Source of the DNA: Planctomycetota bacterium
GTDB lineage: Bacteria > Planctomycetota > UBA1135 > UBA2386
DNA length: 64,000 bases
Reading direction: 5' to 3'
Assembly: GCA_965228735.1 (NCBI GenBank)
Contig: OZ245838.1
Span: forward strand, 1,248,001 to 1,312,000
Part shown: positions 1-64,000 of the stretch, piece after piece
How positions within the stretch are numbered: the first letter of the stretch is position 1
How the letters are laid out: each line of letters begins with the position of its first letter
Made by a program: the position numbers and the translations under genes
The notes under the pieces: model-generated
Seen by the model: the letters and a program-made list of their open reading frames with translations, nothing else
The model's database searches: none
What the model was told of the DNA's origin: nothing

Positions 1-329
1 ACCCAGACGTTGTCGTTGTTCGCGTCGTAGGTGAGGTCGGTCACCGTCGCGCTGCCGTTGAACGCGGTGTAGATCGTGCCGAGAACGGTGCCGGGCGCGG
101 CGATCTTCACGAGCAGGATCTGGTTGCCGACCTTGCAGGTCGTCCAGTAGGCGCCGGTTGCGTCGCGGCACGCGCCCGCGACGTCGGTCGCGAGCCCGAG
201 TCCGGGCGTCGCGCGGATCACCTGCGTCGCGGGAATGGGTTGACCGACGACCTGGCCAGCCTGGCCGATCAGCGGAACGCACGGGAGGAGAACGGCCACG
301 AGCGTGGCCGGGGAGGGGCAGGGCATCAT
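1..329 (-). CDS. Secreted hypothetical protein, 5' part only (runs off the left edge)
   Basis: Manual translation from ATG at 329: MMPCPSPATLVAVLLPCVPLIGQ...GAYWTTCKVGNQILLVKIAAPGTVLGTIY...DLTYDANNDNVWV; signal-peptide-like start, open to the window edge. Confidence 0.55.
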   Translation of the reverse strand, partial: MMPCPSPATLVAVLLPCVPLIGQAGQVVGQPIPATQVIRATPGLGLATDVAGACRDATGAYWTTCKVGNQILLVKIAAPGTVLGTIYTAFNGSATVTDLTYDANNDNVW

Positions 330-497
330 CCGTCCTGGGGTCAGGGGTGAGGGATGGGATCGAGGGGAGCGTCCGTGACCCACTAGACCCGCGCTACCAA
401 CGAGTTGTCAGTCGAACCAGCATCTTTTGCCGGGCGCAGACTCGCGCTTGATCTCGACCCCGTTCGTGACTAGGCTCCCCGCCCCGCGAGGGACCCC

Positions 498-574
<77 letters not shown>

Positions 575-655
575 CTTGCGACCTTCCTCCGAGCGCGCGG
601 TTCGCGCGAACCCGCTAAGGAGCGTGCCCCACGGCGACGTCGCGGCACGAAGCGC

Positions 656-1084
656 GTGAGCCGCCTATCCCGAGCAGCCGCTACTCTGCTCGCCATGACT
701 TCGTGCGAGACCCCTGAACCGCCTGTCTGGCGGCAATTCGCGGTGCTCGTCTTGTCCGCCCCATCGGTCTTCCTCAGTGGGTGTGCCGGCCTGGGGTTCG
801 GCTTCGTCGACGGGGTCAGTCCCGCCGGCCGCGCTCTTGGGTGGCTACTGCTCTTGGTATCAGCGCAGGGCGTTCTCGCGATCGCACTGGTGTGCCAAGC
901 ACGGCGTCCGGCGCGCTGGGCACGGTGGACGCTCGTTCTCTTGAGCTTCATCGCGACTGGCGCAGCCGTGGTCATCGCCATCGACTTCCGAGACCTCGGC
1001 TGGCTGGCCGTGTCGATAGGGGGCGGCTCCATTCTGATCGCGGCCGGAGCCGGATTCTGGGTCGCCATCACGCCTCGCACCTGA
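656..1084 (+). CDS. Small hypothetical membrane protein (about 4 TM)
   Basis: 142-aa ORF with four hydrophobic stretches; codon usage less GC3-biased than its neighbours. Confidence 0.45.
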   Translation: MSRLSRAAATLLAMTSCETPEPPVWRQFAVLVLSAPSVFLSGCAGLGFGFVDGVSPAGRALGWLLLLVSAQGVLAIALVCQARRPARWARWTLVLLSFIATGAAVVIAIDFRDLGWLAVSIGGGSILIAAGAGFWVAITPRT

Positions 1085-1520
1085 ACTACAGAGCGGTTGC
1101 AGAGTGCGACCGTCCGCCAAGCGGCACCGGTGATGGGGTTCGAGTCCACAAGTGTAGTTGACAGAGTTCGAATCGCCCGGGATTCGTCCCGTCGAGCGCT
1201 AGCGGCTGAATGCGACGCTCGGCCCGCGACGATTGGGCCATTCTTGCCGTCGGCGGCCTCGCGATGCAGCCGCTGCCGTTCGAGATTGGCCTGCTCGCCT
1301 CGACCCGCTCGGGGCGAGCGTGATCGGACTGCACCCCCTCGACGGCACCGGGATATCAGGCTGGCCGCACGGCGTGACTCCGTAACGTCCGCCTCGGGAG
1401 CAGCTCACGTTCGAGCGGCGGACCCGTACGGCCCACAGTCTCCGACCAGGGTCAGATGCCGTCGGATCGCCCGCGATCACGGGCGCCGTCTGCGGTAGGC
1501 TGCGGGCCTCGCCACCGAGC

Positions 1521-2177
1521 TTGCCGATGGAGTCCGAAGCCCTGCGCCTTGCCACGCGTTTGCCCGTGCCCGCTCCGGGGCGCAGCGTGCGCGTCGCGAA
1601 CGGCAGCGCGGAGCTCGTGATCGAGAACAAGCGCGGCGGGTTCGTGCTGCTGTGGCACGCGGGACGCCGCGCCGAGCGGCACGTGCTCGGGCTGCGGCGG
1701 ATCGACGCGGGCGGCGAGTTCGTGCTCGAGTTCGCGCCACCCGAGCTGCCCGTGCGCGTGATGCTGCAGGACCCCGCGGTGCTCCTGCCGCTCGCGTGGC
1801 TGCACGGCTACGTCCAGCTGCCGCTCGTGCCGACGCTGTGGTGGCGCGACGGCGTAACCGGGTCGACGAGCCAGCTGTTCGCGTTCCCGCCCCGGGATCT
1901 GGTGGCCGAATGGACCGAACGCGAGGGCACGACGTTCTGCTGGCCGTCGCCGTGGCTGTCGCGCTACCCGGTGCCCGGCGCGAGCCCGCGCGCGACCGTG
2001 CCGCTGCGGCTGCGCAACCGCACGATGGCCGTCTGCAGCACCGCGGAGATCACGCTGCACCTGCGCGCGGACCAGCTCGCCGAACGGCGGCGCGGCATCG
2101 GCGCAGCACCGCAACGCATGGACTGGAACGGCGAGGCCTGGATCCAACGGCCGGCGCGCGCGGAGGTGCCGGCATGA
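1521..2177 (+). CDS. Hypothetical protein
   Basis: 218-aa ORF with normal codon bias; stop overlaps next ATG (ATGA). Confidence 0.6.
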   Translation: MPMESEALRLATRLPVPAPGRSVRVANGSAELVIENKRGGFVLLWHAGRRAERHVLGLRRIDAGGEFVLEFAPPELPVRVMLQDPAVLLPLAWLHGYVQLPLVPTLWWRDGVTGSTSQLFAFPPRDLVAEWTEREGTTFCWPSPWLSRYPVPGASPRATVPLRLRNRTMAVCSTAEITLHLRADQLAERRRGIGAAPQRMDWNGEAWIQRPARAEVPA

Positions 2178-3898
2178 ACGTCGCCGGCGTGAGGGCTTCT
2201 GCCAAGAACGGCGCGACCGCCGCCGGTCTTGCACTCGCACTGGTGGTTTCGTTCACCGGGTGTAGCGACCCGAGCGTGGCCGAGGGCCAGGCGGAGATCG
2301 CGGCCGAACTTCGCGCGGTTCGCGCCGCGCTGCAGGCCGACCGCGCCGGCCCGGTCGCGGACACGAACGCGCCGACCGCCGACGAGAACCGCGCCGCCCT
2401 CACCGCGGCGCTCGCGCCGTTGCGCGAGGTGCTCGTGACGCTCGTGCGGGACGTCGACGAGATGCGCGCGCGCCAGCAGGCGCTGACTGGCGAGCTCAAT
2501 CGTTGGTCACAACTCCTCGCGCAGGTCGCCGCCGCGCCGCGTGCCAGCGGTCCGGAAGGCGCGGGTGGGGGAGCGAACGATGCCGCGATCCAGCAGCTGT
2601 TGACGCGCCTCGGCGAGCTCGAGTCGCAGATGAAGTCGCAGGACGACCGCCACCGCGAGGTCGAGGGCATGATCGCGACCGCGCTCGATCGGACGTCGTC
2701 GCGACTCGAGGACTTCCTGCAGCGCATGAGCGCGTTGCGGCCCGGTGGGACGGCACCCGTCGATCCTGCGAACGCGAACCCGGCGAGCGCCAGGCCGGGC
2801 AATGGTGATCCGGGCAGCGGCGATCCCGGCAGCGGCGATCCGGGACCAGGAAACGCGACGACTGGCAACCCAGCGACTGGCAACCGGGCCGCTGGCAACC
2901 CGGGCGAGACCGGCAAGAAGGAATCGTCGAGCGGCAACCCCACCGGCGGCAATCAGAACCAGGGCGGCGACAACGACGGCCTGGAGCAGGCCGGCGGCAC
3001 GGTCGGCTACGGTCCGCGGCCATCGCCGTCGTTCTGGTGGTTCGGGGTCGCCGCGGTGGCGCTGATCCTCTCCGGCATGTTCGCGCTGTGGCTCGCGCGG
3101 GAGAACCGCGCGGGTGCGACGGCGCAGCTCGACGACGACGCGGCCGGCGAGGACGGCGCGCGCGAGCTCTGGGCCGCCGCGGCGCTGCTCGGCGAAGCGG
3201 TGGGGCGGTTGCGTGATCGCGACGGCGAACCGGATGGCACGGAAACCGCGCCGAGCCCGTTCGACGCATTTGCGGCCCAGCCGACGGCGGGCGACCCCGC
3301 GTCGGATCCGATGGCGCTGCTGCAGCAGCTCGCGGGCCAGGTCGGCGAGGCGGCGCCGGACCCGCCGCCGCGCGACGATTGGCGCGAAGCGCCGGTCGCG
3401 GACGCGGCAGTTCGCGATCGGCCGCCGGACGAGACCGTGATCGAACTGGCGGAGGAGCCGGTCGCAGCCGCCGCGTTCGAACCCGCGGCGGGGGAGCCGG
3501 TTTCGGGAGAACCCGCGTTAGAGGAACCCGCCGAGGCCCCGGACGATGCAGCGATGTCGCCGGCGGGGGAAGCAGCCGCGCCCCTGGCTGCACCAGCCGA
3601 CCCCGGCGCGAAGCCCGAGCACCCTGGCACCCCGACGATCTCGCCCGCGGCCGCTGCCCCGACGCGCCAGCATGATCGGCCGCCGACGATCGAGTTCACG
3701 CTGCCCGCGACCGACCCCGCGGCCGCCGCCGTCCGCGCCGCGCAGGCGCTGACGCAGGAGCCCCGGGTGCTGCGCCGCCCGGCCGCCGAGTGCACGCCAC
3801 ACGAAACGGCGGTCCTCGTGCGCTACCACGTGGTGCCCGGCACCCCGGACATCGAACGTTCGCGGATCGAGGGCCGCGTGCGGATCGCCGTGCACTGA
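2174..3898 (+). CDS. Hypothetical lipoprotein/membrane-anchored protein with coiled coil and low-complexity linkers
   Basis: ATG at 2174 coupled to upstream stop; lipobox-like VSFTGC, coiled-coil region, G/N/P pentapeptide repeats, internal TM (FWWFGVAAVALILSGMFALWL). Confidence 0.65.
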   Translation: MNVAGVRASAKNGATAAGLALALVVSFTGCSDPSVAEGQAEIAAELRAVRAALQADRAGPVADTNAPTADENRAALTAALAPLREVLVTLVRDVDEMRARQQALTGELNRWSQLLAQVAAAPRASGPEGAGGGANDAAIQQLLTRLGELESQMKSQDDRHREVEGMIATALDRTSSRLEDFLQRMSALRPGGTAPVDPANANPASARPGNGDPGSGDPGSGDPGPGNATTGNPATGNRAAGNPGETGKKESSSGNPTGGNQNQGGDNDGLEQAGGTVGYGPRPSPSFWWFGVAAVALILSGMFALWLARENRAGATAQLDDDAAGEDGARELWAAAALLGEAVGRLRDRDGEPDGTETAPSPFDAFAAQPTAGDPASDPMALLQQLAGQVGEAAPDPPPRDDWREAPVADAAVRDRPPDETVIELAEEPVAAAAFEPAAGEPVSGEPALEEPAEAPDDAAMSPAGEAAAPLAAPADPGAKPEHPGTPTISPAAAAPTRQHDRPPTIEFTLPATDPAAAAVRAAQALTQEPRVLRRPAAECTPHETAVLVRYHVVPGTPDIERSRIEGRVRIAVH

Positions 3899-4012
3899 TT
3901 CCATTTCGTGGCCGGCCCGGCGGCAATTCGACGCTCGCCGCCAACAGCCCGGCTCGCTATCGTGCTTGCCCCTCGCGCGCCCGAGACCGTCGGGCAGGAG
4001 TTGCACACACCC

Positions 4013-5119
4013 ATGATCATCGGCGTTCCCAAGGAGATCAAAGCCCAGGAGAACCGCATCGGCGCCGTCCCGGCGATGGTGCTGGACCTCGTCGGCGCGG
4101 GCCATCGCGTCCTCGTCGAGAAGGACGGCGGCCTCGGTGCCGGCATCCCCGACAGCTCGTTCCAGGAGGTCGGCGCGGAGATCCGCGACACGGCCGCCGA
4201 GATCTACGGCGAGTCGGAGATGATCATCAAGGTCAAGGAGCCGCTGCCGGACGAGTACGCGCTGATCAAGCCGGACCAGGTGCTGTTCACCTACTTCCAC
4301 TTCGCCGCGAGCCGTGAGCTCACGGACGCGATGCTGAAGTCGGGAGCGCACTGCTTCGCCTACGAGACGCTCGTCCACGACGACTCGCTGCCGCTGCTCA
4401 CGCCGATGAGCGAGGTCGCCGGCCGCATGTCGGTGCAGGTCGGCGCCGTGTGCCTCGAGAGCCACATGGGCAGCCGCGGCATCCTGCTCGGCGGCATCCC
4501 GGGCGTCGAACCGGCCAACGTCGTGATCCTCGGCGGCGGCGTCGTCGGCACCAACGCGGCCAAGATGGCGGCGGGTCTCGGCGCCGACGTGCGCCTGCTC
4601 GACATCGACCTCGAACGGCTGCGCTACCTCGCCGACGTCATGCCGGCGAACGTCACGCTGCTGCACAGCTCGCCGATCTCGATCCGCGAACAGATCGAAC
4701 AGGCCGACCTCGTGATCGGCGCCGTCCTCGTGCAGGGCGCGCGCGCGCCGCGCCTCGTGCGCCGCGAGGACCTCGCGTCGATGAAGGACGGTGCGGTCGT
4801 CGTCGACGTCGCCGTCGACCAGGGCGGCTGCATCGAGACCTGCCGTCCGACGACGCACGCCGATCCGACCTACGTCGTCGACGGCGTGCTGCACTACTGC
4901 GTCGCGAACATGCCGGGCGCCGTGCCGCGCACGTCGACGTTCGGCCTGACCAACGCGACGGGGCCCTACGCGCGCAAGCTCGCCAAGCTCGGCGCGGCCG
5001 AGGCCGTGAAGGACCCGGCGCTGCGCACGGCGGCCAACGTCCTCGCCGGCAAGTGCACGCACTCCGCGGTCGCCGAGGCGTTCGACCTCGAGTACACGCC
5101 GCCGGCCGACATCTTCTAG
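4013..5119 (+). CDS. ald: Alanine dehydrogenase
   Basis: [51 protein letters not shown] motifs. Confidence 0.96.
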
Positions 5120-5155
5120 CGGGCTTCCCCGACGGCCTTCCGCACGTCACCGAAC

Positions 5156-6094
5156 ATGAACGCGGCGCTGCCGGATTCGGTGATGGGGGAGCCGGCGCTG
5201 CCAGAATCGGCGATGCAGGAATCCACGATGCAGGGCGCCGAGGCTGCCGCGGGCGGCCCGGACCTGCTCGAAGCCGTGTGGCTCGGCCTCGTCGAGGGCA
5301 TCACGGAGTTCCTGCCGGTGTCGAGCACCGGCCACCTCATCGTGGCACAGCGCGCCCTCGGGCTCGGCCAGGACGAGGCCAACAACCTGTTCGCGGTCGG
5401 CATCCAGATCGGCGCGATCACGGCGATCCTCGTGCTCTACTGGCGGCGCCTGCTCGACGCGCTACGCACGTGCCTGCGGCCGACCTCGCGCGGCGACGCC
5501 GACGGCGAGACGCAGCGCAACCTGCTGTGGCAGATCGGCGTCGCCGCGCTGCCGGCCGTGGTGTTCGGCCTGCTGCTCGAGGACTGGATCGACGAACACC
5601 TGTTCAGCTCGCGCGTCGTCGCCGTCACGATGATCTTCGGCGGCGTGCTGCTGATGCTGCTCGAACGGATGATCAAGGGCCGCACGTGGGCGCGCGAGGA
5701 CCTCGCGACCATGAGCTACATGACCGCGCTCGGCATCGGCATGTTCCAGTGCCTGGCGCTGATCCCGGGCACGTCGCGATCCGGAGCGACGATCGCCGGC
5801 GCGATGCTGCTCGGCATGTCGCGCACGGCGGCGGCCGAGTTCTCGTTCCTCGTCGGCCTGCCGATCCTCTACGGCGCCGCGGGCTACAAACTCGTCAAGT
5901 CGGGGCACACGCTCGACGGGGACGCGCTGCCGCCGTTCCTCGTCGGCACCGCGGTGTCGTTCGTCGCCGCGATCGTCGTCGTCAAACCGTTCGTCGCGTT
6001 CTTGCGTCGACACACGTTCGCGCCGTTCGCGTGGTATCGGATCGCGGCCGGCGCCGTGCTCGCGTACTGCTGCTGGACGGGCTTCGTCGACTGA
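5156..6094 (+). CDS. uppP: Undecaprenyl-diphosphate phosphatase (BacA)
   Basis: GLVEGITEFLPVSSTGHL and PGTSRSGATI motifs; true start may be a downstream Met. Confidence 0.95.
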   Translation: MNAALPDSVMGEPALPESAMQESTMQGAEAAAGGPDLLEAVWLGLVEGITEFLPVSSTGHLIVAQRALGLGQDEANNLFAVGIQIGAITAILVLYWRRLLDALRTCLRPTSRGDADGETQRNLLWQIGVAALPAVVFGLLLEDWIDEHLFSSRVVAVTMIFGGVLLMLLERMIKGRTWAREDLATMSYMTALGIGMFQCLALIPGTSRSGATIAGAMLLGMSRTAAAEFSFLVGLPILYGAAGYKLVKSGHTLDGDALPPFLVGTAVSFVAAIVVVKPFVAFLRRHTFAPFAWYRIAAGAVLAYCCWTGFVD

Positions 6095-6115
6095 CGGCCC
6101 GCCGCGGCTTGCCGA

Positions 6116-6646
6116 TCAGCTGCGGCGATAGCCGAGCTCGCGCACGACCATCAGCACCTCGCTCCAGCTCGGGAACGGACGGCCGTGCTTCTGCTTGAAG
6201 TCGTCGATCGCCGCGATGAACTCGAGCACATCGGCGTCGACCTCGGCGAGTGCCGGCGCGCTGCGGTCGGTCGTCGGCGCCTTCTTGCCGTTGGTCTTCG
6301 GGCCGCCGCTCTTGGGGCTGGCAGCGGCCTTGCCGGCCTTGCGCGGGCCGGCGGGCTTCTTCGCGGGCGCCTTCGGCGGCGACGACTTCCGCGCGGTCGC
6401 CTTGCCGTTCCGGCTCGCCGGCTTGCTCGCGGACTTCTTCGCGACGGTCTTCTTGGCGGGCGACTTCCTGGCCGCCGCCTTCTTCGGGGCCGCCTTCGAG
6501 CCGGCCTTGCGGGTCGACTTCTTCGCGGCCTTCACGGGCGTCTTCGGGCGGGCACTGCGCGAGCGCAGACTGGTCGACTTCTTGGTCTTCGCCGCGCGGG
6601 CGGATCTCGACCTCGTCTTGGACTTGGACGTCGTGGCGCTGGCCAT
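6116..6646 (-). CDS. Lys/Ala-rich histone H1-like protein with small C-terminal globular domain
   Basis: About 130 aa of K/A/S/P/R-rich sequence (AAKKS, PAKK repeats) followed by [35 protein letters not shown]. Confidence 0.7.
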
Positions 6647-6653
6647 GCCGGCC

Positions 6654-7709
6654 CTATCGGCCGTTCTCGAACATTCCCTTGATCGCGGGGCCGAAGGGCG
6701 GGCGCAGCACCCCGACATCGGTCACGAGCGCGGCGATGAGCGCGGCGGGCGTGCGGTCGAACGCGGGGTTCCTGGCCCCGATCCCGGGCGGCGCGATGGG
6801 GCGGTTCCCGATGCCCGTGACCTCGATGGCATCGCGCTCTTCGATCGGGATCACCGCGCCGTCCGGCAGCGCGAGATCGAACGTCGAACGTGGCGCCGCG
6901 ACGTAGAACGGGACCTCGTGCGCGTTCGCCGCGAGGGCCAGCCCGTAGGTGCCGACCTTGTTGGCGACGTCGCCGTTGGCGGCAATCCGATCGGCCCCGG
7001 TGATCACCATCTGGACCTCGCCCCGACCGATCAGACCCGCCGCCGCGCTGTCGCAGATCACCTCGACGGGGATGCCCGCGCGGTGCAGTTCGAGCGCCGT
7101 GAGGCGGGCGCCCTGCAGCAGCGGGCGCGTCTCGTCCGCCAGCACCGTGAAGCGCTTGCCAGCGCGCCAGGCGGCGTAGAGCACCGCGAGCGCCGTGCCG
7201 TCGCCGGCCGTCGCGAGGCGACCCGCGTTGCAGTGCGTGAGGACCGTGCCGCCGTCGGGCACGAGTTCGCTCCCGAACCGACCCATCGCGTCGCAGGCGT
7301 CGCGGTCCTCCTGATGGATCGCGCGCGCCTCGTCGAGCAGCGCGTCGAGGGTCGGCTCGGTCGCCGCGCGCGCGGCACAGCGATCGAGTGCCCAGCGCAG
7401 ATTGACGGCCGTCGGGCGCGCCAGCGCGAGCCGTTCGACCTGCTCCGCGAGCCCGGCCGTGAATGCAACGCCGCTGGCGAGTCGCTCGCGGACCGCGAGC
7501 ACGAGGCCGTAGGCCGCCGCGACGCCGATCGCGGGCGCGCCGCGCACCGCGAGCCGCTGGATGGCGTCGATCACGGCCGTGCTCGCGGTGAGCTCGAGCA
7601 CCTCGACCGTGGCCGGCAACAGCGTCTGATCGAGCAGCCACAGCGCCCCCGTCGCGGAGTCGCCGCGCCACTGCACGGTCTCGGGCAAGCTCCCCGTCAT
7701 CGGATCCAC
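6654..7709 (-). CDS. mtnA: S-methyl-5-thioribose-1-phosphate isomerase
   Basis: [58 protein letters not shown]. Confidence 0.95.
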
Positions 7710-7730
7710 TGGGTCATCGAATCCACCGGG

Positions 7731-8594
7731 TCATCGGGTCAGCCGGGCCTGGATCTCGGCGTAGGTCGCGGCGGTCTGCTCGACGATCGCGGCCGGCAGC
7801 TCGGGCGGTGGGGGCGTCTTGTCCCAGTCGGTCGACTGCAGCCAGTTGCGCAGCAGCTGCTTGTCGTAGGACGTCGGTTTGCCGCCGGGCACGACCTCGT
7901 CGGCGGGCCAGAAGCGGCTCGAGTCCGGCGTCAGGCACTCGTCGATGAGCACGAGCTCGCCGTCCGCGAGGCCGAACTCGAACTTGGTGTCGGCGATCAC
8001 GATGCCGCGCTCGCGCGCGAACTCGCGGCCCTTGCGGTAGAGCTCGAGCGCCTTTTGCCGCGCCAGCTCGGCGATCTCGGCCCCGACGAGCTCGACGACG
8101 CGCTCGAACGCGATCGGCTCGTCGTGGCCGCTCTCGGCCTTGGTCGACGGCGTCAGGATCGGCGGGTCGAGCTCGCTCGCGTGCTGCAGCCCCGCCGGCA
8201 GGGTGATCCCGCTGACCGCGCCGTCCCGCTGGTAGTCGGTCCAGCCGGAGCCCGTGAGGTAGCCGCGCACGACCCACTCGACGGGCAACGGCTCGCATTT
8301 GCGGCAGCGCATCGTCCGCCCGCGCAGCGCGTCCTTGAACTCCGCGGGCACGTCGTCCCAGTCGTCGACGTCGGTCGAGAGCATGTGGTTGGGCACGACG
8401 TCACGCAGCTTGTCGAACCAGAACCGCGACGTCTGGGTCAGCACCTCGCCCTTGCCGGGGATGCCCTGGTTCATGACGACGTCGAACGCCGAGACGCGGT
8501 CGCTCGTCACGAGCAGCAGGTCGCCGCCGAGTTCGAACACCTCCCGCACCTTGCCGCGCCCGAGCCGCGTCGCGAAGGGCAGGTCGACGGACAT
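7731..8594 (-). CDS. purC: Phosphoribosylaminoimidazole-succinocarboxamide synthase
   Basis: GKVREVF, SDRVSAFD, VRGYLTGS, TPSTKA, IADTKFEFG, DECLTPDSSRFW, SYDKQ; start reassigned to ATG 8594. Confidence 0.95.
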   Translation of the reverse strand: MSVDLPFATRLGRGKVREVFELGGDLLLVTSDRVSAFDVVMNQGIPGKGEVLTQTSRFWFDKLRDVVPNHMLSTDVDDWDDVPAEFKDALRGRTMRCRKCEPLPVEWVVRGYLTGSGWTDYQRDGAVSGITLPAGLQHASELDPPILTPSTKAESGHDEPIAFERVVELVGAEIAELARQKALELYRKGREFARERGIVIADTKFEFGLADGELVLIDECLTPDSSRFWPADEVVPGGKPTSYDKQLLRNWLQSTDWDKTPPPPELPAAIVEQTAATYAEIQARLTR

Positions 8595-8669
8595 CACGCT
8601 CGCTTGCACGGCCGCATTATGCCGCACCGACCCCGTTGAATCAGCGGCGACTCGCGACAGACTGTCGAC

Positions 8670-9932
8670 GTGCAAAAGCGCATCATCCCGAACCCCGCCG
8701 GCGTGCCGGCCGATCTCGCCAAGCCGAAGCTCCCGGGCAGCAAGAGCCACGCCCAGCGCGCGATGCTGCTTGCGTCGTGCCTGCCGGGAACGTGCAAGTT
8801 CTCGGGCGTGCCGGTCAGCGACGATCTCGCGATCCTGCTGCGGGCGCTCGCGGCCCGCGGCGTGCGCGTGCTCGGCGAGGGCAAGGGTCAATGGACCGTG
8901 CACGGCGCGGCCCCGTCGGCGGGCAAGGCGATCCGCATCGACGCGGGCGAGAACGCGACCGTCGCACGCATGACGCTGTCGATGCTGCCGCTGCTCGGCT
9001 GCTCGGTGACGATCGACGGCCATCCGCGCCTGCGGCGCCGCCCGATGGGGGCGGTCACGGCGATGCTGCGGGACGCCGGGGTCTCGTGCGATCAGGACAC
9101 GCTGCCGATCCACGCCGACGGCCGCGGCTTCAAGGCGCCCGAGATCGTGCGCGTCGACGCCTCGTCGACGACGCAGCCTGCAAGCGGCGCGATGCTCGCC
9201 GTCGCGCTCGGCGGGGGCGGCCACGTCGAGATCGCCCGCCCGGGCGCGACCGGCTACCTCGACCTCACGGCGCAGATCCTGCGCTCGTTCGGCGCGCGCG
9301 TCGAACGCGAAGAACACCCGTGGGGGCTGCAGTTCGAGCTCTCGCCGCCGGCCGGGGGCGACCGCCAGTTCGCCGTGCCGCCCGACCCGTCGGCCCGCGC
9401 GTTCGTCGCTGTGCTCGCGGCGCTGCACGGCACGGCATTGCCGGCCGGCCTCGAGCACCGCGCGGACGACGCCCACCCCGACTGGGCCATCGACGGCGAC
9501 ATCGCGACGATGACGAGCGCCGGGCCCGAGGACGAGGTCCTGCTCGAAGGCATGGAAGCCAGGCCCGACAGCGTGCCCGCGCTCGCGATCCTCGCGTCGC
9601 GTCGGCCCGGCGCCACGGTGTTCCGCGGCGTCGCCAATCTGCGGACCAAGGAGAGCGACCGGCTCGCGGCGCTCGCGCGCGGCCTCGGCACGCTCGGCGT
9701 CGAGACCCAGGTGCGCGCCGATGAACTGATCGTGCGCGGCCCGCTGCCGATGGACGGCGCGATGGTGCAGGTGCCGACCGTGGCCGACCACCGCATCGTC
9801 ATGGCGCTGGCGCTGCTCGGAACGATCCTGCCGGGCGGCATCGAGGTCGAGAACCCCGAGGCCGTGGCCAAGAGCTGGCCGGCCTACTGGGACTGGCTCG
9901 GCCAGTGCGCCACGGTCACGACGGTCGAGTAG
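8670..9932 (+). CDS. aroA: 3-phosphoshikimate 1-carboxyvinyltransferase (EPSP synthase), divergent
   Basis: LPGSKS, RRPM, LRTKESDRL, DHRIVMA, VAKSWPAYW. Confidence 0.85.
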   Translation: MQKRIIPNPAGVPADLAKPKLPGSKSHAQRAMLLASCLPGTCKFSGVPVSDDLAILLRALAARGVRVLGEGKGQWTVHGAAPSAGKAIRIDAGENATVARMTLSMLPLLGCSVTIDGHPRLRRRPMGAVTAMLRDAGVSCDQDTLPIHADGRGFKAPEIVRVDASSTTQPASGAMLAVALGGGGHVEIARPGATGYLDLTAQILRSFGARVEREEHPWGLQFELSPPAGGDRQFAVPPDPSARAFVAVLAALHGTALPAGLEHRADDAHPDWAIDGDIATMTSAGPEDEVLLEGMEARPDSVPALAILASRRPGATVFRGVANLRTKESDRLAALARGLGTLGVETQVRADELIVRGPLPMDGAMVQVPTVADHRIVMALALLGTILPGGIEVENPEAVAKSWPAYWDWLGQCATVTTVE

Positions 9933-11391
9933 GGGAAGAGTCGAAGAGCCATTCCTCGATACTGGTGAGATCGCTCTCGTCACTGACGACGAACAGCACG
10001 TCGCCGGCTTCGATCACGGTCGATCCGCGGGCGGCCAACGGTTCGCCAACCCGCAGGATCAGGACGACGGCGACCGACTCCGGCAGCCGGAGTTCTCGAA
10101 GCGCGGTGCCGCACGCCTTGGACGCGGGATCGACCGTGAACTCGTGGATCGATCGACCGGCGCGTTCCGCAAGCTGCAGCTCGAGTGTGCCGGAGCGCGC
10201 ACCGACACGGCGGCCGAGCCGGGACCGCAGCGCCGCGAACCGAATCGTCGCCCCCGGCACGATCGCGCTCACGACAACGACGAAGAAGACGATGTGAAAG
10301 ATGCGGTCGGCTCCTGGTAGCCCCTTCATCACCGGAAACGTTGCCAGGACGATGGGTACCGCTCCCCGCAAGCCGGTCCAGCTCACTAGCGCGATCTCGC
10401 GGGCCGGCCAACGGAACCAGCCGAGGCAGACGAACGTCGCGACGGGGCGGGCCACGAGCCCGAGCACGAGGCCGATCCCGATGCCGACCGCTGCTTCGGG
10501 CAGCAGACGGGACGGAAACACCAGCAGCCCGAGCATCAGGAACATCAACACCTGCGAGAGCCAGGCGATCGAGTCGTGCACGCGGCGCAGCCCATCCGCG
10601 AACGGCAGATGTCCGTTACCGAGCACGACCGCAGTCAGGAAGACCGCCAGGAACCCACTGCCGTAGACCAGGGTGCTGGCGCCGAACGCCGCGAGAGCAG
10701 CTGCGACGATCAACACCGGGTACATTCCCGTGGCGGTCAGTCGCACCGTGTTGATGAGGAATCGAAACAGGTAGCCGCATCCGAGACCGACGCCGGTGCC
10801 GATCACCAGCTGAAGGGGGATCTCGACGAACAGCCCGAGATCGAACGACCCGACGGCCAGTGCATCCGCCGCGGACAGCGTGAGGATCACGGCCATCGGA
10901 TCGTTCGCACAGGACTCGACCTCGATGGTGGACTGCAACTTGTCGTCGAGTCGGATGCCACTGCCGCGAAGAACACCGAAGACAGCAGCCGCATCCGTCG
11001 ACGAAACGATCGCGCCCACGAGAAGCGCGTCTCCCCACGGCAACCCGAAGAGCCGCGCGCCAACGGCGACGATCAACGCCGTCGCGGCAACCCCAACGGT
11101 CGCCAGCATGCCGGCCGGCGCCGCCGCAGAACGGACCGCAGACCAGCGCGTGTTCAGCCCGCCATCCAGGAGGATGAGGACGAGGGCGACGGTTCCGGCC
11201 CGGAACGCCAGATCGGACTTGTCGAACTCCAGGCCGCCGAGCCCCTCGGATCCCCCGAGCATTCCGACCACGAGGAACAGGAGCGGCGACGGCAGGCCCA
11301 CCCGATCGAGCCCGCGAGTTGCCAGGACACAGATCGTCAGGAGCACGCCGAACAACGCGATCATCGCGGCGGTCGACGACGGTTCGCTCAT
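9916..11391 (-). CDS. cvrA: K+/H+ antiporter (NhaP2/CvrA family) with C-terminal TrkA-C domain
   Basis: GMLGGSEGLGG, SSTDAAAVF, ESCANDPMA, GLRGAVPIVLA; about 12 TM. Confidence 0.88.
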   Translation of the reverse strand: MSEPSSTAAMIALFGVLLTICVLATRGLDRVGLPSPLLFLVVGMLGGSEGLGGLEFDKSDLAFRAGTVALVLILLDGGLNTRWSAVRSAAAPAGMLATVGVAATALIVAVGARLFGLPWGDALLVGAIVSSTDAAAVFGVLRGSGIRLDDKLQSTIEVESCANDPMAVILTLSAADALAVGSFDLGLFVEIPLQLVIGTGVGLGCGYLFRFLINTVRLTATGMYPVLIVAAALAAFGASTLVYGSGFLAVFLTAVVLGNGHLPFADGLRRVHDSIAWLSQVLMFLMLGLLVFPSRLLPEAAVGIGIGLVLGLVARPVATFVCLGWFRWPAREIALVSWTGLRGAVPIVLATFPVMKGLPGADRIFHIVFFVVVVSAIVPGATIRFAALRSRLGRRVGARSGTLELQLAERAGRSIHEFTVDPASKACGTALRELRLPESVAVVLILRVGEPLAARGSTVIEAGDVLFVVSDESDLTSIEEWLFDSSPTRPS

Positions 11392-11473
11392 TGCGATGCG
11401 ATCCAGCCCTCTCCTGGCGTCATCGGGAACGTGGCGGCCCCTGAAGATTCGAGCCGCGACACGGAATGCGGAA

Positions 11474-12709
11474 TCACACGTCCTTCTGGCGCACGCCGAC
11501 GACGAAGTTCAGCTCGATCTGCCCGTTGCTGCGCGACTCCTCGAAGTCGTCGACGATCATGATCGTCTTGTACTCACGGTCGATCGCGCCGGTCCAGACC
11601 TCGTTGGTGCCGGAGATCGTGATCGTCAGCTTGCCGTCGGGCAGGACGTTGTAGGTGCCCTGGTAGGTGAAGTCGATGCCGCCGCTGCCGGTCGCATCGA
11701 GGCGGAATGCGCCGGGCGACGCCCCCGAGGACGTGCCGAGCGTGAGCAGGCCGACGAACGAGTCCGAGCCCGGATTGGTCGGATCGACGAACGTCGTGTA
11801 GCCGCCGATGTAGAACGTGCCGTCGACCTCGTCCGGGTCGGCTGGCAGGCTCGGCGTGCTCGTGATGTCGAACTTGCGGATCATCATCGCGAGCCCGGCC
11901 TCGCCGTCGCCTTCCTCCTCGTCGAGCGCGAGCACGATGTCCGGGCTCGCCGCGCCGAGGAACGTGCGCGAATCGGTCGGCTGGTTGAGCAGCGTGTAGT
12001 CGAGGGTCAGGTTGCACGAGCCGTCGAACGTGCCCGACTGCTCGATGGCCTGGATCGTGCCGCCGAAGTCGAGCGTGCTCGTGCCCTGTTGGCCGTCCCC
12101 GTCGATCGCGCCCTGCGCGCCGCCCGCGCCGCCCGTGACGGTCAGCGAACCGAACGCCGCGCGCGCGACGCTCGTCGGCGACGACAACGTGCGATCGAAC
12201 ATCACGTGGATCGACCCGAGGTGCCACCCGTCGAGGTCGAAGTTCGGCGTGCCGCCGAACACGCGCGTGCCGACGAACAGCCCGATCGACGGCGAGTTGG
12301 TCGTCGTCACCCGGTCGGTGAAGAACACGTCGGCGATGCCCGGCGTCGCCCCCGTCAGCGTGTAGCCGCCGAGGAAGACGACCGACGGATCGCGCCCGAC
12401 ACCCGGCACGAGCACCGTGAGCTCGCCGGCCTCGGTCAGCGCGTAGGAGCCGTCGCCCTCGCCGCCCGTCGCCTGCGTGATGCGGTACGAGCTGTCGTCC
12501 GACATCGTGAACGTGCCGCGCGTGCTCACGACGTTGGCAGGGTCGATCGGCACCTCGACGAAGCCGGCGAGCGACCGCAGGCCGAACAGGTGGTGGGTCG
12601 CGGTGATCTGGACCTCGCTCTGCGGCGTGTCGTCGGAGCCGCCGCGCGCGCAGCCGAACGAGAGACCGACGAGCGGTAGTGCCGCGACCGAGAGCAGGAG
12701 TCTGTGCAT
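11474..12709 (-). CDS. Hypothetical beta-rich lipoprotein
   Basis: MHRLLLSVAALPLVGLSFGC lipobox; Thr/Gly-rich beta-strand sequence. Confidence 0.7.
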   Translation of the reverse strand: MHRLLLSVAALPLVGLSFGCARGGSDDTPQSEVQITATHHLFGLRSLAGFVEVPIDPANVVSTRGTFTMSDDSSYRITQATGGEGDGSYALTEAGELTVLVPGVGRDPSVVFLGGYTLTGATPGIADVFFTDRVTTTNSPSIGLFVGTRVFGGTPNFDLDGWHLGSIHVMFDRTLSSPTSVARAAFGSLTVTGGAGGAQGAIDGDGQQGTSTLDFGGTIQAIEQSGTFDGSCNLTLDYTLLNQPTDSRTFLGAASPDIVLALDEEEGDGEAGLAMMIRKFDITSTPSLPADPDEVDGTFYIGGYTTFVDPTNPGSDSFVGLLTLGTSSGASPGAFRLDATGSGGIDFTYQGTYNVLPDGKLTITISGTNEVWTGAIDREYKTIMIVDDFEESRSNGQIELNFVVGVRQKDV

Positions 12710-12893
12710 GCTGGGGGAGTTCAAGGCGAAGGAGTCTAACAGTCGCGATAGCCGCGCGCCGCATACTGGCAACCGCCGATGCCACCGGCGGACCGCAACC
12801 GGAACGCAGCCCGGCGATCCGCGCATTCGCGCGCGCAACGGGCATTCGACCCGGACTTGCAATCGCGGCAAGGACTCGGCGTAGTGTCCGGCC

Positions 12894-13937
12894 ATGGCGC
12901 GAGCGGTCGGACGGTTGGGCAGGACAGCGCGCGCGGCAGTCCTCGGCGCCGGTGCGGTGGTCGGCGTCATGGCCTGTACGATCGCCGGCTGCGTGAGCCA
13001 GCCGCGCTACTCGGGGCCGATGCCGGTGCGCAACCAACACCCGGCGCAGCTGACCGTCATGCACATGCCGCCCGCGAGCACGCAGACCCTGCCCGCGGGC
13101 CGCTTGACGACGCGCTTCGACGCGGCCTACTCGAGCCTGTTCCTCAGCGGCATCGGCCTCGCGCGCTCGTTCGCCATGGACGGCGAGTATCTGCGCTTCG
13201 GACCGACGCTGCGCACCGGCCTCGGCGGCGGCTTCGAACTCGGCGTCGAACTGCCGTTCGCGCACACGACTGGCGGGTTCCTCGACTCGTTCCTGATCCA
13301 GTATCACGACGTGTTCGCGCTGCCCGACCAGGACCGCGAGAGCGTCACGAACGACAACTTCCAGGTGACCGCCGTGCGCGACGGCAGCACGGTCTGGCAG
13401 GTCGAGAAGAGCGGCATCGAGCTGCTCGACGTGCCGATCTGGCTGACCTACGAGCTGCTCGAGCCCGAGAGCGGTCTCGGCCTCGCCGTGCGGACGGGCC
13501 TCGAGCTGCCGACCGGGGACGAAGAGACCGGCTATGGCAGCGGCGAGATCGACTGGTCGGTCGGCGTCCTGCTGGAACGTCACTTCGAGTCCGTGGCGCT
13601 CTACGGCCAGGCCCAGCACACGTTCGCCGGCACGCCGTCGATCGCGCGCCGCGGCGGCCTCGAGTTCCAGGACGTCACGAGCATCGCCCTCGGGATCGAG
13701 ATGCCGCTGCTGGAGAACCTGCACGCCTTCACGCAGGTCGAGTTCGAGACGTCGACGCTGCGCGACCTCGGCCTGCGCACGACCGAGCGGGAACAGGTCC
13801 TGATCTGGGCCGGCGGCCGTTACGGCTTCGGCGCCGAGCAGCGCTGCGCCATCGAGTTCGGCATCGGCGAGGACCTGCGCGGCTACGCCAGCCCGGACGT
13901 CACGGTGTGGCTCGGCTTCCGGGCCATGGGGCTCTGA
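12894..13937 (+). CDS. Putative outer-membrane beta-barrel protein (DUF3187-like)
   Basis: PMPVRNQHP, GGFLDSFLIQYHDVFALP, ELPTGD..GYGSG, EDL...SPD resemble DUF3187 proteins. Confidence 0.6.
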   Translation: MARAVGRLGRTARAAVLGAGAVVGVMACTIAGCVSQPRYSGPMPVRNQHPAQLTVMHMPPASTQTLPAGRLTTRFDAAYSSLFLSGIGLARSFAMDGEYLRFGPTLRTGLGGGFELGVELPFAHTTGGFLDSFLIQYHDVFALPDQDRESVTNDNFQVTAVRDGSTVWQVEKSGIELLDVPIWLTYELLEPESGLGLAVRTGLELPTGDEETGYGSGEIDWSVGVLLERHFESVALYGQAQHTFAGTPSIARRGGLEFQDVTSIALGIEMPLLENLHAFTQVEFETSTLRDLGLRTTEREQVLIWAGGRYGFGAEQRCAIEFGIGEDLRGYASPDVTVWLGFRAMGL

Positions 13938-14142
13938 GGCGCGCAACTCCGGCGTTCGCGGCCGCTGTGGCTCCCCCGTCGTGTTTTACATAACATATCT
14001 TATCGGAACCCGCGTCGGTCGAGCGCCGCAGCTCCGACAGACCCCGAAACGACCCCAGGATCGTTCCGCAAGAGTATGACCGACAGTCGGTTGCGGATGC
14101 TTTGCGAGCATCCACACGCAAGGCATCAGTCAGGAGCGCAGT

Positions 14143-16227
14143 TCACACGCTGGCGCCGGCCTTGCCAGCGAGCCTCTCCGCCTGGTCCGTGAGCGCGACC
14201 TGCAGGCTCGTGAAGCCCGCGTACGACACGGTGCGGGCCGAGATCCCGGCCTCGCGTGCGAGCTCGAGCGCCGGCTCGGTCGTCTCGTGCCGGTTCCAGT
14301 GCAGCAGGAGCAGCAGGTCGACCCCGTTCTTCAGCCGGTCCGCGATCGCCGAGACCGTCTTCTGCGGTGACGTGTAGTTCGTCTCGAGCCATTCGGCCTC
14401 GAAGTGCCAATCGTCGGCCAGCTTGGCGAGCCGGCCGTGGTGCCGGCGCTGGCGTTCGTTGCCGCCCACGACGAGAACCTTGGCCGGGCGGCCGAGCGCG
14501 GCCTCGAGGCTGGCCATGGCGCCAGCTCCGCCGGCCGCGGTCGTCGGGCTCGTGCCGCCGAGATCGAGCAGCTTCTCGAGCGCCGCGAGGTCGTCGCTGG
14601 CGAGTTCGGGGTTGGTGCACGCGACCTCCTCGAGCAGACCGTGCGCCTGGCGCAGCGACTCCTCGTCCTTGCGCGCCCGCAGCGACCGCGCGATGGCGAC
14701 CATGAGCTGCGCGCGTTCGTAGTCGCGACCTTCCATCTCCTCGAGCACGGCGACGAGCTCGACCTTGATCTCCTGGTGATCGAGCGCCTGCCCGATGAAC
14801 TCCTCGGTGTGCAGCAGGTTCTCGAGCACGTCGAACTTGCCGCGCTGCATCAGCAGCTCGCGGATCTCGCCGAAGCACGAACGGGCGGCGTCGCGGTTGC
14901 CGCGCATGTTGTGCGCCGTCATCACGACGCGCAGCGCCTCGAGGCGCTGGTCGAGATCGATCGCGACCTCGAGCACGCGTTCGGCGGCCAGCAGCGCCGC
15001 GTCGGCTTCGCCGAGGCCCTGGTATTCGAGCGCCACGAACAGCAGCTGGTCGGGTGACGTGCCGCGTCCCACATCGACGGCGTCGAGGAAGCGCAGCGCG
15101 AGCTTGCGGTCGTGCTTCTTGAGCTCCTCGTGCACCGAGTAGAACGTCTCGAGATCCGGCTTGACGGTCTCGAGCGCCTGCTCCATGAGTTTGAGCGCGC
15201 GGGTCGTCTCGGTCGCGTCGCCGAGCGCGAGCAGCGCTGCGGCCGCGAAGAAGCGCGCGCGGTGGCGCAACACGACGTCGCGGCCCTCGAGCCGGCGCAA
15301 CCCGCCGAGCGCGCGCTCGAAGCCCTTGGCGGCGACCGTGAGGTCTCCGCTCTCGTACGCGAGCAGCGCGCGCAGGTAGAGCGCTTCGGGCACCGCGAGG
15401 TCGGGATCGTCGGCGACGTGCTGCAGGCGTTCGAGAACGGCATCACGTTCGGCCCGCTCCTGGTGCGGCTCGACGGTCTCGACGTCGTGCTCCCGCATCG
15501 CGGCGAGCGCAGCCGTGACGTTCGCGGCGCTCGTGATCGCCGACGGTTCACCCGCGAGCTCGATCGCCTTCTCCGCGGTCTCGATCGCCATGTCCCACTC
15601 GCTCGCGGCGAGCAGGCGCTCGGCCAAGGCGCGGTGATAGCGTGCCTGCACGTCGTCCGGGAGCCGGTCGAACGACGCGAGCCCGAGGATGCGCCCGAGG
15701 ATGGACGCGGTGCTCTCCTGGTCGTCCGTGTCGACGCGGGTCTCGAGGCGCGTCAGCAGGTCCGTCACCGCGGCATCGACGATCGTCTGCAGCTGCGGGC
15801 TGCTCTCCGCCGCGAGGAACTGGATCGCGCGCACCGCGGCCTTGACGTCCCCCGACCAGAACAGCGACCGAACGACGAGCGGCAGCACGTTCCCGGCGAC
15901 GCTCGCGTCGGTCAGCAGATCGAGCAGCGTTTGCGGATTCTTGACGATCTCGGCGATCTCCTCGCGATGGCCCTTGCGGTCACACGCGCGCAGTTGACCG
16001 TAGAGCGCCCACCGCCGGGTCTCGTCGTCGCTCTCGGGTTGCGGCAACTCGATCTCGAGCAGCCGCGTCGCATACCCACCGAGGAACGCCGCGCCGGCGG
16101 TCGCGCCGGCGAGCGCGACGTAGTCGGCGAGTTGCTGCGTCACGGCGTCGACCTTCTGCTCGCCCTTCTCGGCGGCATGGATCTGTTGCAGAAGCAAACG
16201 AACGAGCGGGGTTTCCCAGACCATCAT
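14143..16227 (-). CDS. Helical-repeat (TPR-like) protein with C-terminal alpha/beta domain (DUF2325-like)
   Basis: 694-aa ORF with strong codon bias; helical repeats; C-terminal KVLVVGG...DLLLLLHWNRH. Confidence 0.6.
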   Translation of the reverse strand: MMVWETPLVRLLLQQIHAAEKGEQKVDAVTQQLADYVALAGATAGAAFLGGYATRLLEIELPQPESDDETRRWALYGQLRACDRKGHREEIAEIVKNPQTLLDLLTDASVAGNVLPLVVRSLFWSGDVKAAVRAIQFLAAESSPQLQTIVDAAVTDLLTRLETRVDTDDQESTASILGRILGLASFDRLPDDVQARYHRALAERLLAASEWDMAIETAEKAIELAGEPSAITSAANVTAALAAMREHDVETVEPHQERAERDAVLERLQHVADDPDLAVPEALYLRALLAYESGDLTVAAKGFERALGGLRRLEGRDVVLRHRARFFAAAALLALGDATETTRALKLMEQALETVKPDLETFYSVHEELKKHDRKLALRFLDAVDVGRGTSPDQLLFVALEYQGLGEADAALLAAERVLEVAIDLDQRLEALRVVMTAHNMRGNRDAARSCFGEIRELLMQRGKFDVLENLLHTEEFIGQALDHQEIKVELVAVLEEMEGRDYERAQLMVAIARSLRARKDEESLRQAHGLLEEVACTNPELASDDLAALEKLLDLGGTSPTTAAGGAGAMASLEAALGRPAKVLVVGGNERQRRHHGRLAKLADDWHFEAEWLETNYTSPQKTVSAIADRLKNGVDLLLLLHWNRHETTEPALELAREAGISARTVSYAGFTSLQVALTDQAERLAGKAGASV

Positions 16228-16370
16228 TGGAGCAGACCTCCACAGTTGGATCCGTAGCGGCGAGATCCGCTACACCCCGGAGCTATCGGCTGCCGCTGTG
16301 GGTTCTTCCCAACCGGACCGCGTGGCCGCGGTGCCATCGGCCGAATGAACGCCGCGCTGGCGCGCGGCCC

Positions 16371-18086
16371 CTACCCGAGCAGCGCGCGGGCGTCGGCCGG
16401 CAGCACGACGACCGGCCCGGCGAACCGAGGTCCGTCGGCGAGCGCGCCGAGCAGGAGGTCGCCGACGCAGAGCTGCGCGAGCACGTCGCCGTCGACCTCG
16501 AGCCAGTGGCCGTCGCCCTCGTCCGTGCGCATGCCGAACCCGTCGCCGAGGATCTCCTCGATCTCGAACATCGCCGGGCGCGAACCCGCGGCCTCGGGCG
16601 TGGAGAGCTTGCGGCCGGCGGTGGTGAGGCGGTCGAGCTGATCGAGCAGCGCCCCGCGGCAACCCGTGAGCTGGTCCTCGACGTCGAGCTCCTGGGTCGT
16701 CTTCACCCACGCGTAGAACTGCTCGAACGCCGCATAGGCCGCGCGCACCGCCCCGCTCCGTTCGGCGGGCGGCGCGCCGAGGAATACGTGCAGCAGAACG
16801 CGCATGAGGTCCTCGCCCGTCACGAGGTCGAGGTCGACGCGCGGAACTGCGGCGTTGCCCTGCAGCTCGACCCAGGTGCGCAGTGTCTGCTGCACCACCT
16901 CGTCGGGCTCGGTCTCCCACAGGAACTCCTCGACGAGCGGCGTGAGATCGCCCCCACCCGGCCGCGCCGCCGATTCGTCGCCGTCGGCGGCCGGTCCGTC
17001 GAACGGGTTGCTGCCGTCGTCGGCGCTGCCGGGTTCGAGGCCCGCCATCTCCTCGAGCTCCGCGAACACGCCGTCGAGGTCACGCGAACTGCGCAGGCCG
17101 TCGTCGAGGTGACGCACCATGCGCTCCCCCAGCGTCTCGCCGGGCGGTCCCTCGGATCGCTCCGCCCGGCCCGCATCACCGGCCGGGCCATCGGGCCGCT
17201 GCACCTCGGGGTGGTGCGAATTCCAGATCTCGAGCAGGACGCGCCGCACCGCGTCGAGGTCGGCCTCGGTCTCGAACGCGACCTCGTCGAGCAACGGCCC
17301 CATCACGACACCCGGACGTTCGGTCCGCGCGAGCCGTTCGCTGATCTCGGTCGCCGACCACTGGCGATCGTCGCCCGCGGTCCGGTAGTTCTGCAGCAGC
17401 CCGTCGAGGCGCGCCTCGAGCCGCTCGAGCGGCTCGCCCACGGGCGCTGGCTTCGCGGTGCCGGTGGCAGTCGCTCGCGCCGCCGATCGCGCTGTCGATT
17501 CCCGCTCGGCCCGGTCGCGTTCTCGCTGCGCCTGCTCCTGCGGACGCAGCAGCACGTGTTCGAGCTCGACCTGCTGCAGCCGCCGATCGAGTTCGAGCCG
17601 CTGGACGTCGTGCGCGAACGCCTCGCCGAGCGAGCCACCGGGCCGGAAGATCGACGCGACCGTCGACGGCAACCAACGGCCCGTGCCGACCACGTAGAGC
17701 CGCCCCACCACGAGATCCCCCACCGCGAGCGACCCGGTCGGCACGACGAGGTCGAGCATCTGGTCGTCCTGCAGGTCCTTGGCCGTGGCGCAGTCGGTCG
17801 CCACACCGACGACCGCGAACGCGCCCACGAGCGAGCCCGCCACGGACTCGTCGGCATCGAGGCGAGTCACATCGGCGGGGACGTCACCGAGCACTTCGCT
17901 CTGCCGCTCGAGGACGAACCACTCGAGGAACCGCCGTTCGGCCGCCGCGTGCGCCGCCACGGCACCCTCGCCGTGGAACTCGCGCCGGGCGCGTTGCAAC
18001 TCGGCCTCGATGTGGGGCTCCGCGAGCACGCGCTCGACCAGCGCCGTCAGCGCCGCGTCGATGGCTTGCTGCTCGTTGTCGTCCAT
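16371..18086 (-). CDS. Hypothetical protein
   Basis: Acidic 571-aa ORF from ATG 18086 with normal codon bias. Confidence 0.65.
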   Translation of the reverse strand: MDDNEQQAIDAALTALVERVLAEPHIEAELQRARREFHGEGAVAAHAAAERRFLEWFVLERQSEVLGDVPADVTRLDADESVAGSLVGAFAVVGVATDCATAKDLQDDQMLDLVVPTGSLAVGDLVVGRLYVVGTGRWLPSTVASIFRPGGSLGEAFAHDVQRLELDRRLQQVELEHVLLRPQEQAQRERDRAERESTARSAARATATGTAKPAPVGEPLERLEARLDGLLQNYRTAGDDRQWSATEISERLARTERPGVVMGPLLDEVAFETEADLDAVRRVLLEIWNSHHPEVQRPDGPAGDAGRAERSEGPPGETLGERMVRHLDDGLRSSRDLDGVFAELEEMAGLEPGSADDGSNPFDGPAADGDESAARPGGGDLTPLVEEFLWETEPDEVVQQTLRTWVELQGNAAVPRVDLDLVTGEDLMRVLLHVFLGAPPAERSGAVRAAYAAFEQFYAWVKTTQELDVEDQLTGCRGALLDQLDRLTTAGRKLSTPEAAGSRPAMFEIEEILGDGFGMRTDEGDGHWLEVDGDVLAQLCVGDLLLGALADGPRFAGPVVVLPADARALLG

Positions 18087-18313
18087 CCGCGCAAGGCTCG
18101 CAGGCCGCGCCCCGATTTGCAAACGGGGGCGCCTCCGGACTCGCCTCCGGAAGGCCGGAACGGCACAATGGGGCCGTGGTCGGTCAGACACTTTGGCGCG
18201 TGCCGCGGCGCGTTCCGCAGGCGCCCGGAGGCCCGCTCCAGCAGGGCGGGGCGGAGTCCCCCGCGGTTCTCGAGGGTGCTGGCGGTGGCGATGGCACCGC
18301 GGCGACGGAGACC

Positions 18314-19045
18314 GTGCCCGACATCCTCGCGGCGCTGCAGGCCCTCGGCTGGGTCGACCTCACGGCGGTCGCCCTGCTGCTCGTGTTCTGCGTGATCGGC
18401 CTCTTCAAGGGCCTGTTCTGGCAGATCAGTCGCATCGGCATCCTGCTCGTCGCCTACGCGGTGGCCGGCCGCTTCGGCGGCGATGTCGGCACCTGGCTCG
18501 CCCACGATCTGGCGCGCTCCGGGGCCGACCGACCCGCGACCGTGCCGAACGCCGACGGCAGCGCGACGACCCTCGGCGCGGGCCCGGACACGATCGTCTA
18601 CCTGTCGTACCTGCTGGTGTTCCTCGGCGTCGTCATCGTGCTGAGTCTGATCGCGATGCAGGTGCAGAAGATGCTGAGCAAGTCGGGGATGACGTTCTTC
18701 GATCGCCTGTTCGGCGGCGTGTTCGGTGTCGCCACCGGTGCTTGCACGGTGCTCGCGCTGCTGTTCGTCGTGAACATGTTCTTCCGCGAGACGCACCTCG
18801 GCACCGTCGTTCAAGCCTCACACTCACAGCGGCTGTCGCGTGACGCGATCAACTGGCTCGGCCCACGCGTGCCTGACGAGCTCCGCGGCGCGCTGTACCT
18901 GACCCCGCTGCGGGCGCGCCATCGGCCCGGGGGCGGCGGCCCCGCGGACGGCGACTTCGCACCATCACGGCAGGGCCCCGGCAGTCCTGAGCCCGCGATC
19001 ACGCCGCCCGCGACGCCCCCCGAGAACACGGGCACCGGGCGCTGA
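18314..19045 (+). CDS. CvpA family (colicin V production) membrane protein
   Basis: WVDL...GLFKGL, FDRLFGGVFG motifs; 4 TM. Confidence 0.8.
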   Translation: MPDILAALQALGWVDLTAVALLLVFCVIGLFKGLFWQISRIGILLVAYAVAGRFGGDVGTWLAHDLARSGADRPATVPNADGSATTLGAGPDTIVYLSYLLVFLGVVIVLSLIAMQVQKMLSKSGMTFFDRLFGGVFGVATGACTVLALLFVVNMFFRETHLGTVVQASHSQRLSRDAINWLGPRVPDELRGALYLTPLRARHRPGGGGPADGDFAPSRQGPGSPEPAITPPATPPENTGTGR

Positions 19046-19097
19046 ACGATTCGGCTTGCCAACGCCATTGGTCCGCCCGACGATCGTGCGTCGAAAT

Positions 19098-20765
<1,668 letters not shown>

Positions 20766-20800
20766 GCCGACGAGTCGACCGCGCTGACGCCGGCGCTGAC

Positions 20801-22000
20801 TCAATCGGCCTCCGTCGACATCCGCGGCAGCTCGACCCAGAACGTGCTGCCGCGGCCAACCGCGCTGCGCACGCCGACGTCGCCACCGATGCCGCGGACG
20901 GTGTTCTTGACGATCGACAGTCCGAGGCCCGTGCCCCCGAGTTCGCGCGAACGCGCGCGGTCGACGCGGTAGAAGCGCTCGAACACTCGCCCCTGATCTT
21001 CCGGCGACAGACCGATGCCGGAGTCTGCGACCTCGAGGCGACACCCGTCGCCATGCGACCGCAACGTGACGTTCACCGTGCCGCCCTCGGACGTGTATTT
21101 GATCGCGTTGTCGACGAGATTGCCGACGACCTGGCGCAGCCCCTCGCGTTCGGCGCGCACGAAGAGCGGCCCATCGGGCAGGTCCGCAGCCAGCTGGATG
21201 CCCTTGCGCTCGGCGAGCGACGCGAGGTCGCGCACCGTCTCCTGGGTCACGATCCTGAGATCGCACGGCTGGAAGCGCTCGCGGCCGACCTCGACCTCGT
21301 CGAGCCGCGACAGCGTCAGCAGATCGCCGACCAGCGTGTTGAGGCGCTCGCTCTGCGTGCTGATGCGTTCGAGGAAGCGCTTGCGCGTCCCCGCCGGCAT
21401 CTTCGGATCATCACGCATGGTCTCGACGAAGCCCTTGATCGCCGCGAGCGGCGTCTTGAGCTCGTGCGACACGTTGGCGACGAAGTCGCGCCGCATCGAC
21501 TCCAGGCGCTTCAAGCGACTCTCGTCGCGAACCGATACGACGTAGCCGAGCCCACCGAGCGACCGCACGCGGACCGCCAGACTGCGCTCTTCACCGCGCT
21601 CCGCATCGACGAGTTCGAACTCCACCGCGGGCGCGTCACGCTCCCCGCTGGCCCGGCCGAGGTCCTCGAGCGCGACCTCGAGCTGACCCCAGGGCAACAC
21701 GTCGGCGAACCGATGGCCGCCGGGCTTGCGCTCCGCGAGTCCGAGGAGATCCCGCGCGGCCTGGTTCCACTCGACCACCCGCCGGTCGACATCGAGCAGC
21801 AGAACGGCGTCCCTCGTGCCGGCGAGACCGGCACGGAGACGCGCGGTCTCCATGCCGCGGCGATAGACCTCCTGCTGGAGTTCTTCGATCCCGGCGGTCA
21901 GCTCCGCGACCGATTCCCGGTCGCCTCGACGCGCCCGCACCTGCAGAAGCAGCAGCGCAACGGCCACTCCGAAGAGGGCCCCGAACACGCCGGCCATCAT
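20801..22000 (-). CDS. PAS-domain sensor histidine kinase, PhoR-like
   Basis: RRDFVANVSHELKTPL H-box, NLVDNAIKY, DSGIG, FERFYRVDRARSRELGGTGLGLSIVK. Confidence 0.9.
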   Translation of the reverse strand: MMAGVFGALFGVAVALLLLQVRARRGDRESVAELTAGIEELQQEVYRRGMETARLRAGLAGTRDAVLLLDVDRRVVEWNQAARDLLGLAERKPGGHRFADVLPWGQLEVALEDLGRASGERDAPAVEFELVDAERGEERSLAVRVRSLGGLGYVVSVRDESRLKRLESMRRDFVANVSHELKTPLAAIKGFVETMRDDPKMPAGTRKRFLERISTQSERLNTLVGDLLTLSRLDEVEVGRERFQPCDLRIVTQETVRDLASLAERKGIQLAADLPDGPLFVRAEREGLRQVVGNLVDNAIKYTSEGGTVNVTLRSHGDGCRLEVADSGIGLSPEDQGRVFERFYRVDRARSRELGGTGLGLSIVKNTVRGIGGDVGVRSAVGRGSTFWVELPRMSTEAD

Positions 22001-22071
22001 GGACGCCTCCCGGGCCCGGCCCTCGGCGCCAATGCGGTCTCGCGGTGTTCGGTCTCTTCGTGGCTCAGCGG

Positions 22072-22773
22072 CTACCTCGCAGCGTCGGCGAAACGATAGC
22101 CGACACCCCGCACCGTCTCGATGAGTGTCTGCTCCTCGCCGAGTTTCTGGCGCAGCGCCCGGACGTGAACATCGATGTTGCGGTCGGTCACGATCGCGTC
22201 CTCGCCGATCACGCGGCTGAGGAGATGAGACCGCGGAAAGACGCGACCGGGATGCGACGCGAGGACGTGCAGGAGCCGCATCTCGGTCGGCGTCAGCGAC
22301 AGCAGACGGTCACCGAGTTGGGCTTCGTGCCGACCGAGGTCGATCGTGAGATCACCGCGGACGACCCGATCCGAGGCGCCGCCGCTGTCCTCCCGCAGGG
22401 GCCCGCGGCGCAACACCACCTTGACGCGGGCGACGAGCTCGCGCGGACTGAACGGCTTGGCGATGTAGTCGTCCGCGCCGATCCCTAGACCCAGGATGAT
22501 GTCGCTCTCCTCACCCTTGGCCGTCACCATGATGACGGGGATCGAGCGCGTGACCGGATCACTCTTGACGGTCCGGCAGACCTCGACGCCGTCCATGCCG
22601 GGCAGCATCAGATCGAGGATCACGAGATCGGGGTTGTCGGTCCGGATCCGACTCAACCCCTGTTCACCGTCTCGACACGCGATGACCTTGTGGCCCTCGC
22701 GTTCGAGGTTGTACTGCATGACTTCGAGGATGTCCGGCTCGTCCTCGATGACCAGGATCTTGGGCTTTACCAC
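22072..22773 (-). CDS. OmpR-family response regulator, PhoB-like
   Basis: ILVIEDE, LDLMLPGMDG, GADDYIAKPF, DRNIDVHVRALR, ETVRGVGYRF. Confidence 0.92.
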   Translation of the reverse strand: MVKPKILVIEDEPDILEVMQYNLEREGHKVIACRDGEQGLSRIRTDNPDLVILDLMLPGMDGVEVCRTVKSDPVTRSIPVIMVTAKGEESDIILGLGIGADDYIAKPFSPRELVARVKVVLRRGPLREDSGGASDRVVRGDLTIDLGRHEAQLGDRLLSLTPTEMRLLHVLASHPGRVFPRSHLLSRVIGEDAIVTDRNIDVHVRALRQKLGEEQTLIETVRGVGYRFADAAR

Positions 22774-22848
22774 GCGCTTCGTTGCAGGGCCGATGGAAAG
22801 GAACGACCTCACCCTAGCTCGACCGGCAAAGATATCGTTAAGAGGCCG

Positions 22849-23490
22849 TCAAGCTTGTTTCGTCAGGTTCGCCGGGCCGGATTCGGTCGCCGCGAAGCAG
22901 AGCCGCAGGCCCTCCGTAGCCTCGATGCGAAGGTCCGGTCGGGCGCCGCCGAGCGCCTGCGCGAGCGCCCCGGCGAGCTCGCTCCACGCGAGCGGAAACG
23001 GCAGTTCACCAGCCGCCGGCACGAACGAGAGCGCCACCTGCACGACACCCCCACCCGCCGTGAGCCGCACGCGCACGCCGCCGGTCGCCCCGACCGGCAG
23101 CGCCTCCGCGAGCAGCCGAATGGCGATGACGACGGCCGGACAGAAGCTGCCGGCGTCCACCTCGTGCCGCGTCGACGGACCGGACGCGCCCGCGCATTCC
23201 GGCAGCGCGAGGGTCAGGGTCTGACCGCGTTCACGCAGTTGCAGGCGGGTGAGGTCGGCGATGACCTCGAGCAGATCCCCGGCCGGCTGCGGCGGCTCCC
23301 AAGAAGGCCCCATCAAGGCCCGGGCAACCCGCAGAGCCGCAGTCGCGCGGTCGGTCGCGGCGAGGACGGTCGCGTGCGGGACGGGCCGATCGGGCAACTG
23401 CGCCAACCCCTGCATCGTGAAGATCGCGTTACCGATGCGGTGCACGAAGCCCGGCATCACGAACGCCAGCGTTGCAGGGTCGGACGTCAT
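22849..23490 (-). CDS. Hypothetical protein (possible degenerate histidine-kinase-like fold)
   Basis: N-terminal GFVHRIGNAI resembles an H-box; no clear ATP-binding G boxes. Confidence 0.45.
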   Translation of the reverse strand: MTSDPATLAFVMPGFVHRIGNAIFTMQGLAQLPDRPVPHATVLAATDRATAALRVARALMGPSWEPPQPAGDLLEVIADLTRLQLRERGQTLTLALPECAGASGPSTRHEVDAGSFCPAVVIAIRLLAEALPVGATGGVRVRLTAGGGVVQVALSFVPAAGELPFPLAWSELAGALAQALGGARPDLRIEATEGLRLCFAATESGPANLTKQA

Positions 23491-23533
23491 GGTTGTTCGT
23501 CCCTTCATATCGTGACCCCCGGCCGAGTTAACG

Positions 23534-23621
23534 ACCAGAATCGCCAGCCCCCGGAATCGCTGCCCCCGGAATCGCTGCCCCCGGAATCGCTGCCCCCGGA
23601 TCACTGCCGCCGGAATCGGCC
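23534..23621. repeat. Tandem 15-bp repeat CCCCCGGAATCGCTG
   Basis: Three exact units at 23548-23592 plus degenerate flanking units; intergenic. Confidence 0.9.
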
Positions 23622-23640
23622 CGAGCCCGGCAGATGGTCC

Positions 23641-24957
23641 CTACGGGAACTCGCCAGCGCGCGCGCGCGACATCTCGCTGAGCGTGGCGCGCAGCGGCCC
23701 GAGCGGTCGGTCGTCGCGAACGACCTCGAGCGCGAGCTCGCCGCCCGGTCGGCCCTCGACGATGCGCTTGTGCAGCGCCGACGCATCGGCCACCGGGGCC
23801 CCGTCGACGGCGACGACGAGATCGCCGCGCAAGAGCCCCGCGCGTTCGGCCGGCGCGCCCGGCACGACGCGCACGATGCGCGCCCCGCCGCCCGGGTTGC
23901 CCGCCGCGTCGAGGCGTCGACTCGTCGCGAACTCGATGCCGAGGTAACCACGCCGAACGACGCCGTCCTTGCTGCGCTCGACCTCGGTCAGCGTCCACTT
24001 CAACGTGCGGCTCGGCACGGCGAACGAAATGCCCTCGGCGTCGGCCGCGGCCTGGGTCGTGACACCGACGACCCGACCCGAGACGTCGAGGACCGGACCA
24101 CCCGAGCTCCCCGGGTTGACCGGCGCGCTGATCTGCACGAAGTCGTTCGTCACCCGCAGATCGTTGTGCGGCAGGTGACGCCCGACGAAGCTCACGACGC
24201 CCGCCGTCACCGTCTGGGAGAAGCCGTAGGGATTGCCGAGCGCGACGATCCAATCCCCGGCGCGGAGGTCCTCGCTCGCGCCGAGCGGCAACGCCGGCAG
24301 GTCGGCCGGCACCTCTCGGAGGCGCAGCACGGCCAGGTCGGTCGCCTCGTCCTCACCGACGAGATCGGCGCGGAACGCACCGTGACCCGGCACGACGACG
24401 TCGATCCCGCGCGCGCCGAGGACGACGTGGCGACTCGTCACGACCAGACCGCGCGCGTTGACGAGAAAGCCCGAACCGTTGCGGTAGCCGACCTCGGGCT
24501 CGAAGACGGAACGGGCAGCCGCATTCGCTGCATCCGTGCGAATTGCCACGTCCGAGTCGGTCGCCGCGTCCACGTAGGGTCCGGCCCCGGCGCTCGCGGC
24601 CGGTTCGCCAGCCGAGGCGTCGAGGTCCTCGCCGTTCGGCGGAGCCCCGGCCTCGCTCGCGAAGAGCGCGCTCGCCGGCACGAGTCGCGCCCGCACGCTC
24701 ACGACGCCGGGCCGGGCCGCGGCGACGATGTCGGCGAACGACGTCAGCGTGCCAGCGCGTTGCGCGGCGCCGTCGGCGCGGGTTTCGGACTCCTGCCACA
24801 CCGCCGGCCGCTCGGTCGTTCGCGTCCAGCGCCCGACCGCGATCCCGAGGCCGAGGCACGCGATCCCGGCGAGCGCGGCCCGCCAGCCGAATCGCCCGAC
24901 CCAGCCAGCCCGCGGCGCCGTCGGCGCCGGTTCGTCGGTCCTGTCACGCCCGTCCAC
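23641..24957 (-). CDS. HtrA/DegP-family serine protease with one PDZ domain
   Basis: GSGFLV, TSRHVV (His), TDLAV (Asp), NPGSSGGP (Ser), C-terminal PDZ; start estimated at GTG 24957. Confidence 0.88.
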   Translation of the reverse strand: MDGRDRTDEPAPTAPRAGWVGRFGWRAALAGIACLGLGIAVGRWTRTTERPAVWQESETRADGAAQRAGTLTSFADIVAAARPGVVSVRARLVPASALFASEAGAPPNGEDLDASAGEPAASAGAGPYVDAATDSDVAIRTDAANAAARSVFEPEVGYRNGSGFLVNARGLVVTSRHVVLGARGIDVVVPGHGAFRADLVGEDEATDLAVLRLREVPADLPALPLGASEDLRAGDWIVALGNPYGFSQTVTAGVVSFVGRHLPHNDLRVTNDFVQISAPVNPGSSGGPVLDVSGRVVGVTTQAAADAEGISFAVPSRTLKWTLTEVERSKDGVVRRGYLGIEFATSRRLDAAGNPGGGARIVRVVPGAPAERAGLLRGDLVVAVDGAPVADASALHKRIVEGRPGGELALEVVRDDRPLGPLRATLSEMSRARAGEFP

Positions 24958-25131
24958 GGGGCCCAGGTTACCGCATCGCAGCGGGGGCGCCCAGCGCCGA
25001 CGCGCCGGGAGGTTCGCCCGATGTCCGGGTCGTGACGCTGCCCTGGACCGGGGCGCCGTCGGACCGTATCCACGAGGTCTACGGCGGTCGAACTCACCGA
25101 ATCGCCACCCCGCCCGATCGCCACGCTGCCC

Positions 25132-26658
25132 ATGACCGACGCCTACGAAGCCCTGCTCGACCATCACCGCGAGATCTTCCTGTTGGGCTCGACGGCCGCG
25201 CTGCTCGGCTGGGACCAGGAGACGTTCATGCCGGCCGGCGCGGGTTCGACGCGCGCGGACCAGCTCGCCTTGCTCGCGCGGCTGCAGCACGAACGCGCGA
25301 CGGACGCCCGCATCGACGAGTGGCTCGGGCGCTGCGAGAGCGGCGACCGGCAGGACTCGGCCGGGACGGACGACGACCCCGACGGCGCGCTCCGGCGGGC
25401 CAACGTCCGCGGCTTCCGGCGCGACTACGACCGCGCGACCCGCCTGCCGGCGGCGCTCGTCGCCGAGCTCGCCGAGGTCGAGAGCCGCGCGCAGCAGGCC
25501 TGGGCCGACGCCAGGGCACGATCCGACTTCGCGGGCTTTCGGCCGTGGCTCGAACGCATGGTCACGCTGCAGCAGCAGAAGGCCGACTGCCTGCGCCAGG
25601 GCGACCAATCGCGTTGGGACGCGCTCGCCGATCTCTACGAGCCGGGCCTGCGCGCCGCGGACCTCGAGGACCTGTTCGGCCCCCTGCGCGAACGCCTCGT
25701 CGCGCTGCGCGAACGCGTCGCCGGCGGCAACGCGCCCGACGATGCGTTCCTCCGCGCGGAATTCCCGATCGAGAATCAGGCGGCGTTCGTGCGCGCCGTC
25801 GTCACCGCGATGGGCTTCGACTTCACGCGCGGCCGGATCGACCGCAGCGCGCACCCGTTCTGCACCGGCACCGGCGCGGACGTGCGCCTCACGACGCGCT
25901 TCCACAAGGACAACGTGATCGACGCGCTCGGCTCGACGATGCACGAGGGCGGTCACGGCCTCTATGAGCAGGGGCTGCCGCCGGACCGGCGCGGCTCCCC
26001 GCTCGGCGAGGCGGTCTCGCTCGGCATCCACGAGAGCCAGAGCCGGCTGTTCGAGAACCACATCGGCCGCAGCCGCGCGTTCTGGCACTGGTGCTGGCCG
26101 ATCGCGCGCGAGCACCTCGGCGGCGAAACGAGCGGGTTCTCCGGCCACGCCGCCTACCGCGCCGCCAACCGGGTGCAGCCGAGCCTGATTCGCGTCGAGG
26201 CGGACGAGGCGACCTACGATCTGCACATCATGGTGCGCTTCGTGATCGAGCGGGAGCTCATCGCCGGTGACCTCGCCGTCGCGGACCTGCCCGCGCGGTG
26301 GAACGCGCTCTACCTCGACTACCTCGGCGTCGAGGTGCCCGACGACCGCCGCGGCTGCCTGCAGGACGTGCATTGGTCGTGCGGTCTGTTCGGCTATTTC
26401 CCGACCTACACGCTCGGCAACCTGTACGCGGCGCAGTTCGCGGCCGCCGCGGACCGCGCCCTCTCTGGCCGAACCGTCGCGCTGCTGGAGCAGGGCGACT
26501 TCGCGCCGCTGCGCAAGTGGCTGCACGAGAACGTGCACCGCCACGGTCGGCGGTTCGATCCGGCGGAGCTCTGCGAACGCGCGACCGGCGCGCCGCTGTC
26601 GAGCGAGCCGTACATCACCTACCTCGAGACCAAGCTCGCCGAGGTGTACGAACTATGA
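25132..26658 (+). CDS. Carboxypeptidase, M32 family
   Basis: WDQETFMP, HPF, HEGGH zinc motif, HESQSR, IRVEADE, QDVHW, GYFPTYTLGN. Confidence 0.95.
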   Translation: MTDAYEALLDHHREIFLLGSTAALLGWDQETFMPAGAGSTRADQLALLARLQHERATDARIDEWLGRCESGDRQDSAGTDDDPDGALRRANVRGFRRDYDRATRLPAALVAELAEVESRAQQAWADARARSDFAGFRPWLERMVTLQQQKADCLRQGDQSRWDALADLYEPGLRAADLEDLFGPLRERLVALRERVAGGNAPDDAFLRAEFPIENQAAFVRAVVTAMGFDFTRGRIDRSAHPFCTGTGADVRLTTRFHKDNVIDALGSTMHEGGHGLYEQGLPPDRRGSPLGEAVSLGIHESQSRLFENHIGRSRAFWHWCWPIAREHLGGETSGFSGHAAYRAANRVQPSLIRVEADEATYDLHIMVRFVIERELIAGDLAVADLPARWNALYLDYLGVEVPDDRRGCLQDVHWSCGLFGYFPTYTLGNLYAAQFAAAADRALSGRTVALLEQGDFAPLRKWLHENVHRHGRRFDPAELCERATGAPLSSEPYITYLETKLAEVYEL

Positions 26659-29600
26659 AGTCCCCCGCTCGCGTCCTGGCGACGGCGTTGTGGATCGCCG
26701 CGTTGACCCCGGCCCAGCAGCGCACGTCGCTCTCGGGTTCGGACGGGCTCGCGGGTTCGGACTGGACCGTGGACGGTCGCCCCGTGACCGTTCCGGCCGC
26801 GTTCGAGACCGCGCTCGGCAACGACTTCGACGGCGTCGCGCGCTACCGGCGCACGTTTCGCCTGCCGGCCAAGGCCACGCGCCGCGTGCGGCTCGAGTTC
26901 GACGCCGTCGCGACGCACGCGACGGTGATCCTGAACGGCATCGAGTGCGGTCAGCACCTCGGCGGCTGGACGCCGTTCCGCGTCGATGTCACGGCCGCGG
27001 CGAGCTGGGGCGCGGAGAACGTGCTCGAGGTCGTCGTCGACGAGAAGGTCGGACACAACACCCAGGGCTTCCTGCCGATCATCCAGCCGCACTTCGGCGG
27101 CATCTGGCAGGACGTGACGTTGTGCCTCGACGACGGGCCGGTCATCGACCGGCACGGGTTGTTCTTCTTGGGCCAGCTGCCGGGGGCCCAGCTAGCAGAG
27201 GGCCAACGATCGGGGAGCTGGGGCGAGGGCATGCTGCGGTACCGCGTCCCCGTGCTCGACGAGTCGCCGGGCACCGAGCTCATCGTGCGCGTTGGCGACG
27301 CGGAAGCGCGCAGCGCCGGCGGCAACGACGGCACGCTCAGGGTCACCAACCCTGAACCGTGGTCCCCGACGCGCCCGACGCTCTACACGGTCACCGCGGA
27401 GCTGCGATACCTCGGCCGCGTGGTCGACCGCGTCGAACGCCGCGTCGGCTTCCGCGATCTGCGCGCCGACGGCACGACGGTCCTGTGGAACGGCAGCCCG
27501 TTCCAGATGCGCGGCATCCTGCACTGGGGCTACTCGCCGCCGCACCTCGCGCCGCCGACCGGCCGCGAGTACTGGCGCCGGCAGCTCCGCGACTTCAAGA
27601 GCCTCGGCTTCAACTGCGTCAAGTGCTGCCTCTGGGTGCCGCCGCGCTGCTTCTACGAGCTCTGCGACGAGATCGGGCTCGTCGTCTGGCAGGAGTATCC
27701 GACCTGGCATCCGCAGATGGACCAGGCGCACAAAGAGGAGCTGCTGACCGAGTACGGCGAGTTCTTCGGCCACGACCGCAGCCACCCATCCGTCGCGTTC
27801 CGCAGCATCACGTGCGAGACCGGCCACGGCGCGGATCTCGATGTGGTGACGGCGCTGTTCCACGCGTGCAAGGCGGCGTGCCCCGACACGCTCGTCGTCG
27901 ACGACAGCTCGTGGATCGGCTGGCAGCGGATCACCGACTTCTGGGACGAACATCCGTACGGCAACAACACGTGGTTCCCCGGCCGGCTCGAGGACTTCAA
28001 GAAGCACATCGCGGAGAAGGGCGACAAGCCCTTGCTGCTCGGTGAGGCGCTGGCTGGCGACACGTGGGTCGACCTGGACGCGTTCCGCGCCAAACACGGC
28101 GACGGCGATGCGAGCGAGATCTGGTGGCAACCGTGGTGCTGGGACGCGCAACCCGCGATCGAGGACTGGCTCGCGAACGAGTTCGATCAGGCGACCGTCG
28201 ATTCCCTGCTGCCCGAGTCCCGCGCGTTCGCGATGCGAAACCGCAAGTTCCAGATCGAACAGCTGCGGCAGTCGATCCCCGACGCCGGCTATGTCGTCTC
28301 CGTGGCACGCGACTTCGGCAAAGCCCGCATGGGCTTCTACGACGACCAGGACGAGCTGAAATGGAACGCCGACGACTGGGTTTGGCATCGCGACACCATG
28401 ATCTGCCTCGTCGGTGGACCGAGCCGCGTGACCGGCACGGACTTCGCCGACGCGGTCGGAGTGCGGGTATCCCACTTCGGAACGGAGCCGCTGCGCGGCG
28501 AGCTACGGCTGTGGTGCGCGGATCCACCGCGTGAGGTCCGGGTGCCGCTGCAGCTGCAACCCGGCGAGATCAGCGCGCCGATCGGCCTGAACATCGGCCT
28601 GCGCGACGTCGCGGTGGCGCGCTATCGCGTGCACGCCGAGCTCACGGGCACCCACCGCGCCCGCAACGCCTGGGAACATTGGCACGTCGGCCGCGCCACG
28701 CCCAACGTAGCCGGCACCGAGGTCGTCACCGAGCTCACGCCGGCGGTCCTCGATCGGCTGATCGCGGGAGCCCGGGTGCTGCTGCTCGCCGGTGATCGGC
28801 CGGGCTCGGTTCGCACCGAGCACCTCTGGCTGCTCAAGGGCGGCCCGTTCGCGCCGGCGCACTCGGTCCACGCGCGCGTACCGGTCGACCTGCTGCTGCA
28901 GCTGTCGTCCTTCGATCTCGAATCCGAACGCCTCATGCCCTGGGAGCCCTGGATGGGCGAGGTCGATCCGATCCTCGCGTTCTGGGAATCGCACGACATT
29001 CGTGACGTGAAGCTGCACCTGCAGGCATTCGACACGCGGGTCGGCAAGGGGCGGCTGCTCGTGACGAGCCTCGATCTGCGCGGCCCCTGGACGCGCCCCG
29101 GCTACCCCGCGACCCGCGCCGGCGCCGGCCCGTTCGTCGAATCCTGCTTCCGTCACCACCTCGCCCACGGCCCCGCCAGCAAGCGCGCGCTCTCGCAGGC
29201 CACCATCGCCGCCCTGCGCGGCAAGCTCGCCGAGAAGAAGCTCGACCTGCCGACCTGGCGCTTCCGCATGGACCCGGACGACGTCGGCAGGCAGCAGAAC
29301 TGGCACGCCCCCACCACCGACGTGAGCGGCGCCGACTGGCGCGACCTGCAGGCCGGGTCGCACTGGGAGAACCAGGGCGACGACCTGAAGCACTTCACCG
29401 GCATCGGCTGGTATCGCGTCGACGTCGACATCCCGGCGGACTGGCAGGACCTCGACGTGCGCGCGGTGTTCGAAGGCGTCGACGACAGCTTCGATCTCTG
29501 GGTCGACGGCGAGCACCTCGGCAGCTTCGGCGACCCGGTCGAGAAGGTCACGATCTGGCTCGAGCAGCAGGTCCAGGAGCTCGGCCGGCTCACGCCCGGC

Positions 29601-29711
29601 CGCCACACGATCGTGCTCCGGGTCGTCGATCACGCCGGTGCGGGCGGGCTCTGGAAGCCGGTGTTCCTCACCACGGGGCCGATCGGCAGCAAGAGCCGGC
29701 TGCTGCACTGA
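26655..29711 (+). CDS. Secreted glycoside hydrolase family 2-like protein with extra C-terminal sugar-binding domain
   Basis: Signal peptide, GH2 N-terminal sugar-binding motif (FDGVARYRRTF..LEFDAV..HLGGWTPF), FYELCDEIGLVVWQE, HPSV; second jelly-roll domain at the C-terminus. Confidence 0.8.
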   Translation: MKSPARVLATALWIAALTPAQQRTSLSGSDGLAGSDWTVDGRPVTVPAAFETALGNDFDGVARYRRTFRLPAKATRRVRLEFDAVATHATVILNGIECGQHLGGWTPFRVDVTAAASWGAENVLEVVVDEKVGHNTQGFLPIIQPHFGGIWQDVTLCLDDGPVIDRHGLFFLGQLPGAQLAEGQRSGSWGEGMLRYRVPVLDESPGTELIVRVGDAEARSAGGNDGTLRVTNPEPWSPTRPTLYTVTAELRYLGRVVDRVERRVGFRDLRADGTTVLWNGSPFQMRGILHWGYSPPHLAPPTGREYWRRQLRDFKSLGFNCVKCCLWVPPRCFYELCDEIGLVVWQEYPTWHPQMDQAHKEELLTEYGEFFGHDRSHPSVAFRSITCETGHGADLDVVTALFHACKAACPDTLVVDDSSWIGWQRITDFWDEHPYGNNTWFPGRLEDFKKHIAEKGDKPLLLGEALAGDTWVDLDAFRAKHGDGDASEIWWQPWCWDAQPAIEDWLANEFDQATVDSLLPESRAFAMRNRKFQIEQLRQSIPDAGYVVSVARDFGKARMGFYDDQDELKWNADDWVWHRDTMICLVGGPSRVTGTDFADAVGVRVSHFGTEPLRGELRLWCADPPREVRVPLQLQPGEISAPIGLNIGLRDVAVARYRVHAELTGTHRARNAWEHWHVGRATPNVAGTEVVTELTPAVLDRLIAGARVLLLAGDRPGSVRTEHLWLLKGGPFAPAHSVHARVPVDLLLQLSSFDLESERLMPWEPWMGEVDPILAFWESHDIRDVKLHLQAFDTRVGKGRLLVTSLDLRGPWTRPGYPATRAGAGPFVESCFRHHLAHGPASKRALSQATIAALRGKLAEKKLDLPTWRFRMDPDDVGRQQNWHAPTTDVSGADWRDLQAGSHWENQGDDLKHFTGIGWYRVDVDIPADWQDLDVRAVFEGVDDSFDLWVDGEHLGSFGDPVEKVTIWLEQQVQELGRLTPGRHTIVLRVVDHAGAGGLWKPVFLTTGPIGSKSRLLH

Positions 29712-29783
29712 GCCCACGGCATCGGCCCGCGCGGCCCCGGTTCGAGGCGCACCCTTGAGAAAGGGCCTGCCGCGCCGGATAAG

Positions 29784-30365
29784 ATGCCAGCCATGAAGGT
29801 CTCCAGTATCCAGCCGACTCCGAACCCCAACGCCTTCAAGTTCCTGACCGACGCGACGTTCGCGCCGCCCGGCCAGAACAAGCAGTTCGGCAAGCCCGAG
29901 GACGCCCAGAACGACGTGCTCGCCCAGGGCATGTTCGCGATCCCCGGCATCGAGACCCTGTTCTTCTGCGAGAACTTCGTGACCGTGAGCATGACGGGCG
30001 ACGCCGACTGGCGCGCGGTCGCCGAGCAGGTCACCCGCCTGCTCGAGAGCCACGAGATCGACGAGAGCGCGGCCCAGGCTCCGGCGAGTGGGAGCGAGAG
30101 CGACAACCCGCTCGACAAGCTGCCGAAGGGTGGCGACCCCGAGGTGCTCGGCAAGATCAACGCGCTGCTCGACGACCGCGTGCGCCCGGCGCTCGCCGGC
30201 GACGGCGGCGGCCTCGAGGTCATCGGGCTCGAGGAGAAGACGCTCTACATCCGCTACCAGGGTGCGTGCGGCAGTTGCCCGAGCTCGACCGCCGGCACGC
30301 TGATGGCGATCCAGAACCTGATCCAGAGCGAGATCGACGAAGACCTCGTCGTCGCGCCGTCGTAG
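29784..30365 (+). CDS. NifU/Nfu-family Fe-S cluster carrier
   Basis: TPNPNAFKF Nfu_N domain; VRPALAGDGG and GACGSCPSS. Confidence 0.92.
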   Translation: MPAMKVSSIQPTPNPNAFKFLTDATFAPPGQNKQFGKPEDAQNDVLAQGMFAIPGIETLFFCENFVTVSMTGDADWRAVAEQVTRLLESHEIDESAAQAPASGSESDNPLDKLPKGGDPEVLGKINALLDDRVRPALAGDGGGLEVIGLEEKTLYIRYQGACGSCPSSTAGTLMAIQNLIQSEIDEDLVVAPS

Positions 30366-30396
30366 GCCGGCCGGCCGACGTCGTCGGCCTCTCGTC

Positions 30397-30813
30397 ATGG
30401 CCACCCTGCCGCCGCGCGAGTGTCCCTGGTGCGGCGTTCGCCGCGCGCCGGTCCACGTGCACGGCCACGCCCAGTGCAGCAACTGCGGCATCAACATCGA
30501 GCCCTGCTGCGACGGCGCGGCCGCGGGTGGCGAGATCGCGGAGCAGGCGCTCGCGCCGCTGCGCGCCGACCCGGGCCTGTTCCGGCGGCTCTTCACTCGC
30601 CTCGGCGGCGAGACGGTCACCGTGACCGAGAACTCGCTGTCGTTCGCGCTCGTCGAACAGCTGTCGACCGACGTGCAGACCGCCCGCGACATCATCGCGG
30701 TCGGCGTGCAGATCGGGCAGCTGCAGTCCGCCGGCACGGGGTTGTTCCGGTGCGCGGACGAACCGCCGAACGAGAGCACGTCTGATTCCGGCCGCTCGGA
30801 TCGGCAGCGGTAG
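30397..30813 (+). CDS. Hypothetical protein with N-terminal Cys/His zinc-ribbon
   Basis: CPWC..HVHGHAQCSNC..PCC. Confidence 0.6.
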   Translation: MATLPPRECPWCGVRRAPVHVHGHAQCSNCGINIEPCCDGAAAGGEIAEQALAPLRADPGLFRRLFTRLGGETVTVTENSLSFALVEQLSTDVQTARDIIAVGVQIGQLQSAGTGLFRCADEPPNESTSDSGRSDRQR

Positions 30814-30831
30814 CCGCTACCATCCGCAGCG

Positions 30832-32262
30832 ATGCCGGCCCGCGACAGCACGCACCCGATCGACGCGTTCCTGACCGAGCGCCGGGTCACGCTGCTCGTC
30901 GTGCTCATCGGCGCGCTGCTGCGACTCACGGGCCTCACATCGCAGTCGCTCTGGCTCGACGAAGGCTTCTCGCTCGCCGCGGCGACGAGCGCCGATCCGA
31001 CGCCGATCATGTCGACCGACGGCCACCCCCCGCTCTTCGCATCCGTGCTGCGGATCTGGGTCGCGATGTTCGGCCCCGCGGCCGGCACGGCCCGCATGGT
31101 GCCGGCGCTCGCGTCCGTCGCGGCTCTCGCGATCGTCGCCTGGGGCCTGCGAACACGGCGATCCCCGGGCGGCGCTTCGACCCTCGCCCTCACGCTCTAC
31201 GCCGGGCTGCCGTTCCTCGTGTGGTACGCGCGCGAGCTGCGGCCGTACGCGTTCCTCGAACTCGGCGCCGCCGCGATGTTCACGGGCTGGCAGCTCGTGC
31301 GCGCGCGCCGAACGGCGATCGGGCTCGGCGTCGCGGCCGCCGGCGCTGCGTTCGCGATGTGGTCACACTACTTCGGGCTGTTCGCCCTGGGCAGCGTCGC
31401 ATTGCTCGCGATCGTCGACCCGGAGATGCACGGCCCGCGCTGGCGTCTGCCCGCGGTCCTCCTGCTCGCGGGCGCGACTGCGCTGCCGACCTGGGCAGAT
31501 ATGTTGCCGGAACAGATGGCGGTGCCGTGGGGCGCGCAGTGGCGCCTCACCCTCACCTACCTCGTGTCCCTGCCGTTGCGACTCGTCGTCGCCCAAGGTG
31601 GTTCGCTGCCGTCGGCGCTGGTCGGACTCGTCGGACTCGCGCTGGTCGGCTTGCTGCCGTTCGTTCTGCGCACGATCTGGCGCGGCGACGTCGGCTGGAA
31701 CTGGCTGCTCGCCCTGCTCGGGATCACCGCGCCGATCATCGCGACCCTCATCGCGAGCCTGCTCGTCGAACCGCGCTTCACCGCCCGCTACTTCATCATG
31801 GTGCCGCTCTACCTGTGCATCCTGCTCGGGTACGCGGCGACCAGCTGGCCGCGCCGCCGCACCCTGATCGTCGCGGCCGGCATCCTCGCGTTGTTCTCGG
31901 CCACCGACCTCTGGCTCCGCACCGAGGACGTGAACGACGGCTATCGCAGCGCATGCGCCTCCGTCCGCGAACGTTGGCAGCCCGGCGACCGAATCGGCGT
32001 GATCACCAGCATGCCGCTCGACCTCGGCGCCGGCCCGCTGCCCGCGTATCTCGGATCCGACATCCTCGCGGACGGCTACGACCTGACGTACGAGCCGGGT
32101 TGGAACGGCAGTCGCACGAACCGGGGGCGACTGCATCTGATCGTGCGGCTCATGGAGTACGTCCAGCAACACTACGACGAGGTGACGGAGGGCCTGCCGA
32201 TCGTCTACGACGGGCCGCTCCACAACGGGGTGAAGCACATCCTCGTCGAGTGGCCGGAGTAG
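30832..32262 (+). CDS. GT-C fold membrane glycosyltransferase (PMT/GT39-like)
   Basis: SLWLDE, HPPLF, RELRPY, SHYFG, RYF motifs; multi-TM. Confidence 0.8.
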   Translation: MPARDSTHPIDAFLTERRVTLLVVLIGALLRLTGLTSQSLWLDEGFSLAAATSADPTPIMSTDGHPPLFASVLRIWVAMFGPAAGTARMVPALASVAALAIVAWGLRTRRSPGGASTLALTLYAGLPFLVWYARELRPYAFLELGAAAMFTGWQLVRARRTAIGLGVAAAGAAFAMWSHYFGLFALGSVALLAIVDPEMHGPRWRLPAVLLLAGATALPTWADMLPEQMAVPWGAQWRLTLTYLVSLPLRLVVAQGGSLPSALVGLVGLALVGLLPFVLRTIWRGDVGWNWLLALLGITAPIIATLIASLLVEPRFTARYFIMVPLYLCILLGYAATSWPRRRTLIVAAGILALFSATDLWLRTEDVNDGYRSACASVRERWQPGDRIGVITSMPLDLGAGPLPAYLGSDILADGYDLTYEPGWNGSRTNRGRLHLIVRLMEYVQQHYDEVTEGLPIVYDGPLHNGVKHILVEWPE

Positions 32263-32353
32263 CCCGCCGTCGCGGCCGAAGTTGTCCCGCCGCCGTATTG
32301 CCCCGAGTCGCACGAGCCAGTACGACAAGCAGGTCAGCCTGCCAGGGCTCCGA

Positions 32354-32438
32354 GCCGGAGTGGCGGAATCGGCAGACGCACAGGTTTCAAAAACCTGCGA
32401 GGTAACTCGTGCGGGTTCAAGTCCCGCCTCCGGCACCA
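32354..32438 (+). tRNA. tRNA-Leu(CAA), integration site
   Basis: GCCGGAG acceptor stem, anticodon arm CAGGT-TTCAAAA-ACCTG, long variable arm, GTTCAAGTCCC, CCA. Confidence 0.97.
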
Positions 32439-32440
32439 TT
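32386..32440 (+). repeat. attL core (3' part of tRNA-Leu)
   Basis: TTCAAAAACCTGCGAGGTAACTCGTGCGGGTTCAAGTCCCGCCTCCGGCACCATT, identical to 49746-49800. Confidence 0.95.
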
Positions 32441-32503
32441 CATTGACTGACAACGACTTACGAGCGCTTCGCGACTCGTTTGCGAGGCGGCCGGAAGCAT
32501 CCC

Positions 32504-32524
32504 GGGGGCAAATCTGGGGGCAAA
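32504..32524 (+). promoter_or_regulatory. Putative integrase arm-type sites (GGGGGCAAA x2)
   Basis: GGGGGCAAATCTGGGGGCAAA; a near-identical pair lies at 49596-49617. Confidence 0.7.
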
Positions 32525-32564
32525 GCCCTGGCCTCACTCGGGCCCGCTCCCCATCATCCGGGGC

Positions 32565-33740
32565 ATGGTTGGAGCCAAGAAGAAGCGGGCCCGTCGCGGC
32601 CGTTCCGCTCTTCCCTCGAACGTCGAGCAACACCGCGGCCGATACCGCGGACGGGTCATGCGCAACGGCACGACCTACCGCTCGCACACGTTCGCGACTG
32701 CCGAGGAGGCGGCCGACTGGGTCGAGCACTTCGAGGAAGCGGACGCCGCGGCCGACAACGGCGCGCCGCTGTCGTTGCTCGGCGCGATGGAGCTGCTGAG
32801 GCGCGAGCAGATCGCGAACGGCCTCCGCCCCGCGTCAATCGACTTCACCGAGCAGAAGTACGCGATGCTCTGCCGCGCCTGGCCGGAGTCGACCTACCTG
32901 CACCGCATCGGCGCACCGCAGGTCATGAGCTACATGGTGAAGCGCCGCGAGCAGAAAGCCGGCGCGCAGACCATCCACCACGAGGTCTCGCTGCTGAAGC
33001 GACTGTTCCGCATCGGGAAGCGGTACCGCCGCCTGCAGCGCTCACCCTTCGACGACGGCGCCGTCCGGCTGCCCAAGGTTCGGAGCAAGCGCTTCGACCA
33101 CCTCCCCCGCGAGCAGCTCGACACGTTCCTCGAACGCATGCGGAACGCGGCCGGCGATGACCCGAAACGATCCTGGGAGGCCGACGTCGTCGAGTTCCTG
33201 TTCCTGACAGGCCTCCGGCGAGCCGAGCTCGCGCGCCTTCGCGTTGACGACGTCGACCCGTTCCGTGGCCAGGTCACCGTCCAAGCGAAGACGGATGACG
33301 CGCAAGTCGTGCACCTGGCCGAGCGCACGAAGCCGATCCTCGGCCGACTGATCGCCGCGGCCGACTCCGACGGCTTCTTGATCCCGACTCCGCAGAAAGA
33401 CCCGAGCAAGGTCGAGAAGTCGCGGGCCAACAAGATCACGCACATCGTCATGCGCTGGAAGGACGAGCTCGGCCTCAAGCTGCACGGCGCCGCGCACGTG
33501 CTCCGGCATTCGTACGGCACGGAGCTCGCGATGACGCCGGGCATGCCGTTCCCGCTGGCGCAGCGCAGCATGCGCCACAAGACGCCGGCGATGACCATGC
33601 GATACTTCCACGAGGCCGGCGAGAACATGCGCGCCGCGGCCGAGGCCGTCGCGAACGGCGAGGCCTTCGAACCGAACACGCCTCGAGCGAAGAAGGGCCG
33701 CAAGAAGACCGTGGCGGCGAAGAAGTCGCGTTCGGGGTAG
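32565..33740 (+). CDS. Tyrosine integrase
   Basis: Catalytic set present: TGLRRAEL (R), AKT (K), HVLRH (HxxR), MRHK (H), MTMRY (Y). Confidence 0.93.
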   Translation: MVGAKKKRARRGRSALPSNVEQHRGRYRGRVMRNGTTYRSHTFATAEEAADWVEHFEEADAAADNGAPLSLLGAMELLRREQIANGLRPASIDFTEQKYAMLCRAWPESTYLHRIGAPQVMSYMVKRREQKAGAQTIHHEVSLLKRLFRIGKRYRRLQRSPFDDGAVRLPKVRSKRFDHLPREQLDTFLERMRNAAGDDPKRSWEADVVEFLFLTGLRRAELARLRVDDVDPFRGQVTVQAKTDDAQVVHLAERTKPILGRLIAAADSDGFLIPTPQKDPSKVEKSRANKITHIVMRWKDELGLKLHGAAHVLRHSYGTELAMTPGMPFPLAQRSMRHKTPAMTMRYFHEAGENMRAAAEAVANGEAFEPNTPRAKKGRKKTVAAKKSRSG

Positions 33741-33857
33741 AACCAGTCGCGGGGCAACAGCCGCCGCTGATCACGGCGACTGGGCGAGCTCACGTTCCAC
33801 CGAGCTCGCTGCCCCTATTCACGTCAGTGATTGGTGGGACGAGCACGGAGGTGGAAC

Positions 33858-34652
33858 ATGGAGGCAAGCGAGAGGCTGTCAGACGCTGCGCCGCGACTCC
33901 TGTCAGCGTTGCGGACGTACCTTGATGCGCTTCGCGAGTACAGGACGAGTGCAAACCGGTCGGTGGACGAAGAGAACCACGTTCGGCAGCGGATCGCGCG
34001 CACCTACGAACGCGAGGCCCCACCTCCACTGGATGAGAATTCCTGGGTCGAGTACATAGCCGCGCTCCGAGCTAGAGCCGAAAGCGAAGCGAAGCCAGTC
34101 CTCGCCGCTTGGAAGCCGTTCGACCGACTGTTCCGCGAAGCGCGTACGCGGCTCGCTGGCCTGCATCACAAGCCGTGGTTCCAGCTCGGAGAGAAGGTTC
34201 ACCCAAGTGCATCCGCGGCTCTGCATGAGCTAGCGGAGTTCGTTGTTGGCGGGATTCAAACCGGCCCCGAGTGCGTGCTCAGCTGGCACAAAGGCACTGC
34301 CGACTCAAGGGATCTCCGCGTCGGTCTCGAGGTCGAGCTCGCATCGTTTGATCGCGAAGAAAGCTGCGGCATTGAGGAGACCGACGAGAAAGCGGAAGCT
34401 CAGCTTGCTCACCTCGGTGCTCGGGAGGAGGAGGTTCTTCTCGCTCTCCTCGACGCGAAGGAAAGCGGCGCTCACGGCACCAAAACGGAGGCGCTACGGA
34501 GATTGGGTGATCCGAGGCGTGCGCTGGACCGCCTTCGTACAGCTGACCTCGCCGTACAGGTCGGCAGCGGCGACTCGAAGCGTGGAGTGTGGAGGCTGAC
34601 CCCCCTCGGCGTGAGAGTGGCGGCTCTGCTCAAGACCAACCTCCGTCAGTAG
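33858..34652 (+). CDS. Hypothetical protein with C-terminal winged-helix-like domain
   Basis: C-terminal EEVLLALL...RRALDRLR...GVWRLTPLG resembles wHTH; atypical codon usage. Confidence 0.55.
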   Translation: MEASERLSDAAPRLLSALRTYLDALREYRTSANRSVDEENHVRQRIARTYEREAPPPLDENSWVEYIAALRARAESEAKPVLAAWKPFDRLFREARTRLAGLHHKPWFQLGEKVHPSASAALHELAEFVVGGIQTGPECVLSWHKGTADSRDLRVGLEVELASFDREESCGIEETDEKAEAQLAHLGAREEEVLLALLDAKESGAHGTKTEALRRLGDPRRALDRLRTADLAVQVGSGDSKRGVWRLTPLGVRVAALLKTNLRQ

Positions 34653-34723
34653 ATCCTCGACGGGTCGCGAGGAACGGCGAAGGCGCGCCCTCCCGATCCT
34701 TCGGCTTGCTCAGATCGCACGCG

Positions 34724-34984
34724 ATGAGCAAGCACGCCGCATCGCAGCAAGACGCCCCGTGGTGGTCTGGCGAGACCGCCATCGCTCTGGCCGATACGCC
34801 GAGGATGTTCCCGCCTCGGCCTGGCGGCGTCCCGCCCACGCTCGGGACCGTGCGCCGCTGGGTTCGCCACGGAGTGTTTGGCCTCCAGCTGCGCGTATTT
34901 GCGAACGGCCCTACCGGCCTCGCAACCACGCGCGAGGAGATCGAACGGTTCATCGCCCAGCTCAGCCTGCTCAGGGGGCTCTGA
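34724..34984 (+). CDS. DUF1580-like small HTH protein (Xis/AlpA-like)
   Basis: ETAIAL...PPTLGTVRRWVRHGVFGLQL...TTREEIERFI resembles planctomycete DUF1580 proteins. Confidence 0.65.
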   Translation: MSKHAASQQDAPWWSGETAIALADTPRMFPPRPGGVPPTLGTVRRWVRHGVFGLQLRVFANGPTGLATTREEIERFIAQLSLLRGL

Positions 34985-35415
34985 TGCCCCAGATCAGGGA
35001 ACTCAGCGAAGCTCGCTTGCGCGCAGCAGTCCGCCAGGCGATCGAGACCGCCATCGAGACGGACGACCCGGACGAGTTCGACTACGTGAACCTGCGGCCG
35101 ATCGCCGAGCGCGCCGGCCTGAAGCAGCGAGAGCTGCTCGCTGCTGTTCGGGCGGGCAACCTGTTCCCCGTGCTCCCTGTGACGCAGCGCATCGTCCTGG
35201 TGCGCCGGCGAGACCTTCGGGACTGGGAGGCACGAGCAGAGGTGTCAGCCGCACGCGCCGCCGCTGTCCGCGGCCACCTGGACGACCGCCCCGCCGAACC
35301 GTTCGCGGAAATGAAAGCGACCCCGACCCCGCGAAAGATGCGAGGCCAGGGCCGCATGGTTGGAGGTCGAGAGAGTAGCGCTCAACGCGCAAGCGCACGA
35401 GGGAGTCGATCGTGA
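34984..35415 (+). CDS. Excisionase-like HTH protein
   Basis: TGATG-coupled; YVNLRPIAERAGLKQRELLAAVRAGNL...VLVRRRDLRDW MerR/Xis-like pattern. Confidence 0.55.
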   Translation: MPQIRELSEARLRAAVRQAIETAIETDDPDEFDYVNLRPIAERAGLKQRELLAAVRAGNLFPVLPVTQRIVLVRRRDLRDWEARAEVSAARAAAVRGHLDDRPAEPFAEMKATPTPRKMRGQGRMVGGRESSAQRASARGSRS

Positions 35416-35460
35416 GTCGGCGATGCTCCACGTCCGCGCTGACGAGCGGGAGGATGCGCG

Positions 35461-36966
35461 ATGCTCGACCGTAGGGCTCGCACACCCGCTCTCCGCGACC
35501 TGCTCGTCGGCCACGACCCAACGTGCTCGGCCGAGGCGACGCTAGTTCTCGCCGCGCGCGCCGCATTCGGTGGGCTGCTCGCAACGGGCAAGCCGATGCC
35601 GGGCGCAGCACCGCGCGTGCCGACGTTGCGCGAGGTTGCGGCCGAACTCGGCCTTTCGTTGGACGCGGTCCGGCGAGCCGATCACGAGCTGATCGAGCGC
35701 GGCCAGGTGTTCGTCGACGGCGCCGGCGACCGCCGAGTTTGCCCACTCGCCATGTCCATTCGGTGGTCCGACCACCGTCGCCGAGTCCGTCTGCCGGCCG
35801 TCGACCGTGAGCGTCGCATGAAGGCGCGCGCTCTGCTCCTCACTGGGCTCTTGCACGGGCAGCTGGACCGCCGCAGCGGGCGTCTCGCGCTCGGACTCGC
35901 CTACCTCGGTGAGCGGCTTGGGATGCCGCGACGGACCCTTCAACGAGCTCTCGCGGCGGCTGAGGAGGCTGGGGCCCTCCATCGCTGGACAGCGCCAATC
36001 GGACAGGGCCAACTGTTCCTGGCACCAGGACCGTCGAGAATAGGCGCACGAGATGGTTCGAGAACAGGCGCACGAGAAGGTGCTGCCTCGACGGAGTCCA
36101 ACGTCGCATCGGCCGAGCGTCGAAACGAGGCGCCGGTCGACGCCGAAAAGGGGCGCAACCCCCGTCCAAAGGAGGCGCACCCCCATGGCGAAACAGGCGC
36201 GCGAAACACGGATTGCCCTCCGGAGTACCCTCCGGATTCACCCTCGGACGCGCGCGCGCTCGCGCGCGGTCAGACCTCGCCCCTGGCTCGAGGTGACACC
36301 AGAGCACGTCGGGACCGAGAGCGGCGGCGCCAGGTGCCGGCCGACGTGCGAACGGTCGGCGGCGCATGGGCGACCCGCCTGATCAGCGATGGCCGTGAGC
36401 GGCTGGAGTCCGACGATGCACCGCAGCTCGCCGCGCTCCTCGACGCGCTCGAACCGCCCGAGTCCGACCCCAAGGTTCGCGATGCGGCGGCCGTGCGCCG
36501 GGAGCGACTGGCCTTTGCCCGCCGCGCCATCCGGTGGGAGCCGTCGCCTGAGCGCCTGGCGCGCTGGCTGGCGGTCGCGGTCCGCCGCTACGGCGTCCGG
36601 CGGGCCGGGGCCTACCTGCGACGGGCGGCCGAACGTGGCGACTCCGGCACGCTGCTCGGCCGCCGCGGCGCCGGCGGGCACGCGCTCGACCCTGATCACG
36701 AGGTCGCGCTGCGTGGACCACGCATGCGCGAGGTTGATGACATCGTCGCCGGCGGGGTGGCCGTCCTCGGTGCGCAGCTCGATGAACGAGCGCGTTTGCG
36801 GCGCGATCTGGCACACCTGCTCGACGTAGGCGACCGACCAGGCGCGCGAGTCGTTCTGCTTCGACTGCTCGGTGATCGGAGTCCAAGCGACACGCTTGCA
36901 TTGGCGCGCGCCATCGAGGGCAGCGGCGTCCCGATCACGCTCGCGCGGGAGGTCCTCGCGGCATGA
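35461..36966 (+). CDS. Putative replication initiator with two winged-HTH motifs
   Basis: PTLREVAAELGLSLDAVRRA..LIERG and YLGERLGMPRRTLQRAL..EEAG; central low-complexity linker containing DNA repeats. Confidence 0.6.
   Translation: MLDRRARTPALRDLLVGHDPTCSAEATLVLAARAAFGGLLATGKPMPGAAPRVPTLREVAAELGLSLDAVRRADHELIERGQVFVDGAGDRRVCPLAMSIRWSDHRRRVRLPAVDRERRMKARALLLTGLLHGQLDRRSGRLALGLAYLGERLGMPRRTLQRALAAAEEAGALHRWTAPIGQGQLFLAPGPSRIGARDGSRTGAREGAASTESNVASAERRNEAPVDAEKGRNPRPKEAHPHGETGARNTDCPPEYPPDSPSDARALARGQTSPLARGDTRARRDRERRRQVPADVRTVGGAWATRLISDGRERLESDDAPQLAALLDALEPPESDPKVRDAAAVRRERLAFARRAIRWEPSPERLARWLAVAVRRYGVRRAGAYLRRAAERGDSGTLLGRRGAGGHALDPDHEVALRGPRMREVDDIVAGGVAVLGAQLDERARLRRDLAHLLDVGDRPGARVVLLRLLGDRSPSDTLALARAIEGSGVPITLAREVLAA
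36034..36250. repeat. Iteron-like repeats inside the putative replication gene (possible ori)
   Basis: 24-bp tandem pair TCGAGAA(T/C)AGGCGCACGAGA(T/A)GGT at 36034-36081, further AGGCGC copies, and CCCTCCGGA x2 plus CCCTCGGA at 36216-36248. Confidence 0.55.
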
Positions 36967-37205
36967 CTAGCAACCCGTCTCGAAGTGTTCTCCGCGCCCA
37001 GCTTGTGAAGGCCCTCGATCGCGGTGATCGAGCCGAAGCGGAGCGCTTGCAGGTCCTCTTGCTCGCGGAGCTGCGAGCAGCGTGTCCGAGGTCGACGCCG
37101 CGAACGAGATCGCCATTGGCAGCCAGCATGGCTTCGCGAGGCAACGGCCTACAGCGTCATCCCCTGCGCCTCGTGCCAGACATCGAGAAGGGAACAGGCT
37201 CGTGA
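36963..37205 (+). CDS. Small hypothetical protein
   Basis: ATGA/GTGA coupling on both sides within the element operon. Confidence 0.45.
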   Translation: MTSNPSRSVLRAQLVKALDRGDRAEAERLQVLLLAELRAACPRSTPRTRSPLAASMASRGNGLQRHPLRLVPDIEKGTGS

Positions 37206-37462
37206 TCGTCGACCCCGAACAAGCTCGTGAGCAACGCGAGGAGATGCGCCAACGCCGCGCCGACCCTGCGGTCGACGTCGCTGTGCGCCGCCGCTGGCTC
37301 GCCCTGGCGCGCACCGACGGGTACTCGTTCGAGCAGATCGCCGAGCTCGACGGCGAACCCGTGTGGCGGATCCGTGATGCGGTGCGGCTGCAGCTCGAGC
37401 TCGATGAGCGGCCAGCGGCGGAGGTCGATCGAGTGCTGGGACGAACGGAGGAAGCGCGATGA
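37202..37462 (+). CDS. Small HTH protein
   Basis: GYSFEQIAELDGEPVWRIRDAVR HTH-like; coupled start and stop. Confidence 0.55.
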   Translation: MIVDPEQAREQREEMRQRRADPAVDVAVRRRWLALARTDGYSFEQIAELDGEPVWRIRDAVRLQLELDERPAAEVDRVLGRTEEAR

Positions 37463-37971
37463 CGCTCTGGCGACGACAGGCTATCGCTGAAGCGACGTTC
37501 GCGATCGCACCCGTGAGCCCATTCGTCGGGCCAGTGCTCATCGCGGTGTTGGTGGCCGAGCTGCTTCGGTGGAGAGCTCAGACGAGGATACGTGCACGGC
37601 AACAGGCTCCTGCCCCGGCCTTGTGTCCGGGCGCAACGAGGGAACGTCCCAGTCGTGCGACCGTGAGCAGCTGCGCCAACTGTGGCACGCTGTTGGAGCT
37701 CGCCGCCGAGGGAACGTGCGAAGACTGCAAGCACGGTCCGAGCGGTGACTGGATGCCGAACGCGGCATCCGAGTGCCGTGGCTGCGGCCAGATCGCTGAG
37801 TGCTCGCCGAGCCGGCTCTGCCAGTCGTGCCTTGGGCTCATGCTCACGTTCGCGCCATGGAGGGTCCACGCTCGGATGAGACGTGCGCACCGCGGCGGGG
37901 ACCACGCGGAACACCAGCTGCAGCTCGGCGTGCTGCGTTGGTCGGTCATGCCGTGGAGGGCCGGAAAGTAA
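37459..37971 (+). CDS. Cys-rich putative zinc-finger protein with N-terminal hydrophobic segment
   Basis: CANC, CEDC, CRGC, CQSC motifs. Confidence 0.5.
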   Translation: MTLWRRQAIAEATFAIAPVSPFVGPVLIAVLVAELLRWRAQTRIRARQQAPAPALCPGATRERPSRATVSSCANCGTLLELAAEGTCEDCKHGPSGDWMPNAASECRGCGQIAECSPSRLCQSCLGLMLTFAPWRVHARMRRAHRGGDHAEHQLQLGVLRWSVMPWRAGK

Positions 37972-38165
37972 TGCGCCTGTTCCGCGACTTCCTCTTGCTC
38001 GCGCCGGTGCGTGTGGCTCGGCGGCTATGCATGGCGAGCGCCTGCGGCCTGTCGCGCCAGTTCGGCCCAGCAAGCGCGCGACGCGAACTCGCCCTTGGGG
38101 GAGTGTGGCGCGGCAAGCGCCGCCCCTGGCCGAGCCTGACCGCGGTGCGGTCCGCTGCGAGATCG

Positions 38166-38269
38166 ACGGGTCCCTTGTCCGGATTCGAAGTGAGTACGTG
38201 GGGGCGGGCTCAACCGCTCTCGGAGTTTGCAGCGGCCCGAAGTGGGGTTGTTGTTTCACCTTCGGGCCG
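38166..38269 (+). other. Putative lambda-like cos packaging site
   Basis: ACGGGTCCCTTGTCCGG...TACGTGGGGGCGGGCTC resembles lambda cosQ-cosN (ACGGGTCCTTTCCGG...TACGGGGCGGCGACCT); 10-bp inverted repeat at 38233-38269; directly upstream of terS. Confidence 0.6.
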
Positions 38270-38293
38270 ACGGCCAATCGGGAGGGCTTCGTA

Positions 38294-38860
38294 ATGCCGC
38301 GCCAGGCGCGCTTCGCCCTCTCGCAGGCCGATATGGCGGCGATCGTCGGTCGCTCGCTGACGACGATTCGGAAGCACATCCATGCGGGCTGCCCTGTTCC
38401 GCGTTGCCGGAGCCGCATCTTGCGCTGGGTTCGCAGCTATCACGCCTGGTGCGCTCGCAACGGAAAGGCATCGAGCGACTCTCGTGAGCCCGACTCCGAG
38501 ACTCGGCAGGTCGCGATCGAGCTGAACGGGCTGCGCAGCCAGTTGATGCAACTGGAGCTCGACAATCGCCGGTCCAGGCTGATCGAGCGGCAGGCCGTCA
38601 TCGACTACTGCGAGAGCGCTGTGCGCGCGCTGCGGGCTCGGCTCCAGACCATCCGTCGCAGGCTCTCGTCCCGCCTCGAGAACTGCACCGCCGACGAGGT
38701 CGACAGCGCGATCAGGATCGAGTTCGACGCGATGTGCGACGACTTCGCCGAGGGAATGACGGGCCATGACCCCGGCCGACCCAACGGAAAGCACGAGAAC
38801 CCTGCTGCCCCGGAACGTCCGGCGGCTGCAAGCCAACCACGACAGGACGACGAACGATGA
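38294..38860 (+). CDS. Terminase small subunit, lambda gpNu1-like
   Basis: N-terminal wHTH (LSQADMAAIVGRSLTTIRKHIHAGCP), coiled coil ending ELDNRRSRLIERQAV...RARLQTI. Confidence 0.72.
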   Translation: MPRQARFALSQADMAAIVGRSLTTIRKHIHAGCPVPRCRSRILRWVRSYHAWCARNGKASSDSREPDSETRQVAIELNGLRSQLMQLELDNRRSRLIERQAVIDYCESAVRALRARLQTIRRRLSSRLENCTADEVDSAIRIEFDAMCDDFAEGMTGHDPGRPNGKHENPAAPERPAAASQPRQDDER

Positions 38861-39543
38861 AGAAGACGACACCCAAGCGGAGCGCGCTCGGCGCGTTCCT
38901 CGATCAGTTCCGGAAAGACCGCAGCGAACGCGGCAAGAGTGACCTCTCGCGATGGTGGGCGGTCGCTGGCGACCTGGCTGCCGGCCGGAAGCCGAAGATT
39001 TCGACGACCGAGATGGCCGAGCTCTCGATCGCCATCGACCGCCCGCCGTCCGAGCTCGAGGCCGACGTGGCCTTGCTCACGCAGCTTCACATCGCGAACG
39101 AGGCCGCCACTGGCCTCGAGAAGGCGAAGGAATCGGTCCGCGAGATGCGACGCGTGCAGGAGAAGGCCCACGCGAAGGCCGCCGAGCTCGAGCGTGAGAT
39201 TGCGCGGATCCGCGGTGAGGCCGACACGGCGCTCGAGAGATCGAAAAGCACTGTTCGCCGGGCGGAGAAGGGTGCCGAAGATGCTGCGCGACTCACCCGC
39301 GACCTGGCGAAGCGCGGACATCCGGGCAGCGTCGAGGCGATCCAGGCCCGCGAAGCAGCGGAGGAGCCCGAGCGGCTTCTCGGTCAGTTGCGCTCGCTGC
39401 GAGCTGGGGTGAACACCAGTGGGACGCAGAGCCGCAGCCAGCGAATCGCAGAGGTCACACAACGGCTTCGCGAACTCGGCGTCCCGATCCCGCCTGACCC
39501 ACGGTTCGAAACGAGCGGCGCGACCGCGGCGGAGGCATCCTGA
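38857..39543 (+). CDS. Helical coiled-coil hypothetical protein
   Basis: 228 aa, translationally coupled to terS and to the protease. Confidence 0.65.
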   Translation: MKKTTPKRSALGAFLDQFRKDRSERGKSDLSRWWAVAGDLAAGRKPKISTTEMAELSIAIDRPPSELEADVALLTQLHIANEAATGLEKAKESVREMRRVQEKAHAKAAELEREIARIRGEADTALERSKSTVRRAEKGAEDAARLTRDLAKRGHPGSVEAIQAREAAEEPERLLGQLRSLRAGVNTSGTQSRSQRIAEVTQRLRELGVPIPPDPRFETSGATAAEAS

Positions 39544-40892
39544 TGCCACGGGCGTCATCGCGCGTGCTCGAGTTCGCTTCCCGGCGGTGCTGGGCGATCG
39601 AACCGGACTTCTTCCGTCAGATGACGGCAGTCCTGGCTGGTCGCGCCGAGGGGATCAAGCTCTCCGATTCGGAGATCGCGGCAGCGATCGGCCGTCCCCT
39701 TGGGGGTGACAAGCCCGAGTCGTCGATGCAGGTGAATCGCGGCACCGCTGTGATTCGGATCCATGGAGTGATCGCGCAGCGAGCCAGCGCTGTGCACAAC
39801 ATCTCGATCGGCGCCGGCACGAGCGTCGAGCACATTCGCGCCGACCTGCAGCGCGCGCTGCGCGATCCGAAGGTGCACGCGATCGTGCTGGACATCGACT
39901 CGCCTGGCGGCGCTGTCGACGGCATCACCGAGCTCGCCGAGGATCTGCGTCGTGCGCGTGATCGCAAGCCGATCGTCGCGCACACGGATTCCCTGATGGC
40001 GAGCGCTGCCTACTGGCTCGCGGCGCAGGCGAACCGGGTAGTCGCAACTCGATCTTCTCGTGTCGGCAGTGTAGGCGTGATCGCTTCGTTCCTCGACGAC
40101 CACCGCGCATTGTCGAACCGCGGCTACGACGAGTTCGTCGTGAAATCGACGCCCGGCAAGAGCATGCGCCAGGCCACCGGCACGATCAGCGAGCAGTCCG
40201 TGTCGGACCTGCAGCGCGAGATCGACACGTTCCACGCGATGTTCGTCGCGGACATCGCGGCCGGCCGAGAGATCACGGCCGAAGCAGCGGCGGCGATGGG
40301 CGACGGACGTGTCCGACTGGCCGACGAGGCGCTCTCGGAGGGCTTCATCGACGAGGTCGGCGGTCTTGCCGACGCAATCGCATCCGTATCTGTGCGCGGT
40401 GGTCGCGGCGGCCGCGCGGGATCAAGAACCACAGCCGCATCCAACACCAACCACCGACACCAAGAACCGATGACACAAAGACACGAATCACCCGCGGCGA
40501 GCGACGAGCGCGATCGCGCCAGCGCGATCCTCGAGGCCGCAGCTGACTGCCAGGTCGCACTCGCGACCGAGCTCATCCGCAACGGAACGGACCTGGACGA
40601 GGCGCTCAAGGCCATCACGGCCGATGCCAAGAGGCGCATCGAACGGCAAGCGCCTGCCGCGAATGAGCCGATCGGCCTCGGCAACAGCTCCGAGGTGTTG
40701 CCGAGGGGTCCGAGCTCCACCGACGCCATGCCTGCAGGCCCCGGCAAGTGGGACGCGGAGTGGAACAGCGATCCGGATCTGCGCGCCGAGTTCGGCAACG
40801 ACAAGGAGAGCTACTTCGCCTTCATGAAGGCGGGCGAGGCGGGGCAGATCGTGCTCACGCGTAGCCGCCCCGCGGACGCCGAGCCGTTCTGA
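39543..40892 (+). CDS. S49-family prohead protease with C-terminal scaffold-like region (lambda gpC/Nu3-like)
   Basis: WAIEP, VLDIDSPGG, MASAAYWLA, VGSVGV, GFIDEVG; C-terminal ERDRASAILE..LATELI and WNSDPDLRAEFG. Confidence 0.85.
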   Translation: MPRASSRVLEFASRRCWAIEPDFFRQMTAVLAGRAEGIKLSDSEIAAAIGRPLGGDKPESSMQVNRGTAVIRIHGVIAQRASAVHNISIGAGTSVEHIRADLQRALRDPKVHAIVLDIDSPGGAVDGITELAEDLRRARDRKPIVAHTDSLMASAAYWLAAQANRVVATRSSRVGSVGVIASFLDDHRALSNRGYDEFVVKSTPGKSMRQATGTISEQSVSDLQREIDTFHAMFVADIAAGREITAEAAAAMGDGRVRLADEALSEGFIDEVGGLADAIASVSVRGGRGGRAGSRTTAASNTNHRHQEPMTQRHESPAASDERDRASAILEAAADCQVALATELIRNGTDLDEALKAITADAKRRIERQAPAANEPIGLGNSSEVLPRGPSSTDAMPAGPGKWDAEWNSDPDLRAEFGNDKESYFAFMKAGEAGQIVLTRSRPADAEPF

Positions 40893-41005
40893 ACCGACTC
40901 GGTAGCTGCACCGTCGATCCGCCGCCGTGACGCCGGCGCGATCGCGCCCCGCGTTGCCGGCGCGGGTGCCCCCTCTCACCCTCAACGACAAACACGCAGC
41001 GAATC

Positions 41006-41290
41006 ATGGCACTCACCAGATCCAGGGCCCGCAAGTACGCACCGGGCGCACTCCAGGTCGACAACCTCATTCCGGTCAAGGCCGCCGCGACAATCCACGC
41101 CGGCGCGGCTCTTGAGTCGAACGGCGGCTACCTCGAACCCGCGTCCGGCGCGGGCACGTTCATGGGCTTCGCGCTGGAGTCCAACGGCACTACCCACGTC
41201 GGCGTCACGGTCGGCAAGGTGATGCGGGTCATCACCCCCGGGGTCGGCGGCCGCGTCCTCGTCTCGTTCCGGGCGCCCTGGCTGCCCTGA
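41006..41290 (+). CDS. Head decoration/cement-like protein, short
   Basis: MALT..R.Y...PVKAAATIHAGAAL..NGGY..P...FMGFA resembles decoration proteins that follow S49 genes in phages. Confidence 0.5.
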   Translation: MALTRSRARKYAPGALQVDNLIPVKAAATIHAGAALESNGGYLEPASGAGTFMGFALESNGTTHVGVTVGKVMRVITPGVGGRVLVSFRAPWLP

Positions 41291-41345
41291 CGGGCTGCGT
41301 TCCTGAGCCACGCCCGCCGCCGTCCCCCGCTCCTCGGAGACAACG

Positions 41346-43433
41346 ATGACCGAAGCACGCACCCTCAACATCAACCTGAAGCTGCGCGACGAGCTCTCGC
41401 GGTCGATCAGCCGATCTCGGCAGGCGATCAAGACGTTCGCGACTGCAAGCCGCAACTCACTCCGACGGGTCCGGACCGCCGTCACAGGGCTCACCAAGAC
41501 CATCTTCAGTCTGAAGACCGCGGTTGTTGGCCTCATTGGCGCCAGCGTGATCGCGGGCTTCAAGTCGCTGTCCGACAGCATCGATCGCGTTGCGAAACAG
41601 GCGAAGGCGATCGGCGAGAGCCCCGAGAATCTCAGCGTCCTCGAGGCCGCGTTTGTGCAGGCTGGCGGATCGGCTGATCAGTTGCGTTCGATTCTCAGCA
41701 ACCTGACGAAGGCCTCCCAGTCGGCGCAGGACGAAGGGTCCGCGGCCGCGGAGGCGTTCAAGAAGCTCTCGATCAGCGCGACGGATCTGCGCGACTCGTC
41801 GCCGGCGGCGCTCATCGAGAAGATGGCGGCCGGCCTGGAGAACTTCAACGACGCGGGGCAGCGCGCGCAGGTTCTCTCGCAGATCCTGCCCGAGGGCTTC
41901 GTGCAGATTGGCCCGCTGATCTCACAGGGGCTCGACGACTTCCAGAAGCAGATCGAGCGTGTGCGGAAGCTGGGCGCTGAAGTCACGAGCGAGCAGGCGC
42001 GAGTCGCTGAGGCCGTTTCTGGCGCGTTTGGCGAAGTGAGGATCGCGCTGCAGGGCATCGGCAAGCAGGTCCTCGTCGCCTTCGGGCCTGCCACCGTCGC
42101 CGCCCTCGAGGCAACTGCCGAGTTCCTTGCCGAGAACCGTGACACTGCGCGGCAGGTCGCGGTCGCGGTCGGCGAAGGCGTGGTGACCGCCTTTCGGCTC
42201 GCGGTGCAGGCGGTGATCGGCCTGGTACGGACGATCGAGTCCATTCCAGGCGTGAAGCTCATCGACCTCGAGGAGACCGAGCGCGACATCCGAGCGATCG
42301 AGCGCAAGCTGCGGATCATCGACGAGGCTCGCAACGGCACCCTGAGCCGGCAGGCAGCCCGCGTGCGCGAGCTCGCGAACGCTGATCCGTTCGGAGGCCT
42401 CGGCAGCAAGAACGTCCGCCGTGCGCGGAGGGAACTGCCAGGCCTCGAACGCGACATCGCGCGCGCTCAGGATGACAACCTGGTCGAGCAGCTCGTCGGC
42501 CGGGAGTCGGAGCTTCGACGGAGGCTCGACGAGCTGCGCACGATCGCGAACGGTGGTCTTGCGGCTCAGCTCGAGGACATGCGGAGCACGATCGCGCAGA
42601 GCATCGGCAGCGCTGTGGCGGACGTGCGGAAGCGGGTCGCCGACAGCGACTCGCCGAGCTTGATTGACAGCGTTCTCGGCACCGTGGAGGTGATGCGCAA
42701 GCGCGGCGAGAAGCTCGTATCCGTGTTCAAGAAGACGGCGACGGACGCGGCGAACGCAGTGAAGGCCATCGTTCCCAACGCGAAGAAGGAGAAGGAGGAC
42801 GACAAGAAGAAGGACCCGGAGCCTCTCGGCTTCGAAAAGAGCCTCCAGAACGCGCTCAAACGATCGAAGGACATCATCGCGGACTTCAGCGGCTTCGTCG
42901 GCCGATCGATCGGCCAGGTCGCGGAGCGCAGTCTGGACTCGTTCGCGAATCAGTTCGCCAACGTCGTGACCGGAGTCAGGAACGCGAAGGAGGCATTCCA
43001 GGACTTCGCCCGCGCGTTCCTCGCCGACATCGCGAGAATGATCGCGAAGTCGATCGTGCTCGGAGCAGTCAAGACGCTGTTCAACCTGGCGGACGGCGGC
43101 GTCACCGCACCGGTCGACGAGACACGACCCGTTCGCGCGTTCGCGCGCGGCGGCGTCGCGCGGCGACCAACGCTGGCGGTGTTCGGCGAGGGCCGCAACG
43201 CGGAGGCGTTCGTTCCGTTGCCGGACAACCGCAGCATCCCGGTGACGTTTACCGGCACAAGCGGCGACGGCATGGGTGGCGGCGTCGTGAACCACTTCCA
43301 CATCAACGCGATGGACAGCCAAGACGTCACCCGCGTGCTGACGGATCACCAGGGCGTGCTGCGCAACATCTGGCACGCCCAGGTCGAGACGCGCGTCGGC
43401 ACGCGCCAGGCGATCCAGCGAGCCGCGCGGTGA
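41346..43433 (+). CDS. Phage tail tape measure protein
   Basis: Helical Ala-rich 695 aa; N-terminal LNINLKLRDE, SIDRVAKQAKAIG; C-terminal FARGGV.RPTLAVFGEG..AEAFVPL..NHFHINAMDSQD. Confidence 0.82.
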   Translation: MTEARTLNINLKLRDELSRSISRSRQAIKTFATASRNSLRRVRTAVTGLTKTIFSLKTAVVGLIGASVIAGFKSLSDSIDRVAKQAKAIGESPENLSVLEAAFVQAGGSADQLRSILSNLTKASQSAQDEGSAAAEAFKKLSISATDLRDSSPAALIEKMAAGLENFNDAGQRAQVLSQILPEGFVQIGPLISQGLDDFQKQIERVRKLGAEVTSEQARVAEAVSGAFGEVRIALQGIGKQVLVAFGPATVAALEATAEFLAENRDTARQVAVAVGEGVVTAFRLAVQAVIGLVRTIESIPGVKLIDLEETERDIRAIERKLRIIDEARNGTLSRQAARVRELANADPFGGLGSKNVRRARRELPGLERDIARAQDDNLVEQLVGRESELRRRLDELRTIANGGLAAQLEDMRSTIAQSIGSAVADVRKRVADSDSPSLIDSVLGTVEVMRKRGEKLVSVFKKTATDAANAVKAIVPNAKKEKEDDKKKDPEPLGFEKSLQNALKRSKDIIADFSGFVGRSIGQVAERSLDSFANQFANVVTGVRNAKEAFQDFARAFLADIARMIAKSIVLGAVKTLFNLADGGVTAPVDETRPVRAFARGGVARRPTLAVFGEGRNAEAFVPLPDNRSIPVTFTGTSGDGMGGGVVNHFHINAMDSQDVTRVLTDHQGVLRNIWHAQVETRVGTRQAIQRAAR

Positions 43434-43530
43434 GCGGCAATCGAAACTTCGTCGGAGTCGTCGTGTCCGAACTCTCGCCGGGTGCTCCTTCTTGCTTCCC
43501 CGGCTCGGAGTCGTGGCGTGTTCTCTGGTT

Positions 43531-43565
43531 GCCTGCGCCGGTTCGCCGGCGCGGGCTTTTCTTTC
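43531..43565 (+). terminator. Rho-independent terminator after the tape measure gene
   Basis: GCCTGCGCCGG-TTCG-CCGGCGCGGGC hairpin followed by TTTTCTTT. Confidence 0.75.
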
Positions 43566-43590
43566 CTCGAGCTTCTGAGCTGCCAGTGCC

Positions 43591-43797
43591 ATGAACGACG
43601 ATCCCGAACCCGTCCGAGCCATCGTGCCATTCGTTCCGTTCGAGTGCCCGACCTGCGGCCGCAAGAAACCGGAGACGTACGGCGTGCATCGACGAATCCG
43701 CTACCACCGGTGCACGGCTTGCGGGATGCGGTTCAAGAGCCTGCAGGTCCCGCCTCAGGCCGTGCACGGGTTCATGCGGCCGCGGCCGCACGCGTAG
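43591..43797 (+). CDS. Ogr/Delta-like zinc-finger protein
   Basis: 68 aa; FECPTCG...RIRYHRCTACGMRFKS. Confidence 0.6.
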   Translation: MNDDPEPVRAIVPFVPFECPTCGRKKPETYGVHRRIRYHRCTACGMRFKSLQVPPQAVHGFMRPRPHA

Positions 43798-44065
43798 GCA
43801 CGCAAGCACCTTCGGGCAGTCTGTGACCGATCGGAGTCCAGCGGTCGGCGCTTGGCGCGGCCGTGGTCGCGCGGTCTGCCATCGCAGGAGCGACCGCGGT
43901 TCCCAGCGAGCAGGGCTTGACCAGGGGCAGGCCTCGCGTTGGAATCCGCGCACGTCGGCGCATCCACGTCGACCGCTCTTTCCTTCCCTCGAATGAAACG
44001 GCCCGCCGCGGTGTTGGACGCACCACGACGAGCCTTGCGAACCCCCTGAGTGAACAGGAGACCGC

Positions 44066-44236
44066 ATGAGAAGTTCCGTATCCGCGCGCCGTGACGCGCG
44101 CAACGCCGCTGTGGCGGCAGAACTCGCCCGCAGCCTGTCGTGGCTGCCCCGCCGATCGATCGCGCTGCAGGCCAGCGCCAGAGCCGCCGTCGTGGACGCC
44201 CGCGGGCGTCGCGTAGCGTCGGGAGGTGAGCGATGA
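44066..44236 (+). CDS. Small hypothetical protein (56 aa, below the ORF-track cutoff)
   Basis: AGGAG RBS then ATG 44066; MRSSVSARRDARNAAVAAELARSLSWLP...GGER; stop overlaps next ATG. Confidence 0.5.
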   Translation: MRSSVSARRDARNAAVAAELARSLSWLPRRSIALQASARAAVVDARGRRVASGGER

Positions 44237-44886
44237 GGGTGCAGCGATGGGGTGATCCGATTGCGTCGCCGGCAACGGAGTCGAACATCAAGGCGCCTCG
44301 CATCTGGCCGCCGTCGCGTGACGCCGAGGTTCGGCTTGTGCGCCGGGATCAGATCACCTGGGCGATCGAGTACGATTCCCGAGTCGTCGCGCTGCGCGAT
44401 GTCCTCAAGGCAGCATCGAACGACCGCGACGCCGCCGAGCACGCCAGGGCCTGGAGCGTGCTCGGTCAGCTGACCTGGTCGCAGCGCGACGTCGAGCAGC
44501 TCGTCGACGCGCTCCACGAATACCGGGATGTGAACGCCTGGGAGTTGGTGCCGCTCCTCGCGCCGCTCGCAGTCAGGCACGGCGAGATCATCGCCAGGCT
44601 GTTCCCTGATCATCTCGATTGGAGCGTGGCTGCGCTGTGTGGGCGAGCCGGCGTTGTCGCAGCAGAGCGGGAGCTGCGGAGCGGGAACCCGCATCGTCGC
44701 GGCTCAGCGATCGGCATGCTGGACGCCGCGCTGGAGACGGGCTGGCGCGCGGACAGAGCGCTCGTGCTCGAGGCGCTGGCTGTGGAGAGGAACACGGACA
44801 ACGTGGACACGCTCCAGGCTCTCGCCGACGCGCTCAAGCCGCGCGGAGAACCGAACCGGCACGATGAGGGGCACTCCGATGCCTGA
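44233..44886 (+). CDS. Hypothetical helical protein (HEAT-like)
   Basis: 217-aa ORF with GGAGG RBS; helical repeats at the C-terminus. Confidence 0.55.
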   Translation: MRVQRWGDPIASPATESNIKAPRIWPPSRDAEVRLVRRDQITWAIEYDSRVVALRDVLKAASNDRDAAEHARAWSVLGQLTWSQRDVEQLVDALHEYRDVNAWELVPLLAPLAVRHGEIIARLFPDHLDWSVAALCGRAGVVAAERELRSGNPHRRGSAIGMLDAALETGWRADRALVLEALAVERNTDNVDTLQALADALKPRGEPNRHDEGHSDA

Positions 44887-45148
44887 CCGCGAACCGGCCT
44901 ACATCAAGCTCGAGGACCTCGCGCACGACCTGCAGGTCGACAAGTCGATCCTCGTGCGCCGTTCTCGGCTGGGCAAGTTCGTCAAGATGACCGAGATCGG
45001 CCCCGGCATCTGGCGGATCCTGCGCACGGACTGGGACGAGTGGCTGCTCGACAACTGCACGCACAACGCCGGCAAGATCGCGGGCATCACGGCAGCTGCG
45101 GTGAACGGCACTATCCAGAACCCGCGGCCGAGGAACCGAGGCCTGTGA
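44879..45148 (+). CDS. Excisionase/AlpA-like HTH protein
   Basis: YIKLEDLAHDLQVDKSILVRRSRLGKF...WRILRTDWDEW. Confidence 0.7.
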   Translation: MPDREPAYIKLEDLAHDLQVDKSILVRRSRLGKFVKMTEIGPGIWRILRTDWDEWLLDNCTHNAGKIAGITAAAVNGTIQNPRPRNRGL

Positions 45149-45442
45149 CCGACTTCGGCCATGACCACGAGCTACTGACGCTGGAGGAGGTCGCCGCCTA
45201 CCTCCGCGTCGACAAGGCGAAGCTCGTCCAGATGTCGCGATGCGGCAAGTTCCCAGGCATCCTCGAGATCACGACCCGCGAGAAGCGCGTGCGGCGCGCC
45301 GAGTTCGAGGAGTGGGAAAGCGGACCGCTGGAGCTCGAATGCGATCGTGCTTAGCGCGCTCACGAAGGCCGCGATCAACGGCACGCTGCCGATGAATCGG
45401 CAGGCGAACAGCCGGAACAACCGATCTCGGCGGCGCGGGTAA
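45145..45442 (+). pseudogene. Excisionase-like HTH paralog with apparent +1 frameshift at about 45317-45319
   Basis: LLTLEEVAAYLRVDK..GKFP; in-frame stop at 45354, but the shifted frame continues NAIVLSALTKAAINGTL, matching the upstream paralog's NAGKIAGITAAAVNGTI. Confidence 0.6.
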
Positions 45443-45459
45443 CGGCGAACTCGGCCGGC

Positions 45460-46257
45460 TCAGCGCATGATCGCATGCGGCCCCATGAGGTAGAATTCGC
45501 TCAGGAACTTCACGAACTCCGACGCTTGGACCACAAACACGGACTGTACCGAGCCTTCAGTCCAGGATGCCAGGTCGACGATTGGCTGTGCGACGTTCGA
45601 GAAGCGCGGGAACGGTTTCTCGTAGCGCAGCCAGGGGAGCTTCTCTCCCTCTTCATCGCCGTTCTCGATCTCGCCCGTGGTGAGGTTGACCTGCCCGATC
45701 TCAAGTCGCCTGAGTTCGGCATTGGTCACGATCACTGGAATGAAAGCGAACGGCTCCTCTCTTGCCTGGAACGGCACATCGCTCATCTGAGACAGGAGCT
45801 CTGCCACGACTGAATCCAGATCGTGGTTGCCCTTTCGCTCTTCGAATAGGCAGTGCTCGGCGGCCACGTCGTGGGTTGTCGAGTTGTACTCCGCCGTAAG
45901 CAAGCTGGGCGGTCCGGGGCCGCCAGGCTGTCGATACGGCACGATGGGGGTGCGCGCCCTTCGCTGCTGGCTCTTCGATGGAGCCATGAACAGCAGTCGC
46001 ATCGGGCGTTCATGGTTCTTCATCCAGTGGCGTTTAACTTCAACTGCCATCCGCGCCCGCTCGCCGTCGCCGCCTCGATAGCGAAGCACCATGTCAATGA
46101 AGCCGTCTCCGGCAGGGACCTCCTCGGCTTCGAGCTTCCAGGGATGCTGTCCGACTTTGCCGCTTAGGCTGACCCTTCGGGCCAAGTCTCGCTGGAGCGG
46201 GATGCCGGAGCTGCATGCGCGCTTGCGGTCAGATTGCCCGCCGTTGGCCGGAGTCAT
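45460..46257 (-). CDS. Putative PD-(D/E)XK nuclease-fold protein
   Basis: SGIPLQ..., FIDMVL, AVEVKR, FIPVIVTNAEL; ATGA-coupled to the upstream HEPN gene. Confidence 0.5.
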   Translation of the reverse strand: MTPANGGQSDRKRACSSGIPLQRDLARRVSLSGKVGQHPWKLEAEEVPAGDGFIDMVLRYRGGDGERARMAVEVKRHWMKNHERPMRLLFMAPSKSQQRRARTPIVPYRQPGGPGPPSLLTAEYNSTTHDVAAEHCLFEERKGNHDLDSVVAELLSQMSDVPFQAREEPFAFIPVIVTNAELRRLEIGQVNLTTGEIENGDEEGEKLPWLRYEKPFPRFSNVAQPIVDLASWTEGSVQSVFVVQASEFVKFLSEFYLMGPHAIMR

Positions 46258-46928
46258 GGCCCGCCCCGCGATTGGGGAGATCGCTGTGCGTTGCGCTTCG
46301 ACTCGAGCGAATCGACTCCTGCGCGAAGAACCTTGCACAGCGTGCTTGCGTCGCCTTCTCCGCGGGACGATTGGAAGTCCAACGGTCCCGCGCCGACCGC
46401 TCGACCAACTTCGTCGTTGTAGCTCTGCAAGTCAGCGAAGAACGCTTGAACGTCCTCGGCGCTGTGTTGCCCGAGCAACTTGGGCTTGAGGTGAACCGTC
46501 TTGTCCAGGTGTGCTCCGAGCTTGTGTCGCGCCGGCAGAACGAGCTCGCGGTAGCGCAAGAGCCCGGCTGAGGACTGTGCCATCGACTCCGTAAACAACT
46601 GCTCGGCCTTCAGCTGTTCGTTCAGGTTGTCGACAGTCAGGCACTCCTTGCCACACACGTTCGCCGGGTCTGTCAGGCGACACACGGTGACGATGATGTT
46701 TAGGTGGAGGACCTGGTGGAGCTCATTGAAGAAGTGGAACGCCGCATCCTTGAGCAGCTCTTGCCTTCGGTCGTCGTGGTAGAGGTCGACGAACGTGTTG
46801 AAGCAGTTACGCAGCCAGATGCACTGATCGCGGAATGCGTCGAACGTCTTTCGGAGGTGTGGCGATGCTGTCACTGCTACCTGGGTGTGCGGTTGAGGCC
46901 TGGGCCGTGCGCGAGGCCGACTACTCAC
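46254..46928 (-). CDS. HEPN-domain protein (AbiU2-like)
   Basis: Helical; VCRLTDP, RHKLGAH (Rx5H HEPN motif). Confidence 0.65.
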   Translation of the reverse strand: MSSRPRARPRPQPHTQVAVTASPHLRKTFDAFRDQCIWLRNCFNTFVDLYHDDRRQELLKDAAFHFFNELHQVLHLNIIVTVCRLTDPANVCGKECLTVDNLNEQLKAEQLFTESMAQSSAGLLRYRELVLPARHKLGAHLDKTVHLKPKLLGQHSAEDVQAFFADLQSYNDEVGRAVGAGPLDFQSSRGEGDASTLCKVLRAGVDSLESKRNAQRSPQSRGGP

Positions 46929-48012
46929 AGCCCCACGTGAACTTCCGCTTGAGCTGGTTCCCGTGGCTGTGTGGCCACACCCTGTCGTGCTGCAGTCGAC
47001 CAGCCACGATTCCCGGTGCGATGCCGATCTGGTCGGCGAAAGCGGCCGCAGCTCTCTTCGAAGGCGCCGGGTGCTGTTCTCGGAACTCTTGGTACTGCTC
47101 GGGAGGGATCAGCTTGTCACGAGCGAATTCATTGGCGCGGGCTTCTACGGGGTCGTCTCCCGAGTAGGAGTGGGCGTCGTCGATGAAGATCGCTTGGGAT
47201 GAGTGCTCGAGAACGTGGCATGCTTCATGAAAGAGGCTGAACCACATCTGGTCATCAGTGCGGCCCCGAAGACTCAGGTGGATTGCGGCCCGCTTCGGCC
47301 CGAACCATCGAGTCGCTCCATTGATCGAGAGCCTGGGGAGTGACGGGGTGAACGTCAGTGCGACTCCAGCTGCCGAGCACTGCGCCACGGCCTGCTTTGC
47401 GAACTCCTTCGCGGGCAGGCGGGTCATACCGCGGATGGCGCTGACGGCTTGGCTAAAGCGCGATTCGTCGTATGGCGCGCAATCGATCTGTTGAGCGTTC
47501 AGCTCTGAGAGCCTCAACCAAGCTGTGAGTGCGTGTCGGTTGGGGTGGAAGGTCGGTGACTTTCTGAACCGGGCCGTTACTGGTGCCCAAGCGGCTTGCC
47601 ACGCGTCGGGGGTTGCCACTCCGAAGAACCGAAGCAGTGCCTCAACTCGGTCGATCGCCGCCTGGCCAACGTCAGCGACGTACCCAAAGCGAACCATCTC
47701 TCTGAAGGGGAAGGAGCGCATCCACCCCGCGAAATCGCGCAGGGCAGAGCGCTCGGCCGCGCGTTGCTGCTCGGCTCGATACGCGACCTCGAGATTCATC
47801 CAGAACGTGGCAGGGATCTGTAGGACGCGCTCCAGAAGCAATGCGGTGCTGTAGCTGAGCGTGGCCTTTGCGTTCATGACTTGGCTGACGTGCTTCTCGC
47901 TCAGGCCGGTCCGGCGCGACAGCTCCGCGCTCGACATGGAGCGTTCCTCCAACGCCTCGGCGAGAATCTCGCCGGGTGGCGACAGGTCTCGGATGTCGGG
48001 CGAGTCAGCCAT
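46921..48012 (-). CDS. higA: HigA-type antitoxin: Xre HTH fused to ImmA/IrrE-like metallopeptidase
   Basis: SPPGEILAEALEER.MS.AELSRRTG..FWMNLE; WFSLFHEACH (HExxH); EARANEFA. Confidence 0.85.
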   Translation of the reverse strand: MADSPDIRDLSPPGEILAEALEERSMSSAELSRRTGLSEKHVSQVMNAKATLSYSTALLLERVLQIPATFWMNLEVAYRAEQQRAAERSALRDFAGWMRSFPFREMVRFGYVADVGQAAIDRVEALLRFFGVATPDAWQAAWAPVTARFRKSPTFHPNRHALTAWLRLSELNAQQIDCAPYDESRFSQAVSAIRGMTRLPAKEFAKQAVAQCSAAGVALTFTPSLPRLSINGATRWFGPKRAAIHLSLRGRTDDQMWFSLFHEACHVLEHSSQAIFIDDAHSYSGDDPVEARANEFARDKLIPPEQYQEFREQHPAPSKRAAAAFADQIGIAPGIVAGRLQHDRVWPHSHGNQLKRKFTWGCE

Positions 48013-48328
48013 GGTAGTCGACGATTTCAGTAATTAGGACGTGCGAGATATGACCCCAGTCGTCGCCGATGGCGACCCCCGGGGCGAGAACCGGTTTGAA
48101 GATCAATCGATACGGTCCATCCAAGGACGCGGCGAAGAACCCTGCACGGTCGCCGGTCAGCTGGTGAAAGCGGCCGGGAACGTGTCGAAGAGCTTCGAGA
48201 TTCGAGGCGGCCTTGAGTGACGAGAGTCGGCGCTTCAGCTTCTCTGCGCGATCGCGCCCAAACGCCCGAAGTCGGCTTCGGGCGTCGACGCACTGCTTCT
48301 CGAGCTTTCCGTGGAAGTCGATCTTCAC
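48005..48328 (-). CDS. higB: HigB/RelE-family toxin (plasmid maintenance killer-like)
   Basis: PGRFHQLTGDRAG, LDGPYRLIF, EIVDYHG; upstream of and overlapping higA. Confidence 0.85.
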   Translation of the reverse strand: MKIDFHGKLEKQCVDARSRLRAFGRDRAEKLKRRLSSLKAASNLEALRHVPGRFHQLTGDRAGFFAASLDGPYRLIFKPVLAPGVAIGDDWGHISHVLITEIVDYHG

Positions 48329-48419
48329 ATCGGCGTTTCGATAGAGGATCTTTACCGGATTGGTAAAGATGATTCAAGCCCCAGATGCCTCAGAGTCCTG
48401 AGCGAACTGCGCGTCCGCG

Positions 48420-48992
48420 CTACCGCCCGCGCAACGGACCACCGAGCGGAGAACCGAGAAGGTCCAGCATGCGCGAGTCCCGCCTCGGCGTTTCCTCGAA
48501 CGCGACCAACCGGCCTTCCCGGTAGCCAAGGACCTTCGCAACCGTTCGCAGAAGCTCCCTCGCGAGCGCGGACTCAGCCACGCCGAATCCCCAATCGTGG
48601 TCTTCTCCTGTGATCGGGTAGACCAGGCGGCGCCGCCCCTTGTTCTCGCCGGACTTCGTCACCGTGTAGTTGCGATCCAGCCGCTGAACGGTCTCCCGGA
48701 CTGCATCGCTCTTGAGGCTCGGGTTGAGCTCGCCGAGTCCGGACTCGAGTGCTTTGTCGAGCGCCCTGCAGAGGTCGTGCCCAACTCGCTTGAGGTCCGA
48801 CTCGCTTGCACCGCAGTGCACTAGATAGGACTTCAGCACGAGCTCGATCCCGGTCCCGAGCGCCTGTAGTAAAGGCGGCATCAGTCGGTCGTCGCAACTG
48901 CGAACGAGCTGGAAGGCTGCCGCAATGTAGAGGTCACCAAACCAGAGAAACGACTCGGCTTCCTGCCAGTCTGCAGGAACTGGATCTCGCAT
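48420..48992 (-). CDS. HEPN-like hypothetical protein
   Basis: GIELVLKSYL..GHDL pattern seen in HEPN-like proteins; no clear Rx4-6H. Confidence 0.45.
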   Translation of the reverse strand: MRDPVPADWQEAESFLWFGDLYIAAAFQLVRSCDDRLMPPLLQALGTGIELVLKSYLVHCGASESDLKRVGHDLCRALDKALESGLGELNPSLKSDAVRETVQRLDRNYTVTKSGENKGRRRLVYPITGEDHDWGFGVAESALARELLRTVAKVLGYREGRLVAFEETPRRDSRMLDLLGSPLGGPLRGR

Positions 48993-48999
48993 GGCAAAC

Positions 49000-49554
49000 C
49001 TACGCGTCGCGATGGGCGTCACGGATGTCCGAAAGGTTCGCGACGGTCCCGAAGTCGAGGCGCAACAGCGCGTCGTCAAGCAAGATGGTCACAGCGTCGC
49101 GATACGTGTCGGCTTGACGGACTCCCATGACCAACTTGTTCTCGGTCTGTTGGTTGCCCTGCACCGCTCCTTCGTACCGCGCAGCAGCGGCAGTGATGGC
49201 AGCGCTGAGCAGCGTCGCCTCCCGTTGGCTCTCTGCCGCATCCGCCTGCCGCTTCAGCTCGCCCCTCGTGTCATGGAGTTCCTGCCGCTGCAGGCGTAGC
49301 TCCTCCCGCTGGAGACGTAGCTCCGTGCGTTGCAGCAGGATCGCAACCACGACGCCGGCCAGCGCGAGACCGGAGAACAGCGCGTTGACCGCGCCGAAGG
49401 CGTCACCAAGCTGCCCGCGGGCCTCGATGTTCTCGCCGAACCAAGCGAGCACCGGCACGCTGGCCAGCCAGATGGCAATGATCGCGAGCGCCAGCACAGC
49501 GAGCCGTCCCAGGGGCAGCGCGCTGCTCCCTCCGACCTGGTCGTCCTTCGTCAT
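49000..49554 (-). CDS. Membrane protein resembling the N-terminus of putative abortive-infection proteins
   Basis: 2 TM + GQLGDAFGAVNALFSGLALAGVVVAILLQRTELRLQREEL coiled coil. Confidence 0.55.
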   Translation of the reverse strand: MTKDDQVGGSSALPLGRLAVLALAIIAIWLASVPVLAWFGENIEARGQLGDAFGAVNALFSGLALAGVVVAILLQRTELRLQREELRLQRQELHDTRGELKRQADAAESQREATLLSAAITAAAARYEGAVQGNQQTENKLVMGVRQADTYRDAVTILLDDALLRLDFGTVANLSDIRDAHRDA

Positions 49555-49595
49555 TACGGCAGAGTAACCAGCGCCAAACAGTCGCCTGGCCGCGT

Positions 49596-49617
49596 GGGGG
49601 CAAATCCGGGGGCAAAT
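49596..49617 (+). promoter_or_regulatory. Putative integrase arm-type sites (GGGGGCAAAT x2)
   Basis: GGGGGCAAATCCGGGGGCAAAT, same 12-bp period as the 32504-32524 pair. Confidence 0.7.
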
Positions 49618-49745
49618 GGTCGCCGAAACTCGACCAAACTGGCCATTCTGCCCCCGCACCCCCTCTCGTCGGCGCGCTCCCAGACACCGCTTGCTGCAGA
49701 CCTATTCCACGCATTCGCAGTTGGCTTCGCTCCCCATCGGGCTGA

Positions 49746-49800
49746 TTCAAAAACCTGCGAGGTAACTCGTGCGGGTTCAAGTCCCGCCTCCGGCACCATT
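49746..49800 (+). repeat. attR core (duplicated 3' part of tRNA-Leu)
   Basis: 55-bp exact copy of 32386-32440. Confidence 0.95.
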
Positions 49801-49816
49801 TCAACTGCGCACGCGG

Positions 49817-50191
49817 CTACCGCCGCGGCTTCGGCCGCACGATCTCGCCCTTCAGCCCCGCGATGATCGCCATCACGTCCGCGGCCTCTTCGACCCCGAC
49901 GTCGACCGCTTCGAGCGCGCGCCGCAGGTGCCCGGCCACGGCCACGAAGTGCGCGGCCTCGAGCTTCAGGTCCTCGTGCGCGGAGCGCAGATCCTCACCC
50001 GTGTATTGCTCCGGCCCGCCGAGCGCCGACGACAGAAACGAGATCTGGTGCGCCCGCAGCGTCTCCATGTCGGTGTCCTCGAAGAACGGCGCGAGCAGCG
50101 GGTCGGCCAGCACCCGACGGTAGAACTCGTCGACGACGATCTCGAGCGCGCCCGTGCCGCCGAGCCGCTGCCAGAGAGATGGGGTTTGCAT
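49817..50191 (-). CDS. Group I truncated hemoglobin
   Basis: SLWQRLGG..VVDEFYRRVLADP.LAPFF..HQ..FL..ALGGP..Y.G..LRSAH. Confidence 0.9.
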   Translation of the reverse strand: MQTPSLWQRLGGTGALEIVVDEFYRRVLADPLLAPFFEDTDMETLRAHQISFLSSALGGPEQYTGEDLRSAHEDLKLEAAHFVAVAGHLRRALEAVDVGVEEAADVMAIIAGLKGEIVRPKPRR

Positions 50192-50351
50192 GGAAGAGGG
50201 CCGCAGCACGCTCAGAGAGCGTCGGGAACGGTCGTAAGCGGACTGATAACCGCAACTTTCTACCGCTACGGATCCTCGAGGTGGGGTCGCGCGGACCAAT
50301 TGGTCGCGATTTTCCCTGGTCGGCACGACACCACACCGCGTAGCGCCCACC

Positions 50352-53165
50352 GTGACGCAGTCCGCCACCATCGAGAGCCCGACCGTGCGCCGCGTCCTGA
50401 AGACCGGCGCGTTCCTCCTGCTGCTCGCCGTCGGCGCCAGCTTCGCTCGGGCGCAATCCTCTTGCCCGCCGACGACGCTCTACGGCACGGGCACCGCGGG
50501 CACGGGCGGCCTCGCCCCGGCTCTCGAAGCGCTGAGCGTCCCCGTGCTCGGCAACGCCGGGTTCGGTTTCCGGGCCACGGGCGCGCCCGCCAACGCCCCC
50601 GTCGGCCACCTGCTCGGCACGACCCCGACGAGCCAGCCGATCCTCGGCTTCCAGCTCCTCGTCAACGCACCGCTCACGCGGCTCGCGTTCGCCGACCCGA
50701 CCGGCACGAGTGCCGTCGTTCTCGGACTGCCGCTCGACCCGCTGTTCGCCGGCCTCGTGATCCGCTCGCAGGCGATCACGCTGGATCCCGGTGCACCGCA
50801 GGGCATCGCGTCGACCCAGGGCCTCGCGGTCCCGCTGTGCGCCGCGTCGATGACCGACGTCACGGTGAGCAACGCGGTCCGCGTGCCCGCGGTCAAGCGC
50901 CTCGGTCTCAACCTCGGAACGCACGATCGCTGGGGCGCGGCCAAGCTGCTGCAGAACCAGCTGCCCAACCCCGGCTTCGAACCCGGCCTCTTCGGCACCG
51001 TGTGGCTCGCGGACAGCAGCTCGACGACGGACCGCTTCGTCGTCCGGGACTGGACGCCGGGCAACGCCGCGCACGCGCCCGGATTCTGGAACGGCGCCGA
51101 GTTCGAGATCGCGCACGGCCCGGGTGCAGGCACCGCGGGCTACGTGCAGGCGTTCACGCACCAGAACGGGCGCCTCGTGTTCGACCTCGGCAATCACGGC
51201 AACGTCGCGCTGCAGGACCGCGACGTGCTGTTCACCCGGCGCAGGGTAGCGGGCACGCACGGCATGAACGGTGGCGCCGGCACCCCCGACCCGAGCAACC
51301 CGCATCGCGGCACCCAGAGCCTGCGCCTGCAGCCGGGCGAGAACTTCGGCTACGTCATGGACACGAGCTGGCGCGACGGGGATCGCAGCAGCCACAAGCT
51401 GCTCGTCGTCGAGGGCGACTGGCGGATCCGACTGCATGCCCGAGCTGCGAACCCGGGCGACGAGGTGCGCGTGCGCCTGCGGCGCGACGGCAGTCCGCCG
51501 TTCAACCCGACGTTCCTCGATCGGGCGTTCGCGCTCGGCTCGGCGTGGACGCAATACGCGGAGACGCGGACGATCGCGGCGGGCACCGACCAGACGCCCG
51601 ATCCGTGGCCGGTCAACACGTATCGGCCGGCGCTGGTGTTCGAGGTGATCGTGCCGAGCAGCAACTCCGGCCCGGTCTGGATCGATGACGTCGAGCTCTA
51701 CCGCGTGGACGAAGCGACGAACCCGACGGTGTTCACGGACCGACTCGTGCAGCGGCTGGCCGACTACCGCCCCGGCGTGTTGCGCTGGTGGGGTGGGCAG
51801 CTCGGCAGCACGCTCGAGAACATGACGCGCAGCTGGCCCGAACGGCTGAGCACCGGGTTCAAGCCGAACGGCAGCAGCCCGGGCAGCTGGAACTACGGCG
51901 CCCCGGACTTCCTCGAGCTGTGCGACCACCTCGATGCCGAGCCGTGGATCGTCATGCCGCCGACCGCGACGGCCGCGGACCTGCAGGGGTTCGTCGAGTA
52001 CCTCGCGGGCACGAGCGGCCCGATGGCCGCGCGCCGCCAGGCTCAGGGCCGCGCAGCACCGTGGACGACCGCGTTCGATCGCATCCACCTCGAGTGGAGC
52101 AACGAGGCGTGGGGTTCGGGCGCGCCCGGGGACCCGTTCGCGGGCTCGTCGGTGAACGGCGGCGTGCGACTCGGCCGCCTCGCGGATCGCGCGTTCGAGT
52201 TCGTCAAGGCCAGCCCGTGGTATGCGCCGAACGCCGCGCGCTTCGACCTCGTGATCGGCGGGCAGGCCGGGTACAGCGGCCGACAGGCGGAGATCGAGGC
52301 CAACGCGGACGACCACGACAGCACGGCGTTGGCCCCCTACTTCGGCCGGCTCGACACGTTCGGCAACGCGGCCGAGATCTACGGCCCGCTGTTCGCCAAT
52401 CCGCTCTACGAGTCGCTCGCGCCGGGCGGCCGGATGCGCCAGAGCTGGCAGCACCTGCAGAACGCCAGCCAGGGCACCGAACTCTCGATCTACGAGGTCA
52501 ACTACCACACGACGGGCATCATCCCGGGGTTGAGCGCGACCCTGCGGAACGACTTCGTCGCGGGCAGCAGCGGCGCCCTCGCGCTGCCGCTGACGATGCT
52601 CGTGCACCTGACCGAGCTCGGCGCCAGGAACCAGTGCGCGTTCAGCGCGCTGCAGTACTCCTATCGGTTCGACACGTCGGGCGGCTGGCCGCCGCAGCAG
52701 CATCAGTTCGTGCAGGTCTGGGGCATGCTGCGCGACCTCTATCACTTCGACGTGCGGCGCCCCACCTGGGTCGGCGTCGAGGTCTGCAACCGCGCGATCT
52801 TCGGTGACGCGATCACGACGACGCACGGCGGCGACGATCCGGAATGGACGCAGACGCCCATGAACGGCATCGGCACGCCGACCACCGTCGGCTACATCCA
52901 GTCCTTCGCGTTCCGCGACGGCAGCGACTACGGCATCGTGCTGTTCAACCTGAGCCTCGATGAACACCACGGCGTGCGCCTCGTCGTGCCGGGCAGCCCG
53001 CAACCGAACGCGACGATGCACCGGCTCGAACCCGCCGACCTCGCGCTGCGCAACGACCGCACGGAGCTCGTCGCCCCGACGACGGAGCCGATCACCGACT
53101 TCGGCACCGGCTACGAGATGCTGTTGCCGCCGCACAGCGTGCGGGTCGTCACCTGGAACCAGTGA
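50352..53165 (+). CDS. Secreted glycoside-hydrolase-like protein (clan A/GH51-like) with N-terminal beta-sandwich domain
   Basis: Signal peptide; NPGFE CBM-like motif, RPGVLRW, FLELCDHLDAEPWI, EWSNEAW, IYEVN. Confidence 0.6.
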   Translation: MTQSATIESPTVRRVLKTGAFLLLLAVGASFARAQSSCPPTTLYGTGTAGTGGLAPALEALSVPVLGNAGFGFRATGAPANAPVGHLLGTTPTSQPILGFQLLVNAPLTRLAFADPTGTSAVVLGLPLDPLFAGLVIRSQAITLDPGAPQGIASTQGLAVPLCAASMTDVTVSNAVRVPAVKRLGLNLGTHDRWGAAKLLQNQLPNPGFEPGLFGTVWLADSSSTTDRFVVRDWTPGNAAHAPGFWNGAEFEIAHGPGAGTAGYVQAFTHQNGRLVFDLGNHGNVALQDRDVLFTRRRVAGTHGMNGGAGTPDPSNPHRGTQSLRLQPGENFGYVMDTSWRDGDRSSHKLLVVEGDWRIRLHARAANPGDEVRVRLRRDGSPPFNPTFLDRAFALGSAWTQYAETRTIAAGTDQTPDPWPVNTYRPALVFEVIVPSSNSGPVWIDDVELYRVDEATNPTVFTDRLVQRLADYRPGVLRWWGGQLGSTLENMTRSWPERLSTGFKPNGSSPGSWNYGAPDFLELCDHLDAEPWIVMPPTATAADLQGFVEYLAGTSGPMAARRQAQGRAAPWTTAFDRIHLEWSNEAWGSGAPGDPFAGSSVNGGVRLGRLADRAFEFVKASPWYAPNAARFDLVIGGQAGYSGRQAEIEANADDHDSTALAPYFGRLDTFGNAAEIYGPLFANPLYESLAPGGRMRQSWQHLQNASQGTELSIYEVNYHTTGIIPGLSATLRNDFVAGSSGALALPLTMLVHLTELGARNQCAFSALQYSYRFDTSGGWPPQQHQFVQVWGMLRDLYHFDVRRPTWVGVEVCNRAIFGDAITTTHGGDDPEWTQTPMNGIGTPTTVGYIQSFAFRDGSDYGIVLFNLSLDEHHGVRLVVPGSPQPNATMHRLEPADLALRNDRTELVAPTTEPITDFGTGYEMLLPPHSVRVVTWNQ

Positions 53166-53232
53166 CGACGCGTCGGGACGGCAGCCCGCGTCGATCGCCC
53201 CGCCCGCCGGCAAGACCGGCTACCATGGCGCG

Positions 53233-54381
53233 ATGGACTCCGCCCTTGCAGCTGCCGCCGCCACGGCCCTCTCCGCAGCCGCCCTCGGCGCGCAACAGTC
53301 CTGGATCGTGGACCCGAACGGCACGGGGCAGTTCACGAGCCTCGCCCCGGCGATCGCAGCGTCGAACCCCGGCGATCTGATCCTGCTTCGCGGTGGCGGC
53401 TCGTATTCGGCCGTTCACCTCGTCGACAAACCACTGCAGATCATCGGCGAGGGGCCGACCCGCTCCTCCGTCCAGTCTCTCGTGCAGTCCGGGCAGACGG
53501 TCATGGGCACCAGCTCGTACCGCGGTTTCGACGTGCAGGAGATCCGCCTCGAGCAACCGACCACGATGGCGGACCTGCGTGTCCGAGCCATCGCGGTCAC
53601 CAATGGCGCCGTCCTCGCGGCCCACGACTGCGACGTCGGCAGTTCCTGGTCGACCACCCCGTGGTTCGGCCCGGCCCTCGTCGTCGTTGCGGGTACCGCG
53701 ACACTCAACGACTGTCGGGTGCGCGGCAACCTGCCGACGCTGGCGAACCCGCTGTTCTGCACGCACTGGCCGAGCCCCGGCCTGGCGGTTCAGCCGAGCA
53801 GCACGCTGACACTCTCCGACTGCGTCGTCGAAGGCGGACCGGACACCACCGTGTTCTGCTCGTCGCCACCGGCGCCCCCCGGGGTCGGCATCGTGGCCAA
53901 CGGCACGGTCCGCGTCACGCGCTCGGACATTCGCGGCGGCGCCCGCCAGAACGGAGTTCGAGTCGCTGCGGTCAGCGTGGGACCGACCGGTGTGGTGCTC
54001 CACGACGCCTCGGCGACGTTCGACCCGCCCTCGTTCCAGCCGACCCTCGAGTTCCTGCCCGGCACGGTCGCCAGCGACGCCCTGCCGGGACAGACGATCT
54101 TCGCCAGCGCCGTGAGCCAGCCGGGGCTGCCCGCCGCGCTCATCGCCGGACTCGGCCTGCGAGCCCCGACGCCAACGGGGCTCGGCGAGGCCTGGGTCGC
54201 CCCGAACGCGTTCGTCGTCCTGGCGATCGGCCTGACCGATGGGACCGGCAAGCTCGACAGCTCCGTCGTGCTCCCGCCGACCAGCCCAAGAGGCCTGCCG
54301 ATCACGTTCCAGGGCCTGGCCGCACCGAGCCTGAACGCACCGCCAGCGCTCGGTGTTCCCGCCATCGTGCATGTGCTCTGA
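53233..54381 (+). CDS. Secreted hypothetical protein (beta-helix-like N-terminus)
   Basis: Signal peptide then QSWIVDPNGTGQFTSL..AIAAS.PGDLILL. Confidence 0.65.
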   Translation: MDSALAAAAATALSAAALGAQQSWIVDPNGTGQFTSLAPAIAASNPGDLILLRGGGSYSAVHLVDKPLQIIGEGPTRSSVQSLVQSGQTVMGTSSYRGFDVQEIRLEQPTTMADLRVRAIAVTNGAVLAAHDCDVGSSWSTTPWFGPALVVVAGTATLNDCRVRGNLPTLANPLFCTHWPSPGLAVQPSSTLTLSDCVVEGGPDTTVFCSSPPAPPGVGIVANGTVRVTRSDIRGGARQNGVRVAAVSVGPTGVVLHDASATFDPPSFQPTLEFLPGTVASDALPGQTIFASAVSQPGLPAALIAGLGLRAPTPTGLGEAWVAPNAFVVLAIGLTDGTGKLDSSVVLPPTSPRGLPITFQGLAAPSLNAPPALGVPAIVHVL

Positions 54382-54403
54382 CGGGTCGGGCGAGCACGAC
54401 GAG

Positions 54404-55534
54404 TCAGTTCGCCTCCGGCCGCTCGAGCGCGTCCGCGAGCGCGCTCCGCACCTCGGGGCGGACGATCCGGACCGGAGCCGGCGGGCGGGCGCGCGGCCCG
54501 GCACGATCGATCGCGAGATCCAGCAGCCGGTCGAGCAGTTGCGTGAACGAGTAGCCCGCCGCGCGCGCGGCCTGCGGCAGCAGACTCTCGGCCGTCATGC
54601 CAGGGATCGTGTTGACCTCGAGCACGCGCGGGCCGGCCTCGGTGACGATCATGTCCGTGCGTGACATCCCATCGCACACGAGCGCGATGTGACAGCGCTT
54701 GCCGAGCTCGGCGACTTCCTCGAGCTGCAGGTTCGACAGCCCGCGCGGCGGGATGACCTCCTCCGTCGCGCCCGGGGTGTACTTGGCTTCGTGCGTGAAG
54801 TAGTCCGCGTTCCGTGGGTAGATCCCGATCGCGGGCAATGCTTCGAGGTCGTCGCCGGTGTTGCCGAGCACCGCGACCGTGATCTCCTCGCCGACCAGTT
54901 CTTCCTCCGCGTGCCAGCGCCGAAACGTCGCGCTGAACTCCTCGCAGAACTTCGCGAGCTCCACCGCCGAGCCGACCCGACGAACGCCGACCGTGCTGCC
55001 GGACAGGTCCGCCTTCACGAACGCCGGCGCACCGACGGCCGCGCTCAGCGCCGCGAACTCGAGCTTGGCGTTGGCCGCGGCGAGCGGCCGGCGCGACTCG
55101 TAGGCGCGCGGCATCGGCACGTCGGCCTGCGCGAGCGCCGCACGCGTGCGCAGCTTGTCCATCGCCACGGCGGACGCAGCCGCACCCGAGCCGACGCACG
55201 GCAGGTCGTGCAGCGCGAGCATCCCCTGGATCGTCCCGTCCTCGCCGAACGGGCCGTGCAGCACCGGGAACACCGCTCGCAACGCGGCGCGTTCCAGCAG
55301 ATGATCGAGCGCGGCCCCGGGGCGCATCGGTCCGTCACAGCTGCCGTCCGCCGGCCGCCACACGACGTCCGCCCCGAGCGGTTCACGCCGCGGCCACCAG
55401 CCACCGTCGCGGTCGAGATAGACCGGCCAGACGCGCCAACGCGCGCGATCGAGATGCTGCAACACCTGCGCTGCCGAGCGCAGGGAGACGTCGTGTTCCG
55501 GCGAACGCCCGCCGGCGAGAACCGCGATATCCAT
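54404..55534 (-). CDS. ddl: D-alanine--D-alanine ligase
   Basis: GGRSPEHDVSL, LHGPFGEDG, MDK, EVNTIPGMT.SLLP. Confidence 0.93.
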   Translation of the reverse strand: MDIAVLAGGRSPEHDVSLRSAAQVLQHLDRARWRVWPVYLDRDGGWWPRREPLGADVVWRPADGSCDGPMRPGAALDHLLERAALRAVFPVLHGPFGEDGTIQGMLALHDLPCVGSGAAASAVAMDKLRTRAALAQADVPMPRAYESRRPLAAANAKLEFAALSAAVGAPAFVKADLSGSTVGVRRVGSAVELAKFCEEFSATFRRWHAEEELVGEEITVAVLGNTGDDLEALPAIGIYPRNADYFTHEAKYTPGATEEVIPPRGLSNLQLEEVAELGKRCHIALVCDGMSRTDMIVTEAGPRVLEVNTIPGMTAESLLPQAARAAGYSFTQLLDRLLDLAIDRAGPRARPPAPVRIVRPEVRSALADALERPEAN

Positions 55535-55600
55535 GGGCCACCCTCCCAGGTGTCCCGCTCAAACTACGACATCGGGTCGGCGATATCGAGCCAGCCGAAG

Positions 55601-55648
55601 CAGCCGGCTTCGTGGGCAGCCGGCTTCGTGGGCAGCGCGCTTCGTGGG
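55601..55648. repeat. Tandem 16-bp repeat CAGCCGGCTTCGTGGG x3
   Basis: Two exact copies and one variant; intergenic. Confidence 0.85.
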
Positions 55649-55708
55649 CACCTGGCAGCGATCGCGGCGCAGGCAACGGGTTGCGGGTGTTCGACCACCC
55701 GCAAGGCA

Positions 55709-56632
55709 TCAGCTCGCGAACGCGCCGGTCGCGGCGGCCGCCCCCCAGAGGATCGCATCCGAGCCGCCGAGGCTTTCGACGAAGCACAGGTCCTCGTGGA
55801 TGACCTCCCGGGTGTGCTCGCGCACGTGCCGCTCGATGCGGCCGCGCAGCTCCGGCCAGCCCTCGAGCACGCCGCCGCCGAGGACGATGGCGTTGGGATC
55901 GAGCGTCGTGCAGAGATTCTCGACGAGCACGCATGCGGCGATCGCGGCGTCCTCGAGCACCTCCTGCGCGCGCCCGTCGGTCCGCGCCGCGTCGACGACG
56001 TCACCGACGGTCCATCGGCTCTCGCCATCGGAACGCGGACCGAGGACCTCCGCGGCACGCTCGGTGATCGCTCGCCCGCCGCAGTAGGCCTCGAAGTGCC
56101 CGGGTTGCCCGCACGGGCACGTTCGCCCACCCGGACGGAACGTCGTGTGACCGATCTCACCCGCGGCGTTGCTGCCGCCGCCGTAGGGCCGGCCGTCGAC
56201 GATGATGCCGATCCCGATGCCGGTGCCGAAGAACAGGCACACGAGCGGGTCCTTGCCGCTGGCGTGGCCGCGCAGGTACTCGCCCCACGCGCTCGCGCGC
56301 CCGTCGTTGATCAACGTCGTCGGCACGTCGAGTCGTTCGCTCACGTGGCGGCCGAGCGAGAAGTCGTGCAGCGGCACGTTCGTCGCGTTACGCACCCGTT
56401 GACCGTCGGGCGGGATCACGCCGGCGACACCGAACGCGGCAGCGCAGGGCGCCTCGAAGCCGGCCGGTCGCGCGGCCAAGGTCGCATCGATACCCCGGTC
56501 CAGCGCGGCGAGGAACTCCGCCTGGTCCCGCACGGTCTCGATCTTGGTGATGCCGTGGACGCCGAGGTCCTCGCTGACGAGCGCGAACCGACACTTCGTG
56601 CCGCCGAGGTCGCCGGCGAGGACCGTGCGCAT
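55709..56632 (-). CDS. ROK family sugar kinase (glucokinase-like)
   Basis: DLGGT, IND, GTGIG, GEIGH, CPCG..G.FE. Confidence 0.9.
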   Translation of the reverse strand: MRTVLAGDLGGTKCRFALVSEDLGVHGITKIETVRDQAEFLAALDRGIDATLAARPAGFEAPCAAAFGVAGVIPPDGQRVRNATNVPLHDFSLGRHVSERLDVPTTLINDGRASAWGEYLRGHASGKDPLVCLFFGTGIGIGIIVDGRPYGGGSNAAGEIGHTTFRPGGRTCPCGQPGHFEAYCGGRAITERAAEVLGPRSDGESRWTVGDVVDAARTDGRAQEVLEDAAIAACVLVENLCTTLDPNAIVLGGGVLEGWPELRGRIERHVREHTREVIHEDLCFVESLGGSDAILWGAAAATGAFAS

Positions 56633-56970
56633 CAGTCCTCCGAGAGGATCTCCATGAGCTCGTCGAGCAGCTTCACGAGCTCCTGGTTCTGGCGCTCGAG
56701 CACCGTCACGCGCAGCATCACCTTCTCCAGCACGGGCGGCAGGATCGTCTCCAGCGTGACCTGCTTGATCATCTGGAAGGTCTCGACCTGATGCGGATTG
56801 GTCTGTTCCTTGCCGTCGAAGTGGAAGTGGTAGGCGTTCTGCATCGCCTCGGCCGTGTGGCCGAGGATCTCGCGCGCGACGTCGGCGTCCTGCTGCTCGG
56901 TCGAGTGGTGCGTGAGTTTGAAGGCCTCGACCTTGTAGCGATGGAGAGCTTCCTTGAGCTGGTGCTTCAC
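56632..56970 (-). CDS. Small hypothetical protein
   Basis: Strong codon bias from GTG 56970; stop overlaps the ROK start. Confidence 0.6.
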   Translation of the reverse strand: MKHQLKEALHRYKVEAFKLTHHSTEQQDADVAREILGHTAEAMQNAYHFHFDGKEQTNPHQVETFQMIKQVTLETILPPVLEKVMLRVTVLERQNQELVKLLDELMEILSED

Positions 56971-57237
56971 GGGGGTCCTTGGTCTTTCGGGGCCAGAACG
57001 GCCGGCGCTGCGGCGGGCCGATCGGCAGTCAGGGAGAGGGCAATTCGCGGCCTCATTGCTATCCCAGCGGTCGCGCCGCCGCAATGGGGCACTCTCCGGA
57101 GACCGCGTCTCGGGCACCGGAATACGCGCCCGACGCGCCTGCTACGCGACCACCGCCCAGCCGCCAAAACCGGGCGAGCGAGAACCGGGCGGGCCGAAAC
57201 CCGGGCGGCCAGAATCCCGGCAATCCAAACCTACCCG

Positions 57238-58488
57238 TCAGATCGCGCCGACGAGCAGGCAGGTGTTGTGGCCGCCGAAGCCCAGGGAGTTGCTGATCGC
57301 GTACCGGACCGGCATCTCGCGCGCCTCGTTCGGCACGTAGTCGAGGTCGCAGTCCGGATCCGGCGTCTCCTGGTTGATCGTCGGGTGCACCGCGCCGCGC
57401 TGGATCGACTGCGCGCAGGCCGCGAGTTCGACCGCGCCCGAAGCCCCGAGCAGATGGCCGACCATCGACTTGCTCGACGATACCGCGAGCTTCCTGGCGT
57501 GATCGCCGAACACCTTCTTCAGCGCCAGCGTCTCGATCTTGTCGTTGAGTGCCGTGCTCGTGCCGTGCGCGTTGACGTAGTCGATCTTGTCGCCGTCGAT
57601 GCCGCCGTCACTCAGCGCCATGCGCATCGCGCGACTCGGACCATCGGCGTCCTCGTTGGGCGCCGTGATGTGATGCGCATCATCGGTCGAGCCGTAGCCG
57701 AGCACTTCGCAGAGGATCGGCGCACCGCGCTTCTTGGCGTGCTCGTACTCCTCGAGCACGAGGGCCGCGGCCCCTTCGCCCATCACGAAGCCGTCGCGCT
57801 CCTTGTCGAACGGCCGCGACGCGCGCTTGGGATCGTCGTTGCGCGTCGACAGCGCCTTGAGCGAGCAGAAGCCCGCGAGACCGAGCTCGGTCGTCGCGCC
57901 TTCGGACCCGCCCGTCAACACCATGTCGGCCTCGCCCCACTGGATCGTCCGCAGCGCCAGCCCGAGCGCGTGGCTCGCGCTCGCGCACGCCGACGACGTC
58001 ACGTAGCACGTGCCCTGCAGGTTGAAGCGAATGGCCGCCTGACCGGCCATCGCGTTCGACATGATCTTGGGAATGAAGAACGGGCTGACGCGGTTGGCGC
58101 CGCGCTCAAGCTGCAGCTTGCGCGATGCCTCGATCTCCCAGATGCCGCCGATGCCGGTGCCGAGGATGCAGCCCATGCGCGTGCGATCCCCGCTGGCCAC
58201 CGCATCGTCGCCGGCCAGCCCCGAGGCCTTCATCGCCTCGTCGGCCGCGACGAGGTAGTACATCGTGAACTTCTCGAGTCGCTTGGCCTCCGACCTCGGG
58301 AACCACCGCTCCTCGTCCCAGTCCCACACGTCGCACGCGAACTTCGTCGTGTGCTTGGACGTGTCGAAGCGGGTGATCGGGCCGGCCCCGGACTTGCCCG
58401 CGAGCAGGCTGTCCCAGGTCGACTGGAGATCGAGACCGAGGCTCGTGACGGCCCCGGCGCCCGTGATGACTACGCGCCGTCGTTGCAT
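57238..58488 (-). CDS. fabF: 3-oxoacyl-ACP synthase II
   Basis: SACAS, NAHGTST, SKSMVGHLLGASG, NSLGFGGHN. Confidence 0.97.
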   Translation of the reverse strand: MQRRRVVITGAGAVTSLGLDLQSTWDSLLAGKSGAGPITRFDTSKHTTKFACDVWDWDEERWFPRSEAKRLEKFTMYYLVAADEAMKASGLAGDDAVASGDRTRMGCILGTGIGGIWEIEASRKLQLERGANRVSPFFIPKIMSNAMAGQAAIRFNLQGTCYVTSSACASASHALGLALRTIQWGEADMVLTGGSEGATTELGLAGFCSLKALSTRNDDPKRASRPFDKERDGFVMGEGAAALVLEEYEHAKKRGAPILCEVLGYGSTDDAHHITAPNEDADGPSRAMRMALSDGGIDGDKIDYVNAHGTSTALNDKIETLALKKVFGDHARKLAVSSSKSMVGHLLGASGAVELAACAQSIQRGAVHPTINQETPDPDCDLDYVPNEAREMPVRYAISNSLGFGGHNTCLLVGAI

Positions 58489-58507
58489 CCGTGCCCAGCG
58501 ACCTCGC

Positions 58508-58759
58508 TCAGGCGAGCTTGCCGGAGATGTAGTCGACGGCAGCGCCGACGGTCTGGATCTTCTCGGCGTCCTCGTCCGGGATGTTGATCTCGAACTCGTC
58601 CTCGAACTCCATCACGAGCTCGACGGTATCCAGCGAGTCCGCCCCGAGGTCGTTGATGAACGACGTCTCCGGGGTGATCTTGTCGCGGGTCGTCCCGAGC
58701 TGCTCGCAGACGATGTTGTGGACGCGTTCTTCGATGTTCTCTGTCTTCGACACTGTCAT
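58508..58759 (-). CDS. acpP: Acyl carrier protein
   Basis: [14 protein letters not shown]. Confidence 0.97.
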
Positions 58760-58816
58760 TCCTCGTTCACAAGGTGTGATGCTGCCGCCTGGCCGGGGGC
58801 CGGCGGCGCGCGAAAT

Positions 58817-59569
58817 CTACATGGTCATGCCGCCGTCCACCACGAGCGTTTGCCCCGTGATGTAGGACGCGGCGTCCGAGCACAAAAATGCAACCACGCC
58901 GGCCACGTCGCCAGGACTCCCCGGGCGCTGCAGCGGAATTCGTTCTTGCATCCGCGCCCTGGCCTCTTCTGGGACCTCGGCGGTCATGTCCGTCTCGATG
59001 AACCCGGGCGCCACGACGTTGACCGTGAGCCCGCGGCCGGCGAACTCCTGGGCCAGCGACTTGCTGAGTCCGACGAGACCGGCCTTGCTCGCGGCGTAGT
59101 TGGCCTGGCCCGTGTTGCCGGTGATGCCGACGACCGAGCCGACGTTGACGATGCGCGCGCCACCGCCCTTGGGCAGCTTGCGCACGAAGGCCTTGCAGAC
59201 GAGGAACGCGCCGCGCAGGTTCGTCTGGACGACGGCGTCGAAGTCCTCCTCGCCCATGCGCAGGAACGGCCCGTCGCGGGTGATGCCGGCGTTGTTGACC
59301 ACGAAGTCGACGTGCTTGTGGCTGCCGAGCACGAACTCCTGCAGCGCCGCCACGCTCGCCGGATCGGTCACGTCGCACGCGACCGCCACGCCCTCGCCGT
59401 GGCCCGCGGGCAGATCGTCGATCGCGGCCAGCGTCGCATCGCAACCGCCCGCGCGGGTCGACGTGCAGAACACCTTGGCGCCGCGACTGGCGAGCGCGAC
59501 GGCGATGGCCCGCCCGATGCCGCGCGAGGCGCCGGTCACGACCGCGATCTTGTTCTCGAACTCCATCAC
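58817..59569 (-). CDS. fabG: 3-oxoacyl-ACP reductase
   Basis: [30 protein letters not shown]. Confidence 0.95.
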
Positions 59570-59642
59570 CTATCCTTCGGCGGGGTGCCTTCCGGGGGAT
59601 ACATCGCCAGGGGAATACTCATCGCAGCGGCGCAGAACGCCC

Positions 59643-60632
59643 CTACCACCGGACAACGATATGGCCCCAGGTCATGCCGGCACCGAACGCGGGCATGACG
59701 ACGAGCTTGCCCTTCTCGAGCCGCCCTTCGTCGTAGGCTTCCCGCAGCGCCATCGGCACCGAGGCCGCGGACGTGTTGCCGTACTTCTCGATGTTGCAGA
59801 ACAGCTTGTCCATCGGGACGTCGATCTTCTCCATCGCGTTCTCGATGATCCGCTGGTTGACCTGGTGCGGGATGATCACGCCGATCTCGTCCATCCCGTA
59901 CTCGTCGATCACCTTCTGCACGAGCTCGGCGAAGATGCGCACGGCGAACTTGTAGACCTTCGTGCCGCCCATCTTCATGAAGTGCAGCCCGGCCTCGACC
60001 GTCGCCGCCGTCGCCGGGTGCCGACTGCCGCCGGCCGGCTGCGCGAGCACGTCCTCGGCGTTGCCCTCCATGCCCATCGAACCGCCGAGGTACTCACCCT
60101 GGCCGGCGCGATCGAGCGTCGAGAACACGGCCGCCCCGGCGCCGTCGCCGAACAGCACGCACGTGTTGCGATCCTTGTAGTCGAGGATGCGACTCAGGAC
60201 CTCCGCGCCGACGACGAGCACGTTCTTCGCCTGGCCGGTCGCGATCAGGCTCGTCGCGTTCTGCGCCGCGAGCACGAAGCCGCTGCACGCGGCCCCCAGG
60301 TCGTAGCCCCCGGCGTTCTTCGCGCCGAGGTCGTAGCCGATGCGGCACGCGGTCGCGGGGAACAGCTGGTCCGGCGTGACCGTCGCGCAGAAGATCATGT
60401 CGAGCTCCTCGGGCGCCATGTTGGCGTCCGCGAGGGCCTGCTGCGCGGCCTTGGTCGACATCGAGCTCGTGACCTCGTCCGGCGCGGCGATGCGACGCGC
60501 GCCGATGCCGGTGCGCTGCATGATCCACTCGTCGGACGTGTCGACGATCTTCTCGAGATCGTGGTTCGTGAGCGTCTTCTCGGGCACGTACTTGCCCATG
60601 CCCGCGATGCCTACAGGGATCAGTTCTGGCAT
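59643..60632 (-). CDS. fabH: 3-oxoacyl-ACP synthase III
   Basis: AACSGF, FGDGAGA, PHQ.N, GNTSAAS. Confidence 0.95.
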   Translation of the reverse strand: MPELIPVGIAGMGKYVPEKTLTNHDLEKIVDTSDEWIMQRTGIGARRIAAPDEVTSSMSTKAAQQALADANMAPEELDMIFCATVTPDQLFPATACRIGYDLGAKNAGGYDLGAACSGFVLAAQNATSLIATGQAKNVLVVGAEVLSRILDYKDRNTCVLFGDGAGAAVFSTLDRAGQGEYLGGSMGMEGNAEDVLAQPAGGSRHPATAATVEAGLHFMKMGGTKVYKFAVRIFAELVQKVIDEYGMDEIGVIIPHQVNQRIIENAMEKIDVPMDKLFCNIEKYGNTSAASVPMALREAYDEGRLEKGKLVVMPAFGAGMTWGHIVVRW

Positions 60633-60698
60633 TCGACCGTTCCGTTCAGTGTTGGCTCTTCTGTGACTCGACTGAGTGACTCGACTGGCTTGGCGCGC

Positions 60699-61718
60699 TC
60701 AGCCGTTGGCATCCGCGGCCGGCGGCTCCATCCCCTCGGCCGCCTGGACGATGTGCTGGTTGACGTTGCTCTCGAGCGCGCGCTTGGCGAAGCGGATCGC
60801 GTTGGCGAACGCCGGCGCTTCCGAGCGACCGTGACAGATCGTGACGATGCCCTCGACGCCGAGCAGCAACGCGCCGCCGTACTCCGAGAAGTCGACCTTC
60901 GGCATCACGCTGTGGAACACCTGCTGGATCGCGGCCGGCGCGATCCCGGCCTCGAGCATCGCGCTCTTGAAGTTGTGCAGCAGGTACTCGGCCGCGCCCT
61001 CGCTCGACTTCAGCAGGACGTTGCCGGAGAAGCCATCGGTGACGACGACGTGGCAGTCGCCGGAGAAGATCTCCGTGCCCTCGATGTTGCCGTGAAACTC
61101 GATGGGCATCGCCTTGATGAGCTCCCGCGCCTGCTGCACGAGCGAGTTGCCCTTGCCCTCCTCGCTGCCGATGTTCAGGATCCCGACGCGGGGCGAATCG
61201 ACCTCGAGCGTGCCCTGATAGTACGCCGATCCCATGATCGCGAACTGCGCCAGGTGGTGCGCCTTGGGCTGCGCGTTGGCGCCGACGTCGAGCACGAGGA
61301 ACGGGTTCTTCTGCCCGTGGATGATCGCCGCGATCGCCGGCCGGCGGATGCCCTTGAGGCACCGCAGCCCGAGCGTCGCGCTCGCGACCACGGTGCCGGT
61401 CGAACCCGCGCTGATGAACGCTCCGGCGTGGCCTGCCTTCACGAGCCCGACGCCGACCGCGATGCTGTTCTTCGGCTTCCTGCGGACGGCGTCCATCGGC
61501 GAGTCGCTGCACGTCAGCACGTCGGGCGCGTCGTGCACCTCGACCTCGGCAGGATCGAGGCCGGCCTCGCCGAGCGCGGCCTCGACCGCGACCTTCGGCC
61601 CGGTCAGCACGACCTCCGAAGCGGCGACATAGCCACGTTCCACCGCCAGCGCCACGCCGGCGACGGCCTCCTTCGGGGCGTGATCGCCTCCGACGGCATC
61701 GAGCACAACCTTGGTCAC
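60699..61718 (-). CDS. plsX: Phosphate acyltransferase
   Basis: LDAVGGDHAP, LDVGAN, NIGSEEGKG, VTDGFSGNV.LK, GGALLLG..HG. Confidence 0.95.
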   Translation of the reverse strand: MTKVVLDAVGGDHAPKEAVAGVALAVERGYVAASEVVLTGPKVAVEAALGEAGLDPAEVEVHDAPDVLTCSDSPMDAVRRKPKNSIAVGVGLVKAGHAGAFISAGSTGTVVASATLGLRCLKGIRRPAIAAIIHGQKNPFLVLDVGANAQPKAHHLAQFAIMGSAYYQGTLEVDSPRVGILNIGSEEGKGNSLVQQARELIKAMPIEFHGNIEGTEIFSGDCHVVVTDGFSGNVLLKSSEGAAEYLLHNFKSAMLEAGIAPAAIQQVFHSVMPKVDFSEYGGALLLGVEGIVTICHGRSEAPAFANAIRFAKRALESNVNQHIVQAAEGMEPPAADANG

Positions 61719-61916
61719 ACGTACGACTCCACTAGGACTTGAGACGAGAACGATCCGCCAGGGACCGGTCGGGTGTCGGCTGGCCGACATCCCGAGCACG
61801 CTCACGACGCGGGCTCCGCTGCCGCACGCCGTCGCCAGGCCGCCCGCGGTGCGACTGCCGAGCGGCGAGACCCCCGCTCGGCCGCCCTCGCGGCGCCCGT
61901 GGCTTCAGAGCGCCGA

Positions 61917-62096
61917 CTAGTCGGCCGCCCGCAGGATCTGACGGCCGCGGTAGTGGCCGCAGGCCTTGCAGATCGTGTGGGGTCGAATCATCGCGCCGCA
62001 GTGGGTGCAACGCACGAGCTGAGCCCGCTGGAGGTGCAGGTGGGCACGACGGTGGCCCTTGTTGGCGCGGCTGATCTTTCGCTTGGGTACTGCCAT
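61917..62096 (-). CDS. rpmF: 50S ribosomal protein L32
   Basis: MAVPKRKISRANKGHRRAH..CTHCG..PHTICKACGHYRGR. Confidence 0.95.
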   Translation of the reverse strand: MAVPKRKISRANKGHRRAHLHLQRAQLVRCTHCGAMIRPHTICKACGHYRGRQILRAAD

Positions 62097-62296
62097 TTGG
62101 AGTGCCGTAGGTCGGGGCGCGGCTCGCTGGCGGGCCGTCACCCGGAAATGAAGGGCGAGGACTGTACGCCGAGTGCCGGCGAAGTCAACGCGTCGTCTGG
62201 CTTTGTAGCGGCCGGGAACCGGGGTGGCCGACGGCACCCGCGAAACCTCGAACTGGTCCGGCCGCCCGGGTTTGCGCCGAGTCGCCGGGCGGCGGG

Positions 62297-64000
62297 TCAG
62301 CGCAATCCGGCTGCCGTCAGCGCGGCCAGGGCGGCCTCGCGCGCGGCGGGCAGCTGGGCCGGGTTCTTGCCCTTGCCCTGCGCCATCTCCGGCCGGCCGC
62401 CGCCGCCGCCGCCGAGCACGGTCGCGACCGCCTTGACCAGAGCGCCGGCCTTTACCTTGTCCGTCAGCGACTTGCTCACGACCGCGCAGACGTGGACCGC
62501 GTCGTCGTGAGCGCTCAGGCCGACCCCGACGAACGGCTCGCAGCTCTGCTGCGCGCGACTCATCACCTCCTGCAGGTCCTTGGACTGCAGCTTCGGACGT
62601 TCGTAGATCGCGGTGCGCACCCCGTCCTTCTCGGTCGCGTCGGCCTTGATGCGCTCGACCTCGGCGCCGAAGTCCGGCGCCAGCGCCTTCTCCAGCTCCT
62701 TGCGCGTCGCCTTCAGCTCGTCGGCGAGTTCGTGCACGCGCTCGGCCACGCGCGTCGGCGGGACCTTGAGCGATTGCGCGAGGCTGTTCAGCTCGCGTTG
62801 CTCAGCGCGCGCATGGTGCAATGCGGTCTGCCCCGTGACGGCCTCGAGCCGGCGCGTGCCGGCCGCGACCGCGGTCTCCGCGACGATTCGAAACGTGCCG
62901 ATATTGCCCGTGTTCGCGACGTGCGTGCCGCCGCAGAGTTCCTTGCTGAACTCACCCACCTGCAGGGTGCGCACCTCATCGCCGTACTTCTCGCCGAAGA
63001 GCGCGACGAAGCCGCTCTGGCGCGCCTCGGTCAGCGGCCGCAAACGCGCTTCGACCTGCGTCGCCGCGAGCACCTCCGCATTGACCATGTCCTCGACGGC
63101 GTCGAGTTGCGCGGTCGTCGGCTTCTCGGGTTGGGTGTAGTCGAACCGCAGCCGCTCCGGCGCGACCTCCGACCCGGCCTGGCTCACGTGGTCACCGAGC
63201 ACGCGCTTCAGCGCCTCGTGCAGCAGGTGCGTCGCGGTGTGATTGCGTTCGGTCGCGCGCCGCGCGTTCGCATCGACCGCGAGCATCGCCGGCTGGCCGA
63301 CCTCGAACGTGCCCTGCTCGACCTCGAGTTCGTGCAGGTGATAACCGTCGAGCGCCGTGGTGTTGACGATGCGGCCGCGGCCGGTCGCCGTCGTGACGGT
63401 GCCGCGATCGCCGACCTGACCGCCACCCTGCGCGTAGAACGGCGTCGTGCCGACGACGAGCAGCGCCTTCGCCGGCATCTCAGCCCCACCGCTCTTCGAT
63501 CCGGCCCCGGCCGCCACCTTCGACAACATGACGTCACCCTCGCCGACGAGCGCCTGGATCTTGGCCTCGGTCGTGAGCCGCTCGTAGCCGACGAACTTGC
63601 TGACGTCGTGACCGTCGTCGCGCAGCTTGACCGCGACGCTCGCCGTGAACACCGCCTCGGACGTGCTCGCGCTCGCGCGCGCACGCTCGCGCTGCGCCGA
63701 CATCGCGGCCTCGAACCCGTTGCGGTCGAGCTTGAACCCGCGCTCGCTGAGCACCTTCTCGGTGATGTCGATCGGGAAGCCGTAGGTGTCGTGCAATTCG
63801 AAGGCGAACTCGCCCGTCCCGGGCGTCGCCGAGCCTTCGATCACGCTGCCGCGCGCCGTGACGTTGCCGCCGCCGTCGCCACCGGCGCGATCGCCCGCGA
63901 GCTCGGCGAGGAACTTGTCGAGCCGCTGCATGCCCTGACGATAGACCGTGAGGAACGTCTCCTCCTCGCCGCGGATCACCGCGCGGCACTGGCCGGCGCT
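62297..64000 (-). CDS. alaS: Alanine--tRNA ligase, 3' part
   Basis: HDTYGFP, TPFYAQGGGQVGD, NHTATHLLH, ELCGGTHV, GGGGGRPEMAQG. Confidence 0.96.
   Translation of the reverse strand, partial: SAGQCRAVIRGEEETFLTVYRQGMQRLDKFLAELAGDRAGGDGGGNVTARGSVIEGSATPGTGEFAFELHDTYGFPIDITEKVLSERGFKLDRNGFEAAMSAQRERARASASTSEAVFTASVAVKLRDDGHDVSKFVGYERLTTEAKIQALVGEGDVMLSKVAAGAGSKSGGAEMPAKALLVVGTTPFYAQGGGQVGDRGTVTTATGRGRIVNTTALDGYHLHELEVEQGTFEVGQPAMLAVDANARRATERNHTATHLLHEALKRVLGDHVSQAGSEVAPERLRFDYTQPEKPTTAQLDAVEDMVNAEVLAATQVEARLRPLTEARQSGFVALFGEKYGDEVRTLQVGEFSKELCGGTHVANTGNIGTFRIVAETAVAAGTRRLEAVTGQTALHHARAEQRELNSLAQSLKVPPTRVAERVHELADELKATRKELEKALAPDFGAEVERIKADATEKDGVRTAIYERPKLQSKDLQEVMSRAQQSCEPFVGVGLSAHDDAVHVCAVVSKSLTDKVKAGALVKAVATVLGGGGGGRPEMAQGKGKNPAQLPAAREAALAALTAAGLR

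Follow-up and report, generated by a model that had tools for sequence, protein, structure and literature searches.

We analyzed a window of 64,000 nt from a Planctomycetota contig (OZ245838.1) and identified an island bounded by two identical 55-bp repeats spaced 17,360 bp apart (Table 1). The perfect repeat pair bore out the att-flanked insertion at tRNA-Leu proposed in the first-pass annotation. The same tRNA-Leu(CAA) is also the target of a 7,670-bp island whose integrase is 68% identical, and the closest integrase relatives belong to Planctomycetota/Phycisphaerales, not to Vibrio cholerae. Two public runs yielded the element as the same single contig of 17,365 nt with 0 differences, indicating that the absence of genes from it is not the product of assembly collapse. 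An integrase with an att pair and a small terminase, both used to recognize PICIs (phage-inducible chromosomal islands), occur here, and the core genes are unidirectional, as in Gram-negative PICIs.

Table 1. Features of the island, with positions in the window
Feature	Position	Strand	Evidence or remark
tRNA-Leu(CAA), integration target	32354..32438	+	attL repeat overlaps the tRNA 3' part
attL core, 55 bp	32386..32440	+	perfect repeat pair
Tyrosine integrase, 391 aa	32565..33740	+	PHROG/Pfam, 7e-40
Putative 264-aa backbone gene	33858..34652	+	also integrase-adjacent in related islands
Two small putative HTH genes, 86 and 143 aa	34724..35415	+	homologs in other islands
Rep-like protein of 501 aa with winged HTHs at the N-terminus	35461..36966	+	Pfam, repeat search
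Three small ORFs	36963..37971	+	no family match (PHROG, Pfam)
cos-like site	38168..38215	+	cosQ-like motif and G-rich candidate cosN
Small terminase subunit (TerS), lambda Nu1-like family, 188 aa	38294..38860	+	phrog_57, 5.7e-13
cc, all-helical coiled-coil protein, island-family marker	38857..39543	+	profile search, folds
S49 head protease fused to scaffold domain, 449 codons	39543..40892	+	phrog_53, 1.4e-77
Decoration-like gene, 94 aa	41006..41290	+	phrog_1731, 0.002
Tape measure protein (TMP), 695 aa, intact	41346..43433	+	best 1.7e-18; Pfam Tape_meas_lam_C
Intrinsic-terminator-like hairpin after TMP	43531..43566	+	11-pair stem and T run
Zn-ribbon ("ogr-like") gene	43591..43797	+	homologs in prophages and islands
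Right-end module (one 217-aa gene plus two HTH genes)	44233..45354	+	common to other islands
Cargo: HEPN AbiU2-like, HigB-like toxin with HTH/IrrE partner, three unassigned genes	45460..49554	-	
attR core, 55 bp	49746..49800	+	perfect repeat pair

At the left end, the two genes previously described as Xis-like HTHs stood as small putative HTH genes with island homologs, but PHROG and Pfam searches returned no family match for either. The rep-like gene contains three short repeats (36039, 36063, and 36192) that are likely iterons; in relatives, tandem repeats of 22-24 bp occupy the corresponding position, and other islands of the cc family have primase/DnaB genes in its stead. At the right end, the hairpin following TMP came from a terminator scan that returned 13 sites against 9.6 expected by chance. 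The "Ogr-like" gene does encode a Zn-ribbon protein, but the Ogr/Delta Pfam match was absent; homologs of it follow terL in prophages, whereas in islands they are located close to cc. PICIs are also recognized by an AlpA, MerR, or Stl homolog as regulator; the HTH genes of the island matched phrog_66/HTH_17 only, and these matches were confined to the right-end HTH pair. The cargo region beyond it has a lower GC content.

The cosQ-like motif lies 126 bp 5' of terS, with the G-rich candidate cosN next to it at a roughly lambda-like spacing. This motif was detected upstream of 15 of 16 island terS genes, 9 of 10 prophage-type terS genes, and 1 of 40 control genes, counts in which G074 is treated as a cc island with TerL and not as a phage. 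In the TerS tree, the window sequence was sister to that of an 8,844-bp island. A single clade of island TerS was rejected (p-AU 1e-6), and island TerS were nested among prophage TerS irrespective of the G074 row. The island and the prophage of G215 form a cognate pair with a common cos and 56% TerS identity.

The S49 protease retains Ser154 and Lys206, both invariant with lambda gpC, and its C-terminal motif is that of prophage scaffolds. Among the fetched loci, the nearest S49 was that of the G007 prophage; of the five other loci in that search, four were prophage-type, including one on a short contig. The gene also has a possible internal start at 40470. The prophage scaffold motif was found in seven islands, up to three times per protein, with the protease domain in only two of them, the profile having included one wrong row (a capsid tail). 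The decoration-like gene was not intact as first annotated: an in-frame internal deletion of approximately 50 codons has left 94 aa, compared with 137-146 aa in relatives, and the captured block may thus be decaying. As the first-pass annotation had noted, the gaps in this run are short (113 bp between S49 and decoration, 55 bp between decoration and TMP).

The window TMP grouped with the TMP of the G294 prophage, and island TMPs required at least five label changes on the tree. Both the TerS tree and the TMP tree favor repeated gene capture from lambdoid prophages. The TMP was 81% identical to a prophage TMP in one island and 80% in another, the members of one pair residing in the same genome; the pairwise dN/dS of these pairs was 0.24-0.36 over TMP, L, and J, a value that does not isolate the share of the island branch. 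The window's own TMP had no close partner, and dN/dS values of 0.4-0.75 from distant pairs were set aside as unreliable at such GC. The earlier idea of tail remodelling was not supported as far as length is concerned, because island TMPs are about as long as the closest prophage TMPs and no tail shortening is predicted. A PHROG search and tblastn with the tail assembly chaperones (TACs) of relatives detected no TAC in the element.

Within the host family, a 100-row cc profile hit 21 separate loci; G154:C12, present in the first cc alignments, was missed by this profile and is excluded from the count. Eleven of the 21 loci are delimited by att pairs and span 7,516-17,360 bp. These 11 islands contain no capsid, tail tube, or portal gene; TerL occurs in one, TMP in four, S49 in two, decoration in two, and tail fibre J in one. 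In the fetched DNA of all 21 loci, TMP was absent from 15 and S49 from 19, showing that the family can do without either, and TerL was present in two. The window cc is nearest to that of the 8,844-bp island, which lacks S49 and TMP. The five-gene set of the window is not conserved elsewhere, yet cc, S49, TerS, and TMP occur together in a 15,004-bp island at tRNA-Phe (G237:C5), which has a different integrase and the permuted order cc-S49-cos-terS-TMP. On sequence comparison, on which all functional claims for the island and its family rest, the family core is TerS, cos, and cc, with S49, decoration, TMP, and tail-tip genes as interchangeable cargo.

The lambdoid prophages of relatives (G007, two in G152, G294, G215, and G281) gave no cc hit in the stretches that were fetched, and neither did 160 metagenome or viral S49 loci (the best 80 of at least 470 and the best 80 of at least 578), a survey whose profiles recognise lambda-type cores only and in which 69 loci were scored as "no core" and left uninterpreted. 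A word-based search with cc and tblastn against phage records and the Atlas gave no match, and neither did scans of IMG/VR with TerS, S49, and rep. The protein falls into 318 clusters at 50% identity and belongs to no Pfam family. Comparison of the predicted structure returned generic coiled-coil matches only (best Z 7.1), and the PDB matches by sequence were designed coiled coils. No sequence or structural match to known size switches was found, and Sid and Psu, from the psu-delta-sid operon of P4-like satellites, were not among the matches listed; cc itself is helical. In two islands, a podovirus-type scaffold instead follows the gene at the cc position.

A six-frame search of the element supported the earlier statement that it has no large terminase, portal, major capsid, tail tube, baseplate, or lysis gene. 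These families had 0 matches in 81 of the 89 ORFs of at least 110 aa, the remaining eight being the genes annotated separately by PHROG, and none of the ORFs of this size was a disguised capsid or TerL by family search. Similarly, tblastn with the TerL, portal, capsid, and tube of relatives' prophages revealed no remnant beyond two weak matches, a Zn-ribbon over the ogr-like gene (E 0.005) and a 28-aa match at chance level. PHROG and tblastn detected no head-tail adaptor or stopper in the element.

A cos-type helper prophage was looked for in the same genome and not found: when searched for GpA TerL, a lambda portal, and a related capsid or tube, the 93%-complete, single-contig genome yielded none of them, and the only prophage found was podovirus-like. 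The assembled contigs break at the att repeat without an excision junction, and no read-level signal of excision was detected. In three of four runs, the depth of the element was 1.2-2.3 times that of the flanking DNA. Another island of this genome, matched for GC and itself a cc island, exhibited a similar excess in some runs; the excess is therefore not evidence of replication.

These findings suggest (probability approximately 0.6) that the island is a PICI-like satellite and that a cos-type lambdoid helper would package it into particles with a head shaped by its own scaffold and a tail built on its own TMP. The att-island family, the cc marker, the cos motif, and the repeated capture of helper genes favor the earlier view of a satellite of cos-type lambdoid phages over a broken prophage. 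The backbone would represent an old island lineage, and the S49-decoration-TMP block would be cargo of lambdoid phage origin, inserted by capture where a slot separates cc from the Zn-ribbon gene. The integrase probably drives integration and excision at the tRNA-Leu, where the att pair is observed, and replication would start from the iterons within the rep-like gene. The island's TerS may then pair with the helper TerL, as in pac SaPIs, and cut the island's own cos. By analogy with CpmB and Rcm, the protease-scaffold, possibly together with cc, would compete with the helper scaffold for the helper coat protein and favor a smaller head. The lambdoid prophages of relatives, the candidate helper type, measure 41.0-42.7 kb. 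This does not fit the earlier proposal that three copies (about 52 kb) equal one lambdoid genome; at 17.4 kb, the element is approximately 41% of their length. The ratio of 17.4 kb to 41-43 kb roughly equals the T=4 to T=7 volume ratio. Finally, following the precedent of the PLEs, the island's TMP would replace that of the helper in tails of about the same length assembled from the helper tube, chaperones, and tip.

A bolder extension of this reading, which we offer tentatively, is that cc is a new coiled-coil capsid-size switch of a hitherto undescribed Planctomycetota satellite family in which helper-matched, low-copy virion parts are swapped into a fixed backbone and capsid and tube are left to the helper. 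The swappable parts might comprise TerS with cos, a scaffold tail or protease-scaffold, TMP, a tail tip with fibre J, TerL, and a podovirus portal. The resulting particles would be chimeric in head and tail, and an island-encoded TMP or J might permit entry into helper-excluding cells or lysogens.

An unlikely alternative is that a working TerS-cos-cc satellite travels in helper-type particles and carries the S49-decoration-TMP block as a neutral, decaying passenger. Recombination with the helper would supply such a block; identity between captured genes and a prophage in the same genome can reach 80%, and the deleted decoration gene, the lack of the block in most family members, and the failure to find a TAC are consistent with this explanation. 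However, capture was selective: TMP occurs in nine islands and the scaffold tail in seven, whereas capsid and tube occur in none, although in the nearest phage the capsid gene separates S49 from decoration. Moreover, TMP (695 codons) and S49 (449 codons) are intact, with catalytic residues kept and a GC3 of 0.81-0.86.

It is quite improbable that the captured genes serve mainly as decoys that poison helper assembly and shield the host population, although a wrong scaffold, a shortened decoration protein that keeps both ends in frame, and a competing TMP could act in this manner, the scaffold-tail motif is often detached from the protease and repeated, and the element carries defence-type cargo. 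However, that the island has a cos and a TerS of its own implies that its DNA is packaged selectively, TMPs are full length with conserved ends, and PLE transfer needs the PLE's own TMP, according to the available text of PMC12987554. That the island is a lambdoid prophage reduced by deletions is highly improbable and already largely refuted: the terS...S49, decoration, TMP order is that of lambdoid late genes, the nearest S49 relatives are mostly full prophages, and the decoration gene holds one scar, but at least four clean deletions leaving no tblastn remnants would be needed, cc occupies the expected terL-portal place, the nearest relatives of TerS/cc, S49, and TMP differ, which indicates a mosaic and not one shrunken phage, the flanking backbone genes, left and right, have their counterparts in small islands, and relatives include 11 att-delimited islands lacking capsid and tube among the 21 cc loci as well as the permuted copy at another tRNA.

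As far as the searched literature shows, these islands are the first satellite candidates for Planctomycetota, and cc is a new candidate size-switch protein. Current PICI detection rejects carriers of tail genes; such islands consequently escape it or are classed as broken prophages. The PLE work (PMC12987554, available text) raised the question of why a satellite would bring a TMP of its own when tail length stays the same, a question for which the natural satellite-prophage pairs, including the one sharing 80% identity over TMP, L, and J, are well suited.

The lambdoid prophages of relatives (G007, G152, G294, G215, and G281) have homologs of the island's TerS, cos motif, S49/scaffold, decoration, TMP, and Zn-ribbon gene; unlike the island, they are 41-43 kb long, encode TerL, portal, capsid, and tail, and yielded no cc. 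TMP-bearing satellites are already known, and the gene set is not without precedent as first supposed. In the portions of the literature available, the PLEs of Vibrio cholerae build their own TMP into chimeric tails, which is needed for transfer; they parasitise the lytic myovirus ICP1 and keep tac with tmp and the baseplate hub (PMC12987554). The island resembles them in having its own TMP and in the predicted redirection of head and packaging; it differs in its likely helper, a temperate cos siphovirus, in the failure to find a TAC, and in a TMP as long as that of the helper type. The EPIPs of Mycolicibacterium aichiense (~11 kb) are described in the accessible text of PMC12822802 as encoding TerS, scaffold, and TMP, together with a serine integrase, a head-tail adaptor, and a stopper, and as having tails longer than the helper's; capsid, tail, and holin genes are stated to be missing from them, yet the same text lists a major capsid protein. 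The island is likewise a small element with TerS, scaffold, and TMP in which no capsid was found, but its integrase is a tyrosine integrase, and S49 protease and cc go unmentioned for EPIPs in that text. Some cf-PICIs encode putative TMPs, and they share with the island their own packaging genes; as described in the available parts of PMC10085698 and PMC12987554, they have capsid, portal, and TerL, which were not found in the island. Further satellite precedents appear in PMC5052747 and PMC12409344, as far as their available text extends. Compared with PICIs and SaPIs as covered by these partial sources, the island has an intact TMP, although the SatelliteFinder PICI model forbids tail genes, and combines its own TerS with a cos site; in place of CpmAB, Ccm, or Rcm, its candidate capsid-morphogenesis genes are the fused S49 protease-scaffold and cc, which is unrelated to those proteins. 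It shares with Gram-negative PICIs and SaPIs an integrase, terS, and cos, as well as a rightward unidirectional core and end cargo; its putative small HTH regulators, its rep-like gene, and the proposed CpmB/Rcm-like logic of an alternative scaffold would be further parallels (PMC6092414, PMC10085698, PMC5052747; available text).

The anatomy of the element, a 17,360-bp candidate phage satellite, was observed directly, and the feature is real. The first-pass annotation, which described an att pair, integrase, terS, S49, and TMP, was upheld: family scans identified a tyrosine integrase, a Nu1-type small terminase (TerS), an S49 head protease, a tape measure protein (TMP), right-end HTH genes, a weak decoration-like match in the decoration gene, and HEPN AbiU2 and HigB with an HTH/IrrE partner in the minus-strand cargo. 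The reported lack of TerL (large terminase), portal, capsid, tube, and lysis genes was also borne out; among 89 six-frame ORFs at least 110 aa long, none of the 81 others gave a match to these families, and tblastn revealed no remnants of the relatives' TerL, portal, capsid, or tube proteins in the element. The element was a single 17,365-nt contig with 0 differences in two public runs. Its S49 protease retains the two invariant residues, a Ser and a Lys, that it shares with lambda gpC, which we take to be the catalytic residues there. The decoration gene kept both ends and lost approximately 50 internal codons, and the sequence fits either decay or a deliberate short form. A 45% identical homolog of the AbiU2-like gene ends another island with the coiled-coil gene cc (G237:C3), which suggests that the two may share defence cargo.

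Coordinates of features in the window and of islands and prophages in the same and related genomes
Feature	Position	Strand	Content
att repeats	32386 and 49746		55 bp, identical; first overlaps tRNA-Leu(CAA)
rep-like gene	35461..36966	+	
cc	38857..39543	+	all-helical
S49	39543..40892	+	449 codons; Ser154/Lys206
TMP	41346..43433	+	695 aa
AbiU2-like gene	46254-46928	-	
Own genome, cc island	G000:C1:1911337-1918285 (L125:1337-8285)		adjoins podovirus-like prophage (~C1:1.871-1.910 Mb); primase, cc, podovirus-type scaffold (phrog_458), small gene, own TerL
Own genome, att-flanked island	L011:2563-16410		13,793 bp; tRNA-Asp; cc
Own genome, att-flanked island	L144:9007-16570		7,516 bp; tRNA-Ala; cc
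Own genome, att-flanked island	L007:4289-12616		8,280 bp; tRNA-Gln; rep 48% identical
cc island, with co-resident prophage	G281:C170 (L153) / G281:C101 (L154)		island: TMP, L-like, K-like, J tail-tip genes, 79-82% identical to the prophage; intervening distal-tail gene, tube, capsid absent from DNA seen
cc island	G199:C62 (L102/L126)		16,929 bp; tRNA-Asp; full-length central tail fibre J, intact decoration gene, TerS
cc island	G171:C84 (L105)		tRNA-Asp; full-length J, TMP with cos motif directly upstream; no TerS seen
tmRNA island	G154:C12 (L043:443-15314)		14,844 bp; rep homolog, podovirus scaffold, T7-like portal, P22-type TerS; capsid, TerL not found
cc island	G074:C34 (L113:2688-19822)		17,086 bp; TerS, TerL, cos motif; portal, capsid not found
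Island in tandem with 8.8-kb cc island	G310:C16 (L046:5392-14791)		rep, another TerS family, Neck1 gene, scaffold-like gene, 1,089-aa tail protein
Relatives' prophages	L013:12709-16260, L019:12355-15303, L116:11015-14182		980-1,180-aa protein at gpW position, between terL and portal

The coiled-coil gene cc marks a family of islands. A 100-row cc profile matched 21 distinct host-family loci among the stretches examined, and att pairs were present at 11 of them (7,516-17,360 bp). These 11 islands yielded no capsid, tube, or portal gene, one TerL, four TMP, two S49, one fibre J, and two decoration genes. Across all 21 loci, TMP occurred in six and TerL in two; several of the other ten lie on short contigs, for which gene absence is valid for the DNA seen only. 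TMP also occurred in three islands without detected cc (G311, G258, and G309:C405). The search covered a single genome per species, with loci picked through TerS, rep, cc, and TMP matches, and the counts are therefore not frequencies. Outside the host family, cc homologs from more distant families (five loci, L145-L149, in 3 of 400 phylum genomes: G628, G600, and G475) precede 870-1,370-aa proteins that gave no PHROG matches; one of these loci has a TMP match. Searching the protein library with a 13-row profile yielded 318 clusters (50% identity level), which have no Pfam family in common. The confidently predicted cc fold (pLDDT 92.6) combines a short hairpin of helices with an 89-residue helix and returned generic structural matches only. 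The rep gene was ruled out as the marker because it occurs in prophages as well; its profile matched 11 of 90 other host-family genomes and none of the 248 others in the class. Three further att-flanked islands lie in the host genome, which thus carries at least five related islands; the island adjoining the podovirus-like prophage is likely a satellite of that resident.

A class-wide S49 search matched 5 of 301 genomes, the element's own included. Three of the five other S49 loci are complete lambdoid prophages (one in G007, two in G152) ordered terS-terL-Zn ribbon-portal-S49-capsid/decoration-tail-TMP, and another is a short contig bearing TerL. The fifth, G237:C5, is an att-flanked island of 15,004 bp integrated at tRNA-Phe. 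It carries a homologous rep gene together with cc, S49, TerS, a cos motif, and a TMP of 449 aa, arranged differently from the element; TerL, portal, and capsid were not found in it.

A cosQ-like motif, as found 30 bases ahead of the lambda cohesive end, was present in the 320 bp upstream of the gene for 15 of 16 island terS, 9 of 10 prophage-type terS, and 1 of 40 controls, the last of which itself sits in a cc island; a slightly looser motif occurred in 3.4% of random genome windows. In G215, an island and a prophage have sequence beyond the cos motif in common and TerS proteins 56% identical, and are likely a satellite-helper pair.

The capture pattern was likewise observed. A single clade of island TerS was rejected (p-AU 1e-6). 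The TerS and cc of the element are closest to those of an 8,844-bp G310 island (order terS-cc-one gene-Zn ribbon), its S49 is closest, among the loci examined, to that of the G007 prophage, and its TMP clusters with a G294 prophage TMP (35%, SH-aLRT 95). Because these nearest relatives are an island for TerS and cc and prophages for S49 and TMP, an island backbone most likely acquired the S49-decoration-TMP block at a point between its cc and Zn-ribbon genes. Island and prophage TMPs interleave in the tree, forcing at least five changes; the G185 island and G215 prophage TMPs are 81% identical, and the G281 island and its co-resident prophage are 79-82% identical over TMP, L, and J; pairwise dN/dS in these close island-prophage pairs is 0.24-0.36. 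The near-equal lengths of island and prophage TMPs (684 vs. 683, 629 vs. 626, and 695 vs. 655 residues) give no reason to predict shorter tails, and the proposed tail remodelling is not supported as regards length. The prophage scaffold C-terminal motif occurs in seven islands, in up to three copies per protein, and the protease is retained in two of these seven only.

In our view the element is probably (roughly 0.6) PICI-like, a satellite of a lambdoid siphovirus of the cos type. Its DNA would be packaged through a TerS and a cos of its own working with the TerL of the helper, its scaffold, perhaps with cc, would bias head assembly, and its TMP would enter the tails that the helper builds. 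All these interactions are proposed by analogy with SaPI TerS/CpmB/Rcm (PMC5052747, PMC12409344) and PLE (PMC12987554). The suggestion that three copies approximate one lambdoid genome failed: they amount to 122-127% of the relatives' prophages (42,726, 42,015, and ~41,042 bp). Since one copy corresponds to 41% and att-delimited islands reach at most 17.4 kb, a small-head ceiling fits better than trimer packaging, with the relatives' prophages rather than the element's own helper as the yardstick. Counting against the satellite reading, no helper phage was found in the element's own genome, no excision signal was seen, and no tail assembly chaperone was found in the element; furthermore, one of its genes is damaged and most family members are without TMP and S49. 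The S49-decoration-TMP block could be a neutral passenger, which we consider unlikely. It is also doubtful that the captured virion genes act as assembly decoys. A decayed prophage is highly improbable.

On the satellite reading, the element would work along PICI lines and add a trick with the tail that resembles that of PLEs. It falls outside strict PICI membership, whose definition bars tail genes such as its own (PMC10085698), outside strict PLE membership (PMC12987554; PLEs likewise have their own TMP), and outside strict EPIP membership (PMC12822802); it also falls outside strict cf-PICI membership. The claim of a gene set without precedent was not sustained, given that satellite TMPs are already described for PLE and EPIP. 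No paper on Planctomycetota satellites or this gene set was found in the open-access literature, and the EPIP supplement and Extended Data Fig. 10 of PMC12987554 may show similar elements. Compared with these systems, the cc-marked island family, the combination of a protease-scaffold with a TMP in two islands, and the evidence that low-copy virion genes have been captured repeatedly and selectively are new.
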